Assembly (NCBI GenBank): GCA_964016885.1
Contig: OZ024746.1
Location: 13,206,001 to 13,270,000, forward strand
From: Eledone cirrhosa
Lineage: Eukaryota
DNA length: 64,000 bases
Reading direction: 5' to 3'
Of the stretch, positions 1 through 64,000 are shown piece after piece (positions within the stretch are counted from its first letter, which is position 1; every line of letters begins with the position of its first letter). A program made the translations under genes and the position numbers. A model generated the notes under the pieces. That model was not told the DNA's origin and searched no databases. It saw nothing but the letters and a program-made list of their open reading frames with translations.

Positions 1-665
1 AAAAGACAGCATTCAGTGGTATTGCAAAAGATTCAGGCTTCTTAAAAAATAAATTTATTGCACCTCCAAGGACTTTGTTATGCTAACAAAACAAAAAAAA
101 TAACAAAAAAAAAGTATAGAGAATTTTATTTTAAAATTTAAGGTTATCAATTGCAATAAATATTTTTTCCTGTAGCTATAAAAAAAAAAAAAATTTAGCC
201 CAGTATAGTAAATAAGGGTAAATAAATAGCAAAGGTTATTTTTAAAACTGAAATTAACTTTTTAATTATAAACTAGATAGGTTTAATAGACAAATTTGAG
301 AATTACAAAGGAATATTTTTGCAAGATTTCCTCACGTTTATTAAAAACAAGTCTGAATTGAATTTTAAAAAATCTTTATAAAATAAGTAACTTCAAAAAT
401 ATTTAATTTATTTTTTCATCATTTTGTTTTAAATAAAATTTAGCACTGCATACCATTATTTGTAGAAAAGCTATTTTATTTATTTTTTTTTTTCACTCTT
501 TTCATTAGCAGATGGCATGGGTTGATTAGGGAAATTTTTAAACAGGGATTAATAAGACTTTAGAAAGATGGAATGCATTAAAAAATGAGCAGTTTAAAAT
601 TAGGAGATTAAAAATAGTCACTGGTAAAGAAAAAGAATCATGCAGACAGAACTAAAAAAATGAGT

Positions 666-1408
666 TTACAGATCTTCTACAAGAGGATTGGATAAGGCTT
701 TTATAATTGTTTTCATGAAAGCAGCAGCAGCGAGGGCAGCATAGGGTTGCCATTCTTTGTTCTTAGAGCCATCAGTATAATCAGATACACCACGAATAAA
801 CATGAAACTGTCTTTCCTATTGCCTTCAATAGACTCAAGAACTTGATCAAATTCAGTGTCAAAAGCTTTGATATTATATTTTCCAGCAAAATCAAGCCGA
901 GTGGCATCACTTTTTACAACAGGACGGCCTGAACCAAGCACGCCAAAATGAACCCTTGGCTTATCTGGATCGAAAGTGGAAACAATTTCTTCTGGAGGCT
1001 GAGGATGTTCAACTTCGATGACATTGTCTTCTCCGATATTCATATAAAGGCGATCTGTATTGGAAGATGGACGCATAAAGTGAACTTCTTGACCTTGCAG
1101 AAACTTCTGGCCCTCTTCAACATAGATTTCCCATGGTTTTGAACCAGGATTACATTCACTAGTTTCAACAATTTTCCTTGCTGTTTGCTGTAAGCAGTTA
1201 TCTTTAGGGGCAAATGTTTTGTGAATATACTGCAAATCTCCACTTTTATTTTTCAGGATTTTTTCACAGTAATAATAGATGACATTTCTGTCTTCACCTC
1301 GAGATATAACAACATCCCCTAGACGCACATGTTTATAATAATCTGTGTAGTAAGGGACACCGCCAGCAACACCAACAACAAACACATGCTCTATGTTCTG
1401 GAATGTTC
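666..1408 (-). CDS. Terminal coding exon of a nucleoside-phosphorylase-like (PNP_UDP_1/Pfs-type) domain protein
   Basis: Acceptor ttcag at 1409-1413. Reads (G)TFQNIEHVFVVGVAGGVP...RLGDVVIS...GVLGSG...AFDTE...IRGVSDYTDGSKNKEWQPYAALAAAAF...EDL* with stop at 666-668. VGVAGG, LGDVVIS and IRGVSDY..WQ.YAA are typical motifs of this fold. Confidence 0.9.
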
Positions 1409-1749
1409 CTGAAATAGATACAAGTCAATAGCTTAAGATAAAAAAGAAATCTTTACAGATTGAAAAGATTTAAATATTTTAAAGTAATTTCTTAAAGAAG
1501 CTGAAATAATGCAAATATCTTTTTAAAATAGCTGAAAACCTGAGTAGAAGAAGAATTAGGTTATTCTCAAACATGTCTGACTATCTGCCCAAGAAAATAC
1601 ATGGTTTGTAGCAGTCAACCAAGAAAGATGATATTGGCAAGAAGTTGTGTATGTACCGAAGACATTCATTCTCTCATAGTCCACCCCACACAACTATAAA
1701 TATGTACAGCAGCATAAAAATAAAAAAATGTTCTAAGAGCAGAATCGTA

Positions 1750-3044
1750 CAGGGTGTCAACAGTATTTGTTCACAATTTCAACTGCTAATTTTATGCATA
1801 TTTTTTTACTTTGTTGTCGGTCTTTTTTTGCTTGAAAACAATAACCATTTTTGTGTTTATTTTTTGCAGAATAATTGACTATGGACAATTTGGAACACCC
1901 AACCTGCAATTTGTGGAAGAGGCATGGAGTTCTCCTTGGAATCCATGCTGGAAGGACAAACAAAGAGATTTCAGACTTCCGCAGCATCAACATAAGGAAG
2001 GTGGAAAAGGTCAGAAAGAAGTTGCAAGATTCAAGATTCAACAACGAGGGGACAACATAGAGGAAAACCCATGATTGACAACTTGACGCCGTCAGAACGC
2101 CAGAGTTCATTGCTGAAGTCCAGGAGATCATGAATAATGATCCCAGAAAGTCAATGCATACCATTGTAAGGGAGAAAGGTGTGGCTGAAAAGCTCATCAG
2201 GCTTGTGGTGCATGAGGACATTCACTGTTTTACATGCAAAATGAATAAGGGACAATTTCTGTCCAAGTTGATACAGGAAAAGCCACTCAAGTATACCAAG
2301 AAGCTGATTAAGAAGTTAAAACACCCACTGGAACCAGACATGATGTGGTTCTTCTCCGATAAGAACTTCTGCCAAGACCAGAAGATCAACTCCCAGAACA
2401 AGAGGTGTCTTGCTGTCTCACCCAAGGATGTGCCCAGAGACATGTAGATGAAGTGTCCAGCAACAATCATGGTTTTCAGTGTTGTCAACTGTGCCATCAT
2501 GCCACTCCACTTCTTACCTGAGGACCTCAGGCTAAATACCGATGGCTACATCCATGATCTGAATGAGGTGGTGAAGACCTGGATCTACCGGGTAGCTGCA
2601 GCATGGGGAAAGTAGCTGTACATGGGGAAAGACTCAGCACCCTGCCATACCAGCCAGAAGACCCATGCCTTGGCTGTCAGAGAAGTTCTTCGACAACATT
2701 ACATCTCACATTTAGCCTCCCAACTTGCCCTCTTGACTTCACTGCGGGGCACGGTGGAACAAGAGACCAACAGATCCAGCTGCAACACGAAGGACAAGCT
2801 GAGTGCCATGATCACCAGGGCTTTCAGTGGCCTAAGACAGAAGACAATGAAGAAGGCTTGTGGCTGGTTCTGAGGCTGCCTAGAGGCTGTCATCGAAGTC
2901 AAAGGCCGGTTTATCAAGTGAGATTGACAGAATATGTCATGAAAACAAACTAACCCAAGTTTGGCAAATACATTTCAAAAAATAAAAAAAACTGTTATTT
3001 TTTCCGAAACAGTGATCTTGCAAACAAATACTGCCCACACCCTG
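1750..3044 (+). mobile_element. Degenerate Tc1/mariner transposon (maT/DD37D-like) with a frameshifted transposase
   Basis: Imperfect TIRs CAGGGTGTCAACAGTATTTGTT / AACAAATACTGCCCACACCCTG flanked by TA. Transposase pieces include NDPRKSMHTIVRE, WFFSDKNF and DSAPCH. Confidence 0.88.
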
Positions 3045-3449
3045 TAAAGTTAATAAATATTTCAATATCCTACAGAGAAGTAATTTCTGATAAACTGGTA
3101 TCCTTTTCAGGATGAAATTTGTTTCTGATCTGTTTAACAGCATGGAAAGTGAAGGTTAGCCTAGCAGATTAGCAGTAGCAGTAACATAGCATGATCCATA
3201 GTAGAGGTGTATATGAAAGCATACACAATATGTTTATGTATAATAAACAAACATAAGTGTAGCTATGGATGTTTTAAGCTGTCATCCTGTCAGATTTACC
3301 TCAGTAGACATGTTCTACTGCGGTAGACATGATTGTAGCTTAAAACATTGATAGCAAGACTTATGTAAGTTTATTATCCATAAACATATTGTAATATATG
3401 CCTCTATTAGCCTAATAGAGTACAAAAAAGGAACCAATCACCAGATTAA

Positions 3450-3671
3450 CCCTTTACCATTTACATTACTCTATGTTTACTATTATATTTTCACGGTAAA
3501 GGATTTACCTTACATAATTATCTCACATAATAATGAATCTATGAGATTTTGATATTATTTATTTTGAGAACAATACCATAACATCAGTATGAGCAGCCAG
3601 TTACAGCCGGTTTGAAACAGAAATAGGTGGGAGAATTCTGGCCAGATATGGCCAGTTTAAATGCTAAAGGG
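3450..3671. mobile_element. TTAA-flanked MITE (piggyBac-like)
   Basis: ttaa-CCCTTT...AAAGGG-ttaa ends. Related copies at 23158-23365 and about 41143-41336 lie in the opposite orientation. Confidence 0.75.
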
Positions 3672-4959
3672 TTAAACTGAGGAAATTTTTCCATTGAATT
3701 TTCCATTACTGATACTATCTGCTAGTCACAACTCTTACTGTGATATATGAAATGACATTCAAAAGATGTTCTCATACGTCTCCAAAGTAGTGTGTTAGAC
3801 AATCTCTTAGCCACAGATAACTAATATTCAAAATTAATATGTGACATGAAACAACATGTTTTTGGTTGTTAGAACTGCAGGGTGTTTGAAAATGGAGACA
3901 TGATGCTATCTCTAAATACCTTCACCTGATGGTGCCGTAAGTTAATAATACATAAAATTTAATACTTACATTACTTCAACATAAGCAAACTTACTACAAG
4001 AATTGATATATGTAATACATTATACCAGTGAGTTTGTAAACAAAAACTAACCACTACACAAAAGCAGATTGGACCAATGCCAGAAGTATCATTTTTAACG
4101 CACAAAAATTATTCTAAAATGAGTATCACTGCAAATGGGTGTAGAAATGGCTGTGTGGTTAAGTTTGCTTTGGAACCACAAAGGTTTCGGGTTCAATTCT
4201 CTTCTCCCATAAAACCCAGATGCACCAGTGTCTTGTGTGTGGAATTTAGTAGATGGACACTGTGCAGAAGCCTGCCGTGTGTGTGTGTATTATAAATATA
4301 TATAGGTAAACCTGCAAGACAGATAGACTGCATACTGAACATGAAACAATAGATAGCTGCTTGTGAATATTCAGTGTTTCCTTGGTGAAGAATGTATCAC
4401 TCAACATAGTAATTAGTGACATGAAAGTAAGAACTAGACAGAGTGAGAGACACAAGACAATCTGGAGAATGAAGGTATGGCAGAGATATGTAGTTTAAAT
4501 GAAGTACTGTGTATGTTGAGAAGGAAATAGAATCCTATAACAGAGAAGGCAAATGGTAGTTTCTATGAGACACATACTAATTCAATAGATTGAGCAAGGT
4601 TCTCACCAGAAAGTAACATGATAGGGAACTGGGATGGTATGGTAGATAGAACCATAAAAGCCAAGAGACAGGTAAGACAGGGAGAGCAAAGAACAATATA
4701 ATAACAATGAACATTATTGTGTACAGTGCTCAGGTGCACATATAATACATAGTGATCTACCATGGAGAGAGGGCGGATCGACCCTAATACTGGGTACTTT
4801 ATCGACCCCAGAAGAATGAAAGACAAAGTTGACTTCAGAAGGATCTGAGAGGTGTCATAACCAGTATCTGGTATAGCAATATCATCAACTGCTACATAGG
4901 TAAAGGAAATGTTCTAGAAAGAAGCAACCACAGGAGAAGTACATAGCTAAGTGCAGGCT

Positions 4960-5790
4960 TCAATACTTAAAATTCGTTGACCTGGAGAAGGCTTTGACAG
5001 AGTACTATGCTGCTCTATAGTCAGGCAGTTGCTAAGAAAATTAGATGTAGATTAATGGCTTATAGGAGCCATGTAAGGTATGTATCAGCAAGACTCAGTC
5101 ATCATACACCTGCTATAGTTCTTCAGGCCATATCAGGTGGTTAAGAAGGGCTATGATCAAGTTTTTATAGTTGGATCTATCAAAGAATTAGAGAAGAAAT
5201 TTCTAATGTGGAGCGCCAAGAATAGAGATGTTAAAAGTAAACATGGTAAATAGAAATGTTAGCAAGAAAGAAGACAGGATTCTACTGCCATCTGGGATGT
5301 AAACAAGATGAATAAACAGAAGTAGGGAATTCTATATTGTGTACTCAATGTAATCTATGGGTGTACATAAGATGGAGTGGAATCACAGGCTGCTTAACAA
5401 AGAAAAGAGACTTTGTATGTAGCAGAAATACACAGGTGTACTCATGATATATATTCTTTCAAATGTTTGGAGATTTTTAAAAGTTGAGTGTGTGTTGGGA
5501 GTTGAGTGCCCCTAAAAAACCTAGTAGGGTCAAAACACGGTGGAACAATTTTGGTGACCTTAGCTGGCAACAGTGAGATTCTCGCCCCGAGTGTAAGGAA
5601 GATTGTATGATACTTATGTTCAAAGCATGGAATTGCATCGTGATGGAAGTTGGGGATTGAAAGTGAAATTGGATAAAGAAGGGTCAACTGATGAAAGAGA
5701 AGAAGTGGTCAAAGATGATCTCAGGAGGCTGAACCTCATGAAAGAAATAACACAGGACCACAACCACTGAGGTGAATATGACCACAGTGA
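4960..5790 (+). mobile_element. Decayed RTE-like LINE remnant
   Basis: FVDLEKAFDRV-like reverse-transcriptase motif near 4973-5005, followed by a heavily interrupted coding-like tract. Confidence 0.55.
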
Positions 5791-6875
5791 CATACTGAGG
5801 TGGAGATGACCACAGTGAAATATTGTGGTGGAGATGACCACAGGACCACAACAGTGAAATATTGTGGTAGAGATGATGATGGTGAAATATTGTGGTGGAG
5901 ATGACCACAGGATCTCAACAGTGAAATATTGTGGTGGAGATGACCACAGGACCACAACAGTGAAATATTGTGGTGGAGATGACCACAGGATCTCAACAGT
6001 GAAATATTGTGGTGGAGATGACCACAGGATCTCAACAGTGAAATATTGTGGTGGAGATGACCACAGGATCTCAACAGTGAAATATTGTGGTGGAGATGAC
6101 CACAGGATCTCAACAGTGAAATATTGTGGTGGAGATGACCACAGGATCTCAACAGTGAAATATTGTGGTGGAGATGACCACAGGACCTCAACAGTGAAAT
6201 ATTGTGGTGGAGATGACCACAGGATCTCAACAGTGAAATATTGTGGTGGAGATGACCACAGGACCTCAACAGTGAAATATTGTGGTGGAGATGACCACAG
6301 GACCTCAACAGTGAAATATTGTGGTGGAGATGACCACAAGACCTCAACAGTGAAATACTGTACTAGAGGTGACCAGAGGACCTCAACAGTGAAATATTGT
6401 GGTGGAGATGACCACAGGACCTCAACAGTGAAATACTGTACTAGAGGTGACCAGAGGACCTCAACAATGGAATACTGTACTAGAGAAGACGACAGGACCT
6501 CAACAATGCAATACTGTGGTAGAGATGACCACAGGACCTCAATAGTGAAAAGATGACCACAGGACCTCAACAGTGAAATACTGTACTAGAGGTGACCACA
6601 GGACCTCAACAGTGAAATACTGTACTAGAGATGACCAGAGGACCTCAACAGTGAAATACTGTGGTAGAGATGACCACAGGACCTCAACAGTGAAATACTG
6701 TGGTAGAGATGACCAGAGGACCTCAACAGTGAAATACTGTACTAGAGATGACCACAGGACCTCAACAGTGAAATATTGTGGTGGAGATGACCACAGGACC
6801 TCAACAATGAAATACTGTACTAGAGGTGACCAGAGGACCTCAACAGTGAAATATTGTGGTGGAGATGACCTCAAC
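5780..6875. repeat. 39-bp minisatellite, about 27 units
   Basis: Unit ACAGTGAAATATTGTGGTGGAGATGACCACAGGATCTCA. It explains the 13-aa-repeat ORFs on both strands. Confidence 0.95.
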
Positions 6876-7071
6876 AATCTGTCCACTAATAAAGATACCA
6901 TAAACATTTAAATTAACAAACCTGTGTTTTTAGATATTTTCTTTCAAATCATTACCGGATGTTAATAATGATAATAATAAAGAAATTATTGTGTATAGTG
7001 GTCAGGTGCACTACAACTCATCAAAGGTGCATGTATAGTACATAGAATAATGTATAAATGTCAGGGAAGAG

Positions 7072-7340
7072 TCATGATATACATGTGTGCATGTGTATGG
7101 AGGGGGGGACATCAGTTGTAGTGTTGGCGAATCTCAGGAAGCATGGAGGTTTTAAAGGATACAGTGTCTCGACAGCTAACAACTGATGCAGGTAGTTTCT
7201 TCCATGCTTCAGCAACTCTGAGCATGAAAAAATGTTTCCAAAAGTCATGGGAGCTGTGCTGTTTTCTGACTTTGTTGGCATGCCCACGTGTGTTAGACAC
7301 ATGGAAATTAAAAAGGTACTCAGGGTTGTTGTTGGCAAGA
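7072..7340 (-). mobile_element. CR1/L2-type LINE 3' fragment
   Basis: TRGH...KHFFMLRVAEAWKKLPASVVSCRDTVSFK matches the C-terminal motif of CR1/L2 ORF2. Confidence 0.7.
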
Positions 7341-7371
7341 TGGTTAATAATTAAGAGTTAAAAACAGTGAC

Positions 7372-10300
7372 TCCCCTGTTACTAACATATATTGGCAGTC
7401 CCTGTTACTAATATATTGGCAGTCCCTGTTACTAACATATATTGGTGGTCCCTGTTACTAACATATATTACCCCCACCCCCATCAAGACCACCCTTTCTC
7501 TGTAAAGTTATGTTGGTACTACAATATCCAGTCCTAAATAAATGAGGTTGTGTAGGTGTCACGACAAAAAAAAACACAGTTCACGCTGTAATGTGGCCGT
7601 GTAGGTAACACTGTAAAAACCTCCCAGTCCACACTGTAAAAGTGGTTGGTGTTAGGAAGGGCATCCAGCCGGAGAAAACCTGCCAGACAGCTCTATACGA
7701 GCGAGATGACCAATCTTGCCTCAGGTGGTACAATTCCCGTCTAAACCAATGCTAGTGTGGATGATAGACGTTACATGATGATGATGATTGGTGGTCCCTG
7801 TCACTAACATATACTGGTGGTCCCTGTTACTAACATATATTGGTGGTCCCTGTTACTAACATATATTGGTGGTCCCTGTTACTAACATATATTGGCAGTC
7901 CCTGTTACTAACATATATTGGTGGTCCCTGTTACTAACATATATTGGTGGTCCCTGTTACTAACATATATTGGTGGTCCCTGTTACTAACATATATTGGT
8001 GGTCCCTGTCACTAACATATATTGGTGGTCCCTGTTACTAACATATATTGGTGGTCCCTGTTACTAACATATATTGGCAGTCCCTGTTACTAACATATAT
8101 TGGTGGTCCCTGTTACTAACATATATTGGTGGTCCCTGTCACTAACATATTGGTGGTCCCTGTCACTAACATATATTGGTGGTCCCTGTCACTAACATAT
8201 ATTGGTGGTCCCTGTCACTAACATATATTGGTGGTCCCTGTCACTAACATATATTGGTGGTCCCTGTTACTAACATATATTCGTGGTCCCTGTTACTAAC
8301 ATATATTGGTGGTCCCTGTTACTAACATATATTGGTGGTCCCTGTCACTAACATATATTGGTGGTCCCTGTCACTAACATATATTGGTGGTCCCTGTTAC
8401 TAACATATATTCGTGGTCCCTGTTACTAACATATATTGGTGGTCCCTGTCACTAACATATATTGGTGGTCCCTGTCACTAACATATATTGGTGGTCCCTG
8501 TTACTAACATATATTCGTGGTCCCTGTCACTAACATATATTGGTGGTCCCTGTTACTAACATATTGGTGGTCCCTGTTACTAACATATATTGGTGGTCCT
8601 TGTCACTAACATATATTGGTGGTCCCTGTTACTAACATATATTCGTGGTCCCTGTTACTAACATATATTGGTGGTCCCTGTCACTAACATATATTGGTGG
8701 TCCCTGTTACTAACATATATTGGTGGTCCCTGTCACTAACATATATTGGTGGTCCCTGTCACTAACATATATTGGTGGTCCCTGTTACTAACATATTGGT
8801 GGTCCCTGTTACTAACATATATTGGTGGTCCCTGTTACTAACATATTGGTGGTCCCTGTTACTAACATATTGGTGGTCCCTGTCACTAACATATATTGGT
8901 GGTCCCTGTCACTAACATATATTGGTGGTCCCTGTTACTAACATATTGGTGGTCCCTGTCACTAACATATATTGGTGGTCCCTGTTACTAACATATTGGT
9001 GGTCCCTGTTACTAACATATTGGTGGTCCCTGTCACTAACATATATTGGTGGTCCCTGTTACTAACATATTGGTGGTCCCTGTCACTAACATATTGGTGG
9101 TCCCTGTTACTAACATATTGGTGGTCCCTGTCACTAACATATATTGGTGGTCCCTGTGGTCCCTGTTACTAACATATATTGGTGGTCCCTGTTACTAACA
9201 TATTGGTGGTCCCTGTCACTAACATATATTGGTGGTCCCTGTTACTAACATATTGGTGGTCCCTGTCACTAACATATATTGGTGGTCCCTGTTACTAACA
9301 TATTGGTGGTCCCTGTCACTAACATATACTGGTGGTCCCTGTCACTAACATATACTGGTGGTCCCTGTCACTAACATATTGGTGGTCCCTGTTACTAACA
9401 TATATTGGCAGTCCCTGTTACTAACATATATTGGTGGTCCCTGTTACTAACATATATTGGTGGTCCCTGTTACTAACATATATTGGTGGTCCCTGTCACT
9501 AACATATATTGGTGGTCCCTGTTACTAACATATATTGGTGGTCCCTGTCACTAACATATATTGGTGGTCCCTGTTACTAACATATATTGGCAGTCCCTGT
9601 TACTAACATATTGGCAGTCCCTGTTACTAACATATATTGGTGGTCCCTGTTACTAACATATTGGTGGTCCCTGTTACTAACATATTGGTGGTCCCTGTCA
9701 CTAACATATATTGGTGGTCCCTGTTACTAACATATATTGGTGGTCCCTGTTACTAACATATATTGGTGGTCCCTGTCACTAACATATATTGGTGGTCCCT
9801 GTCACTAACATATATTGGTGGTCCCTGTCACTAACATATATTGGTGGTCCCTGTCACTAACATATATCGGTGGTCCCTGTCACTAACATATATCGGTGGT
9901 CCCTGTCACTAACATATATTGGTGGTCCCTGTCACTAACATATATTGGTGGTCCCTGTCACTAACATATATCGGTGGTCCCTGTCACTAACATATATCGG
10001 TGGTCCCTGTCACTAACATATACTGGTGGTCCCTGTCACTAACATATTGGTGGTCCCTGTTACTAACATATATTGGTGGTCCCTGTTACTAACATATACT
10101 GGTGGTCCCTGTTACTAACATATACTGGTGGTCCCTGTTACTAACATATACTGGTGGTCCCTGTTACTAACATATATTGGTGGTCCCTGTCACTAACATA
10201 TACTGGTGGTCCCTGTTACTAACATATTGGTGGTCCCTGTCACTAACATATATCGGTGGTCCCTGTTACTAACATATATTGGTGGTCCCTGTTACTAACA

Positions 10301-12577
10301 TATATCGGTGGTCCCTGTTACTAACATATACTGGTGGTCCCTGTCACTAACATATATTGGTGGTCCCTGTTACTAACATATTGGTGGTCCCTGTCACTAA
10401 CATATATCGGTGGTCCCTGTCACTAACATATATTGGTGGTCCCTGTTACTAACATATTGGTGGTCCCTGTCACTAACATATTGGTGGTCCCTGTCACTAA
10501 CATATATTGGTGGTCCCTGTCACTAACATATATTGGTGGTCCCTGTCACTAACATATATTGGTGGTCCCTGTCACTAACATATATCGGTGGTCCCTGTTA
10601 CTAACATATATTGGTGGTCCCTGTTACTAACATATTGGTGGTCTCTGTTACTAACATATATTGGAGGTCCCTGTCACTAACATATTGGTGGTCCCTGTCA
10701 CTAACATATATTGGTGGTCCCTGTCACTAACATATACTGGTGGTCCCTGTTACTAACATATATTGGCAGTCCCTGTCACTAACATATATTGGTGGTCCCT
10801 GTTACTAACATATATTGGTGGTCCCTGTCACTAACATATATTGGTGGTCCCTGTCACTAACATATATTGGCAGTCCCTGTCACTAACATATATTGGTGGT
10901 CCCTGTCACTAACATATACTGGTGGTCCCTGTCACTAACATATATTGGCAGTCCCTGTCACTAACATATATTGGCAGTCCCTGTCACTAACATATATTGG
11001 TGGTCCCTGTCACTAACATATACTGGTGGTCCCTGTCACTAACATATACTGGTGGTCCCTGTCACTAACATATATTGGTGGTCCTTGTTACTAACATATA
11101 TTGGTGGTCCCTGTTACTAACATATACTGGTGGTCCCTGTTACTAACATATACTGGTGGTCCCTGTCACTAACATATATTGGTGGTCCTTGTTACTAACA
11201 TATATTGGTGGTCCCTGTCACTAACATATATTGGTGGTCCCTGTTATAACATATATTGGTGGTCCCTGTCACTAACATATATTGGTGGTCCCTGTTACTA
11301 ACATATATTGGTGGTCCCTGTCACTAACATATATTGGTGGTCCCTGTTATAACATATATTGGTGGTCCCTGTCACTAACATATATTGGTGGTCCCTGTTA
11401 CTAACATATATTGGTGGTCCCTGTCACTAACATATATTGGTGGTCCCTGTCACTAACATATATTGGTGGTCCCTGTCACTAACATATACTGGTGGTCCCT
11501 GTTACTAACATATATTGGTGGTCCCTGTCACTAACATATATTGGTGGTCCTTGTTACTAACATATATTGGCAGTCCCTGTCACTAACATATACTGGTGGT
11601 CCCTGTTACTAACATATATTGGTGGTCCCTGTTACTAACATATATTGGTGGTCCTTGTTACTAACATATATTGGCAGTCCCTGTCACTAACATATACTGG
11701 TGGTCCTTGTTACTAACATATATTGGTGGTCCCTGTTACTAACATATATTGGTGGTCCCTGTCACTAACATATATTGGTGGTCCCTGTCACTAACATATA
11801 TTGGTGGTCCCTGTCACTAACATATATTGGTGGTCCCTGTTACTAACATATATTGGTGGTCCCTGTTACTAACATATATTGGTGGTCCCTGTTACTAACA
11901 TATATTGGTGGTCCCTGTCACTAACATATATTGGTGGTCCCTGTCACTAACATATATTGGTGGTCCTTGTTACTAACATATATTGGCGGTCCCTGTCACT
12001 AACATATATTGGTGGTCCCTGTTACTAACATATATTGGTGGTCCCTGTTACTAACATATATTGGTGGTCCCTGTTACTAACATATATTGGTGGTCCCTGT
12101 TACTAACATATATTGGTGGCCCTTGTTACTAACATATATTGGAGGTCCCTGTCACTAACATATATTGGTGGTCCCTGTCACTAACATATTGGTGGTCCCT
12201 GTTACTAACATATATTGGTGGTCCCTGTCACTAACATATATTGGCAGTCCCTGTTACTAACATATATTGGTGGTCCCTGTTACTAACATATATTGGTGGT
12301 CCCTGTTACTAACATATATTGGTGGTCCCTGTGGTCCCTGTAACTAACATATATTGGTGGTCCCTGTTACTAACATATATTGGTGGTCCCTGTCACTAAC
12401 ATATATTGGTGGTCCCTGTTACTAACATATATTGGTGGTCCCTGTTACTAACATATATTGGTGGTCCCTGTTACTAACATATATTGGTGGTCCCTGTTAC
12501 TAACATATATTGGTGGTCCCTGTTACTAACATATATTGGTGGTCCCTGTTACTAACATATATTGGTGGTCCCTGTAA
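7372..12577. repeat. 26-bp (24-bp variant) minisatellite of about 5 kb, interrupted by a SINE
   Basis: Unit TTGGTGGTCCCTGT(T/C)ACTAACATATA, roughly 190 copies estimated from length. Confidence 0.97.
7470..7788 (+). mobile_element. SINE with (GAT)n tail inside the 26-bp array
   Basis: gttggtgttaggaagggcatccag core and ...gacgttacatgatgatgatga tail, shared with other copies in the window. Confidence 0.7.
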
Positions 12578-12724
12578 CAACTCTGTCTTGCTCACTGTTA
12601 TAACAATAATTCTCAATTAACAACACTAAATGTTGTTTAGCCACAAAATGTTATTTTTCTAAGCTCTGTAATGAAGACAAACGAACAAATTGAACAGTTT
12701 CTGAATACATAAAAATGATCTTAC

Positions 12725-12850
12725 CAAGTAATCTTGTTGTAGTGTTTCCAGAAGATATTTGAGCAAACCTCGCGTGTCCGATAGCAGGGAGCTTTGTAGA
12801 AACAACTTTGTGTTCTCCAATAAACCCAATGGTATAAACATTGGATTCTC
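12725..12850 (-). CDS. Coding exon (126 nt), N-terminal part of the phosphorylase domain
   Basis: cag/gtaag boundaries, phase 1-1. Reads (G)ESNVYTIGFIGEHKVVSTKLPAIGHARFAQISSGNTTTRLL(G) and joins both neighbours in frame. Confidence 0.9.
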
Positions 12851-13134
12851 CTGAGGGAATAGAAGAAATGAAAGAAATATATTAATGTGTGTTTCTCCCT
12901 CACTCCATTCAGACATCAAACCACGTACTATCATTATGGCAAAGCAATAAGTTAACAGAGTTGTTAGACAAAAATCTTGCAGTATTTGTTTTAGCTTTTT
13001 GTGCTCCAAGTCCAAATCCTATTGAGGTCAACATTGTCTTTCATCCTTTGGGAGTCAATACATACAGATGTAGTCCAGCACTGGGGTCAATTCTTCAAGC
13101 TTTTTCTCTTTCCAGAAGAAACTATCTATGGTCA

Positions 13135-13257
13135 AACCTAGAGGGCAACTGGCTCTGCTAGGTTTACAATGCCCAAACCTAGAGGCAACTGGCTCTGCTA
13201 GGTTTACAATGCCCAAACCTAGAGGCAACTGGCTCTGCTAGGTTTACAATGCCCAAA
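13135..13257. repeat. 40-bp tandem repeat, 3 copies
   Basis: Unit AAACCTAGAGGCAACTGGCTCTGCTAGGTTTACAATGCCC. Confidence 0.9.
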
Positions 13258-15034
13258 ACATACTGCACATCATAATGGCAGCCTTATGGCTGCATAAGAT
13301 GTTAAAGTCTATCCCAAATCCCGGAGGCTCATCAGACTGATGTTTATCTTGGATGTATCTGCCTAACCCAAATCCCTTCATGCCAGAGTGTAAGGATTGT
13401 AACATATAACTGAATTTGGGAAGAGAAACCTTCCCTTGGCGTGGCTTGATAACTGCTGTTTCTCCTGGTTTCTCTAAATTTAGCAGAGTTTGATCAAGTA
13501 TTGGGAACCTGGAGACATATCTGTTGAGCTTGGTTATATTACTAAAACAAAAACGACAGTGGTATCTTCATAACTGCAGCAGTCTTGATATTTCCTTGTT
13601 GGTTCCTCAGACATTGTTTTAGTTGTGTCATATACATTGATACAAACCAGGAACCATCTTGCATTTATACTTTACTTCCTTGTTTTTCCCACAATTCCAG
13701 AACTTCATTCATATCCTACTCCAGAATGGCCTTTACTTTGCTATTTATGAACTTCCTTGTTGCCAGTTTGATGGGCTCATGAGATCTGGTCCTGTTTCAT
13801 TTGGAAGCAACTATGAAAGCTATCTCTGATCAGAACATCTGGTGGTCTGTGCTGCAGTTTTCCCCTTTCATTAGCCATGTAATGTGTACACAACTCTTGT
13901 CTGGCAGTTTATGATATAGTATCAGGGATATCAGTTGAGCATGGATGCATCAAAGTCAAGATGTTGTTAGTAAGGATGAGGTCCTACTTGGAGTATATAG
14001 TGAGAAGTTCCCTATTAGTGTTACACCTCCAAAATTATATTTGCCAATAACACAGAGCTCTTCTCTGATTCTTCCTCAATATGGGCATTTGAAATTGTTC
14101 CGTAATAACTCTTTCTAATATTGGCACAAGGCCAGTTATGACCCCAGTACTTGACTGGTACTAAATAAAATAATAAGTAAATACATAATAAACTTGTTTC
14201 TTTGAAGCATCCAGTACACAGCTTTTTGCAGAGTATTGTAACACTTTTTTTTGGCATCATCAGAGCAATAAACACTAAGGTGATAGAACATCTCTTTCTA
14301 ACTCATGACCAAGTCATTAATAGCAGTTGATTCCTAGTCTAATTTGGTGATAATGCTGTGTATTCCAATCCCCCCAAAAGTTGTACACTATTTCATCTTG
14401 CAATAAACAGCTATATCAACATCTTATATTTTCAGTTTTCAATACAATGAGTGTGGTGTGCCTCTCTGATCTATTTGTCTTTCATTTTTTTACAGAATCT
14501 CTTGAGTTCTCTGCCCATCTAGGGTGTTGCTAAGGATTACCTAGTTAGTATTGGATAACCACTAATTCTCCTGAGTTTATTTGCCCTTCTTAACAGAGCT
14601 TATTTTTTGTCCCACATCTCAATCCTCTTCAGAGACCCCAAAATTGCTTCAAGAAGATTCAAGCATGTGGTCCAATAATTTATACATTTCACTTATTTCA
14701 GTGAATAACAAAATAATTCATTTCCCTCAACAAGTTTTCCCTTTTCACCTCTCTATATGTTGCCATAGTTTATTTGGGTTTTTAATCCTTGACAAATGTG
14801 ATTCCTCAGTCTGTGATAATATCTTTTAATTAACTCTCATATTCTGCATATTCCACTCACAAAGATTAGCGTCTCATTCTCACAGTCAAACAGTATATAT
14901 TTTAAGCAAGTGTTTTACATCTCAGCCCTTTCATTACCATATTTCTAATGAAATACACTCCCTATATGTTACGATTAATTTGGAAAATAATTTAAAAAAA
15001 GATTTAGATGACTTCAATAAAATACCCAAGTTTT

Positions 15035-15278
15035 TCAATGGTGTGCAGGAGAGGCAGTTGAGTTGGTATGGACATGTGATGCGTATGAAGGATGACAGCT
15101 GCATAAAAAGGTGCAGAGCACTAGAAGTCGATGGAAACTGCAGAGTGGGGAGACCTAAGAAAACCTGGGATGAGGTGATAAAAGCCGACCATACCCAATT
15201 ACACCTCTCAACCCGTCTAACCCATGCTAGCGTGGAGGAACGGACGTAAAACGGTGATGATGATGATGGTGATGATGA
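15035..15278 (+). mobile_element. RTE LINE 3' end with (GAT)n tail
   Basis: QLSWYGHVMRM...GRPKKTWDEVI motif. Confidence 0.8.
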
Positions 15279-15789
15279 TATTCAGAACATTACTTAACAG
15301 ACATTTTCTAAAATAAAATTATGCTGGAAAGTTTTAATATAAGGACAAATATTTTAAAAAGAGCAGTTTTGTATCATAAATCCGGGTTGATTTTAGGTAG
15401 GATGGTATCAAAACAGTTAAAATTTAAAAATTCAGGACACCAAAATGTTTTTAACATAAATATACTTCCATATGCCTAAGGGATTGGGTGGGAGGGTTAA
15501 TTTAACCTCTCAATATTAAATTAGAATTAAGTATATTACTAAATTTATATGCTAATAAAATACTTTACATAACATGTAAAACTTAAAATATTAATCTACC
15601 TCCGTTGTAATATTATTCATGTTAGTATTATTATGACAAAACAACGTCAATAATTGTCGCTATAGAAATTAACTGCAACTTTTTCGATTATTTCCCTTTA
15701 TCTAAAACTTTTTTTTTTTAAGCTCAATATTTTCAGTATAATTATTTCCTCCACCATAACAATAAAGCTTACAAGATTCTTCTTCTCCG

Positions 15790-16225
15790 ACTTATTGCTG
15801 AGAGGATCGTGGTGGGCAGAGTCCATAAACACTCCTTCCAGTGGGTCCTGTCAGAAGCAGCCGTCTCCAACGGATCCAGTTGAATCCCCAAGCGTGACCA
15901 GCCAAGCTCATGGATGTTATCCAATCATCTTGCTTTGGGTCTACCCCTGGGTCTCCTGCTGGTTGGTTTTGCCCGTAAAATCTGTCCAGCAATTCTTTCT
16001 TAGACATTCTGACCAAATGCCCATAGTTTCGGAGCTGTGATCTCTCAATTCAGAGGAGTAGCGGCTCTACCTGGAGTGACTGTCTCATCTCTGAGCTACG
16101 CACTCTATTGAATAACGTTACTCCAAAGACCCATCGGAGGAACATTTCAACTGCTTGTATTTGCGATCGTATTCTTTTGGTCATTATCTAAGATTCATGA
16201 TTATAGGTAAGGGTTGGCACAAGAT
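15790..16225 (-). mobile_element. RTE LINE 3' fragment
   Basis: Same family as 21340-21520 (RPRGRP..RWLD..-type end), in opposite orientation. Confidence 0.7.
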
Positions 16226-16649
16226 TATTCACATCACCTTTTATTTTATAAATACGGTATATGAATATAAATACAGTTTCTATTAATTTTATTTTTTGTT
16301 ACAGCTAAAAGTTTATAAATGTGCTAAAATTGCAGACAAAATAATGAGAAAAAATATGTGATTTGAAAGTTCCACTGGGAAGTTCTGGAGAGGGAATATA
16401 GGACAACTTTTGTGTCCATCCCAAGTCTCTCAGGAAAGGTCACAGGCCCATTATTAGTCATTTTGGTATTAGATGGAAACCGCAATATATTCTTTGAGCA
16501 AGCCTCTCTACCTAATGCCCTTTATGATACACAAAGGACAAAGCAATGATTCCTTTTATTGAATCTGACAATACTGCACTTTTTGATGGTCTTATTTGCA
16601 CCAGTCACCAATTTGGTAATTTTTTAGGACCCACGTTAGATATCGTCAT

Positions 16650-17138
16650 CATTTTTACAACCACTTTTCCACACTTGCATGGGTTGGAAGGGTCCTTCTC
16701 AGCACACCATTTCTCCACACATCGCGATCCTTTAACATCTCTGTGAGTCTCGGTGATTTGCAGTCAGCTCTCACCACCTCTGTCCAGGTCTTCCTTGGTC
16801 TACCTCTACCACGACTTTTTTCCACTGGCATTTCCTGTCACTTCTTCACCCAATGATCATTGTCCATGAGCATCACATGTCCAAACCAACACAGTCTTCT
16901 CTCCTGCACACATATATTACACAAATATGTAGAGATGAGATTTTAGGTAGAATATAGACTCACTGTAAATGAGGTTGGTGTTAGGAAGGGCATCCAGCTG
17001 TAGAAATCAAGCCAGATCAGTTCCTGTATGAGCAAGGCATGGTCAGCCGACCAGACACTGCCCACAACAGGACAACCCGTCTAACCCATGCTAGCGTGGA
17101 AGAACGGACGTAAAACGGTGATGATGATGATGATGATG
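16650..17138. mobile_element. RTE fragment (minus strand) plus a (GAT)n-tailed SINE (plus strand, about 16960-17138)
   Basis: LCWFGHV / GRPRKTW motif on the minus strand. SINE body is near-identical to 38621-38810. Confidence 0.7.
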
Positions 17139-17255
17139 ATAGAAATCCTTTACTTTGCTTCCATGTTATAAAGTAACCATCTTAACTTTTCAGGTTTAGA
17201 AAAGTTGTTACAAACAGAAAGGGACAGTTAAGAAAGAGATATTAAAATAACAAAC

Positions 17256-17399
17256 CTTCTGTTTTATATTTCATGTATGTGGTCTTGTTTTCCATCATGG
17301 CATCAACTGCAAGTTTTTCATAGTACATAGCTGTGATGATAGCAATGGTTGGTTGTTGGTTGGCAGCAATTGTTGGCATCTGTTTTACAAGTTGAACTT
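17256..17399 (-). CDS. Coding exon (144 nt)
   Basis: tag/gtttg boundaries, phase 1-1. Reads (E)VQLVKQMPTIAANQQPTIAIITAMYYEKLAVDAMMENKTTYMKYKTE(G). IAIITAM..E..AV matches the first strand/helix of Pfs-like domains. Confidence 0.88.
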
Positions 17400-18660
17400 C
17401 TACAATAGACCATTTAGACACAACGTGAGAATTAACAGCAAACATTGGACTTAGTTTGAGAGAAACTTTACTCTTGAGATTCACGGTAGATATCAGACAA
17501 ATACAGTTTAAACTTATTACAACTACTGATAGCTTGGATATGTGGGTATTTAGTGTCTGTATATGTGTGTGTGATTTGTTTGGATCAAATAGTAGTGATT
17601 GGGATTTTAGGACAATATTTTAATTCTAATGTGATGTTGATATGTATAAGTGTTTGAGGTAGTCAGACGTGCAGTTAGTTGCAGTAGGCTGCAATCAGGA
17701 ACTGTAATCCTCACATTTTGAAGTGAGTCTTTTCAGTATTTCTGTTACTCTTTGTTGTCTAAAAGAATTTATCTTAGATGTGTAATATACATAATAAAAT
17801 GAAGAGAGTTATTTTCTCAAGTTTGAAAGTAATGGGAAGAGAGAGGACTGACATAGTTAACGAAGGACATTATATATTATTTGAATACAAATACAGCAGT
17901 CCATTTGTTTTGTATCAATTCCAATTTATTAATGACTGCAGTATTGTGTATTTATATTTTTATAGGCAGGTAAGAAAGGCTGATATCAATGATAATAGGG
18001 GTTTTGGAATAGTAAATACTTAGATTGAGAAAAATCAAAAGATAAAATGATGGTTGGGTGTAGAGCTTGGGAAAAGTCTTGTAAAGGTGGGGATTGTTAA
18101 AATCTAAAATTAACTGTTTAAAGATTTTTGAGAGAGAGTGTAGAATGCTGGAATTTTCTGTTTGAAAAATCTAATTATCTTGCCTTGTTTCCTTATCTAG
18201 GAGGTCTAGTAGTTTTTGTGAAAGTGAGAATTTGTGGCCCATCTCTAAGAAAAAATACATTATTTACATGAAATTTCATACTTTTATCTTGTGTGTAGCC
18301 TCAAAAAACTGGTATTGTATTGTGTTTATTATTGATGATATATCAAAATGTTACGTTGAGGTGGGTTTACAATATGTAGTGCTATGTGGCCAATATTGAA
18401 ATATTTATGATATTCGATTTTGTAAAAAGGGATTTAGCATTTTCTAAGTTACTTTTATTTGTTTTTATTTAAACTCCTTTAATCAATGTGTATTTGTGTA
18501 TTGTATTTGAATAGCTATTTTTAATGTGTAATTAGAGTTGTATATTTTCAAGTTGCTTTTAATAAAATCATTGATTTACAGAAATAAATATCTTACAAGT
18601 GGAAAAAAATAACAAGTAGAAATAATAGAAAACTGTAAAAATATATAATGAAAATCGAAC

Positions 18661-18779
18661 CTGATTTTTCATCTAATACGTGTCTCATGAATCCACCCTG
18701 CTCCATTTCTGTCACCAAATTACGTACATTGAGTTCTTTCAGTTGTTCACGAACCATTACTTCATCAGCAGCAGTGATT
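18661..18779 (-). CDS. Coding exon (119 nt), winged-helix-like region
   Basis: tag/gttcg boundaries, phase 2-1. Reads (R)ITAADEVMVREQLKELNVRKLVTEMEQGGFMRHVLDEKS(E). Confidence 0.85.
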
Positions 18780-20683
18780 CTAGAAATTAAAGAATTAATA
18801 TTTTATTACTTCAGGACAAGACCACATTTTTAGGAGGTAGGGATTAACTCCAAGTGTATGATAGCTTCTTGTCTTATTGACCCCAGAGGGATGAAAGACT
18901 AACAGGATTTGAACTCAAAACAAATACAGTTGAAACTATTTGCCAGCATATTACCATTTCTGATTTGCTCCTGCCCTCTATACAAATAACAGGGAATAAT
19001 ATATTTATTCAATATTTCACCGTTAACCCTTTCAATACCAAACTACCTGGATGTATGAGGCAAAACTACTAATTTATACGATGAGGAGACTAATGATAAT
19101 GAGGAATGTAACAAAAATAACTTAGTTTTCTTGAATTACAGAAACAAACAAGTTTTGTTTTAGAGTGGATACTTCTGAATTAATTGCCCCCCCCCCCCCC
19201 CCATAATACAGGTGCTTTTAAAACTTACTAAAAAAAAGGGCTGAGAGGACCCTTCAGTTGTATAAAGAGCACAACAACCTCCCTAGTACTGGTGCCACAG
19301 TAAAATGCACCAATGCACCAGGGCACTCTGTTAAGTGTAGGAATATATGTGAGCAAGATGCAGGCCATTGGCCCACCTGTGAGGACAGTGGCTCCAATTG
19401 AGTGCTGATTTAGTGCTTGTCAACATGTCTAATGCTAGCATGGAAAAGTGGACTTATGATAATGATGATGATGATATACATGAAGTGTTTATATTTTGTT
19501 TGCAAGGATGAAAATTTCATTACAAATGCAAACATATTTATATGTAAAAAGAAAATTGAGCCATTCAAGAACCTCCTCCAGGAGCAGTAGGAGCTGTGAC
19601 ATGCTAGTAGAGTAGCTGAATAATGCAGACATCTTGAAGAAACCCAGTCTGGTGATTATTGCAGAAGTAGCAGCTACTTTGTATAAAATCAACAGTGATA
19701 TGGTGAAATACAATATTAAAAAGTGTGGGATAAACAATGTGATAGAGGAGGATATATTGTGGCAATAGCCAGATTAAACAAGACCTAGTGGTTAAGAGTG
19801 TTGCACCCACAATCATGTTATGAGTTCAATTCCTGGACTGGGCATCGTATCATGTTCTTGAGCAAGACATTTCATTTATCATTGCTTTTCATGATAGAAC
19901 TGGCACCCTATAATTAAAAACCCCCTAAAACCCTCTCATGAGATGTAACCCTATAGGAGGCCAGTTAAATCTATAGAGGTGTGAGCTGTGTGTGATAAAT
20001 AAGTTGCTGAGGACTCAGAAAACAAATAAGATGATCCTGATGCTGATTTTATGACAGCTGAACAGACACAGTAATTATTTGAAGAGCTTCATGAAAAAGA
20101 TTTCTATGATTTTGACTCACTTGAATGAATTACTTAACCTGTTTTTCTCATGTTTTTCAATAATTAACCCTTTTGATACCAAACTGCCTGAAACCTTCTC
20201 TGGTTTTACAATACAAAACTTTGTTTGAAATATATATATTAATCTAAAAACTTTAATTTTATGTAAGAAAATATCATTATGCCGAAAACCCCAGCCTTAT
20301 TGTTTTCAAAATTATTTGAAAGTCAAAGGCAGTGTCTTTCATTAGAAATATCCTTTATTATAGTTTAGATGGTAACAAAGGAGTTAAATAAAATTTGACA
20401 TTGAGCCACAGTTTGTGATTTGGAGCTTGACGTATATTAGAGTTGTCCGATTACTTGGATTTTTGTCTCATATTTGTATTTTGATCTTAACTGGCTTCAC
20501 AATCATCGTCATTTTTATGTACATTTTTCCATTATAGCATGGCTTTGGATGGGATATGTGACAATGTTTTACAGCTGGATACCCTTCTTGATGCCAACCC
20601 TTTTAGTCCCCTCTTACAGAGATATGGTGCATTTATTCTAAAAACAGCGATATAAATATTTATGGTACAATGTAGAAACTCAC

Positions 20684-20792
20684 CGACAGATATCTTCTAC
20701 TGCTAAAATGTTGGGATATGCAGATTCCAATATATGTAACATCTTTTCACGGAGAATTTCATCCTTTGGACGATTGTCAATTTTAGGTAAAC
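20684..20792 (-). CDS. Coding exon (109 nt), winged-helix-like region
   Basis: tag/gtgag boundaries, phase 1-2. Reads (G)LPKIDNRPKDEILREKMLHILESAYPNILAVEDIC(R). Confidence 0.85.
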
Positions 20793-20918
20793 CTAAAAAT
20801 AAAATTTTCATTGATAAAAATAATATCAAATGGACTATAGAAAGTAGTTTCATCTGTTTAAAAAATCTGAAATTAATTTTAAAATTAAGAAACAATTATA
20901 AGAACAGTTTTATTTATA

Positions 20919-22552
20919 TAGTGTGTCCGAAAATTATCTGTACAAGTTCGGTCTGTTGTTAATCACAATATAAACATTTATGTGTTGTGTCAGTTTACAA
21001 AGAAACTTATTAAGTTGTTTTTTTATATATATACAAAGATTTTTTGTTTGTACTAACACTTTGTACCAAGTTTTACAATTTCCTTTTTCCCATATGCATC
21101 ATTTCCACATGTGGTTAGAATGTCTCAGAAAAGAATTGCCGGACATATTAGAAGGAAGACGTAGTACAGGAAGGTCACGAAAAACATGGGCAGAGGTGGT
21201 GAGAGCAGACCTCAGATCGCTGGAGCTCACGGTGGAGATGACGAAGGACCGTGATAAGTGGAGAGATGCTGTGCTGAATAGGACCTGTCCCACCCTTGCA
21301 AGTAGGGAAATGCGGACGTAAAATGATGATGATGATTTTACAGGCAAACCCAACCAACAAGACACCCAGGGGTAGACCCCAAGCAAGATGGTTAGATAAC
21401 ATCCATGAGCTTGGCTGGTCTCACTTGGAGATCCAACTGGATCAGTTGGAGATGGTTGCTTTTGAGAGGACCCACTGGAAGGAGTGTTTGAGGATTCTTC
21501 CCCCGACCCCAACTATCTCAGGAATAAGTGGGCTTAGAAGAAAACATGCATCAATCCAAAATGTATGCACAGGAAAACTTACAATGGGTTGAATGATTTA
21601 TGGAAACCAAATCAGACACACAAGTGGAACAAACAACTGAACTCCTCTATCAAGAACAATTATACAAACTTGGTATAAAGAGGTTTAGGAAACTGGAAGT
21701 GTATATAGCATAAGAATGGAGCAAAGCAGCCTCAAGTATCTGTAGAAAATGTCAAGCACATTCAAGAGGCTTTTGATTGTAGTTCACACATGTCAGCAAG
21801 ACGTGCATACAGTGTATGAGCATTGTGTAAATTTTTGAAATTTGCATCTCATTGTAACAGATTATGCAAGAAAATAAGGTCGTGCAGAAGGAATTTGAAA
21901 TGATTATACTTGATAGAGTCAACCAATGATTTTCTGACCAGAATCTTGTTTTCTGACGAAGAAACATTTCGTGTCTCAGGAAAGGTCAACAAAGAAAATG
22001 TGCAAATATGAGGTCCACAAAATCTACAGAATACATTAAAAACAGTTACTAAGTTAATGTGCAGTGTCACCTGTTACCTAATTATATGACTGGACCATTC
22101 TTCTTCAGTGAATCAACTGTGACATCCAATACCTACATGGACATGTTGCAACACTTTGTCCAACTACAACTGGGAAAACTGCAACCATGCATCATTTGTC
22201 AGCATTATGACACACTGCCACATTGGACCCTGAGTATTTGTATGTCCCTGAATGATCTCTTGACATCACACTCTGTGATTTCTTTGATTTGTCCAAGATC
22301 TTGTAATACATGGGTAATAGGCATTGATGATTCAAAAGCAAGATTCATAGCTGCTATTGAATGAATTGTTGTGGGTTACAACATACATGACAGTATTTGG
22401 AGTATCAATTGGATGTTTTCTGAATCACTCATCACATAAATATATTGTTACTTTAACAAAATACAGATTCTAGCAAAAAATTTTTATTAATCCTATGCCA
22501 TCATAAATTTTATTCAAGAATGAAGTTGTACAGATAATTTACAGACATCCAG
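20919..22552 (+). mobile_element. Degenerate Tc1/mariner element (rosa/DD41D-like) with nested RTE fragments at about 21100-21545
   Basis: TIR cores AAATTATCTGTACAA / TTGTACAGATAATTT. Remnants include LVFSDEETF..SGKVNKEN and GPFFFSESTVTSNTYMDMLQHFV. Confidence 0.8.
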
Positions 22553-23157
22553 TATATTTCTATAAGAAATGGAAAAAATATTTATTTCAATAATTTATTA
22601 AATTTTATCAATATAATGTTACATTGAAGATATAAAAAAAAAAACACATTAAATATTTACACGCTAACAATATTTTTTTGGTCCAATTTGTAAAGTACAT
22701 TGTCTGTAAAATGTTATTATGAAGAGAAAAAAATTGATTTAATCTTTGAATACTTGTGATATTCTTGACATTTAAGTTTATAACACAATTATTCTTAAAA
22801 GAAATTATTATTATTATCATTATTATTAAATAAATGAAATCATTATATTTTATCATATATAATTTGGTTAAACATGAAAATCTGCAGGAAATATTCATAT
22901 CAAAATATATACTGACCTCATTCAGAAAATGTACCTTGCAGACAGTAAATGTTTTAAGAAAACATGTAATTGAACACACATGCACATACACACATTATCT
23001 CTCTCACACACACAATAGCTTGGAATAGAATGGATTCTATTAGATTGACTTAGTCTAAATGAAGAGTCTTAATCATTCTGGTACTAAACTGCCTGAATCT
23101 GCCCCTGGTTCTATGATATAAATCCATCTGTTTTAAAGTGTTCATATTTAAATTTAA

Positions 23158-23365
23158 CCCCTTAGCGTTTAAACCGGCTGTATCCGGCCAGAATTCTCTC
23201 GCCCCTTTCCATTCAAGCCGGCCATAACAGGCCACTCATACTGATGTTAAGGTATTGTTCTCAAAATAAATAACAGCAAAATCTCATAGATTCGATATTA
23301 TGTGAGATAAAGCTTTTACTGTGAAAATACAATAGTAAATATAGAGTAATGTAAATGCTAAAGGG
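23158..23365. mobile_element. TTAA-flanked MITE nested in an older related element
   Basis: ttaaCCC...AAAGGGttaa ends. Reverse-complement match to 3450-3671. Confidence 0.75.
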
Positions 23366-25869
23366 TTAAACTCTTAGTTATTATTTAAACACTATCTTAA
23401 TAATAAAAACATTAGTTATATTACTAAATCACAACAAATTCTTTATTATTTTCAAAATTAACTGGCACTGTATTTTATTAGAAATATGATAAAGAAAGGG
23501 TTAAGACTTAAGTTCAAATGTAAAATTTAGAGAACATATTTTGACATCTTTTGATACCAAACTACCTGAAACCATCCTTGGTTTTATGATACTAAGCCAT
23601 TTGTTTTAAAGTGTTTATATTTATTCAATAAACCTCCAATGGAAGTTTTATGTAAGAACTTTTGTTAAGTTATGACTCAAACATCAGTTTGATAATGGCG
23701 TCTAAGTTATATTACAAAATCTCTCAAAATTCCTGAGTATTTAAAAAAAATTAATTGCAGATCCTTGCCTCTTTCATTCAAAATATAGTAACAAAAGGGT
23801 TAAAATTTCATATTGACCCTATTTCTTTCCTTATTTTCTGTAAAATAGTTTTAATACGTATGACATAAAGACAACTTGACATTATTCTCATACTAATACA
23901 TTAAATTACTTTGGGAAATCCCTTCCCCCCAATGTTATTTTAAAATAAATTGAATGACAAAGATTTCTGAAGAGAAAACAATAATGCTGACTCATGCACA
24001 GACAACAGAGAACATCATCTGCCAAACAACAAAGAAATAAAACAAATATAAAGATTTAAAACATAACACACATTTAATGAATAACAATCATTAAATGTAA
24101 TTGAGAAAGAAAATCAACAACAATCATGCATAATAAACAAAAATTGTGAATATCAAAATTTATCTTTTTCTCTTTCCTTTACACCCTGTCTACCATATAT
24201 TTGTTGGTGTGTACATTTATATATAGAAGGGACTAGTGACTGACATTAATCTAACCAAGTATAACAAGGTACTTATTGACCTGAAACTCCTGATGGAGTT
24301 GTAATGGTGTTGTGATATAATAGCGTTTCTTGGACACATTAAACCCGGCAGAGTCCATCCGCCTCTCCAGGGGGTGGGGGATTTAGAGTGAAAATCAACA
24401 CCAGTAATGGACTTATACTTTTATTTCATCAACAATTGATTGAAAAAGATTGAAAAACAAAGTTGACCTTGGTGGGATTTGAACTCAGCTAACCAAAACA
24501 AATACCACAAAGCCTTCTATCTGCCATTCTAATGACTCTGCCAATTTACCACCTATGAGCGTATAAGGTGTTAACACCTAAGTCATTATTATAAATACTT
24601 TGTACATTGATTTCAAGTTTCTATTGTTTAACATATATTGTAGTTTCCAACAAAACATATAACAGCTTGCCTCTAATGAACTATCTGGAAATACAATATT
24701 GGTTTATACAATCTCCTGAGATTTCTTTCTCATCCACTTAATGTTATCTGGAGATATATATTGATTTTATGAAATAAAAGATAAGTCATGTGAAATATTC
24801 AACTAATTATCTTTCTACATTCATGATTATAATGCATCACATTACTCAAACCTAGCTACATTTTTATAGATAAAAAATGTTATTTGGCAATGGCAATATA
24901 ATACAGGGAAATATAACAATATATTAAAGACTGGCTGCAGAATGTGTAGAGTGAATTACTTTGTTGAACAGTATAATACAATACTTATGACAATATTTTT
25001 ATCTTTTGCCTACATAATAATCATTAAAAAAAAGCACTAAAAAGTATTTGCTATCATATTAAAGGAGTTATAATATCTATTACATAAAAAACTAAAAAAG
25101 ATTTAGCTGTGCAGTGTATATATTAAATGTATCCAATATATTAAATGGGTATTTCAACAAAAGACTTAACATTTTAGTTTAACAAACAAAAAAGCTATTT
25201 TTGTTGAATTTCTTGAATGATATTATAAAACAACATTAAAATGATATTTGATAGCAATGAAGACCTGAATAAAACTACAGAAGGGTTTATACATTTAATT
25301 GTTTCTACTTTAGGCACAAGGCCAGCAATCACCCAGTGCATTACTGGTACTTTATTTTATCGACCCCGTAAGGATGAAAGGCAAAGTTAACCTCGGCGGG
25401 ATTTGAACTCAGATCATAAAGGGACGTAACTATGCTGGAAAGGTTTATACATTTAATGTCGATATAAAAGCCATCAATATTATATTCTAAAAAGAGAGTA
25501 TGAAAAAAAAAAATTATAAAAGCAGGAGTATCTTTTTTTTTAGAATATAATTTTACATTACTCACTGATCAATCAAAGTTGAACAATTTAAGTACTCCAA
25601 GAAGGCAAGTGGAAAATCTTCAAGTAGTCATTACAAGGATTGAATTTTAAATGTTTTATTCTAAATATAACTTCTAAAACAACACAGCAGGATTTTAATT
25701 TTATATATCTTATTATAGCAAGTATGTTTAATTCTTCTAACAGACATTCATATCTACATAATGATTAAGAGGTTAATTAATAGCCTAATAGTAGTTCATT
25801 ATATCAAATTACAGGGTAACTTTCTTATTTGTTTTTTTTAATTTAATTTTTCAGATAAATAATGTCAAA

Positions 25870-26160
25870 TATTAAGTCAGCAAATGAAAAGGCACGATGT
25901 AATTGTTGCCTTAAAAGCACAGCAAAGTGACACAGCAATAGCTTCCTTCTTGAAACTTGCCCGATCTTTCATCGTCAAAGTTAAAAAGGATTTGGAAGCT
26001 GCTGACAAGGTTCCAATGTCAGCAGCCAAGCGCAAAACGCAAGCACAAGGTCCTAACACAATCAGAATGCCTAAGTTTGTAAAAAAAAAAGAAATTTTTT
26101 TAATGAATCGATAAAATCCCAGGAAAGTCAATTAGAGCCATTGCAAAAGACCCTAGAAAT
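25870..26160 (+). mobile_element. Transposase N-terminal fragment (maT-like)
   Basis: MKRHDVIVALKAQQSDTAIASFLKL...IRMPKFV...PRKS resembles the N-terminus of the 1750-3044 element. Confidence 0.6.
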
Positions 26161-27323
26161 ACTGCAAGACTGTCAGATGCTCTAATGTTTACACAATTCC
26201 TCCTCCTTAGACTGGTTCTATATTTAATGATTTTTTAAAGTATGAAGGGCAAAACTAACCTCACCTTGTGAAACTACTACACTACTATTGCTGCCACTAC
26301 CATCATTACTCACAAGGTAATGGTCAACCTAAGGCTTAGGTAGAAGACACTTGTTAGGGGAATTCATTAAAATAATATTTAAGGCAAGAATGTCTTGAAG
26401 GATTGAGCATATATATGCAAATTGATATATAATATGACTAATGCATATTGAAATGTAAACTATTCAAATAAACAAGAAAATATTTAAAAGACAAAGAAAT
26501 GTTTTAGAAAATCCACCAACTTTTAACAATAAAGATGGATCTACAACACAAAATAAAATCCACAGACGTATATGAATGAAAGATTTGGTAACTTAAGCAA
26601 CCCAAATAACCTTATGGAAAATAAGAATATTAATTTTCACAAATACATCTAGCTATTAATATTTATTCTAAAAAAAAACTGACATGTTTTTTTTTTATAA
26701 GAAATCCTGAAGCAACACAATTGCCTTATACTTCTTTAGAAAAACTGTAGTATTTCCTTCAAATAATACATTCAAAATAAAATACCCTATAAATTTCCAG
26801 AGACGTAGTGTGAGGAAATAGATATAGAATAATATTTTGAAAAATAAATTTTTAAAAGAACAATATTTGTCAGTATGGCTACTCATGTAAATAAGGCATT
26901 CAGGACATTAAATAGTGAACTAAATAGATAAATAAATATAAATATTCATTGTTACAGGGACAACATCAACATGCAACAATACCATAGAATAACAGACAAC
27001 TAGAATATTTAACCAGTTGCAACTTTTCAGATTTAAATATACAAATCAGACAATACTGAATTTATGTCAACCCTGGTCCTGTTAATTACTTATTTATACT
27101 TAATATATATGAAATCAGCATTATGCCGACAATATCTTGTCATCTTGTCACACCATGTATGTAACTGTGAGACCATGTATGTAACTGTGAGACCACCAGG
27201 CCAGATATTTTTTTTTTAAATGACAGGAGCAGGGTTAAACACACACACAACAGCAAGAACAAATGTCAGGAATAGAAATGGAAAAAGTAATAATGATAAA
27301 TACAGCATGCATGGGTTACTTAC

Positions 27324-27338
27324 CGTCTACAGTCATTC
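27324..27338 (-). CDS. 15-nt microexon (G)MTVD(G), containing an in-frame ATG
   Basis: catgcag|GAATGACTGTAGACG|gtaagt. Phase 1-1 and in frame with the 20684-20792 exon. Confidence 0.7.
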
Positions 27339-30300
27339 CTGCATGGTAAGTAGAGAATAAATACTATGTCAATGTTAGCTCAACATGCGCACACACATTT
27401 CTACACACACATACATACACACAGAGTTTGGTTCAATTCAAGAAAGTAAATGGTACAAAGAATATTTTAAAATATCTTCTGAAAGTCTTCACAAATGGTA
27501 AATTCTTAATTACCGACCATTTATTCCAACAGGTTTTCTTTGCATTCTTAGATTTTAGACTTTTAAAATGCCAAGAAGCAACAGCATTAAAAAATAAAAC
27601 TACATAGACAAAACAATGTTTTTCAATATACAACCCAACAAAGAAGTCTCTTCCTGGTCACTCAACTGGCTAGGGTCCTGTATCTAGGGAAAAGATGTGA
27701 TGCCTTTGATCATAGGTCTGCTCAATCGGGGCTGACCTGAGGCTTAATTATAACAATGCTGTTCAATACAAAGAGATAACAGATCTAGTACTTCTACTAT
27801 AAAGACTTCTTACAAAGTTATTTAATTATATTAAAGAAAGAAATTGTGAAGTTTTACCAATTAATCTTTCACAATTAAAACAAGTCAATATGTTGAGTAA
27901 TTTGATTAGAAAAAATAAGAAAAAAATGTTTTCATCCAACAATATTAATGGAAAAAAAAGTTGAGGGCCATCACAATGTAATCACTATAGTAAAAAATAA
28001 AATAAAATAAAATTTAATATTAGTTCAATAAATTTAATAAAGTAATTTTGTAGCCTGATATCCATAGTAAGAATCTGTAATTAAATTGAAAACAAATTCA
28101 ATTCAAGTAATTAACAAATTAATTCACAGTCTAAAAAATAACAATTAGCTTATTTCCACTGTTTAAAAAAAAAACAATTAATAAATTCTAATACTAAAAA
28201 CGTAAATTTGTTTTAATATTCCTGAAAAACTATAAATTCCAAAATAATGTTGACTTTGGAAATTTATTTATCAAAATATTAAACCTTGTGTTTTGGAAAG
28301 TTGATATTTCACAAATCCAATACTGAAATACAAGACAGAAAGCAAGTTCAACCAAAGTTTGCAATTAAATATATAACTTTACTTTTGTAGAATGTATTAT
28401 AATAATTTAGGGCACAAATTACAGAGGGCAATTTCCCTTCTAAATAACTGGTACTTACTTTATGAATCCAGGATGAAAGAAAGTTCACCTCTGCAATATT
28501 TAAATTCAAGAGAGAAAGATAAGACTAAATGCTACATACTATTTTGATTAGCTCTCTACTATTTCTGCTACTATACTCTTTAAAATGTCTAAAATTGGTA
28601 TAATGTTTTAGAATTCTAACAAAAGAAAAATATGAAGAAAGTTCATATTTTTTCAACCCTTTCATTTTCATATTTCTAACAAAAGACACTGGCTAAGATT
28701 TATAAATAATCTTTTGAATAATCAAGAATTTGGAGGGATTTTGTAATATTAACAAAGGTTCTTACATAAAATTATGACAGAGAGCTTTTAGATAAATATA
28801 ACAGCTTAAGATAGTTTTGTACTGTAGAACCAGGAGTTTTGAACGGTTTAGTATCAAAAGGTTTAAGGTATGTGAAACAGTTATAACTAGGAACCCAACT
28901 TGATTTTCTCAGAATTTGCAACTACACTATGGTGTTCACCTCAACAATAATGATAATAATTACTACTACTATTATTATAACAAGGTGGATGCAATAAATA
29001 TATTCTAATGAGGACATTAAATTCAGTAAAGAAAAAGAAGTCTTTATTAGCCTAATACTACTTTTTCAACTCTAATTAATTAATGACTTAACAACATCTA
29101 AGATAATCTAGCTTGTAATTAAGCATTTTAATTAGATTGTTCTGGAAAAAGTCAGAGTTTGTTACTACTCACTGCAACATAAATTCCATACTGCAATGGC
29201 ATTTTATTCAACACACTACCAATTCTGCCATTTCACCACTGATGTGTATACAATATTGCAATTGATTCAAAAGATAAACATATTAAATATTTTGTGACAG
29301 TTCAGTGAGAGATGTTATGGGGAGTTACTACCTGTAATATTTACCTGAGTGGTCCGGGCACTTTTCTCTTCATTCCTATTCATACAAAAACCTTTGCTGT
29401 TTCCAAACATTTCTTCCTTACAAGAACACCTATAAGGTTTGTATATCTTTGAGAATGGTGAATGGACAATTATAAGTAAGGAAACATATCCTTTATTCTC
29501 TTTAAGGTACATTTTCAAAGTGAACTAAACCTTCAGAAAGTAATTTACTTTATAAAGTACAAAGCTACTGTTTTAATATACTCCATTTTATATCAAATGC
29601 ATAATTTTAAGTTAAAGCAGTCTCCTCTCAAACAAGAATGTGTCTTGGCTCTTTTTAAGATGAAATATATAAGAGGCCTCTTTTCTCTGGTTAAAATCCT
29701 TGAGATAGTTTTCCTACTAATATCTTAATACATACTAAAGGTTCCTAACAACATCATTTAGATAGGATACCAGTTCATTGGTGATTGGTATCTCTTCAAT
29801 TATTTTTTTAAATATTAGAAAAATATTAGACATGAGAAGACTTTATCCAAGAACTTTCCATTTTGATTACTGCAGACATCAGTTTAAATGTCTCATTGTT
29901 ATAAATTCCAGGCAGATGTATATTAGTTAAGAATCTGAAATATTAAATGAAGAAAAACATAGATCCTACATACAGTTTTATTTCTTATCAAGTAACCAAA
30001 TTAATCCTTCTAGCTCATCTTTTCATAGTTTATGGCTGGTGTTCTGTCAGCTATAATTTAAAATATATCTCTTTGTCAGATTTATGAGATTTGTTGAGAC
30101 TACAGCTGCTAAAGTTACACTGATGGAAGATTCTGGTACTGGATAATAACATTGAAACAAGGTTTTCACTGACACTTGTAAATTATGTTAAGTCATAATT
30201 ATCACAGAATTCAAAATGATTTGAGTAGATAAAGTGTCACTTTTACAGTTCTAGGATTACAATTTTGAATCTCACTATTTCAAAATGCAAGACAATTCTA

Positions 30301-33300
30301 CTTACCTTGGTTTATCTAGCTTCAGAATATGTAATAGTATCTTATCCAGAACATTTAAGAATATATACCAATGTCTTACAACAACAATTTTCTCTCATAA
30401 AATTTACAGCAAAAAATTAAAGTTAAGTACCAACTTTGTAGATTATGAAAGAATTTAATTTAACTAAAATGTCCAATGTACTGTCTATGTGTTATACTAA
30501 ACAGTAGTATCACTCAAAATATGATTCTGAATTATGTCTGATTTCATAACCCAACATTGATAATTTCATGGTCACAAATATGGCTGTTATATAATTAGAA
30601 TGTAAACAATTTGTATATATCTAATTTTCTCAGCCCCAAAATATCAATCCAATGCTGTTCATACACATTCATGTGAGAAGATTCAATCCTTTGATGGCAC
30701 TGAATACCATTAAATTACTTATAGTTTCCAACTAATCAGAAGGTTTATTGGATTATATTTACCCTCTTCTTACTCTTCTACTGCCAAGAAGATTGAGAAA
30801 AGTTTCATAATATATTAAGACTACCACACAACAACTATCGATAGAACTGCCGAGCTATATATTCTTTAATTATGGAATAAAGGTCATGAATAGTTGCAGC
30901 CTACTTTTCCTATTAGTAAACCAAATTACAAGCATAGTTAATTAAAGATGTTACTGCTGAGGCACATAATAGTTTTTATATATTAGAAAAAAAAAAGATT
31001 ACCATATTTACTCATGTATAAGTTGCATTGTTTTTTTTTTCCTATAAAATATGGTGCAAAAACTAGTATGCAACTTAACTACAAGACTTACAAAACCTCA
31101 ATTCAAATCAGGTATTGAGCCAAAAATGGTGTATCTAAATTGGAGGTATATGCGAGTGTATATGCTACATTTGTAGAGATTATCAAGTTTTAGTTTTAGA
31201 TTCATAAATCCAGATAATTAATCTGATATGAAGAATTAGCTTGACCATTCACTGACTTTAATAGAACAGGTTTTGTTGCTGGCATCAGCTGAAGTATAAA
31301 GATGAGTAGAACAGTAAAATATACTTTTTTTTATGTTTCAATGTTGGGCATTGCCAAAAAGAATTTTAAAAAAAAAGGGTGAATTCCCAAAGCTGATTCA
31401 AATTTCAATTTACAGTTTAGTGAAAAATTATCAGCCAAATATTCATCAAATGTATCACATTTTTAGACACAAAATGTTTATAAAAATCAGTAAAATAGTG
31501 ATGATACACACTATTTTCTAATAAAAAGATGTATACTTTCCTTTCTGAAAGGTATCAATTTTCATGTTTAAAACACCAAGAGCCTAGTTTCTAAGTGAAG
31601 ATTAAGTTGATGGTATAAAGCCACGAAATAAATTGAAAAATTATGGAATCAGAAAATGAATGTCTTTGCTCAGGGCTGCTTAACTTATAATTCTAGACAT
31701 TCCTAATATGTTCTTATACCCCCTTCCCCAAGCTACTGAAGTCATCATCATCATTACCAGTTCTAGTTAGATGCTAGTAACACTTCAAACAATGCTATGA
31801 CTTTATTTTTTTACATATGGCTATCCAGTAAAATATTTGTTTCTTCATCAGTGGATTCTTCACAGGAAACTTATCAAAAGCAATCACAGTAAATACCACT
31901 ACAAATTATAATTTAGGTTATTCAATACTGAATAAGAATTTAGGTTATTCAATACTGAATAAGAACCTAAACAAAAACACCAATCATTAACAATAAAGCT
32001 AATTATCATCATGCAGTAAAAGTTAGAGAAATAAGATTGGTAAAGCAGAAAACCAATTTCTTTGTGTTGTTATTTCAATGAAATTTAAAAAAAGTACTTT
32101 AAAACTGAGTGGAACAGCATCTTTGCTGTTTTCTACAATGAAAAACAGTGCAACAACAACAACAACAACAAAGTGTTGGTCAGATAATACAAGCAACCAC
32201 TAACCAGTGGTAATAGAAAAGTGGATTATTTCTTAAGGAACACATGATATACATTTAACACCAATTACAAAATGTGACTAAAATAACCCACAGGAGCAAA
32301 CTTTGTACAACAAAAATGTTAGTAGGTATAACAATTCCCATAGCAACATTTTGTTATTATCGACAACAAATCAAAAATCATTTGAAAATGTGAGAGTCCC
32401 AAACGCAGAAAATAACTGTAATAACAGTCAATCACTATAGATAATAGATGAAAAAATTGGGTAAATTACCCTTAGAGACACGGGTCACTTTATCCATATA
32501 AAGAACTAAAGACTAGACTTTTACTGAAGACAAGTTATGATGAAAGTTAAGTAGCTGCTCCAGTACCAGACTTACCATTGTACTTAGGTGTGCTTAATCA
32601 CAGGGCCCTGTTGGCCCATGTGGGCATCTTCCTTCCCCCACAAATGTTTTATGATGAATTTTTCAAATGTAAGGGGCTTCATAATTTAACTAGCACAGGG
32701 CCTCATTTGTCCTAAATCTGAGCTATTCAAATATAAATTTGTGATAATTAAAGACTTATATCATCAAAACAGATCATTGTTTATCAACCTGAGAAATACT
32801 GAACTGATAAATAAAATTGCATAGGATTGAGGTAACTCCAATACTAGAATGTAAAACTGTTAATAATTATTTCAGAGTAGTAGACCAGTGCTATCAATAA
32901 TGAGGGCAATAGAGTTGAATATATTTCCTTTTTGGAGCTGAGGATTGGTATGACATATATATCAGGATTACCAGATATATGAACAATCATACAAACTGGA
33001 AAATTTGCATTCTGATAAATTAATAGTTTGTATAAGAGAAACCCTATAGTTTAGGTTGAATACTGATACTTAGAAGTGATTAAAGATCATCATCATCATC
33101 ATCACCACTTAATGTCTATTTTCTGACTGTCACATGCTGAAGCAAGACTGGTCAGCTGACTAGGTCCTGCTTGTATACTTTGTTTTGGCTTGGTTTCTAT
33201 GGCTGGATACCTTTCCTAATGCCAACCACTTTACAGCATGTACTGGGAGCATAAAAATGATATCTTAATAATTTATTTCTAGGATATAATTACATAAATG

Positions 33301-33610
33301 TTCAGTATATATGTACAAACGACATAGGGGATTAAATACACGAGTAGCTTTAAAGAAATAATGATTTACAGGGACAAAGGTAGGTTAGGTAGGACCTAGA
33401 AACTTGTGATTGGAAAGCAAACTTATTGTAGCAACACGACTGAGGTATGAAATGCATTGAGAGAGAGAGAGAGAATATAAACACACGTGGTATATTATTG
33501 TGGTTGATTCACAACATAAATTCTATGGAATTTAGTAAGCAACACATATTCATATTTTTCACAGTTTTGTTCCATGAGCTAAGCAGTAGAGCAACTTTAA
33601 TAACACTATA

Positions 33611-33691
33611 TACAGGCTGCAGCAAAAATACCTCCCACATTTTAACAGTTGATCAGGTAACATATGGGAGGTTCTTCTACCGCACCCTGTA
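33611..33691. mobile_element. About 80-bp TA-flanked mini-MITE
   Basis: TACAGGCTGCAG..ACCTCCCA / TGGGAGGT..CCGCACCCTGTA imperfect inverted repeat. Confidence 0.6.
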
Positions 33692-33957
33692 TTATAAAGC
33701 AGTGTGTACCATACGTTCTGATTTCAATTAATATATTAATGAAATGTAATTTTTTTAATTTTTCAAAATTTTAATTGATTAAAATATTTACATGCTCAAT
33801 TAAACTTACTGTAAACTATTTGAAATTTTCTCAAGATAGATAAGCCTCAAATCTCTTCCAAACAAAAATCAGTCACAAAATTAATCGTCAGTTTAAAAAC
33901 AATAACCAAAACAATTTTAATAGAACACCATGCCTGAAGCATTAACTAAATACCTAC

Positions 33958-33987
33958 CAACAATAATTGGCGCCGAAAATCTGTCTT
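33958..33987 (-). CDS. 30-nt microexon (E)DRFSAPIIV
   Basis: ttttttcttactag|...|gtaggta, phase 1-1, open frame. Confidence 0.7.
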
Positions 33988-34697
33988 CTAGTAAGAAAAA
34001 AAAGATATCTATATATATATGCATAAAGGTGTCAGCTATTTTATATAAAGTATGAAATTACATTACTTAAATACATCTTTATAATTAAAACTTAAATGAA
34101 ATGTTCTTAATACTTATAATACTCATACACATCATTTTCTATTGCATGTTACAGTTCTGATATGGATTGTTTAGGAATTCTAGTTACGTAACTCCCGAGA
34201 GAGTCGTAGGGCACCACATTGACATATGGTGTTTCTAGGGTATTCTTTAAACCTAGCAGAGCCCATCTCCTCTCTAGGTCTGAATACAGCAGATTTCTTC
34301 CAAAGAAGGATAGAGAGAGTGAGAGAATGGAAGTGATAAATAAATATAGAGGAAGAATCGACCTCAGTACTAGACTGGTACTTTTTTTATTGACCTTGAA
34401 TGGATGAAAAGCATACAAAAATGCAACTAATCAGGAACTTTCAACACATGTCTACTCATCCTAGTTTCAAACTGATTCTAAAATAAGAACCAAATCACTA
34501 GCATACATTGCAGATACCAAAACTAGATCTAATTTATAATAGTCTGGAGTCTTAGGATGAAGACAGGCTCAAGTGAATAATTATAGTAATGTAAATACTT
34601 TACTCAACTTTTGACATTTGAACAAATAAAACTAAATTGTGTTATTTGTACATATTTTCAAACTGTCAACTATCCTTTTAAAAACACATTAATATAA

Positions 34698-34876
34698 TTG
34701 TTTCTACTTTAGGCACAAGGCCAGCAATTACCCAGTGCATTACTGGTACTTTATTTTATCGACCCCGTAAGGATGAAAGGCAAAGTCAACCTCGGCGGGA
34801 TTTGAACTCAGATCGTAAAGGGACGTAACTATGCTGGAAAGCATGGCGTCCGACCCTCTACCGATACTGCCAATCC
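34698..34876 (-). mobile_element. tRNA-derived SINE, young copy
   Basis: Near-identical to 25299-25440 and 50128-50298. The minus strand has a B-box-like GAGTTCAAATCCC. Confidence 0.85.
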
Positions 34877-36132
34877 AGTTTCTAATTTCAGCACAAGGCC
34901 AGCAATTTTTGTGAGAAGAGATCAGTCAATTAAATCAACCTCAGTACTTGACTAATACTTTATTTTATCAACACTGGAGGAAAGGCTAAGTTGATCTCAG
35001 AGAGATCTGAAATCAGAACATAAAGAGCCTGAACAAATACCACAAAGTATTTTATCCAATGCTCTAACAATTCTACCAGTTCAATATAATGGCAACAGTC
35101 TTATATTATTAAATAACATTCTATGTAAATATTTTCAAATGTTTTCACAGCAAAATTAAAAATAATAGTGATTGCAATATATTTATGTAAGAGATCAATA
35201 TATTACTGAAGATAGATCCTCTGTCAATTTTGAAGATGAAAGTTCAGCTCATCAAATTAATAGTTAATTGGCTGAATATTCCACAGACATGTGTAGCTTA
35301 GAAGCCAAATTAGTGTAACACAATATGTGCGAGGACTGGACTTCAGAATTATAGGTACAATCCATCCAATGGGCATCTACACAGTTTCTGTCTACCTAAT
35401 TTTACTCACAAGGCTTAGGTTGACCAGAGGATATGATAAAAATACCAGGCAGTTGGATCAAACCCTGGACCACATGATTGCGAAAGTGAATTCTTAACCC
35501 CACAGCCATGCCTGCCCCATATATTACTGGTATTTAGTTCATCAACCACAGCCAGACTTAATGTTAGAAAAGTGATTTACTAAATTAGATGTATTTAAAA
35601 ATATAACTCTTAAATATATATATATAGTAATTAATCATCTTGAGGAGATTTACTTCAAAATAACCAACAACAAAATAATAAACTAAACTAATTGTGTAGA
35701 CTTTAATAATTCTTTATAATCAAAGATGATTATTATTGATTCAATGTTTTGGCACCAAAATTACATTATCTTTAAATTACATTATATTCAAAATATTATA
35801 ATAAATATTTTATCAAAACCAATTGAAGAAAATAACAAAAATTATTAAAATAAATAAATGTGTTTCTTAATTATTCTCACTTGGAACAATTTATAATAGT
35901 TTTATATGAAACAGAATCAATGTTTAATTGAACAACATTGGAATCTTTGAAATACATGCAATATTTTCAGGCTGTTACATCTATGTTGAAATATTTATGT
36001 TTACAGTTATTGTTTGAGTAAGTTAAAATGAGATCTCTTATGAACTACAATTATAGGTTTTTAGGAAGCAAGGTTTCAATAAAAGCCCTTAACTCCTGAT
36101 AAAGTTGTATGGGTGCCATCCTGACATACAAC

Positions 36133-36445
36133 ATCATCATCATTTCATTTTACGTCCGCTTTTCCCTGCTTGCAAGGGTAGGACGGGAACTGATTCTGGC
36201 TTGATTTCTACAGCTGGATGCTCTTCCTAACACCAACCTCATTTACAGTGAGTGCTGGGTGCTTTTTTGCCATGGCACCTCCACGACCACTCTACAGTGG
36301 AATGATAGGGACCCCAGTCCCTATCATCTCATTTCTACAGCTGAGGAAACTGGAGCAATGTGAAATAAAGTGTCTTGCTCAAGGAAACAACACATCACCC
36401 GGTCTGAGAATTGAAATCACAACCTTTCGATTACAAGGCCAACAT
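36133..36445 (-). mobile_element. SINE (tRNA-like head, GAT tail)
   Basis: Reverse-complement match to 60091-60465. Confidence 0.8.
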
Positions 36446-36782
36446 GTATTGGGTATATTAAACCTGGTGGAGCCCATCCTTCTCCAGGTCAGAACACAGT
36501 CAATCTCTTCCAATACTTAACTGGTACTTTAGGTATGAACCCCAAAAGGATGAAAGGTAAAGTAAACCTCTGTAGGATTTTAATTCAAAGTGCAGTGAGT
36601 AGAAACAAATACTGAGGCATTTTTAATCTGCCACCCTAAAGACTCCATTTGCCACCATTGTAGCAAAGTTTAAAGAGATATTTAAGACATATTTTCATAT
36701 GAGTTAACTATGAAATGGTGGCAATCACTATGAGTATGATAATGAAATGATGAGAACTATGAGATAGCAGCTAGTTACCTAC

Positions 36783-36815
36783 CATCGATATCAGCATCAC
36801 TGATTACTTCTTCTG
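36783..36815 (-). CDS. 33-nt microexon, type B, (A)EEVISDADID
   Basis: tttctgttccag|CAG...|gtaggta. Paralog of the 39891, 42093, 43953 and 46200 exons. NAGNAG acceptor. Confidence 0.8.
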
Positions 36816-38620
36816 CTGGAACAGAAACATGACAGATTTCAGCAAGAATACAAAACAAACTACATTCCTTTTGTTTTTACTCTATCAATTACCACCAAAG
36901 ATGGATACTTTAAACACAACAAGTCTAATAATTTCTTCAATAAAAACTCTAGATACCTAAAAGAAAGTTTAAATAATTCTTTCTAACATTGGCACAAGGC
37001 CAGCAATTTCAGGAAAGGGAAAGTCAATTATATCAACCCCAGTACTTAACTGGTACTTTATTTTATCAACCCCAGAAGGATGAAAGGCAAAGTTCCTCTT
37101 GGTGGGATTTGAACTCAGAACGTAAAAAGGTGTAACTAAATACAACAAAGTTCAATGTTCTACTAATACCAAAAGATTAAATAATGAACGAAAGTATGGT
37201 ATATTTCTTATCTGGATATAATAAAATTATCAATTTAGTTACCCAAAGTTCATATTTGAAAGAGCAAACAAACACTAAAAAGATTAGGGCCTGCAGATGT
37301 TTTCAAAAGATTTCTTGAGGCTGAGAAAACTTGAGTAAAGAAATACATGGAAGAGTTAGAGAAAAAGAAGCAAGAAAGCCAAAAAGTTTCTTTTCCCCTA
37401 TTGTTGATTGATTTTCTGTAATAGGCATGTTGCACCAAAAATTAAGCCCCTATTTTAAGGAACATATGTTTATTGTTTTAGTAAGTAAAATGAAGACCTC
37501 TCGTTAGCTGAATGTTAATTTTAGCTAGTTGTATTTACAGGACTACTTGATCTGTTACTGTTATTGACCACTCTCTCAAAGTGCAATAAAATACATTGAA
37601 CCGACCTCTATTACATAGACAGAATTATAAAATAAGACTTCAACACCCTCTACTCCTACATATTTGAGGACAATACGTACAGCTTTTAGAAATCATATTT
37701 TGTATAGAACTCACAGGCTGTAAATTCAATGAAGACTTTGAAAGTCATCAAACCTGTTTGTATATTGAAAGTCAACTTGGACAGACATAGAATTCCCTAT
37801 TTCTTCTATATAAATTAGTTAAGAGTATAAAACTGAAACCTTGAGAAATATATGCAAAAGACTGATTGAGAAATAGGTCAGTGGAAAAATACATCTGTAC
37901 ATAAAGCAATCTGTTAAAATCTAAGTGTTGATAATGTTCTTAAAAATTTTGTTTCTGAATTTGTTTAGCAAGATTCTTTATCTGAAATCGTGTGTTGAAA
38001 CCGATATTGTTATACTTAGGGAGGGTCATGTTGCCAATAAGAAACACACGCACCAGTTGCTTTCACTTCAGTTTATTATATATTTATAAATTTACAAATT
38101 TATAAATTTCTGGTTGGTTGGTTGGTTCCACAACCAGATAGTTGTTTATATATAGTCATAGTCCTTTCGTCACACACTCTGTGACCTCTTCAGTGACTGG
38201 GGATTCCTTTCTTTGTTTCTGTGCCTCTCCTTTGTTCTGTCCTACGCCATTTTGTTTCTGTGTGTGTGTTGTGTGCTCAGTCTGCGCATGCGCCACATCC
38301 GGGTGTCTGTGTGTGTGTGTGTTCTTAAAAATATTCTGAATAAATGAGCAATTTGTTTATATACTGTTCCTATATTTATACAATCAGTTAATATACAAAT
38401 TAACTGAAATTATTATTATCATTTTATGTTTGCCTTCCCATGCTGACATGAGATGGCTCGTGACAGAAACCCACCCCTCTCAATACATTCTTACAGAGTG
38501 TACAGGGTGCATTTTCTCATAATACCAGCACTAGCTAAATTTTCATGTCCGTGAGATGACTGAAGAGTCCTCTCTACTCTTAACAGAGCTAATTAAGTTA
38601 AGTGAGAAAATAAGTCTATA

Positions 38621-38905
38621 TCATCATCATCATCATCATCACCGTTTTACGTCCGTTCTTCCATGCTAGCATGGGTTAGAGGGTTGTCCTGTTGTGGGTA
38701 GTGTCTGGTCGGCTGACCATGCGTTGCTCATACAGGAACTGATTTTGGCTTGATTTCTACAGCTGGATGCCCTTCCTAACACCAACTTCATTTACAGTGA
38801 GTGCTGGGTGCTTTTTCGTGGCGCCTACACGTCCACTTTACAGTGTGGGCTGGGTGCTTTTTTGCCGTGGCACCTCCACGGCCACCTTGCGGTGGGGGGC
38901 GTGGG
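38621..38905 (-). mobile_element. SINE with (CAT)n tail as read on the plus strand
   Basis: Matches 16960-17138 in reverse orientation. Confidence 0.8.
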
Positions 38906-39890
38906 GGCATATTGTCTATATGCTTCAGCTTGTACCCATATATATATATCATACACAACACTTGCTACACACTCACACACTAAATTCACAACTCTATCAA
39001 ATGTACTCATGTTTTTCCTCTAAGACATCATTTATATTTTTAAATTCTACCGGAAGTAAATTTACAAATACCATCAATATAGTCATATAGTTCTATTTAC
39101 CTTCAATTCTACATAACGATACCATCAAGATACAATAAAAGTTTTAAAAACTGTTATAAACTGCAATAACATATATACTAATTCTGAAGTACTGCAACGG
39201 AGACCCTCTCCTCCACTCCTTCACTACCACCACCACCACCAAATAACCTGGCTTTAGCAGCTGGAACTGTAACAATAACATTTGACAGACACCAACAGCT
39301 AAAGGCTAATTTATGTTTTATATTTCTATACAGCACCAAAACCAAAGGTTACCACTTCATTGCAAACAAGAGATTTATTGAGAAATAAATGTCAGCTGTA
39401 TGGTTTTATGTGCAGAGTTATAGCAAAACTGGGGAGAGGAGATAATTTGGTAAATCAATGAGATCAATATTGACAAAGGTCACTTTCCTATATGGAGTAA
39501 ATACAGCAATGTTGAGAACTATCATAGACGTTCTAAGTTAGGAAATTAAAGAAATTCCAGGTAACATTTTCACATAATTACATTAATAATACAAAACAAT
39601 TGAGATTTAACTTTTAACGCTCTCTACCACATGAGCAAGACTTTCTTGCAAAGTACAAAATATTACTACACTATGAGTGCATCACATGAAAAATTAAAGC
39701 CTTTACCTTAATACAACAAATTTTCACAACAATCTACCCATTAGTTAAGATAATATAAACATTTGAATTAACAAACAAGTTTTTAGATATTTTCTGTTAA
39801 ATTATTACAGGATGATAATAGCTTCCTACATTAAATAAAATGTATAATAATGAAGTGATGAGAACTATAAGATAGCAGCTAGTTACCTAC

Positions 39891-39923
39891 CATCGAAATC
39901 AATATCACTGATTACTTCTTCAA
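39891..39923 (-). CDS. 33-nt microexon, type B, (V)EEVISDIDFD
   Basis: tttttgttccag|...|gtaggta, phase 1-1. Confidence 0.8.
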
Positions 39924-40567
39924 CTGGAACAAAAACAAGAGGTATTTCAATAAGGATATGATAGAATATTACACATTTCTATAAAAGTTGATTAGTTTCA
40001 AACCACAGCAATATTTCTTGATTAATGTTGAACAAAGCAAGCCTTTAGCAACAATTTCTTATGATTTCATCAATACAACAGTAATAAACAGGATTTTATT
40101 GAGTTACCACTGAAGATATTTTCTTCAAGTATGCTCAATACCAGTTATGCAGATACACTGAGTTAAAATACAACTAAGTGTTTCATTGGGAGCTTACCCC
40201 ACACACACCCTAAATGTTCACATTTACAGAAAAAAATCAGTTAACTAAGAATTTATTCTCTCAAAAATGATGAATTCTTACAATTTTAGGCATATCACAG
40301 TTGACAAAAATAAATATTGATATTTCATTTTGAATGTTAATGAATAAACCAAACTTCAAATAACTAATATCCAAAATTAACTATTTATGAAAAACTACAA
40401 CAGAACAGATTATGAAGATATTTAAATGTAGAACTTCCCATTTAAAATGTTATGGAGAAGACAAGATTTTCTTTTATAACAAAACCTTAACAAATTAAAT
40501 AACTATATGTAATAAAAAACACAGAGAAATGTTAAAACATCATGCAAATCAGCCATAAGGTACCTAC

Positions 40568-40594
40568 CCACTCCAACTGGGGGTGGTAAGTCTT
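40568..40594 (-). CDS. 27-nt microexon, type A, (E)DLPPPVGV
   Basis: taatag|...|gtaggta, phase 1-1, UGCAUG at +22. Confidence 0.78.
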
Positions 40595-42092
40595 CTATTA
40601 ATGTAAAACAAAAATACAGTAAATAACAGTGATATTTTAAAGAATGTATAATACATATTATGTTAACATTTTGATATTGAAAGAAGCACAAGACGTATTT
40701 GAGTATCTAAGTAGACAAAGTATTTGTGTCTAAACAAAACTGTACATTACAGAAAGTTATGATTGCTTATTGCAATCATAAAACTATTTACAATTTGACC
40801 TCAATTATCCAAATGGTGGGAAGTGTTTTGTTCAAATAACTAATATCATTGCAATCAAAGAGAGCCATACTGAACACAGGATTGTTTTATGAGTTCTCTA
40901 ATGTTGTACACCTGTGCAAACTTTTGTACCTTTTCATCACGATCCAGATGCTGTAAAATCTCGTATTTCTCATCAATTGTTAATTGTGTTTACTTTCTGT
41001 TCTGAGATATGGTAACAGCAACAATTAACAGATATATACTCTGAACAAGTCATAGACTTAATTAAGGCACCAATGTCTTTGTCATACCTTTAAATCCTTC
41101 AACAAATTAGAGGCTTTTATGAGATAAAAATATTTTAACAGTTTAACACTTCAGGATTTAAACCGGCCAGAAATCTCTCACCTCTTTCTGTTCAAACCAG
41201 TTAAGGTATTGTTCTCAAAATAAATAATATCAAAATCTCATAGATTTGATACCATACGAGATAATTATGGAAGGTAAAGCCTTTACTGTGCAAATATAAA
41301 AGTAAATATAGAGTAATGTAAATGATAAAAAGTTAAATTGACTAAGATTAAAGTAGTAGACTGACCAAGCCATGATATTGTATACAAAAGATGCAATCAT
41401 TCCACCAATGTTGGTAACACATCTTTAATGTTATACTTTCACATATTCTTTAGTACAAATTCACTTTCAATCCTTGTATACAGAATATAAAATGATAAAA
41501 CCAGTATTATCCTCTAGGTCAGTATGGTTAATCAAATATTCATGGGACTTTGAGATCTGATCCAGATAATTGATGTTTGGATAACTGAGGTTTGATTGTA
41601 ATCAAGTTTTGAGAGATCTGATCCTTTATCAGAAGTTAAATTTAAACAAAAGTAGAAATAACAGACAAATGTTTAGTAACAATAGTGTTCCAACAAAAGC
41701 GTAACACTTCCATTTCTAAAGAGATTTATAATGTTCTCATGCTGTGCTGTGCACCCTTAACTCCTAGTGGAGTCGAAGGGACACTGTTGTGACATACAAC
41801 ACATCTTTGGTACTTTTAAACCTGGCAGAGCCCATCCCTCTCTGGGTCTGACTGAACACAGCTGATTTCTTCCAGAAAAGAGTGGAGAGAGAAAGAAAGA
41901 GATATGGAAGAAGAAGAATCAACCCTAGTATTGAACTGGTACTTTATCAACCTTGTAAGGTTCAAAGGCAAAGTTGACCTTGGCAAAATAATTATACTAT
42001 TCAGCTTATACAATGTCATCAGAGATACCAAATAATTAAGTTATGAATGAAATGTTCTAGATTGAGATAATGAGGATTATCTAGTTACCTAC

Positions 42093-42125
42093 CATCAATA
42101 TCAATATCACTGATCATTTCCTCAA
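42093..42125 (-). CDS. 33-nt microexon, type B, (V)EEMISDIDID
   Basis: tttctgttccag|...|gtaggta, phase 1-1. Confidence 0.8.
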
Positions 42126-42839
42126 CTGGAACAGAAATATGATAGATTTCAGCAAAGATATAATGGAATTATAAACATTTGTGTTAAACATTATTAGTTT
42201 TAAACCACAGCAATATTTGTTGGTAAATTTTGAAGAAGCAAAAACTTAAACAATAAACTTCAACCATCTCATCAAAAACTAGAAAATAGTTTGATTTCAT
42301 AGACAGCTTATAAACTAAACTTTTACTGAAATTCTACCATAAAAAAACTAGATTTCCCAGCATATTTACAAGCTCTGTTCATCTATAGCTGTGTATTTCC
42401 TACTATATAAAGATATACAATCATCACTTTACATGTTTCCATGATTGTAACACCAAAAAATATATATTTCATACATTATGTGCCTTAAACAACTTTCAGA
42501 AGATTGCTCTGAGAAATCTTCAATAAAGGTGCATGACTCAATAATAACGCTAAGCAAATTTCTATATTTATGGAGTTTATGTTCTACCTATCTGTAACTA
42601 AATCCTTTCTAAAAGCTTTAGAATTCAGTGGAGATTTTATACCAGTTAGTGATTCTGACATTAATATTACTATGCAGACTGAGAAATATTTGCTATTTTA
42701 TGATATTTCTTTTTGAGTTAAACATTGTGGCCATATATTGTTTGATGTAGCTATGAAATTGTATGATATGGCTGAGATTTGTGAATTAATAGGATTGCAC
42801 ATCGTTAAATGACTATGAAGAGATTCTGTTCCACGATGT

Positions 42840-43080
42840 TCAGTCTTTACCTTAATAGACTATTAATTTTGCAAAATATGAATGGCTACACAATGGATGC
42901 TGTTAGAAAGGAGTTAATCAACATATTCAAAAAGTTAGATTTAAAGATAACAAACTGTAGATATGAATGTAAGCATAATTAATTTCTTAGATATAACTCT
43001 ACAGAAACTACCTTATATTAATATAAATTTGAGCCATCCCCCCAATAATTCTGAAAAAAAAAACTAGCTAATAACATTAG
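42840..43080 (+). mobile_element. Penelope-like retroelement remnant
   Basis: Frameshifted KELINIFKKLDLKIT...INFLDITL...SHPP motifs. Confidence 0.5.
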
Positions 43081-43332
43081 TGAGTGGAAACTTCTTTATA
43101 ATGACAGTTCCTATCTACCCAATTTTACTGACATGGCATTGGTTGACCCAAGGCTAAATGATACTTGCCCAAGATACCATTTGGTGGGATTGAACCCAGG
43201 AGTTAATGATTGTGAGACAAACTTCTTAACTAAGTTACATCTACAGTAAATTTATATTTGTAAAATAATGTTGAAAACAAATAATGTGAGGACATGTTAA
43301 AAGAGCATGCAAATGAGCCATGAGATACCTAC

Positions 43333-43359
43333 CAAAGTCAATTGGAGGTGGTAGATCTT
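43333..43359 (-). CDS. 27-nt microexon, type A, (E)DLPPPIDF
   Basis: gattag|...|gtaggta, phase 1-1, UGCAUG at +22. Confidence 0.78.
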
Positions 43360-43952
43360 CTAATCATGTAAAATAAAAGTCAAAGATGTAAATATATTTG
43401 ATTTAAATAAATACTGTTAATATATTACACAGCTATTAATTCAGTATTGGAACATATACTAAACTTTAGGTTATATGCTGAACCAATAAAAACACACACA
43501 AAAGAGGTTTTATTGACAGCACAACAATCAGTAAATTACAATATTATAAAGTATGAAAATCAATTTCACTAAAAAAAGGAATTTATAATCCTTATTAATA
43601 AGATTATACATTATAAATATACCTTTTTGAAAGCCTTACAGTTTTGCCCAGGATTTTATAGTTAAATTAAAGTCTTTTCAAAATATTATTTATAATGAAT
43701 GGTGACATTTTAATAGTCAAACATCTGGCTTTTATTGAGTTCTAAATAACTTAAAGTAACCAAAAAACGAAACATTTCAGCTATTTTACTAAATCTCTTC
43801 AAATTCTAGATTATTATGAAAATTAATTGAAACATCGGCAGGAAATAATTAAAGTTGTCATCAGAAATACCAAATAATCAATGAAGTATTACAAATTGAC
43901 TCCTATATTAAATAGAATGATGAGAACTATGAGATAGGAGCTAGTTACCTAC

Positions 43953-43985
43953 CATCGATATCAATATCACTGATTGCTTCTTCAA
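43953..43985 (-). CDS. 33-nt microexon, type B, (V)EEAISDIDID
   Basis: ttccgttccag|...|gtaggta, phase 1-1. Confidence 0.8.
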
Positions 43986-44461
43986 CTGGAACGGAAATAT
44001 GACAGATTTCAGCAAAGATGTGGAATTATAAACATTTATGTTAAACATTATTAGTTTCAAACCACAAGAATAATTCTTGATTAATTTTGAGCAACACAAA
44101 GCTGAAGGAATTATTTTCAATCTCCTCATTAACTATGGAATAGGTTCAATAAGTAATAATTACGCTAAAGACTTACTTCAATTGCTACAGTACTACTAAG
44201 TATATGGTAAATAGTTATACACAAAAATAATTATAAAAACACTATATTTTTTCATTGATGTATTATTTATTTGACTTTGTTTTTCAAAAGTTTGTTTCTA
44301 TTTTTCAATTAAGTTCTGATTCTACTAGAAAATACTATTAATTCCTCAAACCTAATTTCTTTTAACAGGAAGTCTTAAAGGGCTTGACTTAATTTATTAA
44401 ACTTGTTTGAAATGTCTAAAAGTTTTAGATGATGCTTAAAGCAAGAATATGTATGTGCATG

Positions 44462-44492
<31 letters not shown>

Positions 44493-44698
44493 ACAGACAC
44501 ATTTCAAACAGACATTATCCAACTATTTATGAAAAGCTACAACAGAACAGGTTTTGAAGATATTTAAAGGTAGAACTTCCCATTTAAAATGTTATGGAGA
44601 AGACAAGATTTTCTTTTATAACAAGTTAAATGACTATATGTAATAAAGAACACAGAGAAATGTTAAAACATCATGCAAATCAGCCATAAGGTACCTAC

Positions 44699-44725
44699 CC
44701 ACTCCAACAGGGGGTGGTAAGTCTT
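44699..44725 (-). CDS. 27-nt microexon, type A, (E)DLPPPVGV
   Basis: taatag|...|gtaggta. Differs from the 40568 copy by one synonymous change (CCA/CCT). Confidence 0.78.
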
Positions 44726-45199
44726 CTATTAATGTAAAACAAAAATACAGTAAATAACAGTGATATTTTAAGGAATGTATAATATATCAACATTTCATAA
44801 TATATATCAATATATCAATGTTAACAACATTTTGATATTGAAAGAGACACAAGAAATTAGTGTTTGGCTATTAGAAACGCATAATATATAAATGTATTTT
44901 ATTAATGGCAGATCAATTAATAAGATACTGTTATAGTGATATAAAAGCAAACTAAACTACTTTGATACAATTTCTTATCTTTCTGCCAACGCATTTCTCT
45001 GGAATTTCCTTTCCATCCATATCTATCCTTTAACAATTCAAGCTGAACTTCAATATTATTGGGTTTGATCCCAGAGAGTCTCTGGTCTCTACACAATCAT
45101 ATGTTTAAGGAGATTGTACATGTGATAAGTACAGCAAAAGTAAACCTGTAGCAAGAGAATCTCCAAAATTCTATATGGTAGGAGGCAGCAAATCATAGT

Positions 45200-45440
45200 C
45201 AGGAACAGTTATGCCATGCAGGGCACAAGAAACAAGTCTTCTGTGTGTTGCAGATGACTGGGAGTGTACAGCAGACCTCTCAGGATTGACAAAATTTGAA
45301 ATCATCAGGAAGAGTAACTTGAGGCCGGACATCATACTCCATTCCAGTTCATCAAAACAGCTGACTTTCATTGAACTCACTGTGCCATTGGAAAGTAGAA
45401 TAAAAGAAGCAGACATGTTCAAGACCGAAAATATCTAAAT
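45200..45440 (+). mobile_element. Non-LTR retroelement restriction-like endonuclease fragment
   Basis: LRPDIILHS...QLTFIELTVPLE is a PD..(D/E) REL-type motif. Confidence 0.7.
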
Positions 45441-45978
45441 ATCAGCAAAAGGGCACCCAGGAGACATGACCTGGATGTGGCCTGGCCCCCTTAGAGTGTA
45501 CAAAGTTGAGGGCTAAAACACTTGCTTGAAGAAGGGGTTCTCCTCTGAAGACCTTCTGCTCTCCAGCTCTCCTGAAAGTTTCTTGCTACTACAACGGATA
45601 TTCAGATTATTGTATATTTGATTTCTAAAGAGATCTGACAACAAAATCAGTGTATATAATTTGTTATGTAATAAATAAAAAAATTGTTAGTGGCCTAGAA
45701 GTTTCCAAGAAAAATTTAGTAAATTCTTTCTCTAAATTGAACAATGTTAATTAAAGAAAATAGACACTCCTCTCTCTCTCCTTTTGCCTCTTCCTTCTCC
45801 TAGTAAATATGGTTCCCTTTCTTCTTCCTCTCACTGTTACCACATTTCTTGTGATAAACATTACCCTCCCCACTCTCTCTCTTTCTCCAACAGTGTAACT
45901 TATGTTTGTACATAAGTAGATTATTTTTATAGATATTCAGCTACACAAAGGACAGATTATAAAATCCCACTTTCCAAA

Positions 45979-46153
45979 GCTATTAATACCCCTAAAGTGA
46001 ATAAGATGCTATTAATATCCCTAAAGTGAATAAGATGCTATTAATATCCCTAAAGTGAATAAGATGCTAGTAATATCCCTAAAGTGAATAAGATGCTAAT
46101 AATACCCCTAATGTGAATAAGATGCTAATAATACCCCTAATGTGAATAAGATG
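45979..46153. repeat. 29-bp tandem repeat, about 6 copies
   Basis: Unit GCTATTAATATCCCTAAAGTGAATAAGAT. Confidence 0.92.
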
Positions 46154-46199
46154 TAAAAGATGGATTTGAACAGAACTAACACAGCATCTAATTACATAC

Positions 46200-46232
46200 C
46201 ATCAATATCAGCACCATTGACCACTTCTTCAA
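46200..46232 (-). CDS. 33-nt microexon, type B, (V)EEVVNGADID
   Basis: tttctgttccag|...|gtatgt, phase 1-1. Confidence 0.78.
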
Positions 46233-47379
46233 CTGGAACAGAAATAGGATAGAATTCAACAAAAATACCACAAAAGACTTATCAGCTCAATAACAAACCA
46301 CAGCAGCATTTGTTGATTAATACCGGTTATTAAAAGCAACACACAGCAATCCAACAATTGATTGATATTAGTTGTATAAAGATATACCATTTATGGTAAT
46401 TTTGTGAAAATATATTTAGTATATAAAACATGTGCCATGTTATTAGATATATCTATAACATCCTTACATATGTAGAATGTCTTATAAATGTGAAACTAGA
46501 TGGTCAGAATAAAGGAACATCAATCAGAAAGCCTTAATGTAAAGTGTAACATCAATGTCAGAATATATATATCAACATATATGATGCAAGAGAAAAAAAA
46601 AACATTAGGCAGCCATGTACTGAGATTTCCATGATTGACAAAGAACAACTGTGAAAGCTATAAAAATATCAAAGATGCAGTACATAGAATGCTTACTAGT
46701 AACTTGTTTAGTAAGCACAATACTGTCATAAGGTAAATAATCTAAAGTTTCAACGATATTTGTAGATATGGCCTAGTACAGAAAAATGTTACTACCTCTA
46801 GTACAGAAGAGTGTTACTACCTCTAGTACAGAAGAGTGTTACTTATTACCTCTAGGACAGAAATAAAGGTTTTAGTTGAACTTCTGTCTGGAACTATGTA
46901 CAGACCCAGTAAAGAGGCACTGATGTCAATTGAAGATCAAATAAATCAAAAAGTAGTGTAAATATAGATATTGTAAATATAAACTCATTATGTTACTGAG
47001 AATGATTAAATTCATTAGCAATGAAACTTAACTTTGTTCAAATTAAAATAACAATATTTGAAAAAAGTTAATATGTTAGTTACAAATTAATGTAAAACTA
47101 AAACAAATAAAGAAGAAACACTTCATAGGATTTAAATAAAGGTATTTAGAAAGTGGATTAACTCACAAAATAAATTTATAAAATTAGTGGAGTGTATCAG
47201 AAACAAAGCAAACTTATTCCTATTTATAAAAAGATTTATTATGCTTACTCTCAAATTTGTTTTGGTTGTCTGTAGTTTAAGTTATAATAAATTTAATAAC
47301 CACCCAAATATTGCACTTATTTCATGAAAATAATCAAATCATCTGGTTCCTACAGCATCACAGCAACAGGCCACAATGC

Positions 47380-47830
47380 TCTTTCATCTTTCTCTGTCTT
47401 TGGCAAGGGTTAGAGCTTGAAACCTGTTGGTGCCACACCTGCATAGGTCATCTTTTAAGGTGGATCTCTAGGTCTTCTTTGGGCTACCCTTTCATCTTTT
47501 CCCACCAGCTGGCAACCATGACATTGGAGTTCTTGCTGGTATATTGTTCCACATTCGTAGGATATGTCCTGTCAGCTGCATTCTTCTGGTCTTGATGACA
47601 TGGTTTAGGTGTGTGGCATTGGTTCTTCAAAACACATCTTCATTTGTGATGTTGTCTTGCCATCTAATACCCAGGATCTTTAAAAGACATCTTTGTTGGA
47701 AAGTATCAAGCTGTTTTTCCGTTCTGACAGTACTCTTCCATGTGTCAACAGCATAGGTTGTTGAGTTAACAATTGACCGGAATAATCTCAATTTTGTTGT
47801 TTGTGATGTGGGCGTCTTTAATTGCCATAT
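47380..47830 (-). mobile_element. RTE LINE ORF2 3' fragment
   Basis: TKLRLFRSIV...YAVDTW...LDTFQQRCLLKILGIRWQDNITNEDV. Confidence 0.85.
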
Positions 47831-49436
47831 TATATACACACCAATACAGATCACTTTCTCCATACACGTTTAACAAGCAAGATAAATGCCTTCTCACTAC
47901 TAAGAAATACTCTCAGTTTTCTTCTATCCACTGTTTCTCCTGCACTAGGCTTTGATAACATTGAGATCAGGTTTATTCATCCTAATTTTATACCAATATG
48001 AAACTGAGAAACTGCAGATCACAGTAAATACTGGATTTCTCAGTTTCTTTTAACATTCGCACAGCAGGTGGGATTTATTTAGAACTAAGCAGCTTTCTCT
48101 ATTACCTGTTCTCACTGATGCACAACATGACAAACTCTTAAACATAAAATAGATCTCTCTCATGAGAGGGTGAAGCAGTTTAAGGCCCCAATGTTCATAG
48201 ACTACATTTCACTGACAATATAAATGTAAAATTGTAAAATAAAGGTTCCTTAACTCCTGATGTAGTCCTGAAACATGGCGTGTCTTGAGCATTTTAAACC
48301 TGGTAGAGCTCATCCCTCTCCAGGGCATAACACAGCTGATTTCTTCCAGAGAAAGAAAGCATAGGCCTCAGTACTAAACTGGTACTTTATTTATCAACCC
48401 TAAAAAGATGACAGGTAAAGTTGCATTTTTTTATCCGATGCTCTAATGACTATATATATATACATCTGTACAAATATGCACAGATATGCAACCATGAAAT
48501 AACTGCCAATAATCCAAGTCATTTGAACTATGTTAAAATATAGCAATTGAATATGTGATACTTTACTTATACAGCAATGAAAGTATAAAAATCGTTGAAG
48601 TATTATAACATCTACTCTCAGTGCATGAGCCAACAGTGGCCCAGGAAATATCTAAGTATTCTAGAAGAGCAATTAACTGAATTATTTAACATTATTTGGG
48701 ATTTTGTTTTCATTTGTAATGGTGAGGCTTGCTAATATGGAAATAATTGTTGTTACATGAATTCTAGTAACAATGTGGTGAAGGTTAGCAGAACATGCAA
48801 CTAAACCTAAACATTTACAACTGAATGTTTTCTTTGATGCCAACCAGAATATAATTTTATTCATGACATGATGTCATAGCTATATACTACAGATGAAGAG
48901 TTTTTGTTGTTTTTTACATATGCTTTATATCAGCAACATATTTCAAAATTTTATGCTTTTCATAAACATCCTGTATATTATTAAATATACAATATGTACA
49001 TTCATATGCATTTCGCTGTCAGAGCACCAATACAAATTTTTAATTTATGCCAGGCTGGCTACTGTTCCGTATGCAAATGAGTTTCATCAGCTCATAAACA
49101 TAAGCAGAATTCTATAAGAATACAGCTTAATTTAACTTCACCAAAAGTGGGGAGATATCTAGTCTTGATAACCACTAATAAATCAGAAACTGGCATCGTC
49201 GATTACTTTCTCCTATCTTTACTGAAGCTAGGTATGACGTCCCAACCTTAAAATTCATAGTAAAAGGCCTTCCAAATGTTCTTCATAAACATCCTGTATA
49301 TTATTAAATTGAATTGATACAATATTTACATGTTAAAATACCTAACATTATGACCTTAGAGGTTTTAGTAAGTGGGGTTACATGACTATAGAGATATTTC
49401 AAGAAATACCATGCAGAACAATCAACAGATACCTAC

Positions 49437-49466
49437 CCAAGAAACTGGGAGGTGGTAAATCATCAT
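49437..49466 (-). CDS. 30-nt microexon, type A, (D)DDLPPPSFL
   Basis: cttataaag|...|gtaggta, phase 1-1, UGCAUG at +22. Confidence 0.72.
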
Positions 49467-50127
49467 CTTTATAAGATAGAAGATATATATATGTATAATA
49501 TATATTATATATTGTAATGATGATATATATATGTATATATAGAGAGAAAGAGCCATATATAATAAAAGAAACATGGTATTCTTCTATAGAATATGTATTA
49601 GGTATACAATATACCGTGTTTCTTTTACGATATATGGCTCTTTCTCTCCCTATATAAACATATATCTTTTTATTTGGTTATTATGGCTCTAGATAAACTC
49701 TATTGAGCTTACGTATTGAGAAACACAAAATTCAAAACATATTTGATGTTTTGATTCATCCTTTGTATAATATATTATATATAATATATATATATACATA
49801 ACGAAGGAGTTGTGGTAAGGAACCAGATGGACCATAACGCACCAGAGTACTCAATACTTAGGGTAGTAGAGTGGGTAATAGGAGAAAGTAAGACCCCGAC
49901 GGCAGAGCTCAAGTCGTTTCAACGGCTATTTCTGGACGTCCAAACGGCTTGAGCTCTGCCGTCGGGGTCTTACTTTCTCCTATATATATATATACATACA
50001 TATATGTGAAGTATAATGCATGAACAAACAAAAAGAATAGTGGGGTGGGGGCTTGTGTGTGTGTTTCTATGGATTTCTGTATATCCAAGAACACAATACT
50101 GACTTTAAAAAGAGATTCTCACTATAA

Positions 50128-50298
50128 TTGTTTCTACTCTAGGCACAAGGCCAGCAATTACCCAGTGCATTACTGGTATTTTATTTTATCGACCCCGTAA
50201 GGATGAAAGGCAAAGTCAACCTCGGCGGGATTTGAACTCAGATCGTAAAGGGACGTAACTATGCTGGAAAGCATGGCGTCCGACCCTCTACCGATACT
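50128..50298 (-). mobile_element. tRNA-derived SINE, young copy
   Basis: Near-identical to 34698-34876. Confidence 0.85.
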
Positions 50299-50717
50299 CA
50301 CTATAATGATAGGTGATGGTTGTTGTAGTTGTTGTTGAGTGTTGTTGTACAGTGAAGGAGAGAAAGTGTGTTAAAGAAAGAGATAGATAGGGAGAGTTGT
50401 TTCCACACTGTGGTGGGGGGTGGGGGGGATTTTATGTACAAGTCTGTCAACATGTGTGTGTGTGTGTTTCTGTATGTCCTAAGGAACCCCACCCCACTGG
50501 CTACAACTGATAATAGTAATAGTTTCTGATTTAGGCACAAGGCCAGCAATTTTGAGAGAAAGGGAAAGTCGATTAAATTAACCCCCCAGTTTGTTACTGG
50601 TTATTTTTTTTTATTGACCTTATAAGGATGAAAGTCAAAGCTAACCCCAGTAGGATTTGATGATAATAATAATAATGATAATGATGATGATGATAAAAAA
50701 TATTTCACAATACCTAC

Positions 50718-50747
50718 CCTGAGAATAAAAAGTTTGTATTTCTTCCT
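50718..50747 (-). CDS. 30-nt microexon (E)EEIQTFYSQ
   Basis: ttttttgttcag|...|gtaggta, phase 1-1. Confidence 0.72.
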
Positions 50748-51164
50748 CTGAACAAAAAATAATAATTCCAATATCAACATATTATCAATGAAGAGATAAG
50801 TTTAGTAAAAATTACAAATTTTGAAATTTTTCCCACATTTCATTTATAACATTAAAAAACTTTGTTCCAAGAATGATGCACAATTACGTTATTTATTTCT
50901 CTGAGATAAATCAAATTCATTGAATTAATATTAATATATTTTGATATAAAAGATACATAAAAGCTTGTAAACATTAAAAAAATGTAAATGCTTATATATC
51001 AAATTTAGAATTATAGATTGTAAAATATACACATCCATATATTAATATTGCCCCAATGCCTTCCTTATCCAAACGGGTATAGGTTGGACAGACCACCTAC
51101 CCACATATATTATTTAGTTAATGGTTATTTCAAGTCCTGAATTACTTATAACATTTGAAATATA

Positions 51165-52032
51165 TAAGGTGTGTTACAAAAGTGACAGGACTTAGTGTGC
51201 TATGTGAACTATGATGGGGAAGGGATTAGCAGGTTGCATGACCATGTGATGTAATATACAAGGAGTATATAACTGTGATCTCAGCTCTCTGCAAGCCACT
51301 GTATGCTTTTTCATGTGCTTTTTTTTTAAAGCTGTTGAGTAATGGGCACAAAACAATGAACGAGCCTGAAGTTTCTGGTCTAGAACTGGGGAAAACTCCA
51401 TCAGAAGCACTCAAAATACTACATCAAGTGTACACAGATGAGATGATGTCATGCTCACAGGTTTTCAAATGACACAAAAGGTTCAAAGAGGGATGCGAGG
51501 ACATGGAAGATGACCCCAGAACCAGGAGACCTTCAATGAGTAGGACTGAGGCCAATGTTGAGCGCATGAGGCAAGTGGTGTGTAGCAATCATCCGCTGAC
51601 TGATGGTAAGTGAGCTGAGCATGAACCACAACAGCATTTGGAAGATTATAACCGAAGATTTGGGCATGCAGAAGATGGTGCCAAGTTGCTGAATGATGAT
51701 CAGAAGGAGTGCCGCATGCAGGTGTGTCAGGATATCTTCGAACATCTTGAAACCAAACCAGACTTGCTGGGAAGAGTCATCACCAGTGATGAGTCATGGG
51801 AACCCATTTTCTGGACATGGAAGTCATCAAGAGGTTGTGACAATGGCACTGCAGAGAATCCCAGGAGAATACTTCCAGTGGAGTATGGAGGTGTGGTGGA
51901 GAAGGATGGGAGGTGTGTTAGACTCGAGGGGGGGGGGGGGGGTTATTTCAAAGGGGGGAAACTAATTTATAGTTTGGATTTGAAATATTTCTTTGGCAAT
52001 CTCCATCCTGTTTCTTTTCTGACACAGCCCAT
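51165..52032 (+). mobile_element. Internally deleted mariner element
   Basis: GKTPSEALKILHQVY..EMMS.SQVFK*HKRFKEG.EDMEDDPR and RVITSDESW remnants, with degenerate TIRs. Confidence 0.8.
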
Positions 52033-53204
52033 ATATAGTTAAATGTCAAAATAGTTCCTACAAACATTGGGCAATATAAACATACACATGTACACAGGTC
52101 TAAATGTTCTGTTAGTTATTTAGATGGCAAATAGTAAAATATGGAATTGAAAGGGTTATGATAAAGAGGTGGCAAACCAGTAATTAAAGGAAATAAATTC
52201 TTTGGACATCAGTTATTGAAAAGACATAAAATATAATTTAATGAAATTGCCAGACTGATCAATTAACAAATATTAATGGATTAATAGCTTTCTCATAAAA
52301 ACATAAGTGAAAAGTGAACTAGAAAGGAATTACTAAGTTCAAAGAAATCTCAACATGGAATTGAAAACAATAAAACAAATTAAACTAAATTTAGATTAAC
52401 TCTTAACATCCTGTACCACATGAAACTGCATTATCAAGACATTCTTGAAAAGTACAAAAATTACTTTCCTGTAGTGAGTAAATACAGCAATATTCAACTA
52501 GCAAAAAGGTTCTATGTTAGGAAATATAAGAAGTTCAAATTAACATATTCTTACAATTACATCACTAATAGGAAATAATTGGGATGTAATTTTTAACATC
52601 CAGTTCTGCATGAAACCACATTAGCAAGACATTCTTGACTGCATTCAAGATTAAAGTCTTTAATCATCTAATACTGCAAATTTTCACAACAATCTGTCCA
52701 CTGGTAAAAATACTATAAACATTTTAATCAGCAAATCCATTTTTAGATGTTTTTTGCTAATTCATTTCAGGATGTCAAGAGTTCAAAAGATATGCAGATA
52801 ATTCTATATTTTGGTAAATACCATCTTTACTATTCTGAAGAAACTAACAATAAAATCCAATGAAAATACTTCCTATTTCCATTGGGATAATAGATACTAA
52901 CATTAACTTACTTTGATATATTCCAGGGATGTAAAGGGATGTAACTAACTACCACAAGGTGTTTTGTCAGATATTTTACAATCTCTCAATTAGATATTTT
53001 TATATTTTCTTATAGGACAAAAGATATGAAAAATAAGTTTGTTAGGTGTTAAATGCAAAAATTTCTCAAAAAACAAAAAACTGTTAAGTTATGAAATCAA
53101 AAAAGTAGTTATGCTAATAAATTATTTTAAATGTTTCATCTAACTTCCATTATCTAATTAATTCAAACGCATGCAGTTTCTCACCAACAAAATATCTACA
53201 TTGT

Positions 53205-54200
53205 ATACACTCTACATATATATATCTGAGCTTATATGCCACTCATTATATACACTGTACATGTATATCTGAGCTATATGCCACCCATTGTATATACTCT
53301 ACATATATATATCAGAGCTATATACCACACAATGTATATACACTACATATATATCAGAGTTACATACCACACAATGTATATACGCTACATATATATCAGA
53401 GCTATATACCACACAATGTATATACGCTACATATATATCAGAGTTACATACCACACAATGTATATACGCTACATATATATCAGAGTTACATACCACACAA
53501 TGTATATACGCTACATATATATCAGAGTTACATACCACACAATGTATATACACTACATATATATCAGAGTTACATACCACACAATGTATATACACTACAT
53601 ATATATCTGAGCTATATACCACCCATTATATACACTACATATATATCAGAGCTACATACCACACAATGTATATACGCTACATATATATCAGAGTTACATA
53701 CCACACAATGTATATACACTACATATATATCGGAGCAATATGCCACCCATTATATACACTACATATATATCAGAGTTACACACCACACAATGTATATACA
53801 CTACATATATATCGGAGCAATATGCCACCCATTATATACACTACATATATATCAGAGCTATATAACACACAATGTATATACGCTACATATATATCTGAGC
53901 TATATACCACCCATTATATACGCTACATATATATCAGAGCTATATAACACACAATGTATATACGCTACATATATATCTGAGCTATATACCACCCATTATA
54001 TACACTACATATATATCAGAGCTATATAACACACAATGTATATACGCTACATATATATCTGAGCTATATACCACCCATTATATACACTACATATATATCA
54101 GAGCTATATAACACACAATGTATATACGCTACATATATATATCTGAGCTATATACCACCCATTATATACACTACATATATATCTGAGCTATATGCCACAC
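53205..54200. repeat. About 40-42-bp minisatellite
   Basis: Unit ATATATATCAGAGTTACATACCACACAATGTATATACGCTAC and variants. Confidence 0.95.
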
Positions 54201-54834
54201 ATTCTTATTTAATTTGTAGTTTTCTTCTTCAATATATAACCAACTTTGTTAAACTGTAGTATATTATAAAGACTAACACTTCCAAAATAATCTTTCAAAA
54301 TGTATATCATCTGATATTGGTATTACTCAGTGAGTAAAAATAAACATATGTAGGTGTTTTGTTGGTGCCATTACAATTACTCATTGTCTACTTGATATCT
54401 TGAATTAATCTATGCAAGTTTTAACAGATGCTACTTTCTAAGACAATTTTGATGTAAAAGTGAATTTTAAACAAGAGATCAAATTATTAGAGTTTGGAGC
54501 CAAAATAAATGAGATAAAGTTCTCAGGCATGAAATTTAGTAAAATACAAAACAGTGTCTGTTTTGTAACGTTGCCCGACATAGTTAAGAATGACCATACA
54601 GTTAAAGTGTGAATCTAATAAATGGAACATCTTAATATTTAAGTCTTATTGCTGACATGAGTTGTCTAAGTGTAAATAGGTGTGTAGGTACAGAGTATAA
54701 TATTGAGTAAATGAGTTTCATTAGTTTGTAGTACTAAGTTGATTTTTTTTCTTACTGATATAGCTTGTGGTAGATTAACATCTTATCTGGAATAAGTTAT
54801 TTAAATTCAAGAAAATATGGGTAAAATGTAACAC

Positions 54835-56424
54835 AATACATCTTTCAGTTTAAACCAGTGGGTAAATTATAGCACAACACATCTTTCAGTTTAAACCAGT
54901 GGGTAAATTATAGCATAACACATCTTTCAGTTTAAACCAGTGGGTAAATTATAGCATAACACATCTTTCAGTTTTAAAAAAGTGGGTAAATTATAGCATA
55001 ACACATCTTTCAGTTTAAACCAGTGGGTAAATTATAGCATAACACATCTTTCAGTTTAAACCAGTGGGTAAATTATAGCATAACACATCTTTCAGTTTAA
55101 ACCAGTGGGTAAATTATAGCATAACACATCTTTCAGTTTAAACCAGTGAGTAAATTATAGCACAACACATCTTTCAGTTTAAACCAGTGGGTAAATTATA
55201 GCATAACACATCTTTCAGTTTAAACCAGTGAGTAAATTATAGCACAACACATCTTTCAGTTTAAACCAGTGGGTAAATTATAGCATAACACATCTTTCAG
55301 TTTAAACCAGTGGGTAAATTATAGCACAACAGATCTTTCAGTTTAAACCAGTGAGTAAATTATAGCACAACACATCTTTCAGTTTAAACCAGTGGGTAAA
55401 TTATAGCATAACACATCTTTCAGTTTAAACCAGTGGGTAAATTATAGCATAACATATCTTTCAGTTTAAACCAGTGGGTAAATTATAGCATAATACATCT
55501 TTCAGTTTAAACCAGTGGGTAAATTATAGCACAACACATCTTTCAGTTTAAACCAGTGGGTAAATTATAGCATAACACATCTTTCAGTTTAAACCAGTGA
55601 GTAAATTATAGCACAACACATCTTTCAGTTTAAACCAGTGGGTAAATTATAGCATAACAGATCTTTCAGTTTAAACCAGTGGGTAAATTATAGCATAACA
55701 CATCTTTCAGTTTAAACCAGTGGGTAAATTATAGCATAACACATTTTTCAGTTTAAACCAGTGGGTAAATTATAGCATAACACATCTTTCAGTTTAAACC
55801 AGTGGGTAAATTATAGCACAACACATCTTTCAGTTTAAACCAGTGGGTAAATTATAGCACAACACATCTTTCAGTTTAAACGAGTGAGTAAATTATAGCA
55901 TAACACATCTTTCAGTTTAAACCAGTGAGTAAATTATAGCACAACACATCTTTCAGTTTAAACCAGTGAGTAAATTATAGCATAAACATCTTTCAGTTTA
56001 AACCAGTGGGTAAATTATAGCATAACACATCTTTCAGTTTAAACCAGTGGGTAAATTATAGCACAACACATCTTTCAGTGTAAACCAGTGAGTAAATTAT
56101 AGCACAACACATCTTTCAGTTTAAACCAGTGAGTAAATTATAGCACAACACATCTTTCAGTTTAAACCAGTGAGTAAATTATAGCATAACACATCTTTCA
56201 GTTTAAACCAGTGAGTAAATTATAGCATAACACATCTTTCAGTTTAAACCAGTGGGTAAATTATAGCACAACACATCTTTCAGTTTAAACCAGTGGGTAA
56301 ATTATAGCATAACACATTTTTCAGTTTAAACCAGTGAGTAAATTATAGCACAACACATCTTTCAGTTTAAACCAATGGGTAAATTATAGCACAACACATC
56401 TTTCAGTTTAAACCAGTGGGTAAA
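54835..56424. repeat. 41-bp minisatellite, about 38 units
   Basis: Unit CATCTTTCAGTTTAAACCAGTGGGTAAATTATAGCATAACA. Confidence 0.97.
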
Positions 56425-56496
56425 CAGGGGTGGATATACCAGTGAAAATAAACCAACTTCATGCAATAAACTCTTTATGATACACAGTATACGCAC

Positions 56497-56529
56497 CAAC
56501 AACATCAGGAAGTGGACGTTCTTCTTCGT
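56497..56529 (-). CDS. 33-nt microexon (D)EEERPLPDVV
   Basis: aaatag|...|gtgcgt, phase 1-1. Paralog of the 56836 exon. Confidence 0.7.
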
Positions 56530-56835
56530 CTATTTGTTACAATTAAAGAAAAGAAAAATCAAAATGCTATATTTAGTTGGTTGGCTTTTTTGGCTAATTA
56601 AAAATTCAGAGCTATTTATTTCACTTTTACTATTTAATATACTTTTACTGATTTCATTATTGAAATTATTTCTTAATCAAAGTAAACAAATAAAATATTA
56701 CTTGTTGAATTATTAAATTATAAAGTATGGTGATTGGATTAAAAATCAATAAATATTGAGGAAAATCTATAGAAAAAGAAACTTATATTTTAAATAATTC
56801 AAATTGAAAAAGCTCTGGTATCGTAATATACGTAC

Positions 56836-56865
56836 CAATAATATCAGGGAGTGGACACTCCACTT
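56836..56865 (-). CDS. 30-nt microexon (E)VECPLPDII
   Basis: ttttttatttgtgtag|...|gtacgt, phase 1-1. Confidence 0.72.
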
Positions 56866-57524
56866 CTACACAAATAAAAAAAAACAAAAGATGTTTTAGA
56901 AAATTTAGAGGATATTTTTCATGTGTGTATATGTATGTGTATACATGTGCAAGCTCACACACACACACAGACATAAATGTGTGGAATATTACACAGTTAC
57001 CAATGATCTCATAAAAAAATTATTATTTATTTCACAAGATCAAGGCACATTCCTGTTAGCTGATACAATACCAAACTGATTGATTCTATATTTTATAATC
57101 AAAATTAAAAAGAATAATTTAAACTAATAATGATTTCTACTATAGCCACAAGGACATCAATTTTGGGGGAGGGGAAAGTCGATGAAATCGACCCCCAGTG
57201 CATTACTGGTTCTTCATTTTATCAACACTGTAATGTTGAAAGGCAAAGCTAACTTCAGCGGGATTTCAACTCGGACCGTAAAGGTCCATAACTCTATGCT
57301 GCAAAGCATGGTGTCCAATGCTCTATCGATACTGCCCTCTCAAACTAATAATAAACTGACATGCTTTTTAGATTTACAAAGAGTATCCCCGCCATTTCTC
57401 TAATAACCAGTGTAAGACAATTGTGCTAATATAATGTGACTATATTAAGGCACATTTTCTTAGAAAATATAAAGTATCTTTCATCTACACACACAGTATC
57501 TTTCATCTACACACACACACTTAC

Positions 57525-57557
57525 CAGTCTCTTTCAGAACTATGCCATCAAATGCTT
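57525..57557 (-). CDS. 33-nt microexon (E)AFDGIVLKET
   Basis: ttaatgtag|...|gtaagt, phase 1-1, open frame. Confidence 0.62.
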
Positions 57558-58178
57558 CTACATTAAATTACCTTCAATTATCTAGAAAGCCTCAAACATA
57601 CAACCTATTTGGTGCAGAACATTAAAACACTAAATGGTATTTAACAATAAACAATAACTATGTCAAAGTATTCATTCATCTAAATGCCTCATTTAGATGA
57701 ATGAAAAATGAATGATTGCAATTTTCAGATGGCCTTTAAACAAAAGCTGTTTTCATCAAGATAAATGGCTACATTATAAGTGGTTACCGAGAGCTGTGAA
57801 TTTACAGTCAATGTTGGTATATAGAACATTAAACAGTTAAGGAGGGATTCTTTTGTTTTAGTAAATAACTATATTCTTTAATTTTAGCCATTAGATCCAA
57901 CCTCAGTCAGGTATATATTGCTTGTGACTAGTCTATGTTATCTGAGTTTATTTAAAAATTGTACTGTGTTAATAATATTGCCTCCATCATCAATCATTTA
58001 ATTTTATAAAGATTCTGTAGAGTATAGCAATGTTGTCCACTAGTATTTTTCTATTCAGTTTTGTTCTATGTAGCCATGATTTTCATATTTATGAAGATCC
58101 CCTCTGACTTTATAGAAGAGAAAATCTTTTACAAAACAACAAAGATAAAAATGAAGTTAACTGATTTTAAATACCTAC

Positions 58179-58214
58179 CAGTTGTGGTTCGTTTAACTTC
58201 TTCAATTTTCTCTT
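58179..58214 (-). CDS. 36-nt microexon, type C, (E)EKIEEVKRTTT
   Basis: tgcttctcttcatag|...|gtaggta, phase 1-1. Confidence 0.78.
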
Positions 58215-59132
58215 CTATGAAGAGAAGCAAAATTATTATGAAACAGGTTGGATAAAATACAATTTTTCTTTTTCATTTTGTAAAAATTATAAAACAGCCA
58301 ATTAAGGAGGAAACCATATTTTTTTTCTGAACAAACCCATTAAATGTAGAAAGCTTCAAAGTATTTAAATATTATTGTTGTGATAGAAACACTTATATAA
58401 ATATATTTTTTAAATTAAGAAAAATGTAATATCTTTACTAGAGGTATTTCATTTCTTTATGAAAGAACAAAGATTCCAAACAAACTATTACAACGTACTT
58501 ATAGTTACCATTCTAACGTTTAATACTATGGGATTCTAATTTTAGAAAGTAGAATCTATGGAATTTCTGATACATTCATATTTTAATGTGGAATTTATTG
58601 CAGAAAAAAGAAAAAAAAGCCAGTACCTAATACAAGAAAGTTATCAATTAACAACGTTAGTTAACAAAGAACCAAAAAGAAAGCTTAACAGATCTTGCAA
58701 ATATATTTTGTATTGAAAACACAATTGGGTTGTAATTTTAAACTATTTATAAATTTTTTTCATATTTTTGCAAAAGTTTCATGTAGTTTGTTTGGAACAG
58801 TAAAGTTCCTAAGTCCATTATAAATGTTTCAAAACATTCAGAGTCTCAGAATAAAGTGATGTTGATATGTGTTGCTGCCTCTTTATAATAAAACTAAACT
58901 ACACCCATCACTCGCAATCTAATATGACTTATGATTTCGCTACGGGTTTTAGGTACCTGAGCAGTCGCAAGCAGACACAGACACCCTCTCAACCCTCACT
59001 CACATCATCAAAGAGAACATCCAGGATCTGAAAGAGGGCTATTTATGAAGATCCCTTCTCACTTTATAGAAGAGAAAATCTTTTATAAAACAACAAAGAT
59101 GAAAACGAGGTTAACTGATTTTAAATACCTAC

Positions 59133-59168
59133 CAGTCGTGGTTCGTTTAACTGCTTCAATTTTCTCTT
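59133..59168 (-). CDS. 36-nt microexon, type C, (E)EKIEAVKRTTT
   Basis: tgcttctcttgatag|...|gtaggta. Confidence 0.78.
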
Positions 59169-60090
59169 CTATCAAGAGAAGCAAATATCAATGAAGTTGA
59201 ATAAAATTATCATGAAATAGGTTGGATAAAATACAATTTTTCTTTTTCATTTTGTAAAAATTATAAAACAGCCAATTAAGGAGGAAACCATACTTTTTTT
59301 CTTAACAAACTCATTAAATGTAGAAAGCTTTAAAGCATTTAAATATTATTGTTGTGATAGAAAGACTTATATAAATATATTTTCTAAATTAAGAAAAATG
59401 TAATATATTTACTAGAGATATTTCATTTCTTTATGAAAGAACAAAGATTCCAAACAAACTATTGCGACATAGACAAAATCTAACAGATATTTCACACGTA
59501 GAATATTTATAGTTACCATTCTAACATTTATTACTATGGGATTCTAATTTTAGAAAGTAGAATCTATGGAAAAAAACTACACACATCACTCGCAATCTAA
59601 TATGACTTGGTAATATACATTATGATTTCACTATGGCTTTTAGGTACCTGAACAGTCACAAGCAGACACAGACACCCTCTCAACTCTCACTCACATCATC
59701 AAGGAGAATATCCAGGATGTCTAAGAGAGCTGTACCAGTGTTGGACTCCTACTTTCTTTATCAACACTGAAGGAATAAAAATAAAATGGACTTTGGTGAG
59801 ATTTGAACTCAGAACACAGAGACATTGAACAAATATCCAATGCTCAAATGACTGCCAAATTGACAGTCTTAACTGTGCTACTAGATATGTAAGCATCCAC
59901 ATAGATTGAACAATGAATTTCAATGACTGTGTTGTTAATATTTGCATCATTTACAGCAAAATAATAAGTATTCAGAGATTCTTACCTCAGTTTCAATCAC
60001 TGGGATTTGAACTCAGAATACAGAGACCCAGAACAAATGTCAAACACAACTTCCACACTTTATAGTAGTCAGAGCAAATGTATTTGATAT

Positions 60091-60465
60091 AATGGAGGCA
60101 CATGGCTTAGTGATTAGAGCATAGGCCTTGCCATCGAAAGGTTGTGAGTTCAATTCTCAGACCGGTTGATGTGTTGTTTCCTTGAGCAAGACACTTTATT
60201 TCACATTGCTCCAGTTTACTCAGCTGTAGAAATGAGATGATAGGGACTGGAGTCCCTAACATTCCACTGCAAAAAAGCACCCAGCCCACACTGTACAGAG
60301 GACTTGTAGGCGCCACGGAAAAAAAAAACACCCACCACTCACTGTAAATGAGGTTGGTGTTAGGAAGGGAATCCAGCTGTAGACATCAAAGCCAGAATCA
60401 GTTCCCGTCCCACCCTTGCAAGCAGGGAAAAGCGGACGTAAAATGAAATGATATATGATGATGAT
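60091..60465 (+). mobile_element. SINE inserted in one duplication unit only
   Basis: The paralogous empty site reads ttgatatagacattgctg near 62785-62802. Confidence 0.85.
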
Positions 60466-60784
60466 AGACATTGCTGCCAAAATTTGAATTTTAGCCATTA
60501 GATCCAACATCAGTCAGGTATCTATTGCATGTGAGTAGTGTATGTTATCTCTGTGTTTATTTTAAAATTTTACTATGTTAAGAATATTGCCTCCATCATC
60601 AATCATTTAATTTTATAAAGATTCTGTAGAGTATAGCTGTGTTGTCCACTAGGAATTTTCTATTCAGTTTTGTTCTATACATGATTTTCATATTTATAAA
60701 GATCCCTTCTGAATTTATAGAAGAGAAAATCTTTTCATAAAAAAACAAAAATGAAAGCTAATTGAACTTATTTTGGATACCTAC

Positions 60785-60820
60785 CCGTAGTGGCTTGTAT
60801 AATTTCTTCAATTTTCTCTT
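60785..60820 (-). CDS. 36-nt microexon, type C, (E)EKIEEIIQATT
   Basis: tgcttctcttgatag|...|gtaggta. Confidence 0.78.
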
Positions 60821-61783
60821 CTATCAAGAGAAGCAAAAATCAATGAAGTTGAATAAAATAATCATGAAACAGGTTGGATAAAATACAATTTTCCTTTTTC
60901 ATTTTGTAAAAATTATAAAAAAGGCCAATTAAGGAGGAAACCATAACATTTTCTTAACAAATCCATTAAATGTAGAAAGCTTTAAAGAATTTAAATATTA
61001 TTGCTGTGATAGAAACACTTATATAAATATATTTTTTAAATTAAGAAAAATGTAATATTTTTTACTAGAGGTACTTCATTTTTTTATGAAAGAACAAAGA
61101 TTCCAAACAAACTATTGCGACATACACAAAATCTAACAGATATTTCAGACGTAGAATACTTATAGTTACCATTCTAACGTTTAATACTATGTGATTCTAA
61201 TTTTAGAAAGTAGAATCTATGGAATTTCTGACACATTCATATTTTAATGTGGAATTTATTTCAGAAAAAAGAAAAAAGCCAGTTCCTAATACAAGACTGT
61301 TATAAATTAACAACGTTAATTAACAAAGAACCAAAAAGAAAGATTGACAGATCTTGCAAATATATTTTGTATTGAAAACACAATTGGGTTGTAATTTTAA
61401 CCTATATTCTTTTCATATTTTTGCAAGAGTTTCTTGTAGTTTGTTTAGAACAGTAAAGTTCCTAAATCCATCATAAATGTTTCGAGACATTCAGAGTCTC
61501 AGAATAAAGTGATATTGATATGTGTTGCTGCCTCTTTATGATAAAACTAAACCCATCACTCGCTATTTAATATGATTTGGTAATATGCATTATGAATTCG
61601 CTACGGGTTTTAGGTACCTGAGCAGTCGCAAACACCCTCTCAACCCTCACTCACTTTATCAAGGAGAAGATTCAGGATGTGAAAGAGGGCTATTTATGAA
61701 GATCCCTTCTGACTTTATAGAAGAGAACATTTTTTTTAAAACAACAGAAATGAAAACTAGTTGAACTGATTTTAAATACCTAC

Positions 61784-61819
61784 CAGTAGTGGTTCGTTTA
61801 ACTGCTTCAATTTTCTCTT
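61784..61819 (-). CDS. 36-nt microexon, type C, (E)EKIEAVKRTTT
   Basis: tgcttctcttgatag|...|gtaggta. Confidence 0.78.
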
Positions 61820-63107
61820 CTATCAAGAGAAGCAAAAATCAATGAAGTTGAATAAAATTATTATGAAACAGGTTGGATAAAATACAATTTTTCTTTTTCA
61901 TTTTGTAAAAATTATTAAACAACCAATTAAGGAGGAAACCATAATTTTTTCTTAACAAACCCATTAAATGTAGAAAGCTTTAAAGAATTTAAATATTATT
62001 TTTGTGATAGAAACACTTATATAAATATATTTTCTAAATTGAGAAAAACGTAATATTTTTACTAGAGATATTTCATTTCTTTATGAAAGAACAAAGATTC
62101 CAAACAAACTATTACAATGTACACAAACCCTAACAGACATTTCAGATGTAGAATACTTATAGTTACCATTCTAACATTTAATACTATGAGATTCTAATTT
62201 TAGAAAGTAGAATCTATGGAATTTCTGACACACGTGATGTTGACATGTGTTGCTGCCTTTTTTATAATAAAACTAAATTACACCCATCACTCGCAATCTA
62301 ATATGACTTGGTAATAAACATCATGATTTCACTATGGCTTTTAGGTACCTGAACAGTCATAAGCAGACACAGACACCCTCTCAACTCTCACTCACATCAT
62401 CAAGGAGAACATCCAGGATATCAAAGAGAGCTATACCAGTGTTGGACTCCTACTTTCTTTATCAACACTGAAAGGATGAAAAATAAAATGGACTTTGGTG
62501 AGATTTGAACTCAGAACACAGAGACATTGAACAAAGATCCAATGCTCAAATGACTGCCAAATTGACAGTCTTAACTGTGCTACTAGATATGTAAGCATCC
62601 ACATAGATTGAACAATGAATTTCAATGACTGTGTTGTTAATATTTGCAACATTTACAGCAAAATATTAAGTATTCAGAGATTCTTACCTCAGTTTCAATC
62701 ACTGGGATTTGAACTCAGAATACAGAGACCCAGAACAAATATCAAACTGTCTTTCACACTTTATATTAGTCAGAGCAAATGTAATTGATATAGACATTGC
62801 TGTCAAAATTTCAATTTTGGCCATTAGATCCAACATCAGTCAGGTATATATTGTTTGTGACTAGTCTATCTTATCTGTGAGTTTATTTTAAAATTGTACT
62901 GTGTTAAGAATATTGCCTCCATCATCAACCATTTAATTTTATAAGAGTATAGCAATGTTGTCCACTAGTATTTTCTATTCAGTTTTGTTCTATGTATCCA
63001 TACATGATTTTCATATTTATGAAGATCCCTTCTGACTTTATAGAAGAGAAAATCTTTTTATAAAAAACCAACAATGAAAACTAGTTTCACTGATTTTGAA
63101 TACCTAC

Positions 63108-63143
63108 CAGTAGTGGCTTGTTTAACTTCTTCAATTTTCTCTT
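63108..63143 (-). CDS. 36-nt microexon, type C, (E)EKIEEVKQATT
   Basis: tgcttctcttcgtag|...|gtaggta. Confidence 0.78.
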
Positions 63144-64000
63144 CTACGAAGAGAAGCAAAAATCAATGAAGTTAAATAAAATTATCATGAAAAAGGGTGG
63201 ATAAAATACAATTTTTCTTTTTCATTTTGTAAAAATTATAAAACAACCAATTAAGGAGGACACCATAACATTTTCTCAACAAATCCATTAAATGTAGAAA
63301 GCTTTAAAGAATTTAAATATTATTGTTGTGATAGAAACAATTATATAAATATATTTTTTAAATTAAGAAAAATGTAACATCTTTACTAGAGATATTTCAT
63401 TTCTTTATAAAGGAACAAAGATTCCAAACAAACTATTAAACTATTACAACTTACATGACATCTAACAGACATTTCAGATGTAGAATACTTATAGTTACCA
63501 TTCTAACGTTTAATACTATGGGATTCTAATTTTAAAAAGTAGAATCTATGGGATTTTTGACACATTCATATTTTGATGTGGAATTTATTTTAGAAAAAAA
63601 GAAAAAAAGCCAGTTCCTAATACAAGAAAGTTATAAATTAACAATGTTAGTTAACAAAGAACCAACAAGAAAGCTTAACAGATCTTGCAAATATATTTTG
63701 TATTGAAAACACAATTGGGTTGTAATTTTAACCTATATTCTTTTCATATTTTTGCAAGAGTTTCATGTAGTTTATTTGGAACACTAAAGTTCCTAAATCC
63801 ATTATAAATGTTTCAAGACATTCAGAGTCTCAGAATAAAGTGATATTGATATGTGTTGCTGCCTCTTTATTATAAAACTAAACTACACCCATCGCTCGCA
63901 ATCTAATATGACTTGGTAATATACATCATGATTTCGCTATGGGTTTTAGGTACCTGAGCAGTCGCAAGCAGACACAAACACCCTCTCAACCCTCACACAC

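Follow-up and report, generated by a model that had tools for sequence, protein, structure and literature searches.

The question raised by this locus is whether a hairpin, predicted to hold both splice sites of a 15-nt cassette microexon, acts as a switch between skipping and inclusion of that exon, or is a fold of little consequence for its splicing. The exon lies on the minus strand of the window, i.e., the whole 64,000-nt stretch of Eledone cirrhosa DNA that was analysed. The coordinates of all features are given in Table 1.

The host gene and its microexon array

The last coding exon shares 91–96% identity with proteins of Argonauta and Octopus that carry the annotation LOC115212809 / LOC106873546. 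Tblastn located the core exons within the window and the 5′ exons in 150 kb of upstream sequence. The order of the protein is an N-terminal domain, an HTH_69 winged helix (wHTH) and a PNP/MTAN-fold domain; PF01048 falls below the cut-off in the octopus protein and above it in the bee homologue. A sequence search of the PDB with the last exon yielded nothing useful. By this architecture, HTH_69 followed by PNP_UDP_1/MTAN-fold, the gene resembles Drosophila CG12065 and C. elegans H14E04.2, which are described by Rousset et al. (10.1101/2023.01.24.525353) as metazoan proteins with a Z-alpha-like wHTH and a Cap17-like PNP, and bee and mosquito homologues are among the matches. CG12065 is also described as alternatively spliced (PMC4274639). 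However, unlike the CG12065-type proteins, the cephalopod gene carries a combinatorial linker of 0–476 residues before the wHTH.

This linker is built by an array of microexons. In total, 31 phase 1-1 microexons were scored, of which 30 are largely duplicated (27–39 nt) and the 15-nt exon is the last; 12 of the duplicated ones lie beyond the window end. On its upstream side the array is bounded by the exon ending in APLSP, some 26 kb outside the window, and on its downstream side by the GLPK exon (20792). The sequence-only reading had placed the 15-nt exon at the junction between a variable extension and the core; the exon does stand just before the core, but what varies is a linker inside the protein and not a terminal extension. 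In the AlphaFold model of protein P0141, the five residues encoded by the exon fall into the sole internal segment with pLDDT < 50 (residues 159–168). A candidate immune nucleosidase whose linker is assembled from about 31 frame-preserving microexons is probably a sturdier finding than the hairpin itself.

Table 1. Features of the locus on the minus strand, with positions in the window.
Feature	Position	Strand	Basis
Last coding exon, encoding the C-terminal portion of the PNP/MTAN-like domain	666..1408	-	homologue matches
Three further core exons, about 18787-18662, 17400-17254 and 12850-12725	12725..18787	-	tblastn
Next constitutive exon, GLPKIDNRP..., where the wHTH domain starts	20684..20792	-	homologue match
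UGCAUG, predicted Rbfox site at +13; 71-86% paired in the weaker outer stem extension	27306..27311	-	motif, folds
Donor G|GUAAGUA, 3′ arm of the predicted outer stem	27317..27324	-	sequence, folds
15-nt cassette microexon, phase 1-1, reads G-M-T-V-D	27324..27338 (27338-27324)	-	sequence GAATGACTGTAGACG
Exonic CUGUA, 3′ arm of the predicted inner stem; 4 Watson-Crick pairs and one G-U	27328..27332	-	folds
Acceptor UGCAG, 5′ arm of the predicted inner stem and UGC motif at -5	27339..27343	-	sequence, folds
Predicted outer stem 5′ arm UACUUACC, in the pyrimidine tract at -14..-7; complements the exon's own donor	27345..27352	-	sequence, folds
UCUC, part of the eMIC-type acceptor code	27353..27356	-	motif match
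Weak stem extension, 5′ arm; predicted partner 27308-27302, covering UGCAUG	27361..27367	-	folds
Predicted branch point CUAAC, branch A at -37	27374..27378	-	CUAAY motif match
Nearest upstream microexon, EDRFSAPIIV	33958..33987	-	homologue match
In-window array: 18 duplicated phase 1-1 microexons, 27-36 nt	33958..63143	-	Octopus sinensis isoform P0005/P0123 peptides

The 15-nt exon and its use in relatives

The peptide of the exon is GMTVD in the window, GMTAD in Octopus spp. and GLTAD in decapodiform-like proteins, and the exon is in frame with both of its neighbours. Its combined splice score is the highest among the minus-strand microexon candidates in the window, its splice sites are the strongest of the array, and it is the only one of the 31 array exons with a GTAAGTA donor, GTAGGTA being found in 25. 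The sense-strand layout proposed earlier was confirmed on the minus strand: TACTTACC (27352–27345), A, TGCAG (27343–27339), the exon and then GTAAGTA, which runs to 27317. The stretch containing the exon is single-copy, and contigs of two samples match it without differences (X1 record 26058–28746, X4 record 27020–27442). No splice joint at the exon was seen in the contigs of four runs.

We compared 54 cephalopod proteins, 48 of which span the junction; the G[ML]TAD peptide of the 15-nt exon is present in 39 and absent in 9 of these, the counts being catalogued isoforms of other species and not abundances. The O. sinensis isoforms X47 and X48 differ at the junction solely by these five residues. 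The isoform proteins and the exon map thus bear out a real microexon, within the 27-nt limit of eMIC/SRRM-dependent microexons, frame-preserving, alternatively spliced in relatives and placed directly before the wHTH-PNP core. The exon is included with the array skipped in P0014, P0141, P0143 and P0146, and it is skipped with the array present in P0002, P0004 and P0126. Array and exon are used independently in both directions, and the suggested gating of the variable part by the exon did not hold. Likewise, to call the exon locked was too strong, as the catalogued isoforms of relatives mostly include it.

The ATG to which the sequence-only reading drew attention is present in the exon as an internal codon only. 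Met occurs in 30 of the 39 including proteins, and the other nine have Leu, all of them Logan proteins of the type clustering with Sepia pharaonis; this replacement shows that the ATG has not been conserved as a start. In Mercenaria, an optional segment GKGLTADELM is found at the same junction, and short inserts occur there in many molluscs, annelids and arthropods, which makes the junction an old splicing hotspot.

Regulatory motifs around the exon

The exon carries the eMIC acceptor code described in 10.1101/2021.02.24.432780 (the source of the CUAAY branch motif) and 10.1101/2024.09.17.613571: CUAAY, UCUC and UGC near the acceptor, with an AG-free zone between -26 and the acceptor. Among the 18 acceptors checked, the three motifs occur together at the 15-nt exon alone. 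A match to SRRM_C (eMIC) is encoded in the genome (PF15230, 29.3 bits against a cut-off of 27). In its length of 15 nt, preserved frame, CUAAC at -37, UCUC, UGC and strong donor, the exon is like the eMIC/SRRM3/4 (SRRM234) neural microexons of these two papers, although, unlike in those, its UGC overlaps the YAG.

The UGCAUG at +13 in the downstream intron, also named earlier, was found as TGCATG at 27311–27306. UGCAUG lies at +13 to +32 in 7 of the 31 array exons, belonging to 4 of 11 families (our own grouping; p about 1e-6), which is above the background of 0.23 per kb. A decapodiform-like read-through protein has G-R-Y-D-F-C-M after an array exon, and this fits a GTAGGTA donor followed by TGYATG. 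A UGCAUG close downstream and repeated in the array is a likeness to Rbfox-activated cassette exons, but the candidate site at the 15-nt exon is, unlike theirs, predicted to be partly paired.

In the vertebrate neural microexons described in PMC12871342, the region from branch point to acceptor is accessible, whereas that of the 15-nt exon is predicted to be paired, with an in silico opening cost of 11 kcal/mol at 25 °C. Short SRRM4 microexons are described as typically splicing the downstream intron first (PMC10250204).

The predicted hairpin

Refolding of the 42-mer gave the hairpin as it had been described, at -15.4 kcal/mol with a z-score of -5.0, and none of 200 shuffles was as stable. 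The outer stem pairs UACUUACC with GGUAAGUA, and the inner stem pairs UGCAG with CUGUA. A stable stem is therefore predicted over the 5′ splice site, and the pairing probability of donor and acceptor is at least 0.98 in all contexts tried, with flanks of up to 400 nt. The hairpin is predicted across 10–37 °C, while the wider 201-nt region as a whole is ordinary in stability (z 0.19). The match to U1, which had been offered as separate evidence under the name of a U1 mimic, adds none, because the complement of a consensus donor is necessarily the 5′ end of U1.

The property that sets the exon apart is the coupling of its two sites. Opening both together is 6.8 or 5.2 kcal/mol cheaper than opening them separately (40- or 60-nt flanks, respectively), and the next best values among the other 30 array exons are -3.4 (40-nt flanks) and -2.3 (60-nt flanks). 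Coupling as strong as -5 to -7 kcal/mol is thus confined to the 15-nt exon among the 31, and 5 of 1200 tract shuffles reached this size. The cost of opening the donor ranks first among the 31 exons with 40-nt flanks and fourth with 60-nt flanks. In-silico removal of either flanking intron lowers the opening cost from 11.0 to 5.2–7.1 kcal/mol (25 °C). When UGCAUG was held open in silico, the donor was still 97–99% paired, and for this reason Rbfox binding alone would not open the hairpin; an opening factor would need an arm of the main stem. The replacement of Ala by Val, which may have changed a G-C into a G-U pair, was left uncounted, the exon positions being mostly unpaired.

Chance expectation and genome-wide search

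A minimum free energy at or below the observed one was reached by 94 of 40,000 sequences with acceptors drawn from the gene's own acceptor profile and by 263 of 40,000 with the tract shuffled. Hairpins as stable and with both sites paired arose in 17 of 30,000 fully random 15-nt microexons and in 80 of 30,000 that kept the real exon and donor. The chance of such a hairpin is therefore 0.06–0.7% per exon, which is modestly beyond chance. The inner stem is not fine-tuned, as 28 of the 128 synonymous codings fold equally well.

The inverted pair TACTTACC-N10-30-GGTAAGTA was not enriched genome-wide: it was found at 17 loci and the reversed control at 21, and with CAG required there were 3 loci against 3 control matches. 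We inspected 16 of the 17 loci, including that of the 15-nt exon and leaving out one on C26, and the other 15 contained no convincing second example. Five share one common palindromic repeat flank, and two are AT-microsatellite palindromes. The best look-alike, L036, has a 15-nt 'exon' in a similar architecture and was rejected as a repeat copy with at least 40 similar copies. At 6e-4 per microexon, and assuming 1000–3000 microexons, roughly one such case would be expected per genome. The fold is thus rare per exon but within the chance yield of one genome.

A paralogue of about 40% identity lies on C28; the 35 kb preceding its wHTH exon contain neither a matching microexon nor the 8-mer TACTTACC, and no N-terminal exons of this paralogue were found. 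Read-through into the intron upstream of the 15-nt exon was found in none of 318 proteins. A pattern scan of metagenomes for orthologous DNA returned one match, a bacterial-like open frame of 54% GC, which was rejected.

Interpretation of the hairpin

We favour, with a probability of roughly 45%, a model in which the hairpin is a default-skip switch with coupled sites, opened by splicing factors. The 36-nt stem would fold at once on transcription and keep U1 off the donor and U2AF off the tract and the AG, and skipping would be the default. Binding of U1 to the donor, or of U2AF/eMIC to the tract, would open one arm and thereby free the other. In cells with eMIC/SRRM234, acting through UCUC, UGC and CUAAC upstream, and with Rbfox, acting through UGCAUG downstream, the switch would turn to inclusion; once opened, the exon has otherwise consensus-strong sites and would be included. 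The removal of either intron would roughly halve the remaining opening cost. With inclusion, a flexible linker would gain five residues, among them the internal Met encoded by the ATG. Every step beyond the predicted fold is something that we infer. Described precedents are splice-site stems that repress exon 10 of tau and the donor of CG33298 (PMC2724269; PMC7404189), as well as exon 7 of SMN2 (PMC1802598), and strong splicing effects are described for hairpins engineered at splice sites (PMC6783452).

Two sets of observations pull the default-skip model in opposite directions. No other exon of the array has splice sites as strong, and yet this one is skipped in 9 of the 48 isoform proteins of relatives. 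On the other side stand the absence of genome-wide enrichment, the 39 isoforms of 48 that include the exon, and the accessibility of the corresponding region in vertebrate microexons.

The main competitor, nearly as probable, is an ordinary eMIC/Rbfox-regulated microexon with an incidental, unselected fold of little weight in vivo. The complementarity would then follow from the meeting of a C/U-rich tract with a consensus G/A-rich donor, and from a palindromic TGCA shared by the acceptor and the Thr-Ala/Val-Asp codons. The 17 loci against 21, the expectation of about one case per genome (with an assumed microexon count) and array exons with donors equally costly to open all agree with such a fold, and the full eMIC-type code together with the Rbfox site suffices to explain the regulation. 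It is harder to reconcile with the chance of 0.06–0.7% per exon and with a two-site coupling unique among 31 exons; moreover, a local 36-nt stem of -15 kcal/mol should be physically hard to avoid after transcription. The tract could instead act as a single strand, UACUUAC being a decoy branch point or an SF1/STAR (QKI/HOW-type) site too near the AG, at which a protein represses the exon. UACUUAC is one mismatch from the QKI-type ACUAAC (PMC7404189), and a second TCTACTTACC lies at +14 to +23 past the constitutive APLSP donor that opens the array, pairing with that donor about half the time. We consider this improbable, given that UACUUAC is predicted to be paired at 0.98 or more, that the branch point at -37 is better, and that the two occurrences of the 8-mer in 137 kb are about the chance expectation.

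The place of the upstream TCTACTTACC is suggestive: the 137-kb gene contains this 10-mer exactly two times on its sense strand, one copy at each array end, and its predicted duplexes with the array donors have energies of -11 to -15 kcal/mol. A Dscam-like long-range system could be built from it, the upstream anti-donor copy docking array donors and looping out variable stretches, with the local hairpin as the last element. To this we give hardly any probability: just 8–11 bp would have to act across 4–63 kb, extended complementarity with the microexon or the next acceptor region was not found, non-donor sites pair better, and the decapodiform-like P0168 reads through after the same donor without codons for the 8-mer. 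It is also very improbable that the loop ATG starts a short wHTH-PNP isoform under control of the hairpin, or that the 8-mer serves as the donor of an antisense exon on the plus strand (27227–27345). The O. bimaculoides isoform X11 (P0147) does begin with MTAD, but other models of that species begin at internal Met residues of the array, as partial models do, Leu stands for Met in 9 of 39 proteins, and the stem could hardly affect translation because it would be lost on splicing. The plus-strand acceptor and donor pair, 119 nt apart, scores well, but this acceptor is the poly-T mirror of an A run.

A bolder version of the default-skip model, which we regard as unlikely, is a cross-exon definition made by RNA: the pairing of tract and donor would give all-or-none inclusion, would be conserved in coleoids, and would end a linker of 31 microexons that tunes an immune-like wHTH-nucleosidase. 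The exon would be too short for U2AF-U1 bridging, and binding at one site would free the other. How both splice sites are recognised in exons shorter than 30 nt is an open question, and present data favour an unstructured acceptor region, to which an acceptor tract paired with the donor of the same exon would be a compact exception.

Comparison with known systems

The literature searched, which comprised few subscription papers, contained no direct report of this gene or of cephalopod microexons, nor any of a microexon with both splice sites in one hairpin. The duplicated array of alternative exons with candidate RNA pairings is reminiscent of the docking site-selector system of Dscam exon 6; unlike there, the cephalopod exons are combinatorial and not mutually exclusive, and an extended docking complement of the Dscam type with mutually exclusive use was not found in the host gene. 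The closer likeness is to MAPT (tau) exon 10, SMN2 exon 7 TSL2 and the Drosophila CG33298 box pair, as described in PMC2724269, PMC1802598 and PMC7404189, with a stem over the 5′ splice site that would compete with U1 and a predicted outcome of skipping. The hairpin would be a putative member of this known donor-masking kind, with a new geometry. In contrast to tau, SMN2 and CG33298, the partner strand is here the acceptor pyrimidine tract of the same exon, and one predicted 36-nt hairpin takes in both sites.

Linker-encoding array

The microexon array of the host gene is probably more notable than the hairpin predicted at the 15-nt microexon. Its 30 duplicated phase 1-1 exons include the EKIE.., DLPPP.. 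and EEVISD.. families, the first expanded to 14 copies in Eledone cirrhosa, and 25 of them carry G|GTAGGTA donors. Among the O. sinensis/Octopus isoforms seen, the acidic/proline-rich linker that they encode is 0–188 aa long; decapodiform-like proteins, in which the repeats are unrelated, have as much as 476 aa of linker.

Features on the host contig and at the paralogous locus
Feature	Position	Strand
Array of duplicated microexons	window 33958-63143, on to about 13291935 of G000:C6 (contig holding the window)	minus
DLPPP-family microexons with own-donor complement	window 44725-44699, 43359-43333, 40594-40568, 49466-49437	minus
Second TCTACTTACC	G000:C6 about 13296103-13296112 (L004), 26 kb past window end	minus
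Candidate antisense exon, 119 nt	window 27227-27345	plus
Long intronic tandem repeat arrays	window about 5700-6900, 7400-9000, 53100-54300	
Transposase-like remnant	window about 1760-2970	
Host-gene paralogue	G000:C28 about 35629800-35703500 (L022-L033)	plus

Donor complements elsewhere in the gene

The layout of the 15-nt exon, a hairpin plus an Rbfox motif, is resembled by four DLPPP-family microexons, in which a complement of the exon's own donor lies inside the exon (predicted paired 0.83–0.90) and UGCAUG follows at +22. This complement may be a mere consequence of the proline codons. The 10-mer TCTACTTACC has only two sense-strand copies in the 137-kb gene, one per array end; the second lies at +14 to +23 from the donor of the constitutive exon opening the array, with which it was paired 41–59% in silico.

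Other observations

The candidate antisense exon, which scores well, has as its donor the reverse of the UACUUACC arm. A second optional 5-aa segment (GSNFD / GTNSD) was seen near the N-terminus of the cephalopod isoform proteins P0005, P0008 and P0011, and a scan of the first intron in the Eledone cirrhosa genome found no phase 1-1 15-nt exon for it. At L034, L039, L042, L044 and L046, loci from the genome-wide search for the 8-nt inverted pair, a dispersed MITE-like palindromic repeat was present whose arms hold the consensus donor sequence on both strands. The paralogue shows about 40% identity to the host gene in the last exon and a similar exon layout.

Follow-up and report, generated by a model that had tools for sequence, protein, structure and literature searches.

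A growing array of symmetric microexons encodes a putative variable acidic linker within a winged-helix and PNP-fold protein of Eledone cirrhosa

Does a dense run of very short, frame-neutral exon candidates in the genome of the octopod Eledone cirrhosa belong to a single protein-coding gene, and if so, what would so many optional exons do for its product? We addressed this in a window of 64,000 nucleotides (contig OZ024746.1 of assembly GCA_964016885.1, positions 13,206,001 to 13,270,000), in which an earlier note had claimed an array of at least 20 symmetric AG/GT-bounded microexons of 15–36 nt; coordinates below are those of the window and all features lie on its minus strand. An ab initio splice-site scan recovered the array as exactly 20 microexon segments from 63143 to 27324, with lengths of 15 nt (n = 1), 27 nt (n = 3), 30 nt (n = 4), 33 nt (n = 7) and 36 nt (n = 5) and a sum of 627 nt. 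All 20 are bounded by AG and GT, end in G, have phase 1-1, contain no stop and are in frame with the exon at 20792–20684, and the claim that they share the gene, orientation and frame of that exon is supported. Just upstream of the window, where the note had recommended looking, we found 12 further microexons, for an array total of 32, together with four exons of an N-domain. The lower bound of 20 holds (20 in the window, 32 overall), except that the 21st peptide listed is the start of the 109-nt core exon (phase 1-2) and not a microexon.

In coding order, the window begins with five 36-nt type A exons (63108..63143, which is copy 10 of 14, copies 1–9 lying upstream of the window; 61784..61819; 60785..60820; 59133..59168; 58179..58214). 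Two 33-nt members have weaker splice sites: 57525..57557, with a poor pyrimidine tract and no O. sinensis counterpart (1/11 residues), is the least certain of the array, and 56497..56529 has a non-consensus donor, with GCATG at +33. Between them lies a 30-nt exon (56836..56865), which agrees at 8 of 10 residues with an O. sinensis module absent from some isoforms. Then come a 30-nt exon whose orthologue is left out of 2/18 O. sinensis isoforms (50718..50747), a proline-rich 30-nt exon with GCATG at +23 (49437..49466), and five 33-nt type C exons (46200..46232, 43953..43985, 42093..42125, 39891..39923 and 36783..36815) interspersed with three 27-nt type D exons, each with GCATG at +23 (44699..44725, which is proline-rich, 43333..43359 and 40568..40594). 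The last two are a 30-nt exon at 33958..33987 (GCATG at +25), where an in-frame alternative acceptor at 34008 gives a 51-nt form matching a 7-residue variant of O. sinensis isoforms, and a 15-nt exon at 27324..27338 (GCATG at +14), which is used or skipped independently in octopod and sister-clade isoforms. Within the 69,331-nt interval the microexon pattern fits 30 sites on the coding strand and none on the opposite one, and the gene's other introns (53,290 nt) contain 2; 30 dinucleotide shuffles gave a mean of 0.73 and a maximum of 3. The donor pattern behind this chance estimate was picked after the exons had been seen. As had been claimed, the microexon product is acidic (30% D+E) and of low complexity. 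Of the 24 runs listed in a run search for E. cirrhosa, 4 contain 95% of the last exon's words; the other 20, with small shares, carry no weight as evidence.

The array occupies one intron, between the conserved 160-residue N-domain, encoded by the four exons beyond the window, and a core with a winged helix and a PNP/MTAN fold, and it is therefore an internal linker and not the N-terminal extension originally proposed. Within the window the core comprises the 109-nt exon that starts the winged-helix domain (20684..20792), the remainder of that domain (18661..18779), the start of the PNP/MTAN-fold domain with the equivalent of E264 (17256..17399), a further PNP exon (12725..12850) and the final coding exon with the stop codon and the equivalents of E512, R532 and D536 (664..1408). 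Joining the ten ordinary coding exons gives a three-domain, skip-all product of 573 aa with 95.5% ungapped identity to Argonauta protein P0001, and joining all exons gives 923 aa with no internal stop, for a predicted linker of 0–350 residues (none versus all 32 microexons). In the structure model of the 573-aa form, a compact enzyme fold (pTM 0.83), the insertion point at residues 161–163 is the only stretch with pLDDT below 50. Pfam identified HTH_69 and PNP_UDP_1 in the host and nothing else, and its N-terminus is hydrophilic on inspection. The N-domain itself is modelled confidently (pLDDT 82), with weak best structural matches (ribosomal eS1, Z 6.7; uricase, Z 6.5) and no Foldseek match at E 0.001, which does not by itself demonstrate a new fold; a complex prediction of the N-domain with the winged-helix/PNP part, run without the alignment, scored 0.00, which speaks neither for nor against docking.

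Annotated relatives provide the comparison for how such exons are used. RefSeq lists at least 48 isoforms built on orthologous exons for O. sinensis LOC115212809 and at least 11 for O. bimaculoides LOC106873546, loci that are orthologous (last exon 92% identical) and share module order and combinatorial isoforms with the E. cirrhosa gene, and in three Octopus species annotated isoforms connect orthologous modules with the core. Gene predictors had been expected to miss these exons; since the orthologous ones sit in RefSeq, RNA-guided annotation does not. All 18 inspected O. sinensis isoforms have distinct linkers with gaps at module edges, and the predicted combinatorial skipping is thus present in relatives' annotated isoforms and transcripts, although RefSeq isoforms and short-read contigs may list exon combinations absent from any single molecule. 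Seventeen of the 20 window modules match the longest O. sinensis linker at 60–100% identity with order kept; of the others, two type A copies match weakly (6/12 residues) and 57557 not at all. Mutually exclusive splicing of the conserved modules was considered and ruled out, as many are co-included in O. sinensis isoforms, a verdict that does not extend to type A. By these comparisons the microexons are probably spliced in E. cirrhosa as well. In assembled transcripts of the sister clade, linkers at the same site measure 0, 5, 8, 23, 411 and 452–476 aa, and two 12-aa blocks occur in all four combinations. Other molluscs, annelids and arthropods have 0–37 optional residues at this site, and one paralogue accommodates an entire Methyltransf_FA domain there. 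Homologue searches with the linker region returned cephalopod isoforms only (8 and 5 matches among ~8,000 scored candidates each), and the sister-clade linker yielded no usable match in an atlas search. A 100-kb scan of the C28 paralogue (15-nt cassette scan and tblastn) found no array and 2 stray candidates, in a region that perhaps covers the slot only partly, the N-terminal exons not having been located. Our literature search found no paper on these locus ids, on the Pfam id or on a cephalopod microexon array.

Candidate regulatory signals were sought around the exons. GCATG lies 14–33 nt downstream of 8 of 13 exon families (10/32 exons) and is the top 5-mer of 1,024 at +7 to +44 (Bonferroni P 1.4e-7; pseudo-donors 32/721), although common descent of the exons may make this statistic too favourable. 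No GCATG occurs within 60 nt downstream of the exons in the two most numerous families (type A with 14 copies, type C with 5), so that 22 of 32 exons are without it, which weighs against Rbfox control. Downstream (U)GCAUG favours exon inclusion (PMC12064062), and the motif positions would be consistent with Rbfox control of the microexons. The UGC just upstream of the acceptor that marks eMIC/SRRM3-4 targets is found at 16/32 exons, but 14 of these are copies of one, and 3/13 families is about background; QKI and MBNL motifs are at background level. The cassettes of fly CG12065 are classed as ASE and do not belong to an eMIC group.

How the array grew is legible in type A, which has 14 copies in E. 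cirrhosa versus 1 in O. sinensis; the whole linker comprises ~19 modules (188 aa) in O. sinensis, compared with 32 exons (350 aa) in E. cirrhosa. Kilobase-scale tandem units are 85–92% identical, which shows that tandem duplication is ongoing. AG, GT, length and frame are intact in every one of the 14 type A copies, whose flanks are 63–96% identical, and no decayed type A copy was found. Between pairs of copies, amino-acid-changing differences average 2.7 versus 1.1 silent ones, and octopod and sister-clade linkers fail to align beyond their ends; linker sequence is therefore weakly constrained. Much of this would fit nearly neutral growth, in which the loop accepts any hydrophilic in-frame sequence, microexons pile up, selection purges only copies that break frame or splicing, and length has little function. 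The copy-number difference, the dissimilar linkers, the continuing duplication and a site that accepts even a folded domain all speak for this explanation, to which we give some weight while thinking it rather unlikely. It does not account well for the conserved order and sequence of modules between E. cirrhosa and O. sinensis, for positioned GCATG being kept where flanks have fallen to the ~50% identity of background, or for the similar composition in both coleoid lineages (D+E 28–30%, P+E+V+K 47–50%).

The explanation we prefer, in a judgement that is about evenly balanced, is that cephalopods expanded a cassette slot of ancestral origin, which now encodes an acidic and disordered spacer under tissue regulation and is still growing by tandem duplication. 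The octopod gene would be a member of a protostome family with an N-domain, a winged helix and a PNP-fold nucleosidase, and the intron between N-domain and winged helix would long have been home to one or two small optional exons. In coleoids, this intron would have been filled with frame-neutral microexons through tandem duplication of an exon and its flanking intron. The short, skip-all 573-aa form would be made, and cells containing Rbfox, which by analogy would be muscle or neurons, would include many exons, producing an acidic, proline-rich and putatively disordered loop of up to 350 aa. Because the folded domains are unchanged, this loop would most likely be a tunable spacer and interaction surface; in those tissues it would alter how the N-domain is tethered to the catalytic part, or which partners the protein has and where it is located. 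The optional exons thus probably serve to make tissue-specific versions of the enzyme.

What the enzyme is bears on a bolder version of this proposal. The nucleoside-phosphorylase-like core recognized from the start is a PNP/MTAN fold by Foldseek (P0001 model versus MTAN, E 3.9e-11) and by structural alignment of the model (4l0m_A: Z 23.5, rmsd 3.1, 222 aligned), and it is preceded by a winged helix (PF22979, E 2.2e-8; 9j89_D: Z 11.5, rmsd 2.0, 64 aligned). A PDB sequence search with P0001 gave nothing meaningful. Positions assigned by mapping to MTAN (profile and structure), which we take to have the MTAN residue roles, are conserved among homologues (E264 80/81, E512 76/81, R532 81/81, D536 81/81). 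The PADLOC PN-superfamily effector profile matches at E 4.7e-7, and the NCBIfam MTAN profile does so as well (E 2e-7). In a tree with 8 outgroup rows and a midpoint root, without CG12065, H14E04.2, Cap17 or housekeeping sequences, the cephalopod PNP domain and proteins from bee, beetle, flea and nematode form one clade of 39 rows (100/100). The host looks like a member of the Drosophila CG12065 / C. elegans H14E04.2 family of proposed Cap17-like ATP nucleosidases, which share the winged-helix and Cap17-like PNP architecture; orthology is presumed, as neither was among the compared sequences, and the host is a putative nucleosidase by the same comparison. Two cassette exons of CG12065, 81 and 57 nt long, preserve the frame, and H14E04.2 has an in-frame, developmentally regulated one; both have one or two cassettes and no array. 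The winged-helix domain, the Cap17-like PNP link and the Rbfox motifs are additions to the earlier note.

It is possible, though doubtful, that coleoids made an Rbfox-controlled microexon dial on an ATP nucleosidase derived from bacterial defence, with 0–350 acidic residues (up to 476 in the sister clade) setting the restraint of the N-domain on an ATP-destroying enzyme in nerve or muscle; if true, splicing would encode the activation threshold of a cell-autonomous effector of immunity or energy control, and the expansion would have happened twice in parallel. Quite doubtful is an immune rheostat. Here the host would be a Cap17-like ATP nucleosidase effector whose threshold of activation depends on the polyanionic loop, which might, for instance, mimic nucleic acid and shield the winged helix; the loop would thereby protect ATP-hungry nerve or muscle, or it would diversify the effector against pathogen inhibitors. 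The conserved catalytic residues favour it, as does a PNP domain nearer to fungal ones (E 7e-21) than to solved MTANs (profile E 0.013), and the best matches of the winged helix are Z-alpha domains (Z 11.5, 11.0), which are nevertheless level with ordinary winged helices (Z 11.0–10.8). The winged helix is also net acidic (9 K+R versus 12 D+E), and the gene is slow-evolving and low-copy, which most immune effectors are not. The Z-alpha motif NxxxY is absent: columns 207 and 211, presumably equivalent by ADAR1 leucine spacing, vary across 81 homologues, and helix 203–215 of P0001 lacks the motif. Nor does the wing have pPxW, as position 227 is aromatic (F38, W17, Y13 of 81) with prolines mostly absent. 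NxxxY is essential for Z binding (PMC11298590), and its absence speaks against the rheostat. In Rousset et al. (10.1101/2023.01.24.525353), insect and nematode proteins of this architecture are placed in the Cap17 clade, which favours it.

A titin-like spring, in which muscle would hold the long forms fast at either end and splicing would set the length of an elastic linker, would be in keeping with the short repetitive exons, the P+E+V+K content and the Rbfox motifs, but is improbable for a compact enzyme-fold protein in which Pfam detected no Ig, Fn3 or filament-binding domain. It is highly improbable that the segments represent pseudo-exons, remnants of repeats, an artefact of the assembly or parts of another transcript: type A does lie in a tandem duplicated unit, but the 13 places at which its pattern occurs in 3.0 Gb are all within this intron and on the coding strand, the copies are too diverged for assembly duplication, and the Octopus isoforms join orthologous modules to the core.

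The large arrays of symmetric microexons known so far belong mainly to titin-like springs and to secreted proteins of parasites, and this one lies within a conserved enzyme-fold protein. While its orthologous exons were already annotated in RefSeq, the array can be traced from the cassette of other protostomes (0–37 aa) to linkers hundreds of residues long in the two lineages of coleoids, with duplication in progress, and offers a natural series for the origin of microexon arrays and for exon definition on near-identical 27–36 nt exons. Natural short and long forms are also material for probing animal winged-helix–PNP proteins proposed as ATP nucleosidases. The comparisons with titin and Schistosoma drawn in the earlier note are apt as analogies of gene architecture and go no further. 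Titin PEVK has a P+E+V+K content of ~70%, against 47% here, and belongs to a giant Ig/Fn3 filament and not to a 573-aa enzyme-fold protein, and homology is not expected; common to both are many short, repetitive, alternatively spliced exons (for titin, PMC6469411) that yield an acidic, proline-rich segment of variable length. Like Schistosoma micro-exon genes, which have 10–20 or more short exons, mostly multiples of 3, introns of 0.3–7 kb and variation by skipping, the E. cirrhosa array is a run of short symmetric exons, but those genes encode small secreted proteins made mostly of microexons, whereas the E. cirrhosa microexons are inserted into a conserved protein of several domains.

We recovered the array in the window by a splice-site scan that used no peptide known beforehand: on the minus strand between 63143 and 27324, 20 segments are AG/GT-bounded, 15–36 nt long and multiples of three, end in G and hold no stop in phase 1. 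This bears out the symmetric microexons of the earlier note, whose last peptide proved to be the start of a 109-nt core exon (20792-20684, minus strand). Gene reconstruction with 150 kb upstream of the window added 12 microexons, of which nine are of the 36-nt type A and three are singletons (C6:13,270,130-13,291,935, on the contig bearing the window). Five ordinary coding exons lie further upstream, up to the start codon at C6:13,343,522. All 32 microexons (1,050 nt, 350 aa) lie in a single intron of phase 1, which separates the exons of a 160-residue N-domain from those of the winged helix, so that the array codes for an internal linker and not for the N-terminus proposed earlier. The predicted product is 573 aa when all microexons are skipped (95.5% identical to Argonauta protein P0001, gapless) and 923 aa when all are included; the last exon is 96% identical to that of Argonauta hians and 91–92% to those of Octopus. 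By a fixed rule whose donor pattern was picked after the exons had been seen, sites numbered 30 on the coding strand of the 69-kb interval, 0 on the opposite strand, 2 in the remaining introns of the gene (53 kb) and on average 0.73 in shuffled sequence (30 shuffles); the array far exceeds chance expectation. A candidate 15-nt optional cassette after exon 1 (C6:13,334,362-13,334,376, minus strand) was the best of 7, ranked by how closely each resembles the five residues that are optional in isoforms of octopods and the sister clade. At one position of a conserved loop of the PNP domain (exon 12850-12725, about 12766-12768), Eledone cirrhosa and sister-clade proteins have Phe, and Octopus and Argonauta Ser.

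For Eledone cirrhosa itself we infer splicing of the array from its relatives. The RefSeq gene LOC115212809 of O. sinensis has 48 isoforms in one cluster and three further ones listed separately, and the 18 that we inspected carry 18 distinct linkers, whose gaps coincide with the edges of the modules predicted in Eledone cirrhosa; the combinatorial skipping proposed earlier is thus seen in relatives, with the caveat that annotated or assembled isoforms may join short-read junctions into combinations borne by no molecule. Variants include one-residue tandem-acceptor differences and a 7-residue extension matching an in-frame acceptor at 34008. Gene models of O. vulgaris and O. bimaculoides have 0, 5 and 15-aa forms. 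Assembled contigs placed by the tree as sister to octopods, probably from squid or cuttlefish and known from transcripts alone, have linkers of 0, 5, 8, 23, 411 and 452–476 aa; among them, two 12-aa blocks occur in every one of their four possible combinations. Since orthologous exons are already present in public annotation, the expectation that gene predictors would miss the array did not hold.

The motif GCATG lies 14–33 nt downstream of 10/32 exons, in 8 of 13 exon families with copies counted once (pseudo-donors, 32/721). It ranks highest among 1,024 5-mers (Bonferroni 1.4e-7), a statistic whose independence is reduced by common descent of the exons, yet flanks of different families show background identity. 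Rbfox favours inclusion from (U)GCAUG sites that lie downstream of the exon (PMC12064062). Upstream UGC, a feature of SRRM/eMIC targets (PMC10551640), occurs in 3/13 families, about background. Our leading reading, to which we give about an even chance, is that Rbfox-type inclusion varying with tissue would yield long forms whose acidic disordered spacer may alter how the enzyme, unchanged in other respects, is tethered, what it binds or where it is located. The data show the anatomy of the gene, its conservation, and skipping in relatives; the tissue, the regulator, the enzyme's activity and the linker's effect are what we infer here, and families A and C, which lack GCATG, count against Rbfox control. 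Upstream of the host gene, glycine-rich exons that come after an RRM-like exon look like those of an hnRNP A/B-type gene (C6 ~13,399,000-13,401,400, plus strand, and 13,419,300, minus strand; retrieved stretches L013-L015).

Among the rival readings, near-neutral accumulation of microexons is possible but unlikely. The linker occupies a slot that is old and permissive: in the 573-aa model no stretch but the insertion point has pLDDT <50, and at this site the length of non-cephalopod main-family members differs by between -11 and +37 residues, once fungal rows that were misaligned and a nematode model whose N-terminus is foreign are set aside. Short and longer forms coexist in each of several species (oysters 0, 11, 19; scallop 0, 11; bees 2, 22 residues). 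In a lophotrochozoan paralogue this site holds a folded Methyltransf_FA domain, and the second winged-helix/PNP gene of the Eledone cirrhosa assembly (C28:35,629,787-35,703,487, plus strand; partly in L022-L025) belongs to that subfamily, judged from its winged-helix exons. The 19-aa optional linker of the Mercenaria homologue P0068 contains a stretch resembling the cephalopod 15-nt exon, which hints that this exon may predate cephalopods. The array grew by tandem duplication of exon and intron together: type A units of 1–3 kb are 85–92% identical; type A flanks are 63–96% identical between copies. Types C and D form an alternating, older series. AG, GT, length and frame are intact in 14/14 type A copies, with no decayed copy found, and all 13 matches to the type A pattern used, across the 3.0-Gb genome, fall in this array; in O. 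sinensis, type A is represented by one module. At C14:10,366,747-10,366,821 (L026:4747-4821) stands an isolated, degenerate and partial copy of the 109-nt winged-helix exon, matching it at 84% over 62 nt, with no other host-gene exon seen in 10 kb. Intronic minisatellites occupy 7787-12575 (26 nt, about 177 copies), 5812-6870 (39 nt), 53198-54201 (41–42 nt) and 54818-56424 (41 nt), two of the four within the array. Decayed plus-strand reading frames at 1850-2950, 21450-22450 and 25850-26120 are presumably Tc1/mariner transposase-like.

An immune threshold or diversification is improbable. In the model of P0001, residues 254-565 have an MTAN fold (Z 23.5, rmsd 3.1, 222 aligned), which supports the nucleoside-phosphorylase-like core. 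Equivalents of MTAN E12, E174, R193 and D197, which we take to be catalytic, are conserved in 80, 76, 81 and 81 of 81 homologues. Fungal PNPs resemble the PNP domain more closely than solved MTANs do, and a single protostome clade unites it with proteins of insects and nematodes. The N-domain (residues 1-150 of P0001; model m423fc5d79408) is conserved across protostomes, with neither a Pfam match nor a clear structural counterpart. Arthropod and nematode proteins of the same build, CG12065 and H14E04.2, have been assigned to the Cap17 ATP-nucleosidase clade by Rousset et al. (10.1101/2023.01.24.525353), who speculate on Z-nucleic-acid sensing; in its accessible text the domains assayed are one fungal and one sponge, not these two. 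The net acidic winged helix (residues 167-231) matches ZBP1 at Z 11.5, level with ordinary regulators, and lacks NxxxY and pPxW, the Z-binding motifs (PMC11298590). H14E04.2 has a developmentally regulated in-frame cassette co-regulated by several factors (PMC2265522, PMC3025544), and CG12065 has in-frame cassettes of 81 and 57 nt (PMC8797185) that are B52-sensitive (PMC8797185, PMC4274639); in the accessible parts of PMC4617965 and PMC11363564, host-family genes appear in lists only.

A titin-like spring is more doubtful still. The linker is 30% D+E, 9% K+R and 47% P+E+V+K. That the segments are not exons of the host gene is very improbable. Our literature search, mostly of papers outside subscription, found no published description of the array. 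As far as the accessible text of each source goes, the gene architecture of the array is like that of titin PEVK (PMC6469411) and of the Schistosoma MEG arrays (10.1101/2023.06.21.545858), although the Eledone cirrhosa array is a member of neither.

Follow-up and report, generated by a model that had tools for sequence, protein, structure and literature searches.

Inclusion of alternative exons through Rbfox enhancers in the downstream intron is an already known, textbook regulatory principle, and exon N30 of NMHC-B and exon EIIIB of fibronectin are examples in the part of the literature summarized here (PMC2777236). In C. elegans, the egl-15 element UGCAUGGUGUGC is bound by ASD-1/FOX-1 and SUP-12 (bioRxiv 10.1101/2024.07.12.603345; PMC4588554). 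As for gene architecture, the schistosome MEGs contain runs of tiny symmetric exons that give many similar isoforms, with VAL-6 carrying a micro-exon segment inside an otherwise ordinary gene (PMC4350168), and the PEVK region of titin contains many short duplicated exons rich in P, E, V and K, so that its length changes with splicing and with duplications particular to a lineage (PMC6469411). The papers found include no functional test of Rbfox enhancers in a mollusc, and none of them describes the array reported here or its intronic motifs, although a study that covers tissue-specific exons of O. bimaculoides (bioRxiv 10.64898/2026.09.05.749416) may list these exons by tissue.

Here, we analyzed a window of 64,000 nucleotides from the genome of Eledone cirrhosa (contig OZ024746.1), where a gene on the minus strand carries an array of microexons that shares features with each of these systems. 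As in the Rbfox targets, (U)GCAUG flanks alternative exons of the array on the downstream side, and the genome encodes an Rbfox with the same RRM motif; in the systems covered by PMC2777236 the sites cluster around one cassette, whereas here single sites follow ten exons at a tight offset. Like the schistosome genes, the array consists of tiny symmetric exons; those genes, as PMC4350168 presents them, encode parasite proteins that are secreted and come largely from microexons, whereas here a conserved folded protein receives the microexons as an optional insert. The likeness to titin as described in PMC6469411 lies in the many short, duplicated, P/E/V/K-rich exons and in a segment length that depends on splicing and on duplication within lineages, and the differences lie in the host, an unrelated protein with a winged helix and a nucleosidase fold, the exon length of 15-39 nt, the P/E/V/K content of 47% and the strong acidity. 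The similarity to a titin-like PEVK spring is a resemblance only, and the host is not a sarcomeric filament protein.

The gene product is a winged-helix and nucleosidase-fold protein of octopods and belongs to the HTH_69 (PF22979)/PNP_UDP_1-like protostome proteins, a family that is conserved across protostomes and whose function is uncharacterized. Past the array, the first constitutive exon (20684..20792; all coordinates are window positions and all features lie on the minus strand) starts the HTH_69 winged helix, which continues in the next exon (18661..18779); the nucleosidase-like fold begins in the exon at 17256..17399 and is followed by a further constitutive exon (12725..12850) and by the last coding exon, which encodes a nucleosidase/phosphorylase-like fold and the stop codon (666..1408). 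The ortholog in Octopus sinensis is LOC115212809, with isoform numbers annotated up to X48, a last exon with 91% identity and the same microexon order. In the predicted structure, the array is inserted in the least ordered linker, which connects the N-terminal domain to the winged helix and in which residues 159-163 have a pLDDT below 50; a search of the short isoform against solved structures gave no sequence match (best E 0.64). Homologs of the decapodiform type and from bivalves have a G(L/M)TAD peptide in the same linker, which can be compared with the MTVD exon of the array, and a decapodiform-type protein has a 476-residue insert. The linker is a recurrent site for optional inserts and grew to several hundred residues in cephalopods.

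The array consists of 31 microexons of 11 families, each exon being phase-1 and frame-preserving, and together they add 339 codons without a stop, of which 47% are P/E/V/K and 30% are D/E. The K family (EKIEE) accounts for 14 exons, nine of which lie outside the window and five within it (36 nt each; 63108..63143, 61784..61819, 60785..60820, 59133..59168 and 58179..58214); the O. sinensis models contain one K copy, and the 14 K exons set this genome apart from LOC115212809. Downstream of these lie C (VECPLPDII, 30 nt; 56836..56865), which has an ortholog in the O. sinensis models, R (RPLPD, 33 nt; 56497..56529) and E (30 nt; 50718..50747). The proline-rich A exons are A4 (DDLPPP, 30 nt; 49437..49466; acceptor AAG), A3 (44699..44725), A2 (43333..43359) and A1 (40568..40594), the last three being DLPPP exons of 27 nt. 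These are interspersed with and followed by the acidic B exons of 33 nt, B4 (46200..46232), B3 (43953..43985), B2 (42093..42125), B1 (39891..39923) and B0 (36783..36815), after which come D (30 nt; 33958..33987) and M (MTVD, 15 nt; 27324..27338).

As the preliminary description reported, UGCAUG starts at +22 past all four A exons (CATGCA on the plus strand at 40541, 43306, 44672 and 49410), that is, at 40541..40546 past A1, 43306..43311 past A2, 44672..44677 past A3 and 49410..49415 past A4; its further sites, UGCAUG at +32 past R (56460..56465) and at +13 past M (27306..27311) and GCAUG at +25 past D (33929..33933), are likewise correct. N-UGU follows the motif past A1, A3 and M, and GUGU follows it past D. 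In the whole array, (U)GCAUG is found at +14 to +33 downstream of 10 of the 31 exons, which represent seven of the 11 families (V, Q, P6, R, A, D and M). Compared with the window background of 0.0197, this corresponds to a binomial p of 3.5e-10, a value that takes the families as independent, which they are perhaps not fully; their probable common ancestor inflates the test. None of nine constitutive donors has (U)GCAUG in the equivalent downstream position. Among all 1024 pentamers, GCATG ranks first (Bonferroni 5.7e-7), and no other shared pentamer is of comparable significance. The absence of the motif past exons of types B and C, which the preliminary description had also noted, was confirmed, with type C taken as the K exons: there is no GCAUG within 300 nt past the five B exons or within 150 nt past the 14 K exons, the nearest being at +542. 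In the last 60 nt upstream of the microexons, (U)GCAUG was found only before M. The acceptors differ as well: their final 10 nt contain 3-5 A in four of the seven families with the motif (Q, P6, R and A) and in none of the four without it, a comparison of only 11 families.

A genome-wide count of donors followed by the motif (664, versus 324 for the reverse complement) was dropped, as TATG-type microsatellites dominate it. A search pattern derived from the exons of the array itself had 12 matches genome-wide, six of them in the host gene; this design is circular, and all it shows is that the microexon cassette is not a dispersed repeat. A metagenome scan for an A exon plus its donor gave no match. 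A role of the motif regions in RNA structure was rejected, since folding of six of them gave z values of -0.81 to +0.32 and no common structure.

Candidate trans-acting factors are encoded in the genome. Rbfox was located via its RRM, whose exon matches the RBFOX1/2 and ASD-1 structures, as the Pfam Fox-1_C profile had no match in the genome. UGCAUG marks both ends of the 93-nt RRM exon, where GCATG lies at -8 and immediately inside the donor, and in this respect the exon resembles the autoregulated exon described for mammalian Rbfox in PMC2777236. A gene of the RBM24/38/SUP-12 type is also present, represented by one exon with best single-domain matches to RBM38-type and SUP-12 chains. Both protein families that bind the egl-15 element are encoded here, and the sites may resemble that element in having GCAUG, one base and UGU in four to five of the seven families (GCAUGGUGU past P6 and D), compared with 3.4% of 436 background sites, an extension that was noticed first and tested afterwards. 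In contrast, the element as given in those two sources lies upstream of exon 5B of a mutually exclusive pair, whereas the sites here lie downstream and have a shorter GU tract, the full GUGUG being absent.

The microexons are real and alternatively spliced, as shown by spliced joints in one run of this species (X4) and by the short and long models of related species, the short ones having no array or the first and/or last exon only; no skipping was seen in E. cirrhosa itself. The reads of E. cirrhosa cover 39850-44440, so that A4, B4, R, D and M lie outside; X4 is a single run of unspecified type and tissue, judged to be RNA-like solely from its joints, and its contigs drop rare variants. Within this range, an unbranched X4 contig with a depth of 167.4 joins B3-A2-B2-A1-B1 at exact GT-AG ends, and a base diagnostic for A3 is found in an X4 contig at a depth of 146.5. 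These joints are among the matches listed for X4, which has 77 further joints; none of the four was found in runs X1-X3. Isoforms were counted in 18 long RefSeq models of O. sinensis, which are predictions and in which the identity of A1 and A3 can create false skips. All 18 contain A4, A1, R, P6, V, Q, D, K, B1 and B0; B4 is the commonest skip (present in 8 of 18), and three models lack M. V and M, both followed by the motif, also occur in short models that contain none of A, Q, P6, R and D.

We propose, at a probability of about 65%, that the UGCAUG elements are likely Rbfox-bound enhancers across the array that aid inclusion of most of it as one tissue-specific block. The preliminary description had proposed that Rbfox switches the proline exons together as one class and separately from the acidic spacers, which would give spacer-only or proline-only isoforms. 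Its reading of the motif as a putative downstream enhancer is well supported by the position, the enrichment and the presence of Rbfox in the genome; its class switch was not supported, and we regard it as quite unlikely. In its favor are the motif past four of four A exons and none of five B exons, the A-to-A joins in O. bimaculoides models and the YCAY-rich tracts downstream of the B exons (nine YCAY past B0, background fraction 0.002; two to four past the others), which, YCAY being a Nova-type motif, could be a separate input. However, the motif does not track the number of prolines, being present in three of four families with at least two prolines and in four of seven others; it follows the proline-free exons VKMETTVNS (V), QEIQQTVVY (Q) and MTVD (M) and is missing past the proline exon C. 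The A and B exons are co-included in the order B-A-B-A-B in the X4 contig, none of the 18 long O. sinensis models lacks all A or all B exons (a limited sample with no tissue resolution), and the short models contain neither class. A weaker version survives, namely that spacers can drop out while the proline exons stay, because 5 of the 18 models skip B4 but no A exon; A2 alone is skipped in 1 of 18.

Still less probable is that the motif is a passenger of an ancestral cassette, multiplied through tandem duplication and gene conversion in the absence of selection. Common descent is suggested by the similar acceptor and GTAGGTA donor contexts of most exons, and a 278-nt block common to A1 and A3 is 92% identical. 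Over 28 nt flanking the hexamer, the copies at 40594 and 44725 are identical (28/28), the copy at 43359 matches either at 22/28, and the copy at 49466 matches each of the other three at 13/28; the chance of keeping all six bases is about 1.0, 0.24 and 0.01, respectively. The four A copies thus amount to two or three observations, and the earlier claim that the motif is fixed despite intron divergence needs the qualification that only the A4 copy is well diverged. Against a passenger, the hexamer is kept in A4, GCATG persists as the only strongly shared pentamer while its offset shifts from +14 to +33 across families, and the families are old, since the exon order is the same in O. sinensis; the first two of these points favor the enhancer reading. 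A third possibility, which is unlikely though less so than either of these, is that V and M are included alone in one tissue, likely neural, and that the block needs another or an extra factor, the Rbfox sites tuning inclusion and not gating it. This agrees with the M-only and V+M short models in Octopus, with similar short forms among decapodiform-type proteins, and with the motif-less K, B1 and B0 in every long model. It may also agree with UGC at -8 of V and at -15 of all K exons, as UGC close to the 3' splice site is typical of SRRM4/eMIC targets; UGC is absent from the 35 nt before A, R, C, E and D and from the 30 nt before Q and P6. This possibility does not account for the retention of the motif, next to weak acceptors, by the exons Q, P6, R, A and D inside the block, and it overlaps partially with inclusion as a block, with which it is compatible.

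In the block reading, putative Rbfox binding 13-33 nt past the donor would help to define microexons whose acceptors are in several cases (Q, P6, R and A) weak and rich in A, and the motif-less K, C, E and B exons, with cleaner acceptors, may be carried along by activated neighbors or by another factor. Rbfox is not the whole switch, because 21 of the 31 exons lack the motif, among them K, B1 and B0, which every one of the 18 long models contains; neither does the motif dictate joint inclusion, because V and M occur in short models and M is absent from 3 of 18 long ones. Such splicing would yield a long isoform whose flexible linker holds an acidic, PEVK-like and probably disordered spacer of about 340 residues. 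More speculatively, GCAUG-N-UGU may recruit an RBM24/38 (SUP-12-type) partner, and because of this SUP-12-like extension the long form might be muscle-type. A wider proposal, which we put forward as a doubtful possibility, is that cephalopods independently built a titin-PEVK-like, length-tunable acidic spacer inside this uncharacterized nucleosidase-fold protein from a serially duplicated cassette whose composite Rbfox and RBM24/SUP-12 enhancer (GCAUG-N-UGU, at about +22) seeds muscle-specific inclusion of the whole 31-exon block, enhancer-less exons included.

Because exons with and without the motif and with weak and strong acceptors alternate within the array, it would be a small natural system for testing how a single splicing factor may switch dozens of consecutive microexons together. 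On sequence evidence, it would extend the Rbfox code to a mollusc, autoregulatory signature included, and it flags a conserved but unstudied protostome protein.

With 200 kb of DNA upstream of the window added, the array was resolved into 31 phase-1 exons of 15-39 nt, flanked by two constitutive exons, in the order V, Q, P6, K (14 copies), C, R, E, A4, B4, A3, B3, A2, B2, A1, B1, B0, D and M, where A denotes the proline (DLPPP) exons, B the acidic spacers and K the EKIEE exons. Together they hold 339 codons and zero stops (47% P/E/V/K, 30% D/E). Twelve of them, V, Q, P6 and nine K, lie beyond the window on the minus strand (contig C6, 13,291,935-13,270,130). Array exons are already present in RefSeq models of relatives, and Octopus sinensis models keep the identical exon order but have one K, whereas the 14 K copies here occupy tandem units of 0.5-1.6 kb (window 58179-63143 and beyond), with UGC at -15 of every copy. 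Inserts of up to 476 residues occur in proteins grouped at 90% with one from Sepia and in proteins matching these outside the insert. Upstream of D, window 33987-34009 translates to DIFFFL, a peptide added in O. sinensis models, which suggests a conserved alternative acceptor. Intron 1 contains a candidate microexon of 15 nt, DSNMDY (C6 about 13,334,376, minus strand), that matches an optional peptide of Octopus isoforms, GSNFDY; GCAUG was not found at its +7 to +80. Long intronic minisatellite arrays were seen by eye at about 7800-12600, 54900-56430, 53200-54170 and 5800-6900, one of them starting ~60 nt past the donor of R.

The window lies in contig C6 of the 3.0-Gb genome, and the last coding exon of the gene matches a protein of Argonauta hians at 96% identity and O. 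sinensis LOC115212809 at 91%, which marks the source as an octopod; the exon right after the array has a Pfam HTH_69 match. For the short isoform of A. hians, structure prediction (mean pLDDT 85.2) gave an alpha/beta domain at the N terminus, a linker, a winged helix and a domain at the C terminus; the array is inserted at the low-confidence linker (residues 159-163). In a Foldseek search, this model matched the fold of MTA/SAH nucleosidases at 14-19% identity, the best E value being 4.1e-12. Homologs from chitons, bivalves, gastropods and arthropods likewise have small optional insertions in this linker, among them a GLTAD peptide in Mercenaria. A neighbouring minus-strand gene (C6 about 13,417,000-13,437,000) has many short glycine-rich phase-1 exons and is hnRNP-like by composition.

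Four plus-strand CATGCA sites place UGCAUG at intron position +22 after A1 (40594-40568), A2 (43359-43333), A3 (44725-44699) and A4 (49466-49437), all on the minus strand, as the preliminary description had reported; its further sites after R (UGCAUG, +32), M (UGCAUG, +13) and D (GCAUG, +25), and the absence of the motif near B and K exons, were likewise correct. Its statement that the hexamer persists in diverged introns holds for A4 (13/28 flanking identities) but not for A1/A3 (28/28) or A2 (22/28); the four copies are paralogous, and at these identities A4 is the one copy informative by itself, with a chance retention of about 0.01. Around A1 and A3, a block of 278 nt (window 40379-40656 and 44521-44787) is 92% identical although both exons, with identical peptides, are also present in O. 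sinensis, which suggests gene conversion.

Beyond the window, the minus strand carries UGCAUG at +25 after V and GCAUG at +22 after Q and +23 after P6. In all, 10/31 exons, from 7/11 families (V, Q, P6, R, A, D and M; the full hexamer in four of them), are followed by a GCAUG that begins at +14 to +33, compared with 0/9 constitutive donors within 150 nt and a probability of 0.0197 for a random 31-nt window of this gene. The enrichment across families (p 3.5e-10) counts them as independent, which their probable common ancestor makes an overstatement; GCAUG also tops the pentamer ranking (Bonferroni 5.7e-7). Because its offset varies among families and no other word is shared to a comparable degree, selection would fit its persistence better than carry-over. 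The observed motif is genuine and belongs to a broader pattern than reported before.

The proposal that Rbfox switches the proline exons as a class, independently of the acidic spacers, is not supported by these data and seems to us improbable. The split within the A/B region is clean (motif after 4/4 A and 0/5 B), yet across the array the motif does not track proline, as it follows 3/4 proline-rich families and 4/7 others. We compared 18 RefSeq models of O. sinensis, namely X46-X48 and the 15 listed from a cluster of 48 members; these are predictions, and the identity of A1 and A3 can mimic skips in them. V, Q, P6, K, R, A4, A1, B1, B0 and D are in 18/18, while C and E are in 16, M in 15, B3 in 13, B2 in 12, A2 and A3 in 11 and B4 in 8. 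B4 is skipped without any A exon in 5/18, A2 alone in 1/18 and A3 never without an adjacent B exon; in none of the 18 do spacers occur in the absence of proline exons, or proline exons in the absence of spacers. A-to-A joins do occur in O. bimaculoides models, and short Octopus and Argonauta models have no array, M only, or V plus M. The data are consistent with a block that is either in or out and leaks somewhat, mainly at spacers. B0 is also followed by a YCAY-rich tract (window 36703-36776; 9 copies in 74 nt, background fraction 0.002), the enrichment being weaker after B1-B4, and such tracts could possibly serve a second regulator. Along with the clean A/B split, the skipping of B4 by itself and the A-to-A joins, the B0 tract speaks for the class-wise proposal.

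Run X4, treated as RNA from its behaviour since none of the listed runs is recorded as such, gave a contig (depth 167.4) joining B3-A2-B2-A1-B1 with exact GT-AG boundaries, and these four joints are absent from runs X1-X3. Depth in repeat-free, purely intronic bins was 0-6.7, and a second contig (depth 146.5) has the A3-diagnostic base. Over A2, B2 and B1 the bin depth corresponds to a single contig in each case, so co-inclusion of A and B is the dominant path in this one sample (tissue unrecorded, same study as the DNA runs); X4 contigs leave out rare forms, and the joints cited are among those listed, with 77 more existing.

An Rbfox RRM motif had one match in the genome, in an exon that matches RBFOX1/2 and ASD-1 chains and is followed by the next two RRM exons. 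The third, of 93 nt (stretch L026 9266-9358, contig C23), has GCATG at -8 and just within its donor, so that UGCAUG overlaps the acceptor region and recurs at the donor, a likely autoregulatory signature; PMC2777236 describes how UGCAUG is conserved on the flanks of an RRM exon that is skipped in mammalian Fox-2, and gives the rule that sites downstream of an exon enhance inclusion. In Drosophila, this motif is reported together with a role in muscle (PMC8742874), and an Rbfox-like transcript has been noted in O. vulgaris (PMC5736919). The array has every feature of Rbfox-enhanced cassette exons examined (motif presence, enrichment, real and alternatively spliced exons, trans-factor) and would work like them. 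It resembles titin PEVK (PMC6469411) and schistosome MEGs (PMC4350168) in architecture only. Our literature search, which covered sources other than subscription journals, turned up no description of the array or of its motifs; a preprint (bioRxiv 10.64898/2026.09.05.749416) includes octopus tissues.

Taken together, the Rbfox reading of the motif is likely, and the sites probably (about 0.65) help splice most of the array in as one block. The last ten acceptor bases contain 3-5 adenines in Q, P6, R and A, 0-1 in K, C, E and B, and 0-2 in V, D and M; Rbfox near the donor would compensate for weak acceptors, and exons aided in this way may seed exon definition that spreads to motif-less neighbours. 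Folding gave local RNA structure no evident role at the motif regions. N-UGU directly follows GCAUG in 4-5/7 families and at 3.4% of 436 background sites (p 4.5e-5 to 1e-6, the pattern having been noticed before testing). The resulting GCAUG-N-UGU is similar to the UGCAUGGUGUGC element of worms, to which ASD-1 and SUP-12 bind together (bioRxiv 10.1101/2024.07.12.603345) in a system with a muscle role (PMC4588554), and an RRM exon of the RBM24/38/SUP-12 type is present in the genome. By analogy with this SUP-12-like extension and a PEVK-like composition, inclusion of the array may be muscle-specific.
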